DNA of 64,000 nucleotides from NCBI RefSeq assembly GCF_037042905.1, contig NC_087245.1:28956001-29020000 (forward strand). Direction: 5' to 3'. Origin of the DNA: Lytechinus pictus (taxonomy: Eukaryota). The translations under genes were made by a program, and so were the position numbers. The number at the start of each line of letters is the position of its first letter. Position 1 is the first letter of the stretch. Below, in pieces: positions 1 through 64,000 of this stretch. The notes below the pieces were generated by a model. The model was not told where the DNA came from. It worked only from the letters and a program-made list of their open reading frames with translations, and made no database searches.

Positions 1-1099
1 AGATGCAAGAATTTTCAGTAGCTTATAACATCAGTTTGTGAAAATTGCTGACAGAAATCTTCATGAAAGGCTCCGCAAGATGGATAGTACAAGGAGGGAT
101 GGAGCGAGACCACAATTAGTGGATTAACTGGTAAACCTGTAGAAAGAAGAGAGGGGGGGGTAAGAGGAGGAGGGATCATGGTAATGAGGGAGGGAGCAGA
201 TGAAAGGAAATTAGGTGGCTTTGTTCTAGGGTGAATAAAGAGACTACAAAGGAGATTTAACAGACTGATTCATATGTTAAACAAAGAGAAAAGGGGTGGG
301 GAGAAGGGGGAGGGGTTGGAAAATCAATGCATTGTCTCTCATACAGCTGGCTACATAAAACATCATTGAACTTGAAAATAAAGCACCTTGATGAGGTACA
401 TCATGCACGGCAGTGTCCAGTGCCCCACCCTGTACACTGAAAAATAGGTTGATTGGTAGTGATGTCATGTATTGTGTGATTTTGTCTGGGAGACCCCAGC
501 TCAGATCAGGCTGCTGGCCATTTTGTGGGGATTAGGGTTTGCTCCATTGTATCAAGAGGTCATTTGCTTTGGCAACCTCTGCACTTGAATGAATCTTCTT
601 GGCTGTCGGTCATTTTTTTTTGCAAAATAAATTTATTAGAAAATGAACATTTCTCTTGTCAGTAATACTTTATTTGTATACCTGTATCTTGTGTCTTGCC
701 CCGCCCTTTTTTTTATCCATCGTGATCCTCCTTTTTTTATCTGTTATGATCTCCCCTACTCCTTTTTTTACGGTAAGGTGACCTTTGCTCCTGCGTCAAT
801 TGCTCCTCCACCAATTTCTCTGAACTTTTATGGTTAGGGTTGTGATAGGATATTATTTAGAGGGGTTAGGATTACAATTAGGGTTTATGGTGGTATTAAT
901 TTGCTTGTTTTGGGTAGGAGCAATTGTCGCAGGAGCAATTCTGCCGTCCAATGACAAAAGGAAGCAACCAAGTTTTTATATTTGAGATATTTTATATTGC
1001 TCTACATGATACAAAATGGATTTGAGTCACATAACCCCCCCCCCCCTCCTTTCTGGAACATAGGCTTTTCAAAAGCAATGAACCATTTCCACATAAATC

Positions 1100-1730
1100 A
1101 ATTCTCATTTTATTCTCTAGAGGTGCTTCCTTTTGTCATGGGATGGCAGAAAGGTCACAAAACCTTTTTTTGCAAGCCAAAAGTGACATTGTTCCAGAAA
1201 TCTCCAGGTTTAATGGTTTCTCATGGGCACTGTACAATGTGTAGAAGCTAACCCAAATTTGAACGGCCAATGTTTATCATACATTTTTCATTTAAAAAAA
1301 AATTATATTTTTAAGTTTGAGAAGCAAGGCCAATATAAAAATTTTATTTTGTTTTTCATTTTTTTTGTGGCAATTTTGTGGATGATTCGACTTGCAAAAA
1401 GTTGGTGAAATGCAAAACCAAGATATTTTCAGCTTGTTAATGTTATAGAGTACTTTCAAGAACAATGTCAAATTTTGGCTTGCAGCAGGTCAAGTTTATT
1501 AATGCCCTTTGAGGTTTGCACATTATCCACAAAAATCACATATAAATTTTCAGAGTTGATGAGATTTATTGCAGCCTTTGCAGACAATGTGCAACCCTCA
1601 ATTTTCCATCCATCCCCCTCCCCTCCAATTTTTTTTTGGGTGAAATGTTGCAAAACGGATTGATATCGATGGTAAAATTGTCCTTTCTGGAGAATTTTTT
1701 TTTTATGATCAAGCATCCACCACTGCATAA
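1100..1730 (-). pseudogene. Highly decayed DNA-transposase remnant, possibly Sola2-like
   Basis: Frame-broken pieces SGGC..DNFTIDIN..FATFHPKKIGGEGDG..LYVIFVD and IKPGDF..FCHP loosely resemble the SDGC/FATSHGKG.DG region; a similar piece (QFHAF..YKWWVG) lies at 3435-3824. Confidence 0.25.
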
Positions 1731-2230
1731 TTTTTTTTTTTAGATGAGCTTATTCAATATCCAGCCAAATGAAAGTAAGCACTGCCAAGTTTTTCATAAT
1801 CAAATTAAAAAAATCATCAATACTGTTTTTTTTTTTAAATAAATCATTAACAATCCATTTTGCAACATAATATGTATAATTTCATCTTGTTTTATATTGT
1901 AAAGAGTGAACTTCATAAAACGAACATAATTTTGTTGAACAGATTTTGATTATAGATTTGTTTGAATACTATTTTCAAACAATGTGTGGTATGTATTGTC
2001 ACACATGCGATTTGCATTGTGGCATTTACAAAGCAATAATAAATATTTACTTCAATTTGAACACTAAAGGTTAATCATATATGTTGGATATATTTCAATT
2101 TTCAAATTTTTCATACATCTATCATAAGGGGTATCGGAATTGAGAATAATTGGTAGTTCTAATCTTTTTGCTGAAGTGATGTTTGATATACATTTGATGA
2201 AGTTCGCTCTATATCCAAGGGTTGTGCGTA

Positions 2231-2664
2231 CAGAGTGTCACACAAAAAAAAAACTAGTTTTAGTCATAGATATCACAATCAGTAAATATGTTTTGACCAT
2301 AAATTTACACTTTGTTACATCTATGTGTAATCTTTCAGAGCTCATTAAGTAGTAGGATTTTTAAGAGTATATTGAAATCCCTTTGAAATTGGATTTTTCA
2401 AACTTGTAAGAATTGTATTTTTTTGGTATGTTTTTTTCAAAATTTGAAAAAAATATAAGATTTTAGGGTTGAAAATAGGGTAAAAAAGAAGATTTTTTTT
2501 TTCCAATTGGGATTATCAGCTCTGGACCCAATAACATAAGATGATAAAAAAAATCCCAACAAATTGATTCCATGATATCAATGAAAGATAATTATTTGCC
2601 AGTGTTGAAAAAATTACTCCCAATATACTGAGAATCCCGGTTTCCCCTTTTGTGGGACACTCTG
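2231..2664. mobile_element. Tc1/mariner-type MITE
   Basis: TIR CAGAGTGTC(A/C)CACAAAA at both ends, flanked by TA on each side. Confidence 0.75.
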
Positions 2665-5499
2665 TACACATGTATAATAAAGGGGCTTTCAAAATTGGTT
2701 GTGCAACTGTTGCGAGCATTGCTATTTCATGTAAAATATAATGTAACAAAATGTGATCGCACAACCAAATGTGAAAGTACCTTCAGAAGAGAGGAAAGAG
2801 AAAGAAAGAGTAGGGAAAAGAAAGGGGAGAGAAGAGGGATAAGAGAGAGAAAAAAAGAAAGAGAGAGAGATGGGGGGGGGGATAAGCCAGGTACAAGAAT
2901 AAATACAAGTAGCCAAAGGAGGTGTAACACAATCATTTACTGTCCAGGCTCCCATCTTACAAAGATATATTATTGATCCGATCAACTTCAACTGTATTGG
3001 AAATCCATCAATATCATGATATTTTTCCTATATCAAATTTGCATAATGTCCTTTTGCAAACAAAGAGGAGCATACCAAATTGTCAAGAAAACAATAAATG
3101 TATGAATGTATAACATATGTACAAAACAATATTGAACAAACATGCATTTCCATAGTTGTGGTTGATCAAATAAATCGCAACTCCTTGTTGACGGGGCCCA
3201 GGTAAGGCCAGGTTGGTATTTCATAAAGCTCTGTAAAATTACCCATGACTTTATGCATAGCTAGAGCAAGTTCTTAGGTGCTACACAGGATATATCAAGG
3301 ATATATCATAAGGTTTACCAGTTTGGTGTAAGGTCAGTCGTAACTTGTGAAAGGCTTTATGGAACACCCACCCGGCAAAATAACATTCTAAAACTTAGCC
3401 CAAATGTCATTCGCAGATGTCTATATATTTCGGGCTAAGGAATAGGCCTACCACATTTCATTCTCAACCAAGGTGAAAATTTCATCATAATGTCATGTAA
3501 AATAAGAAACTGATGGCATTTCATAAAGTAGTTTCGCTTAATTCTGGTCAATATGCAAGTGAGGGGACTGATGATGCCACCAACCCACCATTTATATTGT
3601 ATTTTATTATCTTGTGAATTCTGAAATGGCTTTATATTATCCTCATTATGATGTGGAACAAGTTTCGGTTCTTCCTTGAATGCATGGAATTGTCCTTGAT
3701 GCAATATAACCATTGTTATTCCATGAAGATGCTTTTTAACTGCCAAATCTGCAAAAATTGAAATGTCTGTTTTATCTAGTAAAACACAAAGAAATAGTGA
3801 GTGTGACATCATCGACTCTCTCATTTACATATGACCCCCCCCCCCTTGTCTCTCTCAAACTGATAATTTTCTGACTTTCTTATTTTACATCTGATTGATA
3901 TCTTGATTTTTATTTTTATTGTTTGATTATTCAAAACCACCTCTTGTTGGGGGTAAACTTGCACTTAAAAGCATATCAGATGAAGCAAATTCATAATAGT
4001 CAAACAGGGAATTAGGGAAACTGGACTTCCAGCATTGTTATTATTCTCCATTGATTAATTAAAGGTTCAGTAGTACAATACATTGTTCCTTACTTTCCAG
4101 AAATGAATGTCCAAAATGTAACCCATTTAATAAAAGGGCATGTTGAATTGTTTGCCTTATTTTATTATAGAGTTTTCTTTTTATTGTATGAACTTACATC
4201 CGAGAGGGGGTAAGTGTATGGGCCATAAATATGTTAAATGTAATATAGGCTACTTCTGCACTTAATTTGTGGACCACCAATGACAAAATGCATGATAAAT
4301 GAAAACCGTAACACCCCCCTCCCCCCCCCCCAAAAAAAAAAAAAAAAAAACAGCACAACACTATAAGGAATTGACATTACTGGTCCAAAACTGAAAAATC
4401 AATCAGTCTTAGCTTGAAACCTATCACAAAAAATATAAATCAATAATTATGCCAAATCTATATAGCGCTTGTTTCTAAGCGCTGCATACTGTACCCATTT
4501 ACTACACCTGGGTGGAGAGGGCCAAATTTAGAATGTAAAGTTTGGTTGTCATCCCCATCTAAGATGGAAAAAATGTGGGAGCTTACACCTTTTTTCAGAA
4601 AATGTTATTCAAATTGACCAAACGTGTCATAATCTTGGTTGCTTTGCTCCCTAGCTTCGAATTGTTTTTTTTTAATTGTCAGGCTTTAAAGCCTATAAAA
4701 ACTTAACCATGGGTTACAAGTGATATTTCTATTAAAATCCAAAATGAAGCCTTACATAAATTATGACATAGAAGAACAAAATAACCGAACATCATCTTCT
4801 CCTTTAACCTATCAGAGATTTTACTTTATACGGCATGGGAATGTCCCAAAGAAGTTCAACAGGCCTACTAAAGCAACACTCAGTCAGCATCGACATACAG
4901 GGAATGTATAAAATGCGATTTTTCCCGCGGCCAAGAAAGACAATTAAAGGTTTTGCAATATCATTTTTCTAACGTTTTTTTTTTTCTGAATAACGCCATC
5001 AAATTTTTTTTTCAAAATAAGAAGAGTATAAATAAAGTTGCTGCATTCATCATTTTAATGGAAGGAAGGTGAACTGATTTGGTTGATCAGTTTTTACTCC
5101 ATTGAATCCTACTTTAAGGGTTGTTTTACAATCAGAGTATACTGTGCGTCTCATTTCATTACCAAATATGGAGAGGAAGTTTTGGACAGAATACCCTAGT
5201 CACACAAATAAGTTATCTGTAGCTTCTGAATGGGCTTTCATTTTTTTAACAATCGATTCTGATTGGTAAAACAATGTCTTATCATAGCTAAGAACAAATA
5301 TGCGATATGCGATATGCGCGGTCTTGATATCAGAGAGAAAAAAAACGAGACCGTAAATTTGGCCCTAAAATGCCAGATATGGTCGTATGAGAAGTAAACG
5401 TATATTTCAGTATTTTCTTGCAGCTTAGTGCCTAGCAACTAACACATAATTGTTTTTTAATGGTGCATAGAACGCCTTTAAAACACACTCTGGTGGTAA

Positions 5500-5996
5500 A
5501 ACAACCCTTAGCATCCTCTGGAACATTTCCGCCTTGTAACATTAAGTTCCTTGAACTCCGGCTCGGACTCGCGGAGCGGCATCAACTGGATCCTTGACCA
5601 CCCCTCACCATGATGAGACTTGCATCGGGTGAGGTTTCCAATCATGGTATCGGCATTGACTTATCGCAGGATGAAATACACCGTCTATATCCTATTCCTT
5701 TTCATGGCCTGCGGGTACCCGAAGACGTAAGACCTCTTCTCACCACAAGAAAACTGCACTGGATGCCTTCCAAGCAACATCTATCTGACCCGCCGCCATC
5801 ATCTCCTGATGAAAAAACCCAATCCTCCTCCATTCCTCGTTGACCAGGCCGCTTGCATGGATGGTGATGTGTACTTGAGTCTGGTATAGACCTACGATCC
5901 TCTTCCAATTGTGGCTCAGGGTGTACATACAATTGGTGGTAATCCATCATATTCCATCGGGTAGAAATCTTGGTCGACAGCAGGCTCATTCTTACG
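5500..5996 (-). other. GC-richer exon-like block with a strong minus-strand acceptor; no recognisable protein
   Basis: Polypyrimidine tract plus ccaacAG ending at 5997; composition differs from the flanks; all frames contain stops. Confidence 0.3.
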
Positions 5997-6259
5997 CTGT
6001 TGGGAAAACAACAGAAAAGAGAATGAATATAACAGTTATATACATATTCAGTTTCTTCTCTTATGACATCCAATGAAATAGCATCCCTAAACCCCGTTCG
6101 TAAGGTGTTTCCACTACTATATGGTAACTGATTTTTTTTCATGATCGCATCCATGGTAAGAGCTAATTACGGTATAGGGACAGCTTTACCATGGTTTAGG
6201 AGTTATTATATCTTACTGATAGAATTCAGTTTGTTACCGTTAATGAATCAGAATCTCCA

Positions 6260-7090
6260 ACAAGGCGAATTGCCTGTGGAATTTCACAAGATATTCTTGG
6301 CCCTCTGCTATTTGTTGTTTATTTATTATTTATTTATTTCAAATCTTTATCCAGAGTAGCCTGTTCAGCTTTATACAAACAAATATGTAAAATTACACAA
6401 TATGTACAATTAAAACGTTCATTAAAAAATCGCTGGTCTTCCACAGCGTTTATGTTAATGATATGAAAAATTCATCCTATGTTCTCTCATTTATTCTCTT
6501 TGCTGATGATTCCAATATTTTCTACACTCATCATGATCCACATTCACTTGTGAGCACTATGAATGCAGAATCTGCCAAAAAACATGCTTTTTAGCCATTC
6601 AAATACTTTTAGATAATATTGATTAATATTTAGATTAAACCAAACAAAAAATCATAGGTCTTACTATTGATAACAAACTTACGTGGAACATTCATATCAA
6701 CAATATTTGCAAAACTATGGCAAGAAAATATTGGAGTCATCAACAAGCATAAAAACTTTCTACCAGCTAGCACAGGCACTATCCATGTTGTATTGTGCAA
6801 TAATAACATTAATAAGTAAAATAACAGTAATAAGTAAAATTAGTAATGAATTTGATGTACAATATTGAGATTTAGTTAAAATTATTGTTTAAACTATGAT
6901 AATGACACTGGGGCTATAACCTCGATTAGCATCTTACCATTATGTTAGCTCCAATTACCAAATGATTTGTTTATATGTGATGTACTATTCCATGTAATTG
7001 TACCTGACAGTGATATTTGGTAACACATTCAATTCAATTCAATAATTCTACCAAAGCTCAATTATGGGATTCTGGCATGGGGAAGCGAGA
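6260..7090 (+). mobile_element. CR1/L2-clade LINE reverse transcriptase fragment, decayed and interrupted
   Basis: Translates to RIACGISQ..ILGPLLF, YVNDMKNSSYVLSFILFADDSNIF, GLTIDNKLTWNIHINNICK, ILPKLNYGILAWGS. Confidence 0.8.
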
Positions 7091-7234
7091 CAAAGTACTG
7101 AGAATAATATCGCTTACAAATATTCCACTTCGTGTATCAGCTAGATAGAAATAGCATACCTAATCCTATATATTTTACGTAAAAGCAGAACAGTATTTTC
7201 TAGCAAAACTAAACGATTTAAATTATAACCCTAT

Positions 7235-7512
7235 GGCCCGTATTCTGAAGTCAGGTTTAACTTAGACTCAGGTTCAAAGTTGTGGTTTAAGTATGGGAAG
7301 CCAAAAGTATCAATTTTTTTTATTAAGTTGTACGTTTCTTATACTGTGCTCTTTCCTGATTCATCGATGGTGAAGACAATAATCTATATATACTTCCTTG
7401 ACAATTATGAATGATTTGAGAGCCAAATGAGCTGAAATATGATATCTCTACCGTTAGTGATTTATGTAACAATTGGCTGTTCATACTTAAACCAGACTTC
7501 AGAATACGGGCC
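7235..7512. mobile_element. PIF/Harbinger-type MITE
   Basis: TIR GGCCCGTATTCTGAAGTC(A/T)GGTTTAA; 3-bp TAT on both flanks. Confidence 0.75.
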
Positions 7513-7788
7513 TATAAGTCTAAACTAGAATTTTAAGCCACACTTATAGAGAATGCTGGCTTTCATTATTATGTAGGCCTACCAATTAATTCATTAAAAT
7601 TCATTTCACGAACCTTTTGCAGCAGGATAAGTATCATTTTTAATTAGTGAATAAGTTGACTACTGGTTTAAGTTAACTCAGGTTTAAGTAAATCATGGTT
7701 ACCAGAATATCACCAATAATGTTTACATATACAGGTACATATCACATTTTTGTTTGCTAATTCATAAACAAGTGGAACGCCTCTGGCT

Positions 7789-8347
7789 CCCGGGGGGGGG
7801 GGGCACTTCCATTGACGAGTGGATACCATGCGCGACCATGGGGTCTCGAAAAGCACCCTAAACACGTATTTTCCATATTCTGAAAATGCACCCCTTAACA
7901 AGTATTGGCGTCTGAAACCCTACCCTTAACAAGTATTGGAAACAAAACGATACTCTTGGCAAGTATTCTCTGAAATGAACCCCTAAACAAGTACAGCGAT
8001 ATTTTATTGTTATGTCACGGGTCCGTTGGTCGTCGGTTTTACCTTTACACAGTACGGCCCCACCTTCCACATCTCGCACAAATCGGACTCTAAACACGTA
8101 GTGTTGGGGCAAAAAGGACATCCTTTATAAAACATTTTAATTTTGTTTTATCATCCCCGCAAATTCGACCCTAAACACGTAGCTTTCCTAGCGAATTAGA
8201 TACCCTTTTTTCATTATTTTTGTGTTTTTGACACCCTTATCACGTTACGTACGTAACGTGCCCTATCTTGAAAAAGACATCCTTTTTACGTGTTTTTTTG
8301 GTCGCGCATGGTATCCACTCGTCAATGTAAGTGCCCCCCCCCCCGGG
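7789..8347. mobile_element. MITE with CCCGGG-polyG termini and 8-bp TSD
   Basis: About 50-bp TIR CCCG(G)nCACTT.CATTGACGAGTGGATACCATGCGCGACCA; TSD CTCTGGCT at 7781-7788 and 8348-8355. Confidence 0.85.
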
Positions 8348-8439
8348 CTCTGGCTGTCTCGCCTGCATTACGCGATTCAATATAGCAGCAGTGCTGACTT
8401 TGAAAACAGCTATTGAATAATTATTCACAAAAGAAAACA

Positions 8440-10285
8440 CTCATATGATACTGCCCAACATGGCCTTTGACTATGATCATGTGACCTAAGACGTGTGTAA
8501 AAACAATCATTCATTCTTGATTATCATTATATCGATATGTTTAATGAACTACATGTGTAGATCCATAAACTTTCTAAGTTCTGGTGTCAATTCAACAAAT
8601 ACCCCCAGCACGGCCAAAGTTCATTGACCTTAAATGACCTTAGATCTTGGTCATGTGACCTGAAACACGCACAGGATATTCAGGGATACATGGTTACTCT
8701 TATGTCCAAGTCTCATGAACTAGATCTATAAACTTTTAAAGTTATGATGACAATTCTACGAATACCCCCAACATTATCAAAGTTCGTTGACCCTAAATGA
8801 CCTTTTACCTAGGTCATGTGACCTATAACTACGGCAGGATCTTTAGTGATACACTATCACCCTTATGTCAGTCCGCAAGCCCCTGTGTTAATGAGCAAAT
8901 GAGCAAGATTTATCCAAGTCCTCTCGTGGCTGAATTCATGTCCCTGCAATATCTCGTGAATTGTGAGACTTTCTTTCTCAAAGAATTTAACCACTTTCTC
9001 CTTGAGTAATATTGATTATTTTTGTACCATGGGCAAGAGTAAATGTTACCCTTTTATATTGGTAATTTCTTTTGAATGAAATATTTTGATAAATAAGTGA
9101 ATTTTTTACCTGAAAAGATGCATCAAACAGAATTTTCTTCCTCTGTTTTCACTTGCAAATTGTGCAACATTTTGTGTTTTAGGCACCAACATTATTTATA
9201 TCATCAGAAAGCTCAAACTCTATACTTTCTTACAATGTCACTCTTGATATGTGGCATCTTTTAGATGGGTCAGCAGCCAGTTATTTCCATCAAGATGCAA
9301 GACGAGATTTCTGAAATTTCTAAGTAACATAAAATCCAGAGTTCTGATTGGCTGAATACTGTTTTCAAAACAAACAGGCGCGGGTAATTTGAAGAGATTA
9401 CCACATGGTGAGTGTGACCTTGCAGAGGCCCAGTGTGGGGAACATTGGAATTTGCATGGGTGTGTGGTCTGTATGACCAATCAGAGCGCAGTATTCTTGT
9501 TTTTGAGCTGCAAAATGTACTTGGCCTATGAAAAGCTGGCTGCTGACCCATCTAAAATACATCTTCTTATAAAAATTATATCATATTAAAGCTTAGATCT
9601 TCAGCTTTATCATGACTTAAAAATCATTTGTGCCCAAACAGAAATTAAGTGTGAAAACAACAACTTTTGTTGCATGAAAAAAAATATTTTGTTTCATGTT
9701 ATAGATCAAAAGTTTTCCTATATTACAACATTCTTTTAAAAATCCAAACACATGACCTAAAAGAATGATTCTTTTCTTTACAAAGATACCAAAAACATGA
9801 AATTTGGTCCATATTTAGAGCAGCAATGGCCGAATAAAAAGAGGTGTTTTGGTTCGCACCAAGCTCATTAACTATGCAAAAACCCTCTTGTCATGAATAT
9901 CACTTGGATAAAATAAGCTACTTTTTCAGGGCTTGCGGACTGACTGCCAAGTTTCATGAACTAGGTCAAAATACTTTCTAAGTTATGACGACATTTCAAA
10001 AACTTAACCTTGGTTAAGATTTCGATATTGATTCCCCCAACATGGTCTAAGTTCATTGACCCTAAATGACCTTTGACCTTCGCCATGTGGCCTGAAACTC
10101 GGGCAGGATGTTCAGTAATACTTTATTACCCCTATGTCAAAGTTTCATGAACTAGGTCCATATACTTTATAAGTTCTGAGGACATATCAAAAACTTAACC
10201 TTGGTTAATATATTGATGTTGACGACGCCGCCGCCGTCGGAAAGGCGGCGCCTTTAGTCTCGCTCTGCTATGCATGCGAGACAAA
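8440..10285. repeat. Dispersed repeat of tandem TGACCTTTGACC/AAGTTTCATGAACTAG modules, split by a nested TIR element
   Basis: The same modules occur at 8450-8868 and resume at 9947-10285. Confidence 0.6.
8869..9942. mobile_element. Non-autonomous TIR element, about 1.07 kb
   Basis: CAGTCCGCAAGCCC(C)TG at the left end and its inverse at the right end; no clean TSD seen. Confidence 0.65.
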
Positions 10286-10452
10286 AATCAATTTTTCAAC
10301 TGGCTAAACTTCATATCCCTTAATGAAATATTCAAATCTCATTCCTGCAGTGGCATCAGTTATGATTTCACATAATATCTTTACACATCCTGTTCTTCTG
10401 CTCATAATGTTTCAGCATGTTTGCCATTGCAATTATGATCAAACATGGTCCA

Positions 10453-12530
10453 CATAGGCGGATCGAGGGGCCCCGAGGAGCCTGCCCCCCCCCCCCCATT
10501 GGCGGAGCAAAAAAAAAGAGGAAAAGAAAGGTAAAAAAGACAAAGGGAAAAGATAGGATAAAAAAGAAGGGGAAACATAAGAGGAGGAAGACGAGTGAAT
10601 AAGATAAGATGAGAGGAGGACTTGGAAAATAATTTTTAACAAATCCGTATACGTCACTATATGAAATTTTCGCTCGCGCTTCGCGCTCGCCTTTTACTTA
10701 GGTGATTTACATATCTTGCTCAACTACCTTAAAATATCAAATTTTGAAGTCAATTTACAAAATACATTTCAGCACGGAAATCGAACTTTCATTGTTTCGT
10801 TTGATTTACAAATTGATTTTTTTTAATGTCAGTTTTATGGTCTGAATATTAACATTTTCTGCTCGCGCTGCGCGCTCGCAAAATTTGATTTGTTAGGCAC
10901 CTATTATTTTCCTGTTTTCAGGCCATAATATTAACAGATTTCGCACTCTCATTAGGCTTATTAGATTAATAAATTAATTTAATAATTGTCCCTTTTTCAC
11001 AATGGAATATCGATAAGTTTCATCTTGCGCTTAGGAAGATAAATAAGATAGTCATCGTTTTTCATATGATGACATAATTTAAAGTAAAATGAAACATATC
11101 AGCTCTTTTTTTACTGTGATCCATACCCACCTCACAATTTTCCTACGAAGTGCGTGAAATACAGAGCTTAAATTGACCCCGATCGGAATATCAAATATTT
11201 CAAGCTCGCGCTTCGCGCTCGCTTTATTGATTTGCATGATAAATTCCAGTTAAGTTTCACTCAAATTGCGGTACGACTTTTCCGTGTGAAAGGTAAGATG
11301 ATTCTAAAGACGAATTGCAATCATAATTACAACGATGATTCAAGATTCAAGTGTGAAAAGGCCCAAAGTTTGATTCCTTGACCTCTGAACACGGAAAATT
11401 TTCTTCATTTTAATTTATTGCGATTTGATTCAGAGTCTCGTTAATGTGAAATGTGCAAAAAAGTGAAATATTGTATAATTCAAACATTAAGATATAAAAA
11501 ACTTATAGTGACGTCATTGACTCCAATGGCGTATCAATGGGGTACGTACCCCGGGCGCCACTTTTAGGGGGCGCAAAAATGGGAATGGGGCGAAATAAAA
11601 AAGAAATGAAGAGAAAAGGCGAAGGAATAAAGGCGCAGAAAAGTGATACCACTGAAGGGTGATTAATACCTCCGTCCTATGATACATTTTCCAACACATT
11701 TAGAAAATGAATCTTGTATGTCTTTGTCCAGGATGAATATTCGCACTTATTATTGCTTTATGTAGTGACATATGCTTCTTTTTCGTGACTATAGGTCTAC
11801 TTAAAGTGACTTCCCCTTTTAAGGTCTGAATATAAAACATTTCCAGTCCGTGCTTACGTTCGCATTAGTGGATTGGTATAATAAGAAATGTCTGCTCTTC
11901 ATGATTAAAAAAAAAACAGTCAAACAGTCAGTGAGATGCATTTCCTTTTAATGGTACAGTCCTTAAAATGTCTCTATTAGGTCAGTATACCCGGCATTTA
12001 AGCGCGCCCTTTAAGTGATTCAAATTTTATGCTGATTCCCCCATGCCTCGACCCACGGTACGCCACTGATGCTCATCACTCACTATTTCGCGCTCATATA
12101 CTTTATTCTTTATAGAAAACGTGCATAAAATGTCCATATTTTTGGTCGAAATTAATATCCAAAATTTCAGTTCGCACTTTGCGCTCCTTCAATTATTTGA
12201 TACACATTCTATTCATGAAAAACAAGAAGTGATTGCCCCGTTTTAAGATCTAGAACTAAGAAAAACCCTCCGCTTTTTTTCAGGCCTAAAAACATGAAAC
12301 GTCCAAAAATTTGAGGTCGCGCTTCGCGCTCGCATTATTCATTTACATGTAGGCCTTATGAGATATATTATCATTTTTTTGTAAATATAAAGCTAAGATG
12401 TACTCAAAACGTCCGTCTTTATTTAGAAATACCCCCTAAAACAGCTTTTTAGCAGCAGATCGGACTTATGGACGAAAGCAGAACCCACGCCTGCGTTCCC
12501 CTTATTTTTTTCAATGCTTCCGCCGCCAAT
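10453..12530. repeat. Composite/nested non-autonomous elements with recurrent CTCGCGCTTCGCGCTCG motifs
   Basis: CATAGGCGGA..TCCGCCGCCAATG ends; motif at about 10673, 10862, 11205 and 12317; nested CAATGGCGTA..TACGCCACTG element at 11524-12068. Confidence 0.5.
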
Positions 12531-13627
12531 GGGCCCGTGCCCCATATATTCCACTGAAGTTTGTAATATGGCAATTCTGCATGTTCAGGGGGAATTAAAA
12601 TCTACTTAATTCTTAGGGGGAAATCTTTATTAGTATAACGAAAAATTACACAAGAAATCGTGAATGGGTCAGTGACACCATCGGTTCTCTCATTTGCATA
12701 TAACGCCAAGGATGTGCATAGATTGTACGTTTTTGTGAAATTAAGAGAAACTTGTAATAATTTACTTAATTTTCTTTTACAACTGATGGTGATGAAATTT
12801 TCATTTACTTTTCTGTCATTATATTTCTCTTTTTTTCAAATTCGACTCTATGTTATGTTGGGCTTGGCCTTAAGTAGCTACTATCCATATTTTTAAATCC
12901 CTACATTAAGACTTACAACACCCATGGTAGTATAGCGTAATAAGGCTAAAATTTTATGGGGGTCAGACTTGGCGTGGATGTAGGGGCAACATTTATGCAA
13001 GCGTTCGAAGTGATCGAGCGCGAAAAACTTAACCTTTTTTATACAAAATCTCATTTTGCGATTGAACTTTATAATTCAGAAAATATATTTCGCCCTTTTC
13101 CCTTTCCATTTTAGTTTTCTTTCCTCTTTTTTTCGCACTTGTGAAACTTGCCACTGGCGTCCAGAAGGGGCATTTGGCACATGGACCCCCCCAAAAAAAA
13201 CCATGTCCTCGAAGAAAAGGGAGGAAAAAAGAAAGGAAAATTCTATCACAAAATTAGATTTTGTATCAAAATGGTCAGCATGTTAGCTCGCTCTTAGCAT
13301 TTTAGAAATTTTGCCCCACATGCATGCCGCCATGCAATTTTTTTGGTTCGTTGGGCAGCTGCTCGAATCTCGCTTCACGAAAAAATCCTGATCTATACCA
13401 TTAATCATAATCTTCATTTTAAAATAAAAATCTTTTGACAGATAGGAGCCGTCCATTCCCTTTCTTTCTTGACATTGACAACGAGACTATTGCCGAGCCA
13501 GGCAGGGAGCTTTTTAAGCTTTGACATCATTCGTATAAAAGGCGTTGACAAACACGTATTTCTTTTAGCCACTTTTATAAAAGCTCCGTAACTTATAACA
13601 CTGTATTTGAATTTGTAATTCACTTAC

Positions 13628-13930
13628 CTGGTAATCTAAGCTAATGTTTGAGATCACTTCCAGAAGTTTCAACGATTTCATCTCATACCCATGCCGTAAT
13701 ATCAGGAAAAAAATATGTAGGATGGTTTTTATGAAAACACCTATCCATCGTTCAATTCTACAGTCATTGGACATCATTCCTTTAGAATTTACGCCGTTGT
13801 TGTTGTTAAATGTCATATTCCGTTCCTGTTGGTAAAATACATTCATTCAATCTCGTCTGTCTATTCAAACCTTCCCGCCATTGTGTGCCCGTTTTTTTTC
13901 TTCACCCCAGTGCATCACAATGGACCTACT
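13628..13930 (-). other. Putative first exon of a minus-strand transcript
   Basis: Consensus donor CAG|GTAAGT at 13628/13627, just downstream of an X-box; the 5' boundary is a guess. Confidence 0.35.
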
Positions 13931-13947
13931 TTGGATGGACATTCGCC

Positions 13948-13961
13948 GTTGTCATGGTAAC
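13948..13961. promoter_or_regulatory. RFX X-box
   Basis: GTTGTCATGGTAAC matches the palindromic X-box consensus GTTGCCATGGCAAC at 12 of 14 positions. Confidence 0.5.
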
Positions 13962-15392
13962 GTCAACGGATTTGTAGTGATTGTCTCCGTCAATAAGGGG
14001 CTGCGCGGAAGGGGGGATTGGCTTTTCCCCCAAAAAACGTAAAAGAGGCCATCTGAGTGATTTTTGCATGGTCAGCCCCTCCCCCCAGTTTAAAGACCGT
14101 ACGTTCCTCGGGATCCTAGGCCCCTGTCAATTGTGTTTCGATAGAATTCAACTATTAATTGTTTCTTCAGATTGACAATCAAACACCAGTGGTGTTATGC
14201 CAGACAACCTTCCCCCCAAAGAGAATAATAAAATAAATAATGAAAAAATAAATGAATATATAAAACACAAAAATATAAATAAATTAATAAATGAATAAAT
14301 TAAACAAATAAATGAATAAATAAGTAAATAAATAAATAAATTAATTAATAAAAAAATAAGATAAAATGAAATAAATAAGATAAAATAAAATAAAACAAAA
14401 ATCGAGGGGGTCGTGCAGACATGCCTTATGAGGCAGGATATTTTGTGAAAGCTGTAAGCGGACCGAGATACAAAAAATAATTGTGTGGTAGATTATTGTG
14501 TACTATTAAAAAAATATTATGTTTCTCCTTTTTCCCCTATATAGTTTTTTTTCCTTTTAATAGTGAAACTATTTTGTGGGGGCTACCCTCCTCCGTCTGC
14601 ATGCCAGTGCAGTTAACACTAACCCACTAAAATTGTGATAAATCGATGCTTGGTCGTTTGTAATGGCAATCATCAAGTGCCTTCATCATAATAGTCCAGG
14701 AAAAATTGCTATATATTTTTTTTTCACCGCAAGCATTTCCATGAAGTCCGCAAAATGACAAACTAAAAGTCAAGAAAAATCCGTGGACTGGAAAGACGTC
14801 TAATTTGCATAAATCGATAATGACGGCCATCGTAAGAATTTTTCATGATTAGTAGTACAAACACTGGTCTGGTCATAGCACTTTTAAAAATCATGATTAA
14901 AGCATTAAACTTTCACCTGGAAATATCAGAAAATTTGTGTTTTACATCATTAGTTCATGATAAATATTGTTATAACGCACAAAAAAAGTTATTTAATAAT
15001 GACTTTACAGGTATCCTGATATTCTAGAGAGAATTTGTGTATTATAAGATTTGACCTTTGACCCTGGATAGCTGGCATAGGTCATTGACCTTAACATTTT
15101 AGAATATTGACGCTAAGCATCACTGATTTACGATAAAGAGGCCTCTCGTGTAAAAATTGCAATACAATTTATTTCAGCACAATGCATTTCCATGAAGTCC
15201 CGAATTAAGTCATAATAAAAGTCCAAAAAAACATGTAATGGAAAGACGTCTAATTTGCATATAAATTTTTCATGATTATTGGTAATATCACAAACACTGG
15301 TCTGATCATAGCACTTTTGAAAATTATGATTAAAGCATTAACCTTTCACCAGTATTATTCAATAGAATTGAAAGTATTATAGGCAGAGACTT

Positions 15393-18300
15393 ATCATCAT
15401 CATCATCATCATCATCATCATCTGCTGTAATCTTCAAAGGGCTCTGCAGCCTATCACGAAGATGAATCATAATTGCCATTACAATAAAAAGATACCATAG
15501 GATGTAAGAAAATATAGCAACAGTATCCAATCTTTGTCTGTGATCATCATATCGATAATGACGATTAAGAAGATAATGATAATAATAATGACAATGATGA
15601 CGGTGATCATCATCGTCGTCGTCTTTATCATCATCATCATCATTATCATTATCACGATCATCATTATCATCACCATCATCACCATTATTGTCATCATTAT
15701 CATCTTCATCATCATCATCATCATCATTATCATCATTACCACTACCACCATCATTATCAACATCATTATTATCATCTTCATCATCATCAACATCATCACC
15801 ATCATCATCATCATCTTTATCATTATCATCATCCTCATCAATCACATCATTATCACCATCATTGTCATCATTATTATCATCTTCATCATCACCATTATCC
15901 TTACTATTATCATCATTATCACTACCACCATCATTATCAACATCATCTCACAATCATCAGCATCATTTTATCATCATCATCATCTTTATCATCATCATCG
16001 TCACCATCATCGTCATCATCATCATCATCATCATCATCATCACCATCATCTTTATCATTATCATCATCATCCTCATCAATCACATCATCATCACCAATGT
16101 CATCATCATTATTTTCATCATCATCATCACCATCATCATTACTATTATCATCATTATCACTATCATCACCATCATCATCATCGTTATCATCATCATAATC
16201 ATTACCACTTCCACCATCATTATCATCAACATCATCATTATCATCACCATCATCAGTATAATCAGCATCATTTTTATCATCACTATCATCATCATCATCA
16301 CCACCACCACTTTTATCATAATCATTATCTTCATCACCATAGTCATCATAATCATCTTCATCACTACCATCTTCATATCATAATCATAATCATTATCATC
16401 ATCAGCAACAGCAGTAGCATTGTCATAATCATCATCATCATCATCACTATCATTATCATCATCATCATTGTCATCATCATTATTTTTATCATCATCATCA
16501 CCATCATCATTACTATTATCATCATTATCACTATAACCATCACCATTATCATCGTTGTTATCATCATAATAATCATTACCACTACCACCATCATTATCAT
16601 CAACATCATCATTATCATCACCATCATCTCACCATCATCAATATAATCAGCATCATTTTTATCATCACTATCATCATCATCATCATCATCCTCCTCATCA
16701 CCATCATCTTTATCATTATCATCATCATCCTCATCAATCACATCATCATCACCATCATTGTCATCATCATTATTTTCATCATCATCATCACCATCATCAC
16801 TATCACCATCACCATCATCATCGTTATCATCATTATTACCACTACCACCATCATTATTATCAACATCATCATTATCATCACCATCATCAATATAATCAGC
16901 ATCATTTTTATCATCACTATCATCATCATCATCACCACTTTGATCATAATCATTATCATCTTCATCATCATTATCACCATATTCATCATAATCGTTTTCA
17001 TCACTACCATCTTCATATCATAATCATTATCATCATCAGCATCAGCAGTAGCATTGTCATAATCATCATCGTGATTATCATCTTCATCATTATCCTCCTC
17101 CTCCTCATCATCATCATCACCATCATTATCATCATCATCATCATCATTATCCTCATCATTATCCTTATCATCCTTATCATCATCACCATCATCTTTATCA
17201 TTATCATCATCATCCTCATCAATCACATCATCATCACCATCATTGTCATCATCATTATTTTCATCATCATCACCATCAACATTACTATTATCATCATTAT
17301 CATTATCACCATCATCATTATCATCATCATTACCACTTCCACCATCATTATCATCACCATCATCTCACCATCATCAGTATAATCAGCATCATTTTTATCA
17401 TCCATATCATCATCATCACCACCACCACTTTCATTATAATCATTATCATCTTCATCATCATTATCACCATAGTCATCATAATCATCTTCATCACTACCAT
17501 CTTCATATCATAATCATCATCAGCAGCAGCAGTAGCATTGTCATAATCATCATCATCATCATCACCATCATTATCATCATCATCATCATCATCGTTATCA
17601 TCATTATTTTCATCATCATCATCACCGTCATTATCACTATCACCATCATTATCATCATCATCATCATTATCCTCATCATATCCTTATCATCATCATCATC
17701 ACCATCATCTTTATCATTATCATCATCATCCTCATCAATCACATCATCATCACCATCATTGTCATCATCATTATTTTCATCATCATCACCATCAACATTA
17801 CTATTATCATCATTATCATTATCACTATCACCATCATCATTATCATCATCATTACCACTTCCACCATCATTATCATCACCATCATCAGTATAATCAGCAT
17901 CATTTTTATCATCCCTATCATCATCATCATCATCACCACCACCACTTTCATCATAATCATTATCATCTTCATCATCATTATCACCATAGTCATCATAATC
18001 ATCTTCATCACTACCATCTTCATATCATAATCATCATCAGCAGCAGCAGTAGCATTGTCATAATCATCATCATCACCATCATTATCATTATCATCATCAT
18101 CATCATTATTTTCATCATCATCACCGTCATCATTACTATTATCATCATTATCACTATCACCATCACCATTATCATTGTTGTTATCATCATCATAATTATT
18201 ACCACTACCACCATCATTATCATCAACATCACCATCATCTCACCATCATTAAAGGAGAATGAAACTCTTGGAGCAATTTAGCTTTTGTAAAAGCAGAAAA

Positions 18301-20180
18301 ATCAAAGAATAAGATCAACAAAAGTTTGAGTAAAATAGGACTACCAATAGAAGAGTTATGAGCATTTGAATGTCGAGATCACTAATGCTATGGAGATCCT
18401 CCCATTGGCAATGCGACCAAGATCATTGATGTCACAGATGAACAACTCTCCCCTTTTGGACACTGAAAATATACCCCAAAACATCTTTTTTTGCTCATTC
18501 TAATCATATGACAAACGATTCATCAATGATATAATGTTGTGAAACCTCTGTACTTGTCCTCTCATAAAGAGAACACCTCACCTTGTGATAGACTCTATAA
18601 AAGTGAGAATATAAGTGAAATAAGTACTTAAGTAATGAGGGAGTTGTATGTGTGTGACATCACAGATCCTGGTCGCATTGCCAATGGGAGGATCTACATG
18701 GCATTAGTGATCTCAATATTTAAATGCTCATAACTTTCTTATTATTCATTCAATCTTCCTCAAACTGTCAACAATATGTTTCTTTGATTTTTCTCTTTGA
18801 TATGGATTCAGCTGGTTTCAAGGGTTTCATTCTCCTTTAATATAATCAGCATCATTTTTATCATCACCATCATCATCATCATTACCATCATCATCAGCAG
18901 CAGCATTGTCATAATCATCATGATGATCATCATCATCTTTATCCTCCTCCTCATCATCATGAGCACCATCATTATCATCATCATCATCATTATCCTCATC
19001 ATCATCATCATCACCATCATCTTTATCATTATCATCATCATCCTCATCAATCACATCATCATCACCATCATTGTCATCATCATTATTTTCATCATCATCA
19101 TCATTACTATTACCATCATTATCACTATCACCATCATAATCATCATCGTTATCATCATCATAATCATTACCACTTCCACCATCATTATCATCAACATCAC
19201 ATTATCATCACCATCATCAGTATGATCAGCATCATTTTTATCATCACTATCATCATCATCACCACCACTTTCATCATAATCATTTCATCTTCATCATTAT
19301 CACCATAGTCATCATAATCATCTTCATCACTACCATCTTCATATCATAATCATCATCAGCAGCAGCAGCAGCATTGTCATAATCATCATCATGATCATCA
19401 TCATCTTCATCATTGTCCTCATCGTCATCATCATTATTTTCATCATCATCATTACTATTATCATCATTATCACTATCACCATCACCATTATCATTGTTGT
19501 TATCATCATCATAATCATTACCACTACCACCATCATTATCATCAACATCACCATCATCTCACCATCATTAATATAATCAGCATCATTTTTATCATCACTA
19601 TCATCATCATCATCATTACCATCATCATCAGCAGCAGCATTGTCATAATCATCATGATGATCATCATCATCTTTATCCTCCTCCTCATCATCATGATCAC
19701 AATCATTATCATCATCATCATCATCCTCATCATCCTCATCATCATCATCATCACCATCATCTTTATCATTATCATCCTCATCAATCACATCATCATCACC
19801 ATCATTGTCATCATCATTATTTTCATCATCATCATCATCATTACTATTACCATCATTATCACTATCACCATCATAATCATCATCGTTATCATCATCATAA
19901 TCATTACCACTTCCACCATCATTATCATCAACATCACATTATCATCACCATCATCAGTATGATCAGCATCATTTTTATCATCACTATCATCATCATCACC
20001 ACCACTTTCATCATAATCATTTCATCTTCATCATTATCACCATAGTCATCATAATCATCTTCATCACTACCATCTTCATAATCATCATCATGATCATCAT
20101 CTTCATCATTGTCCTCATCATCATCATCATCACCATCATTATCATCATTATCATTATCCTCATCATCATCATCATCATTA
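15393..20180. repeat. Degenerate (CAT/ATC)n trinucleotide array with higher-order duplication units
   Basis: Marker CCTCATCAATCACATCAT recurs at 15833, 16071, 16729, 17214, 17730, 19042 and 19776. Confidence 0.95.
18253..18836. mobile_element. Kolobok-type MITE, TTAA TSD, AG termini
   Basis: TTAA|AGGAGAATGAAAC...GTTTCATTCTCCT|TTAA; long internal inverted repeats at about 18375-18435 and 18654-18714; empty site in a sister repeat at 19568. Confidence 0.9.
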
Positions 20181-20332
20181 TCCCATAAGTGAGGGTCAGG
20201 CCTTCTTGTCACTCTTCTCCATGCTTGCTATTAAACCATTCCCAATTCGAAACCCACTCCATTTCCTTGCTACTTGATGCCATCCATTTGTCTTTTCCTT
20301 CTGGTTCCTTTTCCAACTCCCCTGTGTTCTAA

Positions 20333-20737
20333 AATGGTAAATTGCCGATTTGTCCACTGGCAACTCGTCCACTCACCACATGGTCTACCTTCATTTAGTG
20401 TAATGCCATTCCGTCCCTTAACATTTCCTCTAACAATCATCTGGTCCATTCATCACTTTGTCTAATCATCATTTTGTCTTTTACCATTTCGTCTAATAAC
20501 CAGTTGGTCTAATAACCAGTTGGTCTAATACCCATTTTCTTTTCATTCACTTTGCACAATTAATACTTTAGTTTAATTAGACCAAATGGTATATGGACCA
20601 ACTGGTTATTTGACGTAATGGCATTAGACTAAATGAAAGTAGATCATGTGGTGAGTAGACGAACTGATGATGGACCAAACGTTAGTACATGAGTTGGCAA
20701 CTGGACGAATTGGCATTAGACGAATTGGAAATAAACC
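20333..20737. mobile_element. MITE with internally repetitive inverted arms
   Basis: CAACTCGTCCACTCACCACATG and related motifs on the left; inverse GTAGACGAA/GGACGAATTGG motifs on the right. Confidence 0.5.
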
Positions 20738-21097
20738 TTCTCAAACCCATTAGATCAAGTCTTCCACTTGACTTCTCTTCATATGCCCATAGATGGATGA
20801 GTCTTCTTTATTTTCTCTCTAATCCCTTTCACACTTTACTTCATTCTGCAATCCTTATCAATTGAAATATAGGTAGCTACAGGTAATCTGGGGTCGGTTT
20901 CATCTTGGACCTTCTGGTTAAAAAAAAACTTGATACAATAACAAATTTGCATAAGTTTAAAGGTACTGAAATCATCAAATTTGATTGGCTTATACTATAG
21001 TAAACTTGTTATAGAACTTAAGCAATTTTTGTCATAACAAGTCATTTTGGTATGGGACCCTGGATTCTTTACAATTTACTGATATAAGCTGGAAATT

Positions 21098-21242
21098 AGG
21101 ACTTAATTCACAAAGGTGGTTTCAATTGTACCCTGCTACAAAACCATGGACTATTCATTTTTTTCTTACTTTTTAACAAATCAGCATAGTCCTTGGCTTT
21201 GCACCATGGTACAATTGAAATCACCTTTGTGAATTTGGGCCT
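21098..21242. mobile_element. Short Harbinger-type MITE
   Basis: About 35-bp imperfect TIR AATTCACAAAGGTG(G/A)TTTCAATTGTACC. Confidence 0.6.
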
Positions 21243-22887
21243 TCAAGTCTAAATAATATTTTTAACAAGTGAAAGAAACAATGAAACAGACAATTCACCT
21301 GACTGAACTTCTCCTGATTTGTCATTTATTTCCAGTTTGGATTTTAAAAAAGTACACAAAATAAATTTAAAATGACAGTCAAGTATAGATTGCCTTGAAT
21401 CATAGCAGGCAATGAGTTTTATATGATATATAAAAGTAGTTGTGTAGACACCACCAGTACACATAACCCTCAGTCACAAAAGGTGTATTCAGATTAACTC
21501 AATCACCAAAATACCTATACATTTTATGAGAAATTGTTTAGGAATCAAAATACCTGATAATTATTTTCCTCATTCACATGCAACTGAATAAGTAACAAAA
21601 AACCCACTTACACCATATTGGTTTTCAAAGTTACAAGCATGTGCAGTATAATTATGCAAACAAGTACATGTAGGCCTAACCCAATTAGCACTCTTTGGTG
21701 CTTATATTATAAGGCCCATATTCTCAGTGAGATTGGGAATATTCAAATTTATTTTATTCATTTCACATCTCTTATAAACAGGATACAATACATTGAGATT
21801 TCAATAAAGTCAAACAACAATGACAATTGTAAAAAAAAAAAAAAAAAAAAACAATGAAACATACGTAAGTAATGAATGGGGTGTGAGGGAATAGCGAAAA
21901 GCCACTGGCCTATCAAGACAACTCCCCGATTTTACACTCGTTACTGATAATAAAACAAAACAAAATCTTCCCATCAACTTTTGAGATTGCAAGAAACAAA
22001 GATCGAGAAATCAAACCAAATCAGCAAATATGTTTTTGCTTTCACCTGTGTAATGGTCGGTTTCTTACTTTCTTTGCATTCCTTTAGCTTTATTTGCACC
22101 TCATACATTCACATGTTTCTTGGAAACTAATTAAGAAAATATATTATGCTGCATGTAAATCGAATTTCGTGACAATGACTTCTACAAGATTACTTGTTGC
22201 TTGTTCTTGACCAATGGATATGCGTACAACAGGCACAGTGGTACATCCAGTTTTATTTAGGGTAACTGGGGGCAATATGAATCCTTGGGGACTTCCTCAA
22301 GTAGTAGCAGGGTCTGAATTGTATGAGGATGTAAATCGAATGATTCCTGATAGGAACACTATTATAATGCTGATGAATCTTGATTTTCTATTGGGCATAG
22401 GACAGAGAAGACCCTTGCAAAGAAAGGAAAAAGTGCTGAGGGAACTCTGACTCTATTTGCATCAAACTAGTATAAACCTTCTTTTTTTTTTTTTTTCTTT
22501 TTTTTTTTTGGGGGGGGGGCTAAGTGGCCCTCTGTATTTTGGTCACTGCAATATGCTGGATATTCTTAGTATTCAAATGTAATCCCCCACCCCCCCTTCC
22601 CTCCAGGCATGCTGCATATCACTTATCAGATTGCTACATGTAAATACATTCTGTTTTCCTGTATATGATTGATAACAGAGAAGGGAAAGAGAGTTGACCT
22701 AGTACGAGCTGTCACAGAATCTCTATACAGTAATTAAATCTTAAATAATTTTCCATACTGTGTACATAAATGACTTAAGCATTTTCATGGATTTAAAAAA
22801 ATGAGAAAATCCCTATGGTGACTATATATTTTTGAAAAAGTTTTGAAATAATTGCCACCCTTATGGGGATGACAGTTTTCATTCCAG

Positions 22888-23727
22888 AGGCCCGTCTCAT
22901 AAAACATTTGTCACAGTGGCAACTCCCATTTTCAGCGTCAAATCTTTGTTTCTGCGGCAAATATAAAAACAGCTGCATCAAATATTGCCATAGCAAAAAC
23001 ACAGCTGTTTCACTATTAAAGAAAATGGCTGCACTGTTGGCTAGTATTATTGAAGAGGAAGAGCAGCGTCCCCGGGGTCGCCCTAGAGTTTTCAGGGACA
23101 GAGCAAACCTCCTAGACATGTATAACGATGACGAGATGTTTAAAAAACATCGATTCCGGAGAGATGGCATCATTGGCATTTGGCCATTTTCAAAAAAATG
23201 GCTGCACTGTTGGCTAGTATTATCAAAGTCGAAGAGCAGCGTCCCCGGGGTCGCCCTAGAGTTTTCAGGGACAGAGCAAACCTCCTAGACATGTATAACG
23301 ATGACGAGATGTTTAAAAAACATCGATTCCGGAGAGATGGCATCATTGGCATTTGGCCATTTTCAAAAAAATGGCTGCACTGTTGGCTAGTATTATCGAA
23401 GAGGAGGAGCAGCGTCCCCGGGGTCGCCCTAGAGTTTTCAGGGACATAGCAAACCTCCTAGACATGTATAACCATGATGAGATGTTTAAAAAACATCGAG
23501 TCAGGAGAGATGGCATCATTGCAATAATCAGCAAATTAGAAGATATCATTCGGCCAAAATCGAAGAGAAACAGGGCAATTCCACCTGCCCTGCAGGTTTT
23601 CATCGCCCTGCGATTTTTCGCCACAGGGTCTGTTATTGACAGCAGTACCAACAACCATGGAGTAAGCAGGGCAACAACCTGCCGAGTGATACACTGTGTG
23701 GCAGAGGCTTTGTACAGCATTAAGCAT
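22888..23727 (+). mobile_element. PIF/Harbinger left end and HARBI1-like transposase N-terminus; 5' 173 bp triplicated; truncated before the DDE core
   Basis: RPRVFRDRANLLDMYNDDEMFKKHRFRRDGII..RNRAIPPALQVFIALRFFATGS..GVSRATTCRVIHCV; ATGs at 23025, 23198 and 23371; AGGCCCGTCTCATAAAAC terminus. Confidence 0.85.
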
Positions 23728-23905
23728 GAGACAGATGAATGTATCAGCATTCTTGGAAGTGCTAAGAGACAGGCCAGAGCATCATGTTGAAAAGTGCAAG
23801 CAATTTGGGTGCACACACGAGGTCATATTTGAGGTATTCCTGTGCTACAAGCACTTCATGGATGACGACCCATGCTCGCATGCTACGCAGTTGCAGAGGC
23901 CGTAA
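23728..23905 (+). pseudogene. Unrelated coding fragment fused to the Harbinger piece, possibly a CxC/KDZ-associated protein end
   Basis: QMNVSAFLEVLRD..IFEVFLCYKHF; abrupt junction; family assignment is weak. Confidence 0.25.
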
Positions 23906-24689
23906 TAGAGAAGTTTCCTCCCGATCTCAATGTCATTCGGTCAAAAGATAGAGGTTATGAACCTCTCGAGAAAAAAATGCATTTGTTGAAATCAATGGAA
24001 ATTATAGTTTTATAGATGATAATTTTCTTCTGTCAATGTCATTTGAGGGTAGAAAGTTCGACGGTGCCTCCTCTTATGAGTTCAAATGTCTTTGGGAAGG
24101 CTCTGACGGCCTAAGTTGTTTAGAGCAGTAGTTTCCAGTCAGTTCTTTTCTGTGTATTGGGTTTGTTTTTCATTTGAATCAATACTGCTTCCACTCGAAC
24201 TACTGCTACCATCATCATCAACATCACAGTACCTTTTCCAGCTCCAACACTTGATACTGGTATAAATGTTGTGACACAATGCACAATAAAAATGTCTAAA
24301 GTGACCAATGCTTTCAACAGTAACAGGTGTGTACAATTCTTCGTCGGGCTCCTGCGGGGTTCTCACACTTGGTACGGATTATGCTATGGGCAAGGACATA
24401 GGAGGGGCACTTAGAAATCATCTGGTAGTGAGAAAAGATGGTAATATTGGCTCCATTATAGCTGTAATCAACACCAGAAACAATAACACATGAGAGATAC
24501 AGGGAAAAGTCATCTTCCCAAGCTATCCTCTCAGGTATGGATAGTGAGGATAAATGTCTTGTGTTTTCAGCGTTCTAGCAGCAGACATGTCTTCGGCATC
24601 CTTGCAACACTCATTATAAAGAAAACACTGGGAATTGCATTTACATGGGAGATCTTTCCAGCCATTTGAACACTAGAAAGGAAATGAAT

Positions 24690-25140
24690 CAGAACGAGAA
24701 ATAGATAACATGGATGACAATTGGCATGAAAATGACACTGGAGTGGGACACCTTCGAGGTATTCTTACACCCAACCAGCAGGGATGATTATGTAGAGCAA
24801 TCAGCCATTCCTTTTGTTGTAGATGGCCAATGCAAATTTTGGTTACCTTGCGATAAAGAAAGTATGATGACGGTGTCTAAAGATGGGAGACCATGGTGGA
24901 CGTGGGTTACCAGTTCACACAAAGATTTTGAAGGAATTCAGAGAACTGCTGCATGCCAAGGTTCTCCAATGTGCATAAATCCAGACTGTTCTTTGAATGG
25001 CCAGCACAACCGGGACAGTTTGAAAAAAAACAGAATCTAACTCCGGTGTGCAAACAAGAAGTGGTAACCGTAACGTCAATATGTCCAGAAGAATTTGTGG
25101 TCATGCACACATGAAAGCATACAGGAGTTGCAAGGAAGGT
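24690..25140 (+). pseudogene. GCM/WRKY-like zinc-binding domain fragment of transposon type
   Basis: IPFVVDG..KDGRPWWTWVTSSHKDFEGIQRTAACQGSPMCINPDC, then frameshifted PVCKQ..EFVVMHT*KHT. Confidence 0.5.
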
Positions 25141-25289
25141 AAAAAATCTACTAAGGATCCTGTAAAGATTTTGAAGGGATTCGGAGAACTGCTGCATGCC
25201 AAGGTTCTCCAATGTGCATAAATCCAGACTGTTCTTTGAATGGCCAGCACAACTGGGACAGTTTGAAAAAAAAAGGATCATTGAGTGCC

Positions 25290-25880
25290 GGAATTGAAAA
25301 GAAAAATGACAAAAATATCTCAAGGAAAACACGCTCAAACTACAAACTGTTGCACGATGAACTAGAGGACAATACTACCGTTCCTGCAGGCGTGGAGGTC
25401 CCTCCTCAGCCTGCTGGAAATGCAGGCGCACTCCCCTCTTCTGGGAAGGAACTAGCAGGCCTTCTTAAAGAGGCAACCAGTAACTTTGAGAAGATGATGG
25501 AGAAGGCGGTGAAGCGCTTAGTTGGCAGTGTCAAGAGAGTGGAGAGGGCCCTTGAGTTTGAGGGACTTCGCATTAATGACTTAGAAAAGAAAAATGCAGA
25601 ACTAGAGAGTCGCTTGGAGAAGATGGAAAAAACATATGAAACCCAAGTTCAGAAGGATCGATCTAGAGATTAACAAGGCAGAGCATCTTTTACGAAGAAA
25701 TAACTTTCGAGTTGTAGGAGTTGAGGAAGCCAAACGTGAAGAGGATTGTGTGAAAATCGTTGAGGATGTGCTGACAATGAAATTCCATTTGGCAGTCAAG
25801 GTGGAGAAAGCCACCAGGGCAGGAAAAAGGGGAGATAAACCACGCCATATCATTGTGAAATCATATGCCTATGATGATAA
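25290..25880 (+). mobile_element. LINE ORF1p fragment (coiled coil plus L1-type RRM), frameshifted
   Basis: ALEFEGLRINDLEKKNAELESRLEKME..RRNNFRVVGVEEAKREEDCVKIV..VEKATRAG..KPRHIIVK. Confidence 0.8.
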
Positions 25881-27006
25881 GGTAATGCACCTATCAATTG
25901 TATGACGCACCCCTCGACCCCCGGAAATGGTGGGTCACTTGTCAAACGTGATTAAAATTTGATTAAAATGAAGTGTAAATCTCGGTTTAGATCTAATCAT
26001 CTAAGCCCATCTACACACATGATTCTAGAGTCTATAGTACTAAGATCTAAGAGATCTAACGTTACATTAGATCATCTGATGTTAGACTAGATCTAATGTT
26101 ACATTACATGATGATGCTGATGTCGATGACAATGATGACTGCCACCGGTGCCTGGTGGTGATTTATTTAAACCGGACTGCTAAAAAGCATGAAAGAAAGC
26201 AAGCAACCAGGGGACAGACGGCTTAAGGTCCAACTCTCCAAAGGACCTGGTGTAATCAGTGTAACATACATTTGTGACGTACATGTAACATGAATTTCTT
26301 ATTATATTATAAGTCAAATATTCACTGTTTTGCGTCCAATTTAGAGGGGGAAAAATTACACTTTTCCTAATTCTAGAATCTACAAGAAGTGACAGCTACA
26401 TTTACATCGCTTTGAGATTGTTAAGATGGTACATGTATTAATTTTTTGTGGAATAGACTCTAGATCAAATTAGCTCTTTTGCACACTGGTTCTTTAATGT
26501 TATACTTTTCACATTTCAAATGGAAATCCTGCCATAGAAAAAAAACGTTTCTGTCATTTCAACAGGCAAACTCCGTGTGCAGATGACACCCGTTTGCACC
26601 AGGCAGATCCACCATGCCCAGGAGAAATAAATTATTGTGTCGAAAAAGGCTGACTGTATTTTGTTTAAGCTTTTAAAAATGTGTATCTATTCTTCGCTGT
26701 GTCTCTGACTCTCTATTCTACATGTATGTATGTTCAGTAAAAATATACAAAATTACCGCGTAATGAAATTTTCCATTAGAGTATAGAGGTTCGCAGCTGT
26801 ATAGTGGTAAAATTTGATTTAATTTTGCTCCTCGAATTGGCAACAATCCTAATTTTCTAATAACTTTCATACTTTGAAAAAATATGGATGGGTATAAGTT
26901 ATAACTTGAGATGATAAGAAATAATTTATGGCAGAATTACAACGAAAGGTTGCCATGGCCAATTTGCCTTTTTAAACAGTGATTTTTGTTGTTTTCACTG
27001 CGTTGC

Positions 27007-27463
27007 CAATTCTCGCTACCCCAAATAGCGATTTCGCCGAGATCCGGGAAAATCCCTGTAACGCGCATTGCATTATGGGATAGCTTTTCGGTATTACAAC
27101 TTCCTGATCGGAAGTCCGATGCACTGTTTTGCCATTCAGATCATGCACAACAACACAACGTCGCTTTCGCTCGGAAAGTTCGTGATCACAACCCTCTCTT
27201 TCACATTTTCATGTGAAATATATTTTTTATTTCTATTTATAATTCAAATGGAATCATAACTGACCAAATTAGATAAAAAGTATTATAATCTGTACATATT
27301 ACGCTGATTGGCATCGATTTCAGCGTGGTGGAAAACTCAGTATCGCGAACCTCGCGCGAGCATAACTCTGAACCGGAAGTGGTGATGACGACCCGACGAA
27401 GTGAAAATTATCTCGTCTCGCGCATTATGAGATTTTTGTTCCTATTTGGGGTAGCGAGAATTG
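27007..27463. mobile_element. 457-bp element with perfect 22-bp TIRs starting CA
   Basis: CAATTCTCGCTACCCCAAATAG at 27007-27028 and its inverse at 27442-27463; no TSD detected. Confidence 0.7.
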
Positions 27464-27745
27464 AAGTGAGTAATGTTATGCTGCGTAGACAAAAGTAAAA
27501 AGAGCTCTGAACAAGTGCAGCTGAATATATCCATATAAAAGCTGCACTATACAAATTAATGTTTATTATTATTATGGTCAATGGAAATGATCAAATGGCT
27601 GTTATTCAGGGAATAGTACCACCTAAGGCACTGAAAACCGTATCAAATTTGTTGATGCTAATTTTTTTAACCTCTCTTTTTTTTCTTTTCTTTGAATACA
27701 GTTTTCAATATACCATGGACCTACCAAGAGGAGGGATTGCCAACA

Positions 27746-28803
27746 ATGGCGGCACAGCATAAAGAAGGTCTGAAAGCATTCTGTATATTGTGTGGCAAGC
27801 AGAATGCTATGCTTGCAGATAGACTTCCGTATAAGAAGGAGAAATTCAGCAGGTTTATTTCGGCAGCATTGCAGATTGACGTGGAAGCAGATGACTGCAT
27901 GGTCCATCCTCCATTCATATGTAAATCATGTGAGCGGAAACTCGATAGGTTCCGAAAGACAAAGGCACAGAAGAATATTATTGATGTCAATATTCCTGTC
28001 TTTAATTTTGTGCAGAATACAGCATATGTCAACATGTGAACACTGCTAACATCGATGACATCACCTCATCATGTGCGGAGCATCTTTCTTTTGTGGGAAT
28101 GTGTATGAGCAGGCAGGCAGATAGAACATTATTCATTAGTATATCTGTTCAAGACAAAGATGTCACCACCATACCCAAATGTGTAACTATCTACAACGAG
28201 GCAACGTGGCATGTTTCGATAGTTGGCAAAGAATTGAAACAGGATCACCCCATCCTTGGGCACTTACCCGCAATTCTTGACAAAGATTCAGCAAAAGATT
28301 TAGTGATGACTGCTGGAGCCATCAAAATATGTAGTGGTAACCCAGACTTTGTTGAGTTTATGGTAGACAGGAGCAGCATTGGAATACCCTCAACAACATT
28401 TTTCATTTGTTCCTTTTACAAGAAATCTGTTCGGCTCAAACACTGTAAGTTGGTGGAAGAAGGGAAGGACAGATGCTCTGTTTGTTCAGTCGGCAGAGGA
28501 GATCTCATGTCTTGGAGGGACAAAAAGCAGAAGGACGAAGATACAACATCACCGTCTTCTTCAACAAAGCTATCTTACTTGTCTCGTGCGCAACTGAAGA
28601 TTCGTACCCAAAAACTCCATAAAGAGAAGGGGAAAACAGAAAAGAAACTTGTCTCTCTCCACAAGCAAGTTGCTGCACGTTTTGAACGCAGTCATTTTAT
28701 CAAAAGGGATAATAGTCAGAATACTGTCATTGAGGATCTGGTTACAAGGAGCACTGATGAGCTGGAAGTGGTGCTTTCTCCTAACACTGCAGCATGGTAC
28801 TAG
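27746..28803 (+). pseudogene. Transposase N-terminal half: RAG1-N/Chapaev-type zinc finger joined to a P-element/THAP9-like region; one frameshift near 28012; truncated
   Basis: HKEGLKAFCILCG..IDVEADDCMVHPPFICKSC, then WHVSIVG..ICSGNPDF..SVRLKHCKL..RCSVCSVGR..TSPSSSTKLSYLS and a coiled coil. Confidence 0.7.
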
Positions 28804-28809
28804 TAGGTC

Positions 28810-29288
28810 CAGGGACTCAATTTTAAGGCGCGCGAGAGCGATCGCGCGCTACATGCGCGCCTTAATCCATTTTAGGTAGCGCGATTAATAGCGCGCCTCG
28901 CGATCGCTGAGCTGCGCGTGGCTGGCTAGTGAGCGATCCGATCCGAGGCTAGGTGCTAGGCAACCCCGATCTAGTGGAATGGACTTTGAAGATTAGCACA
29001 TTTGATTTGAAAGAAAACGAAAAGAAAAACAAAATGAGTAACAGTAAATCCAAAGTGACAATCTTGACTGTCAAGAGCTGGGGGTTCGGGGTTGGGTTCG
29101 AGACGGAAACAACTGCAGAGGGTATCACATATGCGACTAAAATCTGGTGCGAGACATTCAGAAGACAGGGAGCAAAAATAAAGTGTGATCCTTGAATACG
29201 TGGAGTGGCAGAGAAGGCAGCGAGTACGTACATCCATGGAACGACCTTTATTACGAAACACAATGTGAGCAGGCATTTTGGGGGAAAG
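28810..29288 (+). mobile_element. hAT left end and first coding exon (ZNF862-like hAT transposase N-terminus)
   Basis: CAGGGACTCAATTTTAAG terminus with CpG-rich subterminal repeats; ATG at 29034; KIWCETF..YIHGTTFITKHNVSRH; donor AAG|GTAAG at 29288; internal stop. Confidence 0.65.
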
Positions 29289-30139
29289 GTAAGCTTGTTA
29301 TTCTCTCAATTTTCGTTTAATGGTATTTTCGCACTACTACTAATATTACCATGATTTAAATACGGTTTTGAAGTGGATTCTAGACTTATTTTAATTTTAT
29401 ATCTAGGCTACCGTACCGAAGTCTATCCCGACACATTTGGGTGGTTGTGGCTCGCGCGTACGGGGCGAAGCTCCATAGTTTCGTCCTCCTCCGGCCGGAA
29501 GACAGGAGCTTCGCCGGCCACTTGTCAGGCGCAAGCAGTGATCCTCTACCGCTCTCCTTAAAAGTTCTAGGAGAGCTTTTTATTATCTTAACTCTTGGAC
29601 GGTACTGTATGGTACTTCATATACAGTGTGAGAAAATAATGCGCAATTTAAAAGAGATGAGAATTAAATGAGATCAATGGGACGATAGATATTGGTGTTT
29701 AACTAATGAGGCCCCTTGATATAAAATATTCCCCCTATATGTAAGATATTAAAATCTAACCCGCCAGGGCTTACTTCCGGCCCCAAAATACTGATATCTC
29801 AGAATTTTACTTCTCCCTCTTTTTCTAGGTCAATTGCGATACAAGAGCCATGTTCTTATGAAAACTTGGGTGCTGACAGCTTTAAAGAGCTTCTGAGGGT
29901 GGAGTTTCCTGCTTTGCAGAATCAACCATTTCATTTCTGCAAGGCATGAGTCGAAGGAGCTGGTAAGTCTGCCAGTCAACGTAAACACAGCAGCACTTAT
30001 ATACAAATATCGAAGGAACAAGCATTTCAAACTCTACATTCCACCTGGACAGGTGAAAGGACACAGTTTCGGGAGAGTGCGAAACTTGATCATTGGTGGA
30101 ACACCATTTGAAAGAATTGTCCTGCCTTGAAAAAAGACT

Positions 30140-30610
30140 ATTCGTCTACTTTACGATTGGCTGCTTGTCACCGACTCCGAGGCAAAACTCCTCTCTCACA
30201 TCTCCCTACTCCTCCGGGTAACCCAGGAGTTAGGGTTTGTTGTAAACTGGGAGAAGTCAGATCTTACTCCGACCTGCATTCCCACTTATTTGGGCTCAGA
30301 ATTGGACATCCCCAACCAGATTGCCCAGCCCAGTGCCGACAGGGTTCAGTCAATCACTTCTCTCACTCGCTACGTGAAGGCCCATACCTGGTTGCGACTG
30401 CTGGGCTTCATGGCCAGCCTAATTGACATCCTTTTGGGTTGCCGACTTCACATGAGGCCATTCCAGAGACAGCTTCTGCGCCACTACAAACCTGGCGCAG
30501 ACTCACTGTAGTTATGGATCCCCCTCCTGGGGGACATCCGATGCAGTTAAGCTCCCTGGACCCGCACGTTGTTTGTGGCTTGGGGCAAGCCCTTTCGCAC
30601 CCTTTTTCCG
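30140..30610 (+). mobile_element. DIRS1-type retrotransposon RT fragment
   Basis: Broken YLDDWLLV followed by LGFVVNWEKSDLTPT..YLG..WLRLLGFMASL..RLHMRPFQ. Confidence 0.85.
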
Positions 30611-31019
30611 TCCGGAGAGTTCAAGATGGTTATGATGGAATGACAAACATTATGGAAAGAATGATTGGTAATCTTCCGTCACAGTCTAATAATATGCAGG
30701 CAGAGGACCTCGGGTGGAACAGAGTTTCAGCATAAGGAACAATGTAATAAATCCTAAGACAAACTGACTTGACACAACAGACATTCAAGACAATCCAAAA
30801 AGGAAAATATGAATTACAGGCAAACGGTTACGATAATAAATTCTTAAGGCATCTGTAAATGTACTTTCTATTCTGGCTGCTACCTCTGAAGTTAGGTTAA
30901 CTTTGTATCATATCTTGCATTTTGTATGTAGTGGATTTTCTATTAGTTGTATTGTCATCAATTTTATGCTTGGGAAAATAGATTTGAGTTAATAATTTTC
31001 TCACAAGTTTAATCAAAGC

Positions 31020-31299
31020 ATCATGCTGCCTTAGAAACATCATATAAAGAAATATGAAGAAAGATATTCAAGCGCTGGAGGAAAAGCAGAGGAAAGCAGA
31101 TGAGGCGCTCATGGAGAAAGACTGGCAAAGAAGGATGACTGTCGAAGACAAGAGGAGAGAGGCTGGAGAGTTCAAGATGGTTATGATGGCTATGATGGAA
31201 AGACAAACGAACATTATGGAAAGAATGATTGGTAATCTTCCATCACAGTCTAATAATATGCAGGCAGAGGACTTCGGGTGGAACAGAGTTTCAGCATAA
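31020..31299 (+). pseudogene. Coiled-coil C-terminal fragment resembling a Harbinger Myb/SANT partner protein; 3' part duplicated at 30614-30898
   Basis: EEKQRKADEALMEKDWQRRMTVEDKRRE..MMAMMERQTNIMERM; the assignment rests on composition only. Confidence 0.35.
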
Positions 31300-31498
31300 G
31301 GAACAATGTAATAAATTCCCAAGACAAACTGACTTGACACAAAAAACATTTAAGACAATCCAAAAATGAAAATATGAATTACAGGCATACGGTTACGATG
31401 ATAAATTCTTAAGGCATCTGTAAATGTACTTTCTATTCTGGCTGCTACTTCTGAAGTTGGGTTTTTGTATTGTTTGTAGTACATTTTTTTTTCTACAG

Positions 31499-32055
31499 AG
31501 TCCCGGAGAGAGCAAATGTCCCCACCCTACTCTTTTGGTTCTGAGAGAGGTCCTCAAAGATTTTGTTGGTTTCCCTGCTAATGATCTGTGCATTGAGAGA
31601 TGTCAACAACAACAGCAAGTCCCAAAGATTTGAAGGCCAGTCCAAGAATGGTTCATATAGTACTAGCTTCTTTCATGACAAAGGAAAAGGTGCTACAGGG
31701 CTGTATTGGGAAGATCAAGGCATCAAAATATGAGGAGAGGAATTTGTCTGTGTCTGATGATTTTTCAAAGAAAGTCCTAGAAAGTTTAAGGGCAAGATGG
31801 ATGCCCAAGAACTTGTGGAAGTCTCAGTGGGAAGATTTAAGTTATTTTACAAGGTACTCCTCTAATAGGAGTCGCTATTCCTGTTAAGAACTCTTTTAGT
31901 TAAAATTAATGCTTTGTCACAAGACAAAAGTGGTAGATTTTTCATACTGAATGGTATCTTTAATGAGCTTCCATTTTCAATTGTAAATATCTACACCCCA
32001 AATAATGATGATCCTGATTTTCTTTTAAAAGTATTGGCAGAGGTTGACGAATTTT
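31499..32055 (+). mobile_element. L1/Tx1 fragment: ORF1 end fused to part of the ORF2 AP-endonuclease
   Basis: CIERC..PRMVHIVLASFMTKEKVL..LSVSDDFSKKV; LWKSQW; DKSGRFFILNG..IVNIYTPNNDDPDF. Confidence 0.8.
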
Positions 32056-32057
32056 GA

Positions 32058-32760
32058 GATGGCATTCCTCTGCAAGAAGTGTGGCAAGAGATACCAGACA
32101 AGGAAAGGCCTTCTCAACCATGAGAAGAAAATGCATCAAGGAGTGCCTGATGACAGAGTACTACCGCTTCAAGCATGCACGATGGGGTCGTCAATTATTC
32201 CAAGTGTGCACTAGGATGGAAATTAGCCCTCGACGTCACTGACGCCAAACAGATGGCTGATGGAGAGCGCATCATTCAACCCTAAAAGCAGCTTTTGCTG
32301 CATAAGACAGGCAACAAGCTCAAATATGCACATCAGATCTTGCAACTTCTGCCAAAGGTGAAGTGCTTTCTGACCCCTAGATTATGTTATGAGCTAATCT
32401 GGAACTGCTCCATAAATACCAAAGGCCTACAAAACACTAATGTAGAACTTGACTGGACGATGAAGCATCACAATAGGGTGTTTAAGGAGCATCATAGAGG
32501 ACTCCATAGCAAGGTGTCTCAGAAAAGCATGGACAGAATCAGCCACATTGCACAGGCAGTGCATGAAGTTCTCGCTAATGTAGACATAACAACTAGAATT
32601 TAGGAAACCTTCCAAGCGCCAACACATCGGCAAGGAAGATGTATCTTCTCTTGCACAGGAACTTCACCAAGAGAGGATCTTTGAATTGCGTCCAGGGAGG
32701 AATCACTCAAAGTTTCCAGAATTCCCTGGAAGCTTTTTACATGTGCACATCAGCCCCAGC
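32058..32760 (+). mobile_element. DUF6589/Academ-type transposase C-terminal fragment with a C2H2 finger
   Basis: FLCKKCGKRYQTRKGLLNHEKKMH; DGVVNYS..DAKQMADGERII..KYAHQILQLL..LIWNCSINTKG..NVELDWTMKHHNRVFK. Confidence 0.7.
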
Positions 32761-32938
32761 TCTCCATTGATGGATCGGTATGAGCATGGGGTCACTCTCA
32801 TGACAACATCAATTCCAACTGCAATGAGTGCTGAAGTTTAGAATGTAAATTACAAAGATTTTATTTTTGTTACTGATATACATGTATATCAGAGTAGAAA
32901 CTGACATCAAAATTTTGTACAATAAAAACATCTGTTAA

Positions 32939-33107
32939 AGCGACCAGAAACTGGTAAACACTGGTTGACGCCATCTACAGCTTTTGCCAAAAGGATGCCA
33001 CAGAGTGCGTCGGACTAGCACATGGCGTGTGTCGAAAAATGTTATGTATGAGTGAATGGAGGAAGACGTAGATGGCGTCAACCAGTGTTCGCCAGTTTCT
33101 GGTCGCT
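32939..33107. mobile_element. Kolobok-type MITE, TTAA TSD
   Basis: TTAA|AGCGACCAGAAACTGG..ACACTGGTTGACGCCATCTAC with inverse copy ending at 33107|TTAA. Confidence 0.85.
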
Positions 33108-33232
33108 TTAATTATAGGCCCAGATTTTCTTCTTTTTTTTGGGGGGGGGGGCTTTATTATGATGTGAATTACACACATCATGATCAAGCTACCCCCCCAA
33201 AAAAAGCCTTCTTTCTTCTTTCTTTCTTTCAG

Positions 33233-33632
33233 GTACTTGCTGGAAAAAAATGCCGCGACCAGCTAAGAAACATAAACGGGCAATGCCCGAGAAAATGGGC
33301 AAGATTCATCAATACCTGACTGACAATTTTGAAGTCTTCCCTGAACAATTGACAGATCTGAAGAATGGACACTTGCTACTTCTTTACACCAATAATGACA
33401 ATTCAGTTGGAAAAACAATCAAGCTTGTTGGAGAAAAGCTATCATGTAGATTCACTCATGCCCAGCTGCGGTCTCTACTTAACCAAGCTAAGAAATTTAA
33501 ACATGTAGATACTGATGCCCTCATGAAAAAATACAAGAGCCTGTGCTGTGATCCATTTCCTTCATTTGATCATAATGTCACCCAACTACAGGTGCCAGAG
33601 TCTTCAGAGCCTCAACTTTACATCTTCACATG
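33233..33632 (+). other. Orphan open exon, about 128 codons from ATG 33250; product unknown, probably transposon-derived
   Basis: Polypyrimidine acceptor tttcAG at 33232; donor ATG|GTAAGT at 33632; no internal stop. Confidence 0.45.
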
Positions 33633-34795
33633 GTAAGTACAAATGGATCTTCGTACAGTCATAAATTTGAAGATCAGAAAGATATACTTTCAAATAATTG
33701 AATCAAAATTTTAACTAATGTAAGCTTTTACATGTACATGTATATCACAGACTCTGATCTAAATTAATGACATGAAATGATGTATGTTTTAATATGTCAC
33801 GTTACAATGTACCCAACAAAATAATTATGGCCTTCAAGAAATAAATAATGAAATTAAAGGCAAACAGACTCATACAATTATTCTTTTTCTTAAAATAGAT
33901 TTTGTGCAGATCTGTGCCATATAACATTATGAATTTTGATAAATGTGCTAATCGATAATAGCCAATCAGGATCTTTGTTGCATAATGCACTTGTCAATGT
34001 AAAGACCCACCCTGCTACCCCCGACTTGGGTGCGTCTTTTCAACAATCTGCTACTTCATTTTCGCGAAGCCCTTGGGAATTTACATAAATAGAATGATAG
34101 GATATGATCCTTTTTAAGCCACTCAATGCAACAGTTTCCTACCTCCCCCCTTAATTTATTTGTTGTCCCATACTAGGTGATCGTATATTGTAATGTTGAT
34201 TATTGTCAGGAAACTGTATTACTGATTCTGTCAATCATGTATTTGTACTTATTATATCATATCATGTTACATTGTACGTGTATGAGTAAGTATACTGGGT
34301 ATAAAGTTGTGGCGAGGGACTCGATACCTTCCTGTCTTGCTCAACAAAGTAGGAGTCATGCAGTCATGGTAAACATTGAAAAAGAGAAAATGAAAAAAGA
34401 AGAAGATTGGAACCACCACATTTTAGACAAAAATTGAGTATATCAAAAAGTAAAGGTGAGGCACACTGAGATGGGCATCTTCTTTGACGGAATTGTTTTA
34501 CAAGGGGTGTTTTATAAGCTTAAGTAATTAACTCTATATTGGGTTCGAGGTGAAGGCGCCCATTCGCCTCTTAGGACTGCCACGTCCATTGTTCTGACCT
34601 GCACCCTGGATGGATGGTTGATATTCATGTTCCCGCATGTGCAGATGAATTGGTTCAAGGCAGTTGAGAAGTCGTGGCTGTGGAATACATGCTAGCGCAG
34701 ACAAAATAATGTTTTAGCCCGGGTTCCTCAAACTCAGGAAGTAGGTCAATGCATTCAGTATTGTAGAGTGCTATACAAATAATGAATGTTTATGA

Positions 34796-34915
34796 GTGCG
34801 ATGGACAGAAGACTTCATGAGGTGAAAGATGAAATGATCCATTTAACGAGGCGTAGCCGAGTTGAATGGATCATTATTTCATCTTTCACCGAATGAAGTA
34901 TTCTGTCCATTGCAC
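34796..34915. repeat. About 120-bp palindrome with a GAGGCGTAGCCGA loop, Crypton-like terminal structure
   Basis: Arms GTGCGATGGACAGAA..GGTGAAAGATGAAATGATCCATTTAAC and the inverse. Confidence 0.6.
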
Positions 34916-35841
34916 GAATGAAAAAACATTCATTATTTTGTTTATATGACACCTAAAAAATGATTTTTTTTTTTCATATGAAATTCATGCAAAACATGCT
35001 CATGCAGTGCGAGTTCGGTCTGTTGTTACGTCATTACAAAATGCGCAAATAAAAGATGTTATGCTTCTCTAGCTATAATGGAGATTTGAATAGATGGATC
35101 GTATCTGTATTGCTTACTGTTCATTACAAAGAGTCATGCAGAGCTCACTGACGAGTGAAATGATTCAGGTTTTATATAACTTTTGAAGATATGGTGGTCG
35201 TTACATTGGCCTGGAATTTACATTATGACTTGGTTCTGGATTATCTTTTGATATTATACCATGATACACCGCATATCACTTTTGCTCTGTTATTTGTTGT
35301 TTGTCTTGTGGAAAGTAATTATATTTAAATGTTTTTTTCCTTTGAATTCCTTTAGGTATGGAGTCTACCAGTGAGGAAGTCCCTATAGAAATAGAAAGAT
35401 CAAGACTCCCGGTCCTTGCGATGGCGCGAGCGATCCTCCCCAAGCGTTCCCTAGCAATGTTTACAAAGGGTTCAGTGAGACACCATACATGTAGAACAGG
35501 TAGCCAGAACTTCCTCTTCTTTAAGGAAAACGACAGAGATTAAGGGTTACACCAATCGGGAAAATAGCGCCAACAAATCCATATGTACAACAGTAGTAAA
35601 AGATTGTCCACTGTTGGAGATTTAGGAAGTTGGTTTTGGAAAGCCCATGAAAAAAAAAATAGCCGGTAGAGATTGTGAATCATTTACACAGAATTGTGTG
35701 TGTAGGCTGCATTTGACTTTTAAAAAATCTAGTCTATAATATGCTGGAATATTTTGTTCTTATAGCTATATAATTATCTGTATTCATTTCTAGCAAGAGC
35801 CATCCATCACTCGAACAGAGAAATCTCAAAAAGGGTTTTAA

Positions 35842-38240
35842 AGGTTCCATGACACAGAAATCATTCATTTTAGAAGTAAGCATTTTCAGTAGTTTTTCGT
35901 GCAAAACACGAATCTGTCATCGTTTTCCTCGCTCGGCTTACAGGTTTCGAGTAATTCCTTGAAAATGAACTTCAACAGGAACGCCCACTTTATTTTTGAG
36001 AAAAATCGGCAAATCGAGCTGTCAATCATTGTGACGTCACCTGAAGAACGATCGATCGCGTTTGCCCAACTTCCGGGTTCATTATTCAGCTTTATTTCGT
36101 ACACGCTCGCTTGCTACTCAACTTTGTTTCGACGAATATTTCATCCAATTGCTTCAATTTTTTTGGTATTTTTGAGACATCATGCCATCATCGGATTCTT
36201 CAGACGTTGATTAAGGGTCTGAGTACTCGTTTACTGACTCATCAGATTCTGGTAGCAGTTTAGACGATAAAATTGAGGGGATTGTACCTTACAGATTCGA
36301 GCCGGAGGCAGGATCAGATGAGGTGGAAGAAGAAGTTGTAGTCGACAACCTACGTCAAGAGAGACTTGAAAACAATTTCTGGTACGTCAATTCTGAACTT
36401 TCATGCTTTCCAATACTTATATTTGCTTACTTTTTGTTTGCCACGGTATTTCTCGGTTCATTTTACATCGGAATAATTTCAAAAATTTGACCGCAACTCG
36501 CCGCCTTCTTTCCCGGCCAGCCTATGGCTACGGCAGAGCGAAGGCTGTAAAGCTTGGCCGTAAAATTCGGCAAGCGTTCAACTAACTTTGCCGTTCGCGG
36601 GACGATTCAGACCCGGGGAAAAATGGGCTCCGCAGCCGAAGGCTATGCCGGTAGAAGGTGATTTGCGTCATGATCAGAGTGTCCACATGTTTATGCACAC
36701 ATTTGTTATTGCACAACAAAAAATGTTGCAATAGAGCTGGTCTCTTGTGAAAATCACCGCTGAATTTTATTTAAGTCAGAAAATATAGAACGAATTTACT
36801 GATGGCTGAAATGATTGCTTATTTTCCTTATGCCTTTCATTCAATCATCTCTAACTAAGGCTAAGCCTAAGGTTTCTAGCGTCCATTAAATTTAAAGCCC
36901 TGAATTTAATATTGAGATTCTCTTCCTGGACTTTAAATCCAAATATGGTAATTAAAAAAGAAAAGGAAGAGAAGAAGAAAGAGAAGAGAAAAGCAATGAA
37001 TTTGTTTGCAACTGTCTCTTAATTTGTATATTTACAGGTGTTCATGCAGTGGGGACTGTGCACCAATGCCCATCGTCCGCGAGTGTGTGTGCTGCAAAGA
37101 GATCGCAGAGGTTGTCCAGAAGATGGATTCTTTCAACGGTGGTGAACTTGATTGCATCACAAACCATCCAGGATTTGAGGGGGTTTGTCTCAACCCCTGG
37201 GTCCTGGAGACGGCCTATTACCACTACCGGCAGCAGTATGGAGGAGGAGGAGGTCGCAATGATGCGACAGAGAATGAGTATGTACATGTATATGTTCATG
37301 AAATATGCAATAATGTGAATCAGAGCAGTAAAGGAAATGAAATTAAAAAAAACACATTTTTTTAGGACTAGTTTGTTTTGTTTAATTTAGGACACGATTA
37401 CTTTTTAGGGAAATTGGAAAGGATTATGGGTACTTGGATTGATTTGATTGATTCAAGAACTATCAAAAAAATTCAGTTGAATAAATAACCTCCCCAATTT
37501 TTACGTAGTTTCCATTTAACAAAACTACGCAGCTGGAGCCTTATTCATTCACTCTGTTGAGATGACATTTTTTTTCCACTCTACTTGCAGGAAGAACCAT
37601 CATGTGGCTTATCGTCAACTTGCCCGCTGGTGCTGGGGTTTCCTGGGACGAGCAGTAAGGGTCCCCCTTCCATCGTGCGCCGTGAGAGTGATCAGGGATA
37701 CCTTCCCATCAGAAGTCTACCGTGGCTTCCAGGAGCTATGATGTAACCAAGTAAAGCCAGCCCTTTGGATGTAAGAGACTGTATGATGATCACCTTTTTT
37801 TTTAATTGCAATCTTATTGTTTTTTAATGGTTATTTTTTTAGATAATAAAGTTGAAAAATAACAAACACTTCATTGTGTCTTTCATTATTTGTTTACTGG
37901 TGTGTTACCAGAAAGGATGTGTCCTGTGCAGTGATTGGAAAGAATATATGAGAAGTTGATATTACTATTACAGGAAAAATTCATGGACTTATTTGTTAAA
38001 TAATGCAGATTATATATATTTTTTTAAATTGTACTTCAGTCATGTGAATGAGAGAATAAGGGGGAAAATTATTCAAGAAAATGATAGTATATGAGAATGC
38101 ATATTGAAAGAAAAACTATTAAGTGTATATGACATAACTTGTCAGTAGCATATCTAGTTGGAGCAAAGGTGCACATAATCTACACATAAGCACCATATTT
38201 AATTGCATTTACCAAGATAAAACAAATACCTACATGTACA
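35842..38240 (+). mobile_element. Truncated Kolobok DNA transposon, KolX-side end
   Basis: TTAA|AGGTTCCATGACACAG terminus 340 bp upstream of a KolX-like gene; no matching second end or transposase seen. Confidence 0.55.
36182..37741 (+). pseudogene. Three-exon KolX / P2X7-ballast / nanor-like Cys-rich gene; exons 36182-36381, 37038-37277, 37591-37741; TAA at codon 11
   Basis: IVPYRFEP..NNFW|CSCSGDCAPMPIVRECVCCKE..CITNHPGFEGVCLNPWVL..E|KNHHVAYRQLARWCWGFLGRAVRVPLPSCAVRVIRDTFPSEVYRGF; both GT-AG introns are phase-compatible. Confidence 0.85.
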
Positions 38241-41200
38241 TCCATAAAATGAAATATTTTATCCCCCCATTAATTCACAAATGGTTTGAAGACCTCGAGG
38301 AATTCCTCAATGAAAACAATGCCCAGAGCATTCTACAAGAATCTGGAAGGATTTTCAAGGCAGACGAGTCAGGGTTTCCACTAGGTGGGCGTTTGGACGA
38401 TTATGTGCTGGCACTGAAGGGAGAAAAGGTAGTCCAGCAGTTCAAGAATTCAACAAAAGGACAGGTGACACTCTTACCACCCATGATAGAGTTGCCAGGG
38501 AGGCATGACGGAGCAGCTTACCAAAGTGCGCCAAGGGGCTCTTACTTTGCTCAAACCAAAAACAGCTGGATGGACAGCAAAGGCTTTTTATAGCTATATT
38601 GCTAACTTATTCCAGCCATCTTTGGCTCAAAAGAAAGTGCCCTTCCCTGCCCTCTTGCTTGTGGATGGTCTCTCTAAACATCAGACGTTGGAGGTTGCGA
38701 TGTGAAGGGAAAGGTATGCTCCTATATAGATTCCCTCCCAATGCAACGCATATACTCTAACCATGTGATGTGTCGGTCTTAAGACCCCTGAAGTCATCCT
38801 GGAACAGGGCCGAGCAGCTGTTCCGTTTTTGCAACCCTAGCGATTACGTCACGAAAACAACATTTTCGAGAGTTTTCGCTGACACTTGGCTAGAAATTCT
38901 CCGAAAGCCAAGCACTGCTGCGTCGGGATTTAGAGTTGCAGGGATTTTCCCGTTCACGAAGCGGTATAATTGTGCCTTACTTACAACAGCAGAATTATAC
39001 CACTTCGTCGATACTAATAGTACCCCTCAAGAATGACGCGTTCATTCCGGAGAGTGATGTCATGAGGTCACATCAACCAGATTAGCCAGAAGATGACATT
39101 CCATCATCATCTTCTGCTCATCTTGGACATGGAGAAGACAATGCCATGGATCCTACAGAGATCCATGGCATCACTCCATGTCATAAGAGACCTCTAAACG
39201 AGGCATTCATCTCTCCATCTCTTGAAAAATGCCTTGTTTACTCCAAATCAAGGTTTATAACCAAAGGAGGAGGAAGCAGAAATTACCAATTTCGGTTGAA
39301 GCCTTCATGAAATATCAGGAGGAGAAGGAAAAGAAAAGGAAAAAAAAACAGAGAAAGGAGGAGCGTGATCAAAAGAGGATGGAAAAGGAAATACAGCAGG
39401 AAATGCAAACTGCACAGAGACAAAGACGGCAACAAGAAAAAATAGATCGCGAGATGAGAGTGAAAGAGAAGCTAGAACGAATGAATGAAGTGAGAATGAA
39501 GAAAGCCATACTGGAAAAAAAAAGATGCTGAGAAAACAAAGACCATGACTTCCTTTCTAGATTCAAGCAAGTGTGCACTGCATATAATGGAACAGAGGCC
39601 ATTAAGTGCAATTAAGGCTTATATATCACAATGTAAAAAGGTTCTGTGAAAATAAATTATAAGCATGCACATCAATTCTAAGGTCGGAGGAAAGAAATAG
39701 CTGGATTATATTTCTTTGGTAATCTCAAAGGAAATTGCAGACCTTTGCAATCCAAAGACAATGACTTCCTCTTGAGATTCCACCAAGTACACACTGCAAG
39801 TAATAAAGGGAACAGTAGCGATGAAGTGCAATAAATGCTTAAACCACGATGTAAAATATATTTGTGAAAAATAATTCATAAGCATGCACATAAATTTTGT
39901 GGTTGGGAGGGGGGCGGGGGCAAAATGACTGAATCCATCATGCCAAGTATGTCGTGGGACGAGGATGATCTCCCAGGGGCACCCCCCCCCATTAATTCAC
40001 AGATTGTTCGTAGACCTCAAGGGATTCCTCAATGAAAACAATGCCCAGAGCCTTCTACAAAAACCTGGAAGGATTTTCAATGCAGATGAGTCAGGGTTTC
40101 CACTAGGAGGGCATTTGGACGATCATGTGCTGGCACTAAAGGGAGAAAAGGTAGTTCAACAATTCAAGAATTAGACAAAAGGACAGGTGACGGTTTTGGT
40201 AACTGCATGCGCTGAGGGCAGCATCTTACCGCCCATGAAAGTGTTGCCAGAGAGGCATGACAGAGCAGCTTACCAAGGTGCACCAAGGGGCTCTTATTTT
40301 GCTCAAAACAAAAATAGCTGGATGGACAGCAAGGCCTTTTATTGCTATAATGCTAACTTATTCCAGCCAACTTTGGCTCAAAAGAAAGCGCCCCTTCCTG
40401 CACTCTTGCTTGTGGATGGTCTCTCCGCACATCAAATGTTGGAGGTAGCGATGTGAAGGGAATGGTATTCTCCTATATTGATTACCTCCCTATGCAATGC
40501 ATGTACTCTAACCGTGTGATGTGTCGGTCTTTAGATCACTGAAGTCATCCTGGAACAGGGCCGAGCAGCTGTACCGTTTTCGCAACCCTAGTGATTACTT
40601 CACGAAAACAAAAAAAAATTTCAAGAGTTTTCGCTGACACTTGGCTAGAAATTCTGCAAAAGCCAAGCATTGCTGCGTTGGGATTTAGAGCAGCAGGAAT
40701 TTTCCTGTTCACGAAGCAGTATAATTCTGCCTTACTTACAACAGCAGCATTATACCACTTCGTCGTTACTAATAGTACCCCTCAAGAAGGGATTACTCCA
40801 CCCACGAATGACGCGTTCATTCCGGAGAGTGATGTCCTGAGGTCACCTCAACCAGTTGAGCCAGAAGATGACATTCCATCATCACCTTCTGCTCATCTTA
40901 GACATGGAGAAGACAATGCCATGGATCCTACAGAGATCCATGGCATCACTCCATGTCATAAGAGACCTCTAAACGAGGCATTCATCTCTCCATCTCTTGA
41001 AAAATGCCTTGTTTACTCCAAAAATTTTTATAAGCAAAGGAGGAGAAAGCAGAAATTGCCAATTTCGGTTGAAGCCTTCATGAAATATCAGGAGGAGAAG
41101 GAAGAGGAAAGGAAAAAAAAAACAGAGAAAGGAGGAGCGTGATCAAAAGTGGATGGAAAAGGAAATACAGCAGGAAATGCAAACTGCACAGAGACAAAGA

Positions 41201-42662
41201 CGGCAACAAGAAAAAATAGATCGCGAGATGAGAGTGAAAGAGAAGCTGGAACGAATGAATGAAGTGAGAATGAAAAAAGTCACACGAGAAAAAGAAGACC
41301 ATGACTTCCTTTCTAGATTCCAGCAAAAGTGCACTGCATGTATAATGGAACAGAAGCCATGAAATGCAATTAAGGCTTATAACACAATGTAAAAAGGTCT
41401 GTGAAAATACATTATAAGCATGCACATAAATTTTGTAGTCATAAGAAAGAAATAGCTGTAGTATATTTCTTTGGTAATCTCTAAGGAAAGTGCAGACATT
41501 TGCAATCCAAAGACCATTACTTCCTCTTGAGATTCCATCAAGTACGCACTGCAAATAAGAAACGGAACAGAAGCCATGAAGTGCAATAAAGGCTTAAACC
41601 ATGATGTAAATTTTTTTTTGTGAAAAAGAATTCATAAGCATGCACACAAATTTTGTGGTTGGGACGGGGGCGGGGGCAAAATGACTGTATCCATCATGCC
41701 AAGGATGTCATGGGACAACGATGATCTCAGAGGGGCCATACAGATTTTCAAACAACAATTTCAAAACATATTGTCACAATGAAATATGTTATTCCCCCCA
41801 TTAATTCACATACGGTTTGAAGACCTCAAGGGATTCCTCAATGAAAACAATGCCAAGAGCATTCTACAAGAAACTGGAAGGATTTTCAATGCAGACAAGT
41901 AAGGGTTTCCACTAGGAGGGCGTTTGGACGATCATGTGCTGGCACTGGAGAAAATTTTTTGGTAAATGCATGTGCGGAGGGCAGCTTCTAACCGCCAATG
42001 ATAGTGTTGTTAATGCCAGGGAGGCATGACGGAGCAGCTTACCAAGGTGCGCCAAGGGGCTCTTATTTGCTCAAACCAAAAATAGCTGGATGGACAGCAA
42101 GGCCTTTTATGGCTGTATTGCTAACTTATTCCATCCATCTTTGGCTCAAAAGAAAGTGTCCCTCCCTGCACTCTTGCTTGTGGATGGTCTCAACGCACAT
42201 CAGACCTTGGAGGTAGCAATGTGAAGGGAATGGTATTCTCCAATATAGATTCCCTCCCAATGCAACGCGTACTCTAACCATGTGATGTGTCGGTCTTAAG
42301 ACCCCTGAAGTCATCCTGGAACAGGGCCGAGCAGCTGTTCCGTTTTTGCAACCCTAGCGATTACGTCACGAAAACAACATTTTCGAGAGTTTTCGCTGAC
42401 ACTTGGCTAGAAATTCTCCAAAAGCCAAGCATTGCTGCGTCGGGATTTAGAGCAGCAGGGATTTTCCTGTTCACAAAGTGGTATAATTCTGCCTTACTTA
42501 CAACAGCAGAATTATACCACTTCGTCGATACTAATAGTACCCCTCAAGAAGGGACTACTCCACCCACGAATGACGCGATCATTCCGGAGAGTGATGTCGT
42601 GAGGTTACCTCAACCAGATGAGCCAGAAGATGACATTCCATCATCACCTTCTGCTCATCTTA

Positions 42663-45600
42663 TGGGGTGTTGCAAGAAAGTTACGTTGCAATTGATTGCA
42701 AATCGACTGCAACTTTGCAGCCGATTCCGATCGACTGCAACTACAGTAGCAATCAATCGCCAATTTGCGTTGCAAGAAAAAGGCTTGCGATTGAACGCAA
42801 GTTGCAGCTGATTTGCATACGATCTGCAGCTGTAAACAGGGTCTGCAGCACAAGACTAGCTGATGAAGCAAAATAATCCTTGCAATAATCGTGATTGTGG
42901 AAGAGAGTAAGTAGAAAATATTCATTTTTCACAGCTTTCCTTCTCCAGTATGTATGTTTTCAGAGAATTTATATATTTTAGACCTATGCCAGTGAAAAAA
43001 TTATTTTGTAAAATGTGAAAATGTATCTTTATCGCCAGTCGAAATTTCACCTTCAAATTTTTTTTTACCACACAGTTTAAACCCAGTCCCACACTTGACT
43101 TTTTGTGTCGCTAATGCACTGTTGTACCAACAACACGGCAGGACATTCCCGGTGCAGTGCTGTTAAAAATCACCCTGAAGCAAGTAAATTTGTAGGCTCT
43201 AATTATGTATGAAACATCGAAAATGACCTTAAAAGATTATTATTGTTCATATTTGAAATGATTTTTAAGTTATATCAGTTTCAACGGCGAATAACCATCC
43301 AGTAAATGGATTCAATGCAGTCAACTTTTGAGAAACACTCGACAGAAAGCAATTTTTTGTTTTTAACTAGCCTAGGCCTAAAGGCTAAAGGATTTTTAAT
43401 CTAACGTTAGGCTTTAAATCAAAGACTTCCATTATTAGATCCTCTCCATTAGTCTCTCTTTTTTAAGAGTCTGTCTAACCTCCCTTTTTATGACTTTCCT
43501 TTGCCTGGCCTGGGATAGAATGAAAATTTTGCTCTTGACTTTGGAGGAATTTTTAAGATTTATTTAATATTATTATTTTATTTATTTATTCATTTATTTT
43601 TTATTTTTTGGAGGGGGGGGGGTTCTCCACATTTTTCGCCAGGCCAAAAAAAACAACAACAAAGGTAAAGGGGGTCTACATGTATTTTATTAATTATTTT
43701 TAAAGATGTTATTGGGCTATTATTTATTAAACCTATTGGCCACATCTGCCACATTCTTGGGGAAGTTTTAACATTGAACAGGGAGTTGCCCGCCCGGGGC
43801 TCTTTTTAAAATTTCTTACGGGCAGATTGCACAAGAGGTTCTTTGCAAGGACAGTCTATTTGTGTCGTTGATTTGTAATGATGTGCCGTATGAGTCACAT
43901 TTTTAATATCCATCACATATAAATATAAAAAGATATACATGTAAGCCTAAATAAATCTTTTTTTTAGATTCAATATGTAGGTCTACTATGCCGGGGGGAA
44001 GGTACTTAGATTTGGTTTGGACAAAGGTGTGTGGCTGAAAGTTTGAAACCCGTACCCATATTTACAGGTCATTTTGGCTAAAAAGGTACCCATTATTAGG
44101 GATTCATTACAGGGGCAGATCCAGGATTTCCAAAAGGGGGGGGGGCACATTTTCGCCTGGAAAAACTTGACAAGCAAAAAAAAAAGAAAAAAAAGGTTAT
44201 CACCCAAAATGTAAGGTCATTTTGTATTTGCACCTAAGACATTGGAGTAGAATATGGACCCATGTTTAAGGACATTATCTAAAAATTGGGCAATGCTTAG
44301 GGATTTTCCAGCATAAAACCATACGCCATGTTTAGGGATTTCTTCAAAAAAGGCGACCCATTCCTGCGGCATATCCCCATATGCCTTATCTCGTGAGTAC
44401 CCCCCCCCCCCCCCGGGCTACTATGTAGCTGACTCTTGATTTTTATGCAAGCACATGAGGTGCTAAATAGATGACAGACTTTTTTTTCACTTTAAATTGT
44501 TTAATGGATGATTACAATGCTTTTCCAGGTGCTTTCAGTTAAAGGGTGTCTCATATGGTGCATCAGTATTAATATTGAATGCATAATCATGATTTTTTTT
44601 AACATCCTTTTACATCAAGCACAATACTCGGGGGGGGGGGCATATGGTCCCCCTTGACATTTTTCAGAATAAATCTGCCACTCAAAATTTTATTACCGCA
44701 CCGCTGACTGACGTTTTACTTTCAAGTCTCACACAACTTTTGGTACTAAATTTGCCATTCCCAGGTACAGGGTCAGGAAATTTTGCAACATTATGTTTGT
44801 TTAAGTACATGTCAGACAAAAACATGATCACATGTAAAAAGTCAATATTCATAACTGGGTAATTTGTTTTTTATTGACAATAGTAATTTAATGTCACTGA
44901 TGAACTTTGTCTTGAAAATAACAACAACAAAAAAAATTAAGAAGTTAAGAAAAAATATTTTAAAAAAAACATGAATTGAAAGGAATTTATTTTGATACCA
45001 GATTTGTTAAAGTAAAGTTGTTAGGATTGCTCTAGAAAGGAATATGTACACCAAAGTTTGGCATTCTATTAGGAGCTTTTTTTAGTAAATTAAAGCAAAA
45101 GGTATGATTTCATAATTTTTTTAATTGCGCCGCCCATGGCTGAGGAACCATAGTGCTCCCCAGGCCAGAAGTGACTTTAATCAAAACACCCTTGGACTAC
45201 TATAATGATTAACACACTGGCAACTGAGCTTAACTTGTATATTAATTTCATGAATATGTTTTATCTCTTTGCTTTTTGCTTTTAATTGCTTACTACAGTT
45301 ATGACAAAGAAGTCTGGAACCTCAGAACCACCATAACTGTGTCTGCTACAATGTGTGTTCTTGCAACCAGCTGATTGATTCATTTTATCAACTCTTGAAT
45401 GGTAGGTTACATGTAAACTGTATTATTATTAATAATTCACCATGATGCGGGTGAAATCTGTACACATTGACCCAAGGATGATGCAAAATGAAAAAGGCTA
45501 ACACAAATCTCTATCTTGACTGGACTTCTCAGCAATGAAGACATCCCATTGATGGGGAGGAGGGGGAGGGGAGGGGGTGGTTGTGCTCATCCAAGGTGTA

Positions 45601-47387
45601 CTGTATGAAAGTGTGTATTTTGCTTTCATTGATTTAATTTATTGCATATTTTAATTTCCATGATTCATTTATTTGGGGAAAAACAATCAGTTTTCACACT
45701 TTTTTAGATTACATCATGGCAAATTGCCAATTATTATGGTCTCAGGAGTAAGCCACTATCCCTCTATCATATCATCTTGTCGGTGCAAACAACGCCCTTA
45801 CCAGCAGGCATAGGGGCATTTCTGCACTGATGGGGTGCACAAAAATGTTTTGCTAAGGGCGTTCTTGCACTGAAAGGACAAAATTTGAACTAACCCAAGC
45901 TATGTATGGTTATGGGCTTGCATTATTTCCTATATTATTATTTTTTTACGAACAGGTTGATTATCAGAACTGAATTCAGAGCTGCTCCTGTCTGTAGTAA
46001 CATCTTATTAGAGTGGACTTCAGAATGAGGGTGTTGCTGGTTTAAAAACTTCACTCCATGGAGCTCTCCAATTTCATCTCAAATTAGACTGCTTCTGGAA
46101 ACCAGATTTGTTCCTTCAAGCAGAGACGTTTGTGGCTTTCCTGACTGGACTTCTATGGATTCTTCTTGCCAACATTAAGGACTGTGGGCTGACATTCAGT
46201 GGTAAAACACTTGATGAAGATGATATGATATCAATTTTTATTTGATATAAATGAATCTCAGAAGTAATTCCTCAGGAGTAAGAAACAATTAAAATTAAAA
46301 ATAAAAGGTCCATCAATAATGAATGTCTTGAGCAGTGTTCTTTTTGTGCACAGATCAATGGATCTTTTCATTTCCAAGCAGGGATGTAGTCAATGCTGAC
46401 CTTGAGACAACATTTTGCTGGCCTTGGTCCGAGTCACTGTACAGAATCTATGGGAAGTTCTCTCAAGCTGCCTCATGACTCGGAAGAATCAGCCTCGACC
46501 TCATCCCTGTATGCAAGTGTGATATATATCTACCATGCAATCTCATGATTAAAGAGAGAGAAACAAGAGAGCTTCAGATTTTGAAGTGTAGCAATCTCCT
46601 GAAATGTATGTTTTATTTGAAAATCAAACTAAAATAACTTAATTGGGCATGTTATTCATTATGATATTTATGAATGAAAGCATTGAAGCAATTTGGTGCT
46701 ATTGCAAAACAAATTCTGAGTTGTATTTACTGCAAACACTCAGAAATATTGATAAGCATTTGCCAGTGCATGAAGTGTTTTAATGAAGAGTGGCTTTTTT
46801 GTGCCTATGTAGAGTTATTATTTCTTCAATATTTTTTCATACAAATTATTTCAGAAGTCACAATTTGAATATTCCATGACCTCTGATAACAAGAGCAGAA
46901 TATTTTTGGTGATTGACACACTTTAAAATGATATTAGGAGAGAATGTAGTGAAATTGTGTGAAAATAATGGCATAATTGCTGAAGAGGCCTATAAAGATT
47001 GAAAATAACATTATTTCAAGTTTTTCTTGAAAAAACCCATGGAAAATTGAAAATGGCATAATTTACACAAGTTTTCAAAACAAAATACAAAAAAAATTTT
47101 TTTTGCAGAATTTTTAGTACACAAGCCTATGGACAATCAATTGAACGTAAATCGAACGCAAATTTTGCGCATCCTCCAAAATCTCACATAAGTTACGTTC
47201 GATTTGCAATCAATTGCAAAGCTTGCGCTTGATCTACGTTCAATTGATCAAACGCAACTTGTTCTTGCAACAGGATTGAACGTAACTTGCGTTCAATTGC
47301 AGATTTGCGTTTAATCGGAGGACTTACGCTCAATTTTGGGTGTTGCGTTCGATTTGCGTTCAATCGCAAGTTTCTTGCAACACCCCA
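42663..47387. mobile_element. 4.7-kb non-autonomous PIF/Harbinger element inserted in array unit 3
   Basis: TIR TGGGGTGTTGCAAGAAA; TSD TTA at 42660-42662 and 47388-47390; empty site CATCTTAGACATGG present in units 2 and 4. Confidence 0.9.
43991..44417. mobile_element. CCGGG-polyG MITE nested in the Harbinger element, 8-bp TSD
   Basis: CCGGGGGGAAGGTACT...GAGTAC(C)nGGG; CTACTATG on both sides. Confidence 0.7.
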
Positions 47388-50300
47388 TTAGACATGGAGA
47401 AGACAATGCCATGGATCCTACAGAGATCCATGGCATCACTCCATGTCATGGGAGACCTCTAAACGAGGCATTCATCTCTCCATCTCTTGAAAAATGCCTT
47501 GTTTACTCCAAATCAAGGTTTATAACCAAAGGAGGAGGAAGCAGAAATTACCAATTTCGGTTGAAGCTTTCATAAAATTTGAGAAAGGAAGGGGAAAGGA
47601 AAAAAACAGAGAAAGGAGGAGCGTGATCAAAAGAGGATGGAAAAGGAAAAACAGAAGGAAATGCAAAAGGAACAGAGACAAAGACGGCAACAAGAGCTCC
47701 AAAAGAAAAATATAGATCACGAGATGAGAGTGAAAGAGAAGCTGAACGAATGAATGAAGTGAGAATGAAGAAAGCTACACAGGAAAAAACAAAAAGAAGC
47801 AGAGAAAACAAAGACCATGACTCCCTTTTTAGATTCCAGCAAAAGTGCACTGCATGTATAATGGAACAGAGGCCATGAAGTGCAATTAAGGCTTAAAACA
47901 CAATGTAAAAAAGAAATTGTAAAAAGAATTCATAAGCATGCACTTAGATTTTGTGGTTCAGGGGGGTGTGGGCAAAATGACTGAATCCATCGTGCCAAGG
48001 ATGTCATAGGATGACAATGATCTCCAAGGGGCCACACACATTTTCAAACAATTTCAAAACATATTGTCACAATAAAATATGTTACTCCCCCATTAATTCA
48101 CAGATGGTTTGAAGACCTCAAGGAATTCCTCAATGAAAACAATGCCCAGAGCATTCTACAAGAACCTGGAAGGATTTTCAATGCAGACAAGTAAGGGTTT
48201 ACACTATGAGGGCATTTGGACGATCATGTGCTGGCACTAAAGCGGGAAAAGGTAGTTCAACAATTCAAGAATTAGACAAAAGGACAGTTTTGGTAAATGC
48301 ATGCGCGGAGGGCAGCTTCTTACCGCCAATGATAGAGTTGTTAATGACAGGGAAGCATGACGGAGCAGCTTACCAAGGTGCGCCAAGGGGCTCTTATTTG
48401 CTCAAACCAAAAATAGCTGGATGGACAGCAAGGCCTTTTATGGCTATATTGCTAACTTATTCCAGCCAACTTTGGCTCAAAAGAAAGTGCCCCTCCCTGT
48501 ACTCTTGCTTGTGGATGGTCTCAACGCACATCAGACGTTGGAGGTAGCGATGTGAAGGGAATGGTATTCTCCTATATTGATTCCCTCCCAATGCAACGCA
48601 TATACTCTAACCATGTGATGTGTCGGTCTTAAGACCCCTGAAGTCATCCTGGAACAAGGCCGAGCAGCTGTTCCGTTTTTGCAACCCTAGCGCTTACGTC
48701 ACGAAAACAACATTTTCGAGAGTTTTCGCTGACACTTGGCTAGAAATTCTCCGAAAGCCAAGCATTGGTGCGTCGGGATTTAGAGCAGCAGGGATTTTCC
48801 TGTTCACAAAGTGGTATAATTCTGCCTTACTTACAACAGCAGAATTATACCACTTCGTCGATACGAATAGTACCCCTGAAGAAGGGATTACTCCACCCTC
48901 GAATGACGCGTTCATTCCGGAGAGTGATGTCGTGAGGCATGTACCTCAACCAGATGAGCCAGAAGATGACATTCCATCATCACCTTCTGCTCATCTTAGA
49001 CATGGAGAAGACAATGCCATGGATCCTACAGAGATCCATGGCATCACTCCATGTCATAAGAGACCTCTAAACGAGGCATTCATCTCTCCATCTCTTGAAA
49101 AATGCCTTGTTTACTCCGAAATCAAGGTTTATAACCAAAGGAGGAGAAAGCAGAAATTACCAATTTCGGTTGAAGCCTTCATGATATATCAGGAAGAGAA
49201 GAAAGAGGAAAGGAAAAAAAAACAGAGGAAGGAGGAGCGTGATCAAAAGAGGTTGGAAAAGGAAATACAGCAGAAAATGCAAACTGCACAGAGACAAAGA
49301 CGGCAACAAGAAAAAATAGATCGCGAGATGAGAGTGAAAGAGAAGCTGGAACGAATGAATGGAGAATGAAAAAAGTCACACGAGAAAAAGAAGAAAGATG
49401 CAGAGAAAACGAAGACCATGACTTCCTTTCTAGATTCCAGCAAAAGTGCACTGCATGTATAATGGAACAGAAGCCATGAAGTGCAATTAAGGTTTATAAT
49501 GCAATGTACAAAGGTCTGTGAAAATAAATTATAAGCATGCACATCAATTTTGTAGTCATAAGAAAGAAATAGCTGGAGTATATTTCTTTGGTAATCTCTA
49601 AGGAAAGTGCAGACTTTTGCAATCCAAAGACCATTACTTCCTCTTGAGATTCCATCAAGTACGCACTGCAAATAAGAAACGGAACAGAAGCCATGAAGTG
49701 CAATAAAGGCTTAAACCATGATGTAATTTTTTTTTGTAGAAGCCATGAAGTGCAATAAAGGCTTAAACCATGATGTAAATTTTTTTGTGAAAAAGAATTC
49801 ATAAACATGCACATAAATTTTGTGGTTGGGATGGGGGCGGGGGCAAAATGACTGAATCCATCATGCCAAGGATGTCATGGGACAACGATGATCTCAGAGG
49901 GGCCATACAGATTTTCAAACAATTTCAAAACATATTGTCACAATAAAATATGTTATTCCCCCCCATTAATTCACAGATGGTTTGAAGACCTCAAGGAATT
50001 CCTCAATGAAAACAATGCCCAGATCATTCTACAAGTAACTGGAAGGATTTTCAATGCAGACAAGTAAGGGTTTCCACTATGAGGGCATTTGGACAATCAT
50101 GTGCTGGCACTAAAGAGGGAAAAGGTAGTTCAACAATTCAAGAATTAGACAAAAGGACAGTTTTGGTAAATGCATGCGCGGAGGACTGCTTCTAACCGCC
50201 AATGATAGCGTTGTTAATGCAAGGGAGGCATGACGGAGCAGCTTACCAAGGTGCGCCAAGGGGCTCTTATTTGCTCGAACCAAAAATAGCTGGATGGACA

Positions 50301-53169
50301 GCAAGGCCTTTTATGGCTATATTGCTATCTTATTCCAGCCAACTTTGGCTCAAAAGAAAGTGCCCCTCCCTGCACTCTTGCTTGTGGATGGTCTCAACGC
50401 TTATCAGACGTTGGAGGTGGCGATGTGAAGGGAATGGTATTCTCCTATATAGATTCCCTCCCAATGCAACGCATATACTCTAACCATGTGATGTTTTGGT
50501 CTTAAGACCCCTGAAGTCATCCTGGAACAGGGCCGAGCAGCTGTTCCGTTTTTGCAACCCTAGCGATTACGTCACGAAAACAACATTTTCGAGAGTTTTC
50601 GCTGACACTTGGCTAGAAATTCTCCGAAAGCCAAGCATTGCTGCGTCGGGATTTAGAGCAGCAGGGATTTTCCTGTTCACGAAGTGGTATAATTCTGCCT
50701 TACTTACAACAGCAGAATTATACCACTGCGTCGATACTAATAGTACACCTCAAGAAGGGATTACTCCACCCACGAATGACGCGTTCATTCCGGAGAGTGA
50801 TGTCGTGAGGTCACCTCAACCAGATGAACCAGATGATGACATTCCATCATCACCTTCTGCTCATCTTGGACATGGAGAAGACAATGCCATGGATCCTACA
50901 GATATCCATGGCATCACTCCATGTCATGGGAGACCTCTAAACGAGGCATTCATCTCTCCATCTTTGAAGAATGCCTCGTTTACCCCGAAATCAAGGTTTA
51001 TAACCAAAGGAGGAGGAAGCAGAAATTACCAAAGGGGAAAGGAAAAAAAAACAGAGAAAGGAGGAGCGTGATCAAAAGAGGATGGAAAAGGAAAAACAGA
51101 AGGAAATGCAAAAGGAACAGAGACAAAGACGGCAACAAGAGCTCCAAAAGAAAAAAAAATAGATCACGAGATGAGAGTGAAAGAGAAGCTGAACGAATGA
51201 ATGAAGTGAGAATGAAGAAAGCTACACAGGAAAAAACAAAAAGAAGCAGAGAAAACAAAGACCATGACTCCCTTTCTAGATTCCAGCGAGTGTGCACTGC
51301 ATGTATAATGGAACAGAAGCCATGAAGTGCAATTAAGGCTTAAAACACAATGTTAAAAAGAAATTGTAAAAAGAATTCATAAGCATGCACTTAGATTTTG
51401 TGGTTCAGGGGGGTGTGGGCAAAATGACTGAATCCATCGTGCCAAGGATGTCATAGGATGACAATGATCTCCCAGGGGCCATACAGATTTTTAAAACAAT
51501 TTCAAAACATATTGTCACAATGAAATATGTTACTCCCCCCATTAATTCACAGATGGTTTGAAGACCTCAAGGAATTCCTCAATGAAAACAATGCCCAGAG
51601 CATTCTACAAGAACCTGGAAGGATTTTCAATGCAGACAAGTAAGGGTTTCCACTATGAGGGCATTTGGACGATCATGTGCTGGCACTAAAGAGGGAAAAG
51701 GTAGTTCAACAATTCAAGAATTAGACAAAAGGACAGTTTTGGTAAATGCATGCACGGAGGGCAGCTTCTTACCGCCAATGATAGTGTTGTTAATGCAAGG
51801 GAGGCATGACGGAGCAGCTTACCAAGGTGCGCCAAGGGGCTCTTATTTGCTCAAACCAAAAATAGCTGGATGGACAGCAAGGCCTTTTATGGCTATATTG
51901 CTAACTTATTTCAGCCAACTTTGGCTCAAAAGAAAGTGCCCCTCCTGCACTCTTGCTTGTATTCTCCTATATAGATTCCCTCCAAATGCAATGCATATAC
52001 TCTAACCATGTGATGTGTCGATCTTAAGACCCCTGAAGTCATCCTGGAACAGGGCCGAGCAGCTGTTCCGTTTTTGCAACCCTAGCGATTACGTCACGAA
52101 AACAACATTTTTGGAGAGTTTTCGCTGACATTTAGCTAGAAATTCTCCGAAAGCCAAGCATTGCTGCGCCGGGATTTAGAGCAGCAGGGATTTTCCTGTT
52201 CACAAAGTGGTATAATTCTGCCTTACTTACAACAGCAGAATTATACCACTTCATCGATACTAATAGTACCCCTCAAGAAGGGATTACTCCACCCACGAAT
52301 GACGCGTTCATTCCGGAGAGTGATGTCGTGAGGTCACCTCAACCAGATGAACCAGAAGATGACATTCCATCATCACCTTCTGCTCATCTTGGACATGGAG
52401 AAGACAATGCCATGGATCCTACAAAGATCCATGGCATAAGAGACCTCTAAACGAGGCATTCATCTCTCCATCTCTTGAAGAATGCCTCGTTTGCCCCCAA
52501 ATCAAGGTTTATAACAAAATTAGGAGGAAGTAGAAATTACCAATTTCGGTTGAAGCTTTCATAAAATTTGAGAAGGAAGGGGACAGGAAAAAAAACAGAG
52601 AAAGGAGGAGCTTGATCAAAAGAGGATGGAAAAGGAAAAACAGAAGGAAATGCAAAAGGAACAGAGACAAAGACGGCAACAAGAGCTCCAAAAGAAAAAA
52701 ATAGATCACGAGATGAGAGTGAGAGAAGCTAGAACGAATGAATGAAGTGAGAATGAAGAAAGCCACACAAAAAAAAGATGCTGAGAAAACGAAGACCATG
52801 ACTTCCTGTCTAGATTCAAGCAAGTGTGCACTGCATATAATGGAACAGAGGCCATTAAGTGCAATTAAGGCTTATATATCACAATGTAAAAAGGTTCTGT
52901 GAAAATAAATTATAAGCATGCACATCAATTTTAAGGTCGGAAAAAAGAAATAGCTGGATTATATTTCTTTGGTAATCTCTAAAGAAAGTGCAGACCTTTG
53001 CAATCCAAAGATCATGACTTCCTCTTGAGATTCCACCAAGTACACACTGCAAGTAATAGGGAACGGTAGCCATGAAGTGCAATAAAGGCTTAAAACACAA
53101 CGTAATAAATTTTTGTGAAAAAGAATTCATAAACATGCACATAAATTTTGTGGGTGGGAGGGGGGCGGG

Positions 53170-53710
53170 GGCAAATTGACTAAATCCATTGTGTCAAGAA
53201 TGTCATGGGATGACGATGATCTCCAAGGGGCCATACAGATTTTCAAACAACAATGTGAGCTATACTTTCCCGTTGAGAATGTTTGAGAGGAGAAGATGGT
53301 TGACCATATCCTTCTCTTCATGGGAACACAAGGTCTTCGGATGTACAACTCTTGGGGGCTGTTGCCTGCAGAAAAGAAAAGCGCAGCTGTTTGGGACAAA
53401 TTTGAGAGCTTATTCAAACCAAATTCAAATTTTGGGGTTGCCAGACTATACCTCAACAAATATCACCAGGAGACAGGAACGGCTGATGGTTTTAAGTCAC
53501 AGCTCAAGGTGCACGCACAGACATGTCAGTTTCGAGACGATAGGGAATTCTCAGACAGAGTTATAGAACAATTTATCGCTAACACGCACCAGCTGACAAT
53601 GCAACAGTGCCTGAACTATGCACGTACGCATGAAGCTTCAATCTCTCCCGTGCAGCAACTTGCTGGTGCATGTACACCATCCACAGCAGTAGACGCCATC
53701 CAGCAGAGGT
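53170..53710 (+). mobile_element. Ty3/Gypsy gag fragment
   Basis: RMSWDDDDLQGAIQIFKQQCELYF..KMVDHILLFMGTQGLRMYNSW..VWDKFESLFKPNSNFGVARL..AQTCQF..DRVIEQ..CLNYARTHEAS. Confidence 0.8.
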
Positions 53711-54603
53711 TGTGTCTGAATATATTGTGCCAACACATATTCTGTCAGTGGCTGAGGTGCAAAACTTTCCACAAGATGGACGAGATTCTGTCAGAGGTAT
53801 TGTGGCAAATGTAAGTTGAATACAATTGTACATTGTTGTAAATGTGAGATATGTTATGGTTGTACATGTACCAGTTAAAATGAATAATAATGAAATGAGA
53901 TACCTCAAATCGGAAAAAAAAACTGTTTGGCAAAAACTATGTGAGAGTAAAAATACAGTTTAAAGAAGAATGTTATTAAGAGGTTTAAAAAAAAATAATA
54001 ATAAGTTTGAAGTTTTTGAGTTTAGGTACAAGAGATTTTGTACCGACATATATTCTCATTACACCTGGCGAATTGTATGAGAATAAAGTAAACCCGTTTG
54101 GGACGAAAAGTGGGTCTGCTACATTCTAGAGGATCAACAACTCAGTTACTAACAACCTGATGGGATGCGATGCTATCGTGATGGCATGATGGTACACAGT
54201 GATACATGGGATGATCACGTTAAACAAATCAATTCTGCCTGATTGTCTCTTTAATGTCAATCTGACAGCAAACTTGAAAAGGCACAGGTGTCTTAAGGAT
54301 TTCATTGACAAAGTTTCTAATATTGCCTCTAAAATTGTCATCTGTTTGTTCCTGATACTGCGGTACCTTGGAGTGCTTGGATTGTATTATGGGAAAATCC
54401 TAAAATCCCAATGAAAATTACACTGATTTTGACAAGTACCTACTACCTAGCAGGTATTTTCCCCTATTCATAAAGTCTTGCAACTCATATCTTTGCCATT
54501 ATATCAACTACCACAGTAACAGGGATACAGTATCAAGCTGCAATCAAGGTTTCCATGGTAGTTACAAAAATGGCAAAGTGACATCTTTGTTGAATAGGGC
54601 CCC

Positions 54604-55772
54604 TGGTGGGTGTTTCATAAAGCTGTTCGTATAAAGTTAAGAGCAACTTTAAGAACGACTGGTGATCCTTTCTTGTGGAAAATGGTATATTCATTGGCGA
54701 TGGTTAAGCGCATAAGAAAGGTTTACCAGTCATTCTTAAAGTCGCTCTTAACTTACAAATCTTCTCCTTTTCTCTATTATGTGTACATTTTTATGCAATT
54801 TACAGATAAAAAGTATTCTTTTTGGAGTATTTCCCAGTATTTAACATTTTTGTCCAAATTAGCAAGGTGGTATTTGCCGGTAAATACCAGTATTTACCAC
54901 CCGATATTTCCTGCCACGTTGTTTACCGGCAATCCCTGGTAATTTGACAGTTTTTATTACATCAGCAAGCAGGTAGTCTAGAATGTGATATTTTTATCAA
55001 ATTAAAGAAAAAGCCACAGGAAGTGTTAACTGCTGTGTGTCCATTCATTTGAATCAAGATCAAGTAGGAAATTGTAAACCATGTCATGATTCTTGAGACT
55101 GTTTTCTATATTATTCCTATAAATGCAGCTACGTCATGGAAATAAGGAAGAAATATCTCCCCTAAACCTCAAGAGCTAGGCTCCATGCCATTCAAGAGTT
55201 TGCAGAGTGGTACCTGGATGACAAAATGGCAGCAAAGGAACTTAAAATAAAGAAAAGTGCAGTAAAGAGAATGTGCCGCCTTGCAAAGAAGCATGGATTA
55301 TCCCTGGCACCTGCAATAATGTCCCGTGAGGCAGATCGAAGGGACGAGATTGAAGGTAATATATTGCTAGACATTCTGTGGCAATGGTGTATTGTACAAG
55401 TTTGGATGGGACAGTTTCAAGAAAAAATAATTGTAGATTCTAGTAGTGAACAGAATGACCCACGTACTTGCGGGTGGGACGTGGATATTTGTTTTCCTTC
55501 GTCATCGGCTTTGAACACGAAAAAAATACATTCTTCGGAGTGCTAGCTCTGTATGATATCCAAGCAGCGTCCCTCCCGCGGCGGGATGGCGATCGTCCAA
55601 ACCGCGGCGGCCCGCGAAAATGTATATTTTTTTCCTTTACACTTTTTAAGAGGAAAAAATTACATCCTTCAAACGTCCCGCCCGCAATACGTCGACCCGC
55701 CACGTCGGGACGGAAAAAATAATAAGTTTGCGATCCCTTAACTTACAAAGAGCTTTATGAAACGGCCCCCTG
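54604..55772. mobile_element. Harbinger-type MITE (GGGTGTTTCATAAAGCT..AGCTTTATGAAAC) split by about 1 kb of foreign sequence; relatives at about 3210-3372 and 60660-60890
   Basis: CTTAACTTACAAA is repeated on both sides of the intervening sequence. Confidence 0.55.
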
Positions 55773-56675
55773 GTCTTTTCTGATCGGAGTAGGTCAGGGT
55801 AAATTTCTTGATCAAGGAATACCTGGAATTCTTGGTTTTAGAATCAGTCTGAATACACCTATATTGCTATTTGGGTCATCTTGGTCAGACAAACAAATCC
55901 AGTATGATTCTTCATAACAAACTACCATGCTCATTATGATCAAAATAACATGAAATGCAGTTTTACCTACAGCTCAAAATAAAAATAATGACATGTCACA
56001 AAAAATATATTGCAATCTAACTGAATTATTGAAACTGATGGGTTGACAGGTAACTTGCCTGAGGAGTTATGCCTCAAGTATTAGAAAAACAAATTTGCAT
56101 GATTCCCTAACTTTATATATTGAAATAACCTTGGGCACCTTGTCAAATTTTAAAGCCATGTCTTTCCGACGGTAATCCCGCAAAAAGCTTTTCATTACAA
56201 TGCATCATGGTCATTATCAACAAAACAATGGGGACTGCAGGAAAGCTGTAATAAAAAGATGCATAGCACCCTCACTGCAGGAATCCTGCTTAAAGACATG
56301 GCACAGATTTTTTGACAAGTTGCCTAACTGTCATGCAACAGTTAAGAAGCAGCTTTTTCCTTGCTCACCTGTGAGGTGTATCACAAAGATTAAGTGTGAC
56401 TTAAAGTCATACTCCATGCCTTTGCGGCCATTTTCAACTCGCAATATGCAGTACTGCACATCCTCTGAGAAGGATTTGACCAATGCGGGGATGTGTTTTA
56501 TACAGCACGCAGTTTTATGAACACAGGCCTGGTTTCTGATAGCCACCAACAAGAGTTAAAGGCCATTATGAGGTTGCTATATTGTTTGTTGAAAGAGACA
56601 TTGGTATAGTCTTCACTTGTGCTATTTCCAGCAGACATATTTTGACAATGGAATGGTGTTTCATAATGCTGTCCA

Positions 56676-56950
56676 GGGCCCCGTCTTTAATACAAAGAGT
56701 TAAGATTGATCCGATCAGTCGAAAGTTTCTGGAAATCCATCATTGTCATATTTTTTTCTTTAGGAAATATGCACAATGTCCTTTGAAACCAAAAAGAAGC
56801 ATTCTGAATAGTCAAGAAAACAGTGAATGTATGAATGTACATCATATCCAGAAAATATTTTGAACATTCGGTATTTTTTACGTTGACGTTGCTGGCCTTC
56901 CATAGTTGTGTTTGATTGGATCAATTGTAAATCTTTTTAAGAAAGGGCCC
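56676..56950. mobile_element. MITE with GGGCCC termini
   Basis: Imperfect TIR GGGCCC..CTT..A.AAAGA.TTA..ATTGATCC. Confidence 0.5.
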
Positions 56951-57844
56951 AGAAGTTCAATACTTTACACACTACTGGTGACCTGTTCTTGCATTACATG
57001 AATACCCCCAATATATTCCCCTATTTGAACATATGGGAGTGAATTCAATTTAATCAAATTTTAAGACATTATCAATTATGAATTCAGAGATGCCTGTGAA
57101 CAAGAAATTCAAATTCAAAATTGGACACCCAAGATCAGACCATCAGTCATATGCACAGGGTTGTGCGTATCTTACAAACAGCTCTATGATGCACCATGCA
57201 GATCTGAAGCCTCTTAAGTGATGACCTACATGTTTTCATATGACACTTCAAACCTTACTTTATTCTCCTCTGTTGATGAAGACAAACAAATGTATCTCCA
57301 TGTCAGCACCCTCCTCCAAATCAGAACCAGACAGGAAACTTTGCAGGTCAGTCAGTCAGTCAGGATACGATGTGAAAAGAAACTTCAGTCATGAAGCTTG
57401 ATGTATTTCAACAGGAAATTGACGCCACTTTGCTTGAAGCTTACCAGGATCCCCTGCTGAAGCGATGAAACTGCACAGCTACCTCAAGGGTACTTGAAGA
57501 ACCAAGCATTTGAGGGATGCAAACAGCCACTAAATGCTCTTAATCTCAGAGTCTAGGTGAAGAACCTGGGTTTGATACTCCAAGCTAGGAATACTCCTCT
57601 AGGAAGACCTAACGCTCAAGTCCCTCAAGTTGCTTTCAGGTAGTAGCACTCCTCTTGAAAGAATCTACATGTAGCACCAAAGACACTCCGGGGGCTATGT
57701 TGTGGCAAGGAAACCAAGCAGGCACCACCTACAGCAAATTGTCTTTCTCTTCAATCTATCAAGTTGCTAGATTGAGGTGAGGTACCTGGGTTGCCACTTC
57801 CAGCTAGTAGCACTCTTCTTGAAGGAACCTAGCACTTGATTCCC

Positions 57845-57994
57845 TCAAGTAGCTATGTTGAGGCGAGGAACTGGCTGGGCTTTTGCCGTGTCCAGCTTCT
57901 GGTACTCCTCAATGAGGGAAGACAGAGACTCCAGACTCTCCTTGAATTCCCCTGTATCCATACCTTCTACACTAGTGTAGTGATGTATGTGTGC
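57845..57994 (-). CDS. TUBE1: Tubulin epsilon chain, last coding exon
   Basis: AHIHHYTSVEGMDTGEFKESLESLSSLIEEYQKLDTAKAQPVPRLNIAT*; AG acceptor, phase 0. Confidence 0.93.
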   Translation of the reverse strand, partial: AHIHHYTSVEGMDTGEFKESLESLSSLIEEYQKLDTAKAQPVPRLNIAT

Positions 57995-58037
57995 CTAAAA
58001 AAAAAAAGAATTGAAAAAAAGGAATGATGAGAATAAA

Positions 58038-58456
58038 CAGGATGCTACATTACTTTTTAGATGCACTTGCCCTATTGGGCAAGTAAATTTTTAAATAGTT
58101 GGAATATACTTGCCCGAAAATCTATTTCACTTGCCCGAAAAAATCCTTGAAAAAAAGTTTTACTTCTTCAAAATAAATATTATGGTTTTAGAAACCATTG
58201 ACAATTTTTTTTCTCTCTTTTGACATGAGCTGATGTACCTTGTTCTTGCATTTCTTTTTACAAAGTGATTTTATCTTGCCTGCCATGACCAAATTTAGGG
58301 TCAGTATATCATATCGACCCTAATTTTGGTAATTCTATTGTGAGAATTTTGCTTGCCCGATTCGGGCAAGTAGTTTTGGTCTTTACTTCAAAACACTTGC
58401 CCGACTATAACTTTTACTTGCCCCGGGCAATTGGGCAAGTGCTTATGTAGCACCCT
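58038..58456. mobile_element. hAT-type MITE in a TUBE1 intron
   Basis: CAGGATGCTACAT..ATGTAGCACCCT; 8-bp AGAATAAA on both sides; repeated CTTGCCC subterminal motifs. Confidence 0.75.
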
Positions 58457-59154
58457 AGAATAAATTAGCGTTTTTTTTTTAATTGCATGCACCGGAGTAA
58501 AATCTCATGAATGAACAGAACGCTAGAACCTTAACCCTTGTGTTATTTTAGTAATTTTGCCTAGATTAACTGTTTACTAAGCCTAATTTGTTTACCCTGA
58601 CAACCAATCACAGCTTGTCATTTAAGCGTCCATTGACTTTTTGAGTTCTATTATTGTTTCTTTCACACATTATATTCATTCATGCGATTTTACTCCGATG
58701 AGTGCATGTCGAATAGCTTCGGTATGTCTGTTTTTAATGATACTGTAAGAATGGAAAAATCTTATCTTAACAGACTACCCCATAGAAGGGATTATGCTTG
58801 GAATTCATCATAATCAGGAATGACTGCAACAGGTCTTCATAGTGATAGAAGCAACAATTACTCACAGAACTTAATAGATGTGGGACTAGAAGGAAATATG
58901 GTATTACATAATTATACAATGATGAACACCCAACCCCCTATATGTTGGATTTTCCTGAAATAATTGGTCTCTCTGTAGTAGTTTATATGAAAAGCTGTAA
59001 TGATCGTAAATTATAATGAATAATAATTCAGGATGCGAAGTAATGATGAAGATAAATGTACAAAATGTTGATTGCTTTATAAAGAGCAATAATAGTTAAA
59101 ACATTGTTAATATCAAACATAACCATCAACAAATTGACAGCAATTTATAAGCAC

Positions 59155-59329
59155 CTTCCTTTTGTAGAGTCTGCTGAATCTATCTCGTAGATCAGAGAAG
59201 TTTGTCTTGAGACAAGTGTTATTGGCCATGGTGAGAAGGGAATAGGGGTGACCCACGGGAGGCACAGAACACAGACCAGTCTTCCAGCCATCCGTGTTCC
59301 AGTGAATGAAATTCAGCGATGGTCGTAAC
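59155..59329 (-). CDS. TUBE1: Tubulin epsilon chain, internal exon
   Basis: LRPSLNFIHWNTDGWKTGLCSVPPVGHPYSLLTMANNTCLKTNFSDLRDRFSRLYKRK; AG/GT bounded. Confidence 0.95.
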
Positions 59330-59848
59330 CTGAACAAGATATAAATTAGACAGGGGGAAAAACTACTATCAAACTTTTTGGACCTACTTGTGAGTTCACA
59401 AGCCAAATGTATTATAGTTAACATTGCAACCAGTAAGAATTTCAGGGGCTTTTTTTTTTTTTAGTTTTCCAGGCTTTTTTTTGGGGGGGGGGAGTGGGGG
59501 CGGGGAACTAGCCAAGCCCCCATGTATTTTATCACCTAAATTGCACACAGAATATTACTGAAACAATTTATTTACATGAAAAACTGCATTAATATGTTTT
59601 GTTTGTTTGGTATTTACATCAGGTATCTTTTTCTTTGTCAAATAAGCTTTACACAAGATGAATATTTTTTTTCCAAACATTTATTTTAATTACTGAATAT
59701 TTTTACCGGTATTTCTAGTTATACTTGAGTGATAATGATACATTTCTTAATCATTTTTTTTTAAGTTCTTTATCTTTTGTAAATAAATAAAGTGTACTAT
59801 TTTTCCTTGAACTGTTCAGTGTTGGCATAAATTGACTAAGGACTCTAC

Positions 59849-59989
59849 CTGTCAATATTACGGCGTATGTCGGAAACCTGTACATTTCCGCGACACATGA
59901 GGGCACATGCTAAGTACATACTGTTCTTTGGATCAGCTTTCAGCAGTTGATTCTCACGGCTAAATGCATCAGTAAACATCTGGTCTAAT
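59849..59989 (-). CDS. TUBE1: Tubulin epsilon chain, internal exon
   Basis: LDQMFTDAFSRENQLLKADPKNSMYLACALMCRGNVQVSDIRRNIDR; AG/GT bounded, phase 2 at both ends. Confidence 0.95.
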
Positions 59990-60912
59990 CTGTAACATAC
60001 AATCAAATTGGCAACAATAAACATCATACAACTATTTACAGTAGGATACCATGCATTTTGGATTTTCTTTGAAATGTAATAACTAAGTTGATATATACAT
60101 GTATGTAAATGTAACAGATCGATACTAAAGATGTTTTCACAACTTACTTCTGAATTTTGCCACACTTAGTATCCTTATGAAAAAATTGCTCCAAACTAAT
60201 TGCATGACACAATACTAATAGATCATAACATTAACTTGATACTTTCTATTAAATAGTCATTTTGAAACAGGTTCCTAGGGGGTGTTTCACGTTTCCATGA
60301 CAATTGCTCCCACTGAAAATCCGCCCATTAAGCCAAACATTAAACTCAAAATTCAATTCTAGTTTTAACCTTAATCCTAATTTTTATCTCATTCAGAACA
60401 AAAATCCTTATTACAATCCTAATCTTCGCATAGAAGCAATATTCTCACACTAAAAGAAATTAACTTTAATAGCAGAAAATAGCTAAGGACCTTTGCTCCT
60501 ACTGAAAATCCACACAGATATCCAAACATAAACCCAAATGTAATCCTAATTTTAAAACTAACCCTAATTCTTACCTCATTCTGAACCAAAAACTATATCA
60601 CAATCCTCACCTTCACATTATTCTTTTCAGAGAAATTCGCTTAAGAGCAATTGTCTCTTCATCATTTCATAAAGCTATTCACAAGTTACAAACGACAATA
60701 CATGAACACATGACTGGTGGTGCCTCTTGTGCTCTATGTACATGAATGAGAAAATGATTAGCACCCCAAAACAGTATTATCAGTCGTTCATAAAGCTTTT
60801 CGTAATGTAAATAAATGAGAAACTGATCACCACCATAAAGTTATCTTCATTCGTTCTTAAAGCTATTTGTAACTTGTGCTTTATGAAACATGTCCTTGAA
60901 CCTACGACTCAC

Positions 60913-61053
60913 CTTCTTGCAGGTATCCTAAGGCTATTTGATGTATAGAGAGGTGTCTGGCTCGTGACCAGGTAGTGCAGGCGTGGGAAGGGAACCAAGT
61001 TTGTACTGATCTCATTAAGATCCACATTCAGAGATCCTTCAAATCTGGAAGAA
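60913..61053 (-). CDS. TUBE1: Tubulin epsilon chain, internal exon; earlier exons are presumably beyond the window
   Basis: SSRFEGSLNVDLNEISTNLVPFPRLHYLVTSQTPLYTSNSLRIPARR; donor AG|GTGAGT. Confidence 0.95.
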
Positions 61054-61672
61054 CTGAAGTAACAAGAAACAGGAAAAGATAAAGCGTTGTATTAATTCTG
61101 CAATACTTGATAATTCCAGGTGACTCTGTCCAACCTAGGCGAAATTTGACTTCTAAGTTGTTATTGATACGTTTTATATATTCTGTTCTTAAATAATGTG
61201 AATCTAAGTCGAATCTCTTTGGACCACAGAAATCTGTCCAACTTGGGCGAAATTCGACTTCGAAGATGTTATTAATAGGTTTTTGCTTATTCAGGTCCTA
61301 AATAATGCTTCAAGTTAGGTGATTATAAATATTGCAGCCTTATAATACGAGGAGCCAAGGCTGGTTCCTGGCTAGTGGTATTAATTCTGTTATAAAAAGC
61401 AGTTTAAAACAACACAACAGTGGATTGCCCACATCAGCTTGACTGACAACTAGTCTCCTGTAAATTCAAAGTGTATAAATTGCTCCTTAACAGTGACTTT
61501 TGTTCTTGTCCTTAACATTCTAAAGACACAGGATGAGGGCAGCGGAAGACCAGGGAAGGAAGGGGGAAGCGGGTAGCTGGGCATCTTTTTCCTTGTATCC
61601 ATTATGACCCTTTTCCCCAACGCTAAGGAAACATTGCTATATAAACCTGTCATGGCAGCCTGAGAAACCACA

Positions 61673-62535
61673 GTGAAAGAATCAGTAATAGAATACTTGA
61701 CACAGCGCGTCTATACCTCGATCTTACTAGACATTGAGACGTATACGAAGGATATAGATGCACTTTCTGAACAACTAAAAGAAGTTAAGAAGAGGTGTGA
61801 GTATTTTACTAGAGAGATCGATAGCCAGGAGCAATATAGTAGAAGGAATAGTCTACGTTTCTACAGAACCAGGGAAAAGCCAAGTGAGAACACAGATGAT
61901 TTGATAATGAAGACAGTCAAAGATGACCTACGAATCAAGTCGACCCAATGATTTGAGCATGAAGACAGTCAAAGATGAACTAGAAATCGAGTTGACCCAA
62001 TGATTTCATCATGAAGACAGTCAAAGATTAACTAAGAATCGAGTTGAAACCAACAGATATTGATAGAATTTTTTTTAATCATATGGTAATCTATTATTTT
62101 CAATGACCATATAGTATATCATTAGTCGAGAATATTTAATTTATGTATATGTGAAGCGCATTGAGACTTTGTGTATTATGCCCTATAGAAATGTAATTTT
62201 ATTATTATTATTATAGAAGCCACAGAATTAGTAGAAAAAAATACCAGCAACAAAAAGGAGAGGGTAGCTCCAAACCAAGAGGCATCGTAATGACATTTTT
62301 GGGGTACATTGTTAGACAACAAATATCAAATGCCACAACAAAGCTCAGGGAAGCCCCTTTACATCATGGAATCACTGACTGCTATCAAACAGAGTCTCAT
62401 GTACCGTGCCCAGCAAAACAGAAATGTCCTGAGGACATACTCTCAAGATGGAAAAATAACTGCATTGACTAAACAGATGAAGAGAGTGCGCATCTTCAGG
62501 GAGAGTAATCTAGAGAAACTAGAGGAAGGAGGAGA
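61673..62535 (+). mobile_element. CR1/L2-type LINE ORF1 remnant in a TUBE1 intron, with an internal triplication and an inserted LINE 3' tail (about 62068-62218)
   Basis: DSQEQYSRRNSLRFY..ENTDDLIM..DIDR/SHRI..PRGIVMTF..LYIMESLT..YSQDGKI; the insert ends in (TTA)n and is flanked by ATAGAA. Confidence 0.75.
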
Positions 62536-62545
62536 TGTACATGTA

Positions 62546-63961
62546 CACTCCCCTCCAAAAGTTTGGGAACACCTGCCTTCAGTGTGTGTTTTTCGAACTT
62601 TGGTAGACTTTACTGAAGTTAAGCCTCATAGTACAGCTGTATTTTTGTTTTAAAGTGAAGGCTATACACAAGTGTACATTTTATCATTGATTCAAACAAA
62701 TTCAAAGCTCTTAAGGGACGTGCAGCTGCCAAAGAGGGCAGGCTACCAGTCAAGATGGCATTCTCTAAAAAATGCCTACTTCTTTTAACATTGTTCTGTT
62801 TGGGGTTCTTTTCTGAAATTCTTCCCAATATTTTGTGAATGTTACAGCAGATGTCCTCAGAATTTGTTGCTCAGTATTGTTCATAAGACAGTTAATTTAT
62901 GGAAATCTGCATCTTTATCCTGGAAAACATCTGAACTTGACAAATGCCTAATCCTTGTTTAAAGAAAATACATGGAAGTGGAGTAGACATCAGTGCAATT
63001 TGAAATTCATGAATTCAAAAGTTATTCAGAGTTTTTTTACACTTATTCCAGTGCACCTTCACTCATTTTGCCTAATCGGTTTTCTTAGTCAGAAGTCAGT
63101 CACAAAATTAAAATGGCTATGACAAGACAGCTTTCTTTGGAAACACGTCAGTCAATTGTAGTTTTGAGGAAAGAAGGCTACTCCATGCAAGAAATAGCCA
63201 GGAAACTCAAGATCAGTATCCATGCGGTTCACTACAGCCTGAAACGCAAAGAAGCCACTGGGTCTAATGAGAACAGGAGACGAAGTGGTAGGCCAAAAAC
63301 AACATCTCCTGCTGAAGATAAATACATTCGGGTGAGCAGTCTGCGCAACCGTTGTCTGACTTGCCCACAAATTACAGCTGGCCTCAACAACACCCGTGAG
63401 ATGCCTGTATGTTCTTCAACTGTTAGAAGACGTCTCTGTGGAGCAGGGCTGATGGGCTGTGTGGCTTCAAGGAAACCACTCCTCAAAGAAAAGAACCGGA
63501 AGAAAAGGCTTGCTTGGGCTAGGAAGCATAAAGACTGGTCTTTGGAGCAGTGGCAGAAGGTTCTTTGGTCTGACGAATCAAAGTTCGAGGTGTTTGGCAG
63601 CAAGCAACGTACCTATGTGAGACGGCGAAAGGGAAAGAAGATGCTACCCCAGTGCATCAAGCCAACTGTGAAACATGGTGGTGGTAATGTCATGGTTTGG
63701 GGTTGCTTTGGTGCAGGAAAGGTAGGCAGCTTGCACAGAGTAGAGGGTATCCTCAACCAGCACGGCTATCATTCAATCCTACAGCGGAAGGCCATCCCTT
63801 CAGGGAAACGCCTGATTGGAGAAGGATTCGTTTTCCAGCAGGACAATGACCCAAAACACATGTCAAGACTATGCAAAGACTACTTGAAGAAAAAGGAAGA
63901 GAAGCAAGTCCTGGAAATCATGGATTGGCCACCCTAGTCCCCAGATCTCAATCCCATCGAG
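62546..63961 (+). mobile_element. Tc1-related transposon, DD38E/Intruder type: left TIR and transposase, interrupted after the catalytic E
   Basis: TA|CACTCCCCTCCAAAAGTTTGGGAACAC terminus followed by the transposase ORF. Confidence 0.85.
63113..63961 (+). pseudogene. DD38E transposase with a TAG at 63935-63937
   Basis: Paired-like HTH, GRP, WSDESKF, TVKHGGGNVMVWGCF, FQQDNDPKH, WPP*SPDLNPIE; 38 residues between the second D and the E. Confidence 0.9.
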
Positions 63962-64000
63962 TTTTCCATCGAATTTTCCATATCAGTGAAACACTGAGTA

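Follow-up and report, generated by a model that had tools for sequence, protein, structure and literature searches.

A one-strand mosaic of transposon coding fragments 3' of a tubulin gene in Lytechinus pictus: a candidate uni-strand piRNA precursor locus

In mosquitoes, read-through core piRNA clusters have an RNA-seq profile that is highest at the far 3' end, which was read as polyadenylation (10.1101/2022.08.22.504762). A 31 kb block in the 64,000-nucleotide window of the Lytechinus pictus genome analyzed here (the whole stretch, whose positions are used throughout) resembles the clusters described there in being uni-strand, lying immediately downstream of an ordinary expressed gene, carrying foreign pieces in antisense, and showing, in one run that is probably RNA, a signal highest at the far end. 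The two differ in cargo, enriched in non-retroviral viral sequence in the mosquito and composed of DNA transposons, LINE 5' halves, DIRS and Gypsy pieces in the block; they also differ in that experiments on the mosquito clusters demonstrated their piRNAs, chromatin state and read-through, whereas for the block the piRNAs and the link to the gene are predictions. Mammalian piC-DoGs (PMC11615739) are 3'-extended transcripts of tens of kb that, like the block, carry dense antisense transposon fragments beyond the gene's poly(A) site, although their cargo is LINE-1 and ERV rather than 13 families of both classes. The same paper finds that, in mammals, how much transposon sequence lies downstream of a gene is not generally linked to read-through; an arrangement like that of the block is therefore no proof of it.

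Flamenco and flam-like clusters (PMC10643416) share with the block the use of one strand and remnants antisense to the cluster transcript, and selection for antisense insertions has been proposed for this type; flamenco, however, spans 180-650 kb and is active in follicle cells, and the flam-like strand bias is attributed there exclusively to Gypsy elements. The initial annotation of this window had drawn the flamenco-type comparison, and it is apt for the one-strand antisense layout, here embracing both transposon classes, but not for content, because a single Gypsy gag piece is found among 13 fragments that are mostly DNA transposons and LINEs; we place the block closer to the downstream-of-gene clusters than to flamenco. 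Antisense tirant insertions in host 3' UTRs, where host transcription across the piece starts piRNA production (10.1101/2025.07.28.667215), are single insertions of one retrovirus as opposed to a multi-family archive, and by analogy an insertion of this type would be a plausible birth route for the block. In the open-access literature our searches turned up no uni-strand read-through cluster described from an echinoderm; if the block is real as such a cluster, read-through clusters would span insects, mammals and echinoderms and would act against both DNA transposons and retroelements.

Between 22,880 and 53,790, short dead coding fragments of unrelated elements are densely packed; they range from 0.3 to 2.9 kb and belong to families that are mostly low-copy or near-extinct. 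The initial annotation had described such a mosaic at 22,888-53,710, and tblastn, Pfam and the genomic parents of the pieces largely bear it out. A tblastn library of 78 long ORFs taken from loci of the same genome matches 22.8-54 kb in 16 merged regions, of which one lies on the minus strand and 15 lie on the plus strand; seven of the 15 are pieces of a single tandem pogo unit. With the pogo repeats counted once and the Harbinger, hAT, Myb-like and KolX pieces added, there are 13 distinct fragments, the orientation of each set by its genomic parent or by Pfam, and all 13 are on the plus strand. The chance of 13 fragments all facing the same way is 2 x 0.5^13 = 2.4e-4, or 1.8e-3 for 13 of 14 when a host-derived piece is included, both post-hoc values for a window chosen from a genome scan. 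The earlier claim that every fragment is on the plus strand therefore stands for all transposon-like pieces and fails for that host piece, a minus-strand GPCR fragment.

The background comparison by tBLASTn that the annotation had proposed sets these 15 plus and one minus regions against almost none in controls: zero in the 17.9 kb to the left of the block, zero at 54-64 kb of the window, zero in 80 kb of flanks, and one in 171.5 kb (53 loci around short repeats), a contrast that is overstated because the library is biased toward parents of the block pieces and misses a Tc1 element at 63 kb. Purine skew, which is library-free, agrees with the tblastn orientation contrast, being positive in 26 of the block's 31 kb versus 6 of 15 kb to the left and 43 of 80 kb of flanks. 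A transposon-type Pfam match occurs in four of the 13 fragments, the scan of stop-free ORFs (two duplicate Harbinger ORFs left out) being insensitive, and a Pfam scan of 12 targeted pieces gave one weak match. We disregarded, as noise, matches of the coiled-coil and tandem-repeat kind (such as ANG-1, FliD_C, SafA and Effector_1).

The block opens with the 5' part of a transposase that, on a motif, is probably Harbinger-type (22,880-23,730, plus; parents 70-79% identical; Pfam match none), which keeps its 5' terminus and includes a 173 bp sequence in three tandem copies. The opposing piece at 24,102-24,683 (minus) derives from a family of intronless host GPCRs of the 7tm_2 (secretin/adhesion) type and is 83-85% identical to three loci (L013-L015); the parents have ORFs over 700 aa and match 7tm_2 at E 7e-12, and the piece itself has a weak somatomedin B match (E 0.005). 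It was overlooked in the initial annotation and is the sole piece facing the opposite way. We do not claim that pieces of host genes are retained in sense orientation as a guard against self-targeting, because this is a single supporting case and a TatD-like, host-like piece in another mosaic (C13, below) is on the transposon strand.

Next come a GCM-like piece of a multi-copy, kinase-bearing 1393-aa ORF (24,790-25,260, plus; three other loci, 45-47%; no further copy found at the DNA level) and a LINE ORF1 fragment (25,260-25,883, plus; 85%), whose parent has ORF1 followed by an Exo_endo_phos ORF. A zf-AD or 'RAG1-N-like' element piece with a nested MITE occupies 25,949-28,808 (plus); its only other copy found is in the C10 mosaic (88%), and a search for long relatives returned none, which is weak evidence. 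The hAT piece (28,810-29,584, plus; 79-93% to parents) consists of a retained 5' end and an N-terminal exon, and one parent (L031) has a hAT dimerisation match 4 kb downstream on the same strand. It is followed by a reverse transcriptase fragment, presumably of DIRS type given the overlapping-ORF layout (30,135-30,620, plus; parent RVT_1 and RT_RNaseH), and by a duplicated C-terminal piece of a Harbinger partner gene that we take to be Myb-like (30,614-31,470, plus; parent 5 kb from a convergent DDE_Tnp_4 match). L1/Tx1-type ORF1 and endonuclease pieces, identified from genomic parents and Pfam, lie at 31,491-32,054 (plus), and a C2H2 finger with a DUF6589 C-terminal piece at 32,060-32,835 (plus; E 6.5e-9) has 26 matches, many within 1,000-1,850-aa ORFs. 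The piece at 33,220-33,620 (plus) comes from the N-terminus of a long, multi-copy ORF that has no name; it recurs at 10 other loci (29-36%), has no Pfam match and gave no long relative in our search, again weak evidence. The GCM-like, RAG1-N/zf-AD-like and 33.2 kb pieces are putatively of transposon origin, judging from their multi-copy or mosaic parents only, and searches for relatives returned no named one. At 35,837-38,235 (plus) a Kolobok 5' end at TTAA is joined to an intron-containing gene with a P2RX7_C match, presumably KolX, that is 94% identical to a spliced, expressed copy on contig C2. Termini, reported earlier as mostly missing, are thus present at the 5' side of the Harbinger, hAT and Kolobok pieces. 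Unassigned and left out of the fragment count were 23,730-24,100 (no second copy found in a genome search), 29,830-30,052, 33,620-34,590, 54,030-54,290 and 56,960-57,840. The second of these resembles a plus-strand exon, and 54,030-54,290 is RT-like on the plus strand at E 0.04 only.

The right half of the block is a single unit repeated six times: a pogo DDE fragment (DDE_1) fused to the start of a Gypsy piece, in head-to-tail copies of 1.5-1.85 kb (38,248-53,254, plus) that are 91-95% identical over aligned columns and 66-68% identical to three other loci. Unit 3 contains a high-copy 4.7 kb non-coding TIR element (42,660-47,388, unoriented) with a TTA target duplication and 89-95% copies on many contigs, which is a later, ordinary insertion. 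The block ends in a Gypsy-type gag N-terminal fragment (53,176-53,790, plus; parents in 1366-aa ORFs; parent RVT_1). This tandem half, with three further locally duplicated pieces, would suit a transposon graveyard in which the one-strand look arose by chance, duplication and post-hoc selection and the RNA signal is DNA or noise, but 13 independent families are left once duplicates are collapsed.

Pieces meet end to end with little spacer, and some joints have 2-3-nt microhomology. Pieces carried by a single large element (a Helitron, a Polinton or a Pack-type element), or a segmentally duplicated block, could look like this too, and the initial annotation had named the first of these as counting against its reading. 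The mosaic is nevertheless unique: in own-genome DNA searches no match outside the window crossed between families among the best 40 candidates, and 296 scanned ORFs contained no Helitron or Polinton domain. Because no copy spanning a junction between families was found among those candidates, we regard such an origin as very improbable.

To the right of the block lie the last exons of a divergent tubulin gene (57,845-61,091, minus; stop TGA 57,847-57,845), so that all 13 transposon-like pieces are 3' of, and antisense to, a minus-strand gene. The gene had been called TUBE1 with a stop at 57,845; the last exons, strand and stop are correct, and 'epsilon' is the annotation's own label, PDB and NCBIfam comparisons having shown a divergent tubulin with no class assignment. 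A candidate tubulin polyadenylation signal, picked from sequence, occurs at 57,259-57,264 (minus), which read-through would have to pass. Between block and gene, 55,166-55,543 (plus) is a possible transposase helix-turn-helix piece (feature score 0.91, HTH_28/32 clusters) that was not counted and for which no other copy was found.

A search of public runs gave eight (X1-X8), none a small-RNA library, which counts neither for nor against piRNA output. Reads and contigs were mapped over 20,210-39,950. Public run X1 covers 21.3-40 kb in all 30 bins; it is probably RNA, a guess, and its contigs, which show neither strand nor true ends, sum to 94 million letters, far below the 812-Mb genome, and include two spliced GT..AG joints. 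Its depth drops about ten-fold rightwards, from 21-35 at 21.5-26 kb to 3-6 at 38-40 kb (Spearman -0.90 over the 18 of 30 bins that remain once those with repeats or paralogs are removed). An X1 contig ends at about 21,313 (from_end 73 at 21,386), 12 nt past a minus-strand AATAAA at 21,330-21,325, placing the putative 3' end of a long RNA at 21,313-21,330 (minus); an AATAAA-type site lies 10-30 nt upstream at 1.9% of random positions. In X6-X8, the certain RNA runs (stranded total RNA, sampled at about 6% of each run), 17 unique bins hold approximately 16 mates from minus-strand RNA, only about 8 fragments, versus approximately one from plus; 6 of the 17 bins are empty and 21.5-24.8 kb is without reads, so these runs are nearly silent over the block. 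Their library sense is fixed because spliced plus-strand KolX reads have a first mate of '-'. Runs X2-X5 contain 0.28-0.69 of the words searched and were left out of the RNA evidence. Spliced sense KolX target RNA is present in X1, X6 and X8; we rejected these reads as plus-strand transcription of the block because they carry the alleles of the C2 copy. An X1 joint at 26,911-27,693 was likewise rejected as a minus-strand intron, its TG..TT ends and 3-nt microhomology marking a deletion allele.

The minus-strand transcript predicted in the initial annotation thus draws indirect support from the X1 gradient, the AATAAA-adjacent end and the mate ratio, tempered by the near-silence of X6-X8 and the guessed nature of X1; the X1 profile has the form expected if a long, polyadenylated RNA were made from the minus strand in some samples only. 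The same silence and guess would fit the graveyard explanation, but the gradient, the spliced joints and the end beside a poly(A) signal are unlike DNA, and we judge that explanation distinctly unlikely. All of the RNA evidence would equally be accommodated if the minus-strand RNA were a long lncRNA or 3' extension that plays no part in the piRNA pathway; sense insertions would then have been purged for disruptive splice or poly(A) signals, with antisense bias as a by-product. Transposon orientation bias occurs in transcribed regions, and inside the tubulin introns the Tc1 element at 63 kb and a LINE ORF1 piece (61.6-62.5 kb) likewise lie antisense to the gene. This alternative does not explain why coding pieces of many low-copy families are so dense here when the controls (biased library) are almost empty, and purging of poly(A) signals would predict depletion of minus-strand AATAAA, which is not seen (12 minus versus 11 plus in 22.9-38.2 kb); we consider it rather unlikely.

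On balance we lean toward the block being a uni-strand piRNA precursor locus, in which piRNA production, the promoter and selection are putative components. Roughly two thirds of that expectation falls on tubulin read-through, and about one third on a promoter of its own located somewhere in 40-57.8 kb. Polymerase II would transcribe about 36 kb of the minus strand as far as a putative poly(A) site near 21.3 kb, most probably after passing the poly(A) site of the tubulin gene. Each oriented transposon piece would be represented in antisense in such an RNA, and small RNAs cut from it could therefore base-pair with the mRNAs of class I and class II elements alike. Capture occurred at the DNA level, because the KolX introns are retained. 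The archive would have grown by insertion of elements or pieces, their trimming by deletion and the local tandem duplication of some, with antisense coding pieces retained by selection. Counting against this reading, many pieces differ by 30% or more from the nearest relatives found and would silence present families poorly, and minus-strand AATAAA signals are not depleted. The precursor reading predicts a 3' end near 21.3 kb, a transcript junction at the tubulin poly(A) site, and the C2 KolX copy as a target.

Four other loci, hand-picked from search matches, are largely one-strand mosaics. C13 (eight relevant Pfam-hit ORFs and Harbinger) and C6 at 19.8 Mb (CACTA-like, Harbinger, zf-BED) are entirely plus, again at odds with a graveyard, which is better matched by a mixed locus at 8.77 Mb of C6 (three BEN pieces minus, Harbinger plus). 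The two mosaics traced to a host gene both sit 3' of it in antisense, plus-strand pieces following a minus-strand BTB-Kelch gene in C17 and minus-strand pieces following a plus-strand MBOAT gene in C10; two of two has a chance of 0.25. Tentatively, and at less than even expectation, the genome may keep dispersed gene-tail antisense archives, in which the read-through RNA of ordinary genes carries short coding snippets of nearly every transposon class, near-extinct families included; this would be a distributed piRNA memory in a deuterostome invertebrate, findable from sequence. A single Harbinger family has its best matches in four mosaics, and such shared pieces, with the 88% zf-AD copy at C10, could reflect an exchange of content among archives, or silenced families surviving nowhere else. 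C10 itself comprises two families only and has a 135 bp inverted piggyBac piece.

The block 3' of the minus-strand tubulin gene (22,880-53,790) is a unique mosaic containing 13 distinct transposon or transposon-like pieces, all on the plus strand: Harbinger transposase, GCM-like, LINE ORF1, zf-AD element, hAT, DIRS-type reverse transcriptase (RT), Harbinger partner, L1 ORF1/endonuclease, DUF6589, an unnamed ORF at 33.2 kb, Kolobok KolX, pogo and Gypsy gag. The host genome (812 Mb) was searched with block pieces for parent loci, and orientation was read from the parent's long ORF or Pfam domain. Identity is anchored for 10/13 pieces: through a Pfam domain found in the piece itself, in its parent or in the parent's neighbour, or, for the Harbinger transposase, through its terminus and a motif we take to be characteristic. 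Three of the 13 are putatively transposon-like, solely on the basis that their parents are multi-copy or lie inside another mosaic. The one-orientation mosaic of the initial annotation holds for all these pieces but not for the sole oriented minus-strand piece in the block, a GPCR gene fragment (24,102-24,683) with 83-85% identity to intronless 7tm_2 GPCR genes. That family (cysteine-rich N-terminus plus 7tm_2; loci L013-L015, L017, L020 at C1:43.9 Mb and C6:24.5-25.1 Mb) has members clustered on contig C6. A GCM-like region also accompanies a protein-kinase domain in a single 1393-aa ORF, present in multiple copies (L186/L187, C14:19.49 Mb, C15:17.98 Mb; L188), that looks mobile.

The chance of a single orientation is 2.4e-4 for 13/13 pieces and 1.8e-3 for 13/14, with window selection left unallowed for. 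Between 38.2 and 53.3 kb a pogo-plus-gag-start unit occurs six times and was counted once in this tally; chance plus duplication is a rather improbable account of the block, which we rank lower. The same fragment library, itself biased towards the block, detected no region in the 108 kb of adjacent DNA and a single one in 171.5 kb from 53 repeat-flank loci, and the library-free purine skew is positive in 26/31 kb of the block vs 43/80 kb of flanks. The left flank carries short repeats together with an (ATC)n array at 15.4-20.2 kb, and none of the 93 ORFs there has a Pfam match. To the right are the last exons of the divergent tubulin (minus strand, stop at 57,845). Introns of that gene hold a LINE ORF1-like relic (61,625-62,524) and a 282-aa Tc1-type transposase ORF (63,089-63,937), both on the plus strand and hence antisense to it.

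Block KolX retains the two introns removed by splicing from its C2 paralog, so capture was at the DNA level. Harbinger, hAT and Kolobok pieces start at the 5' terminus and lack the opposite end, and 8/13 pieces are 5' or N-terminal parts. Usual LINE insertions retain the 3' end; both LINE pieces here are 5' halves. Elements may have inserted into earlier elements, with right-hand parts then deleted and local tandem duplication added. Most parents are few, with identity of 66-94% or at the protein level only, suggesting that part of the archive records nearly vanished families. The initial annotation had also raised cargo of one large element; among the best 40 candidates scored in each own-genome search with block pieces, no match other than the window itself spans a junction between families, which makes such cargo very unlikely and the lowest-ranked explanation. 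Later insertions in the block comprise high-copy non-coding MITEs and a TIR element of 4.7 kb with a TTA duplication, none of which has an orientation. The TIR element (42,660-47,388) is high-copy, lacks a long ORF and has apparent short plus-strand exons near 45.3-46.0 kb.

Reads from 4/8 listed runs were mapped over 20,210-39,950. X1, a public contig set that we guess to be RNA, as its size (94 million letters) and its two spliced GT..AG joints argue, covers 30/30 bins of this interval. In 18 bins with neither high-copy repeats nor close paralogs its depth, 21-35 between 21.5 and 26 kb, declines to 3-6 by 38-40 kb (rho -0.90, e-fold ~8.6 kb). A contig ends at ~21,313, which is 12 nt beyond an AATAAA on the minus strand (chance expectation 1.9%), and here the bin mean falls to 7. 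The ~4.8 kb of degenerate (ATC)n (15,390-20,182), with higher-order repeats, adjoins this presumed RNA 3' end on its left. Such a profile is expected when a long minus-strand RNA is captured by oligo-dT, and X1 points indirectly to that RNA over the mapped interval, its contigs showing neither strand nor ends; Qu et al. (10.1101/2022.08.22.504762) report the same RNA-seq profile for mosquito read-through clusters. X1 also carries a 781-bp deletion allele (26,912-27,692; 3-nt microhomology, nested MITE removed), so the block is polymorphic.

X6-X8 are stranded total-RNA runs, of which ~6% each was sampled; ~80% of reads placed continue unlike the stretch (repeats from elsewhere). Library sense was set by spliced plus-strand KolX reads (first mate '-'). 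Across 17 unique bins, of which 6 are empty, ~16 mates represent minus-strand RNA vs ~1 plus; these samples therefore contain trace transcription at most, on the predicted strand. Judged by alleles, X1, X6 and X8 contain the spliced form of a KolX copy at C2:43.31 Mb (L050/L173) that shares 94% identity with the window; this copy would be an obvious target on which to test silencing.

The piRNA-cluster reading of the initial annotation gains partial support, through indirect signs of the minus-strand transcript it predicted, tempered by the trace levels in X6-X8. Our preferred reading, a somewhat probable one, is a uni-strand piRNA precursor locus, with about two thirds of that expectation assigned to read-through from the tubulin gene, in which transcription would pass the tubulin AATAAA at 57,259 and continue through the block; a promoter, processing into piRNAs and selection are putative parts of this reading. 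The main rival, a long RNA that yields no small RNAs and from which sense insertions are purged, is unlikely though less so than the others, and leaves the density of rare coding pieces unexplained. The block would work like mosquito read-through clusters (10.1101/2022.08.22.504762) and mammalian piC-DoGs, which are piRNA clusters downstream of genes (PMC11615739). Unlike flamenco-like clusters (PMC10643416), the block is not Gypsy-enriched. Its piRNA role being putative, we assign it to no piRNA cluster class, since small RNAs define these. A tirant 3' UTR result (10.1101/2025.07.28.667215) offers a possible birth route for such a locus.

Other mosaics were sought among parent loci of block pieces: 10 kb was fetched around 12 of them, four being extended by 10 kb, and five are mosaic-like, the other seven being single elements or unremarkable by eye. 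All pieces are plus at C13:17.47-17.49 Mb (integrase x2, PHD, TatD-like, zinc knuckle, endonuclease, RT x2, Harbinger) and C6:19.81-19.83 Mb (CACTA-like, 147-bp Harbinger tandem, zf-BED). At C6:8.765-8.775 Mb (L180) orientation is mixed, with three BEN and, by eye, further pieces on the minus strand and one Harbinger on the plus. The plus-strand mosaic at C17:15.21 Mb (Harbinger, THAP, weak zinc finger) stops ~1 kb from where a BTB-BACK-Kelch gene on the minus strand has its last exon, and a mosaic at C10:12.79 Mb (piggyBac and a zf-AD piece, minus; one small inverted piggyBac piece) lies 3' of a plus-strand MBOAT gene. The host-gene layout of the window thus recurs at both linked loci (2/2; chance 0.25), which is suggestive only. 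Another transposon-fragment tandem lies at G000:C1:40.540-40.545 Mb, with five hAT dimerisation matches in 5 kb, all minus.
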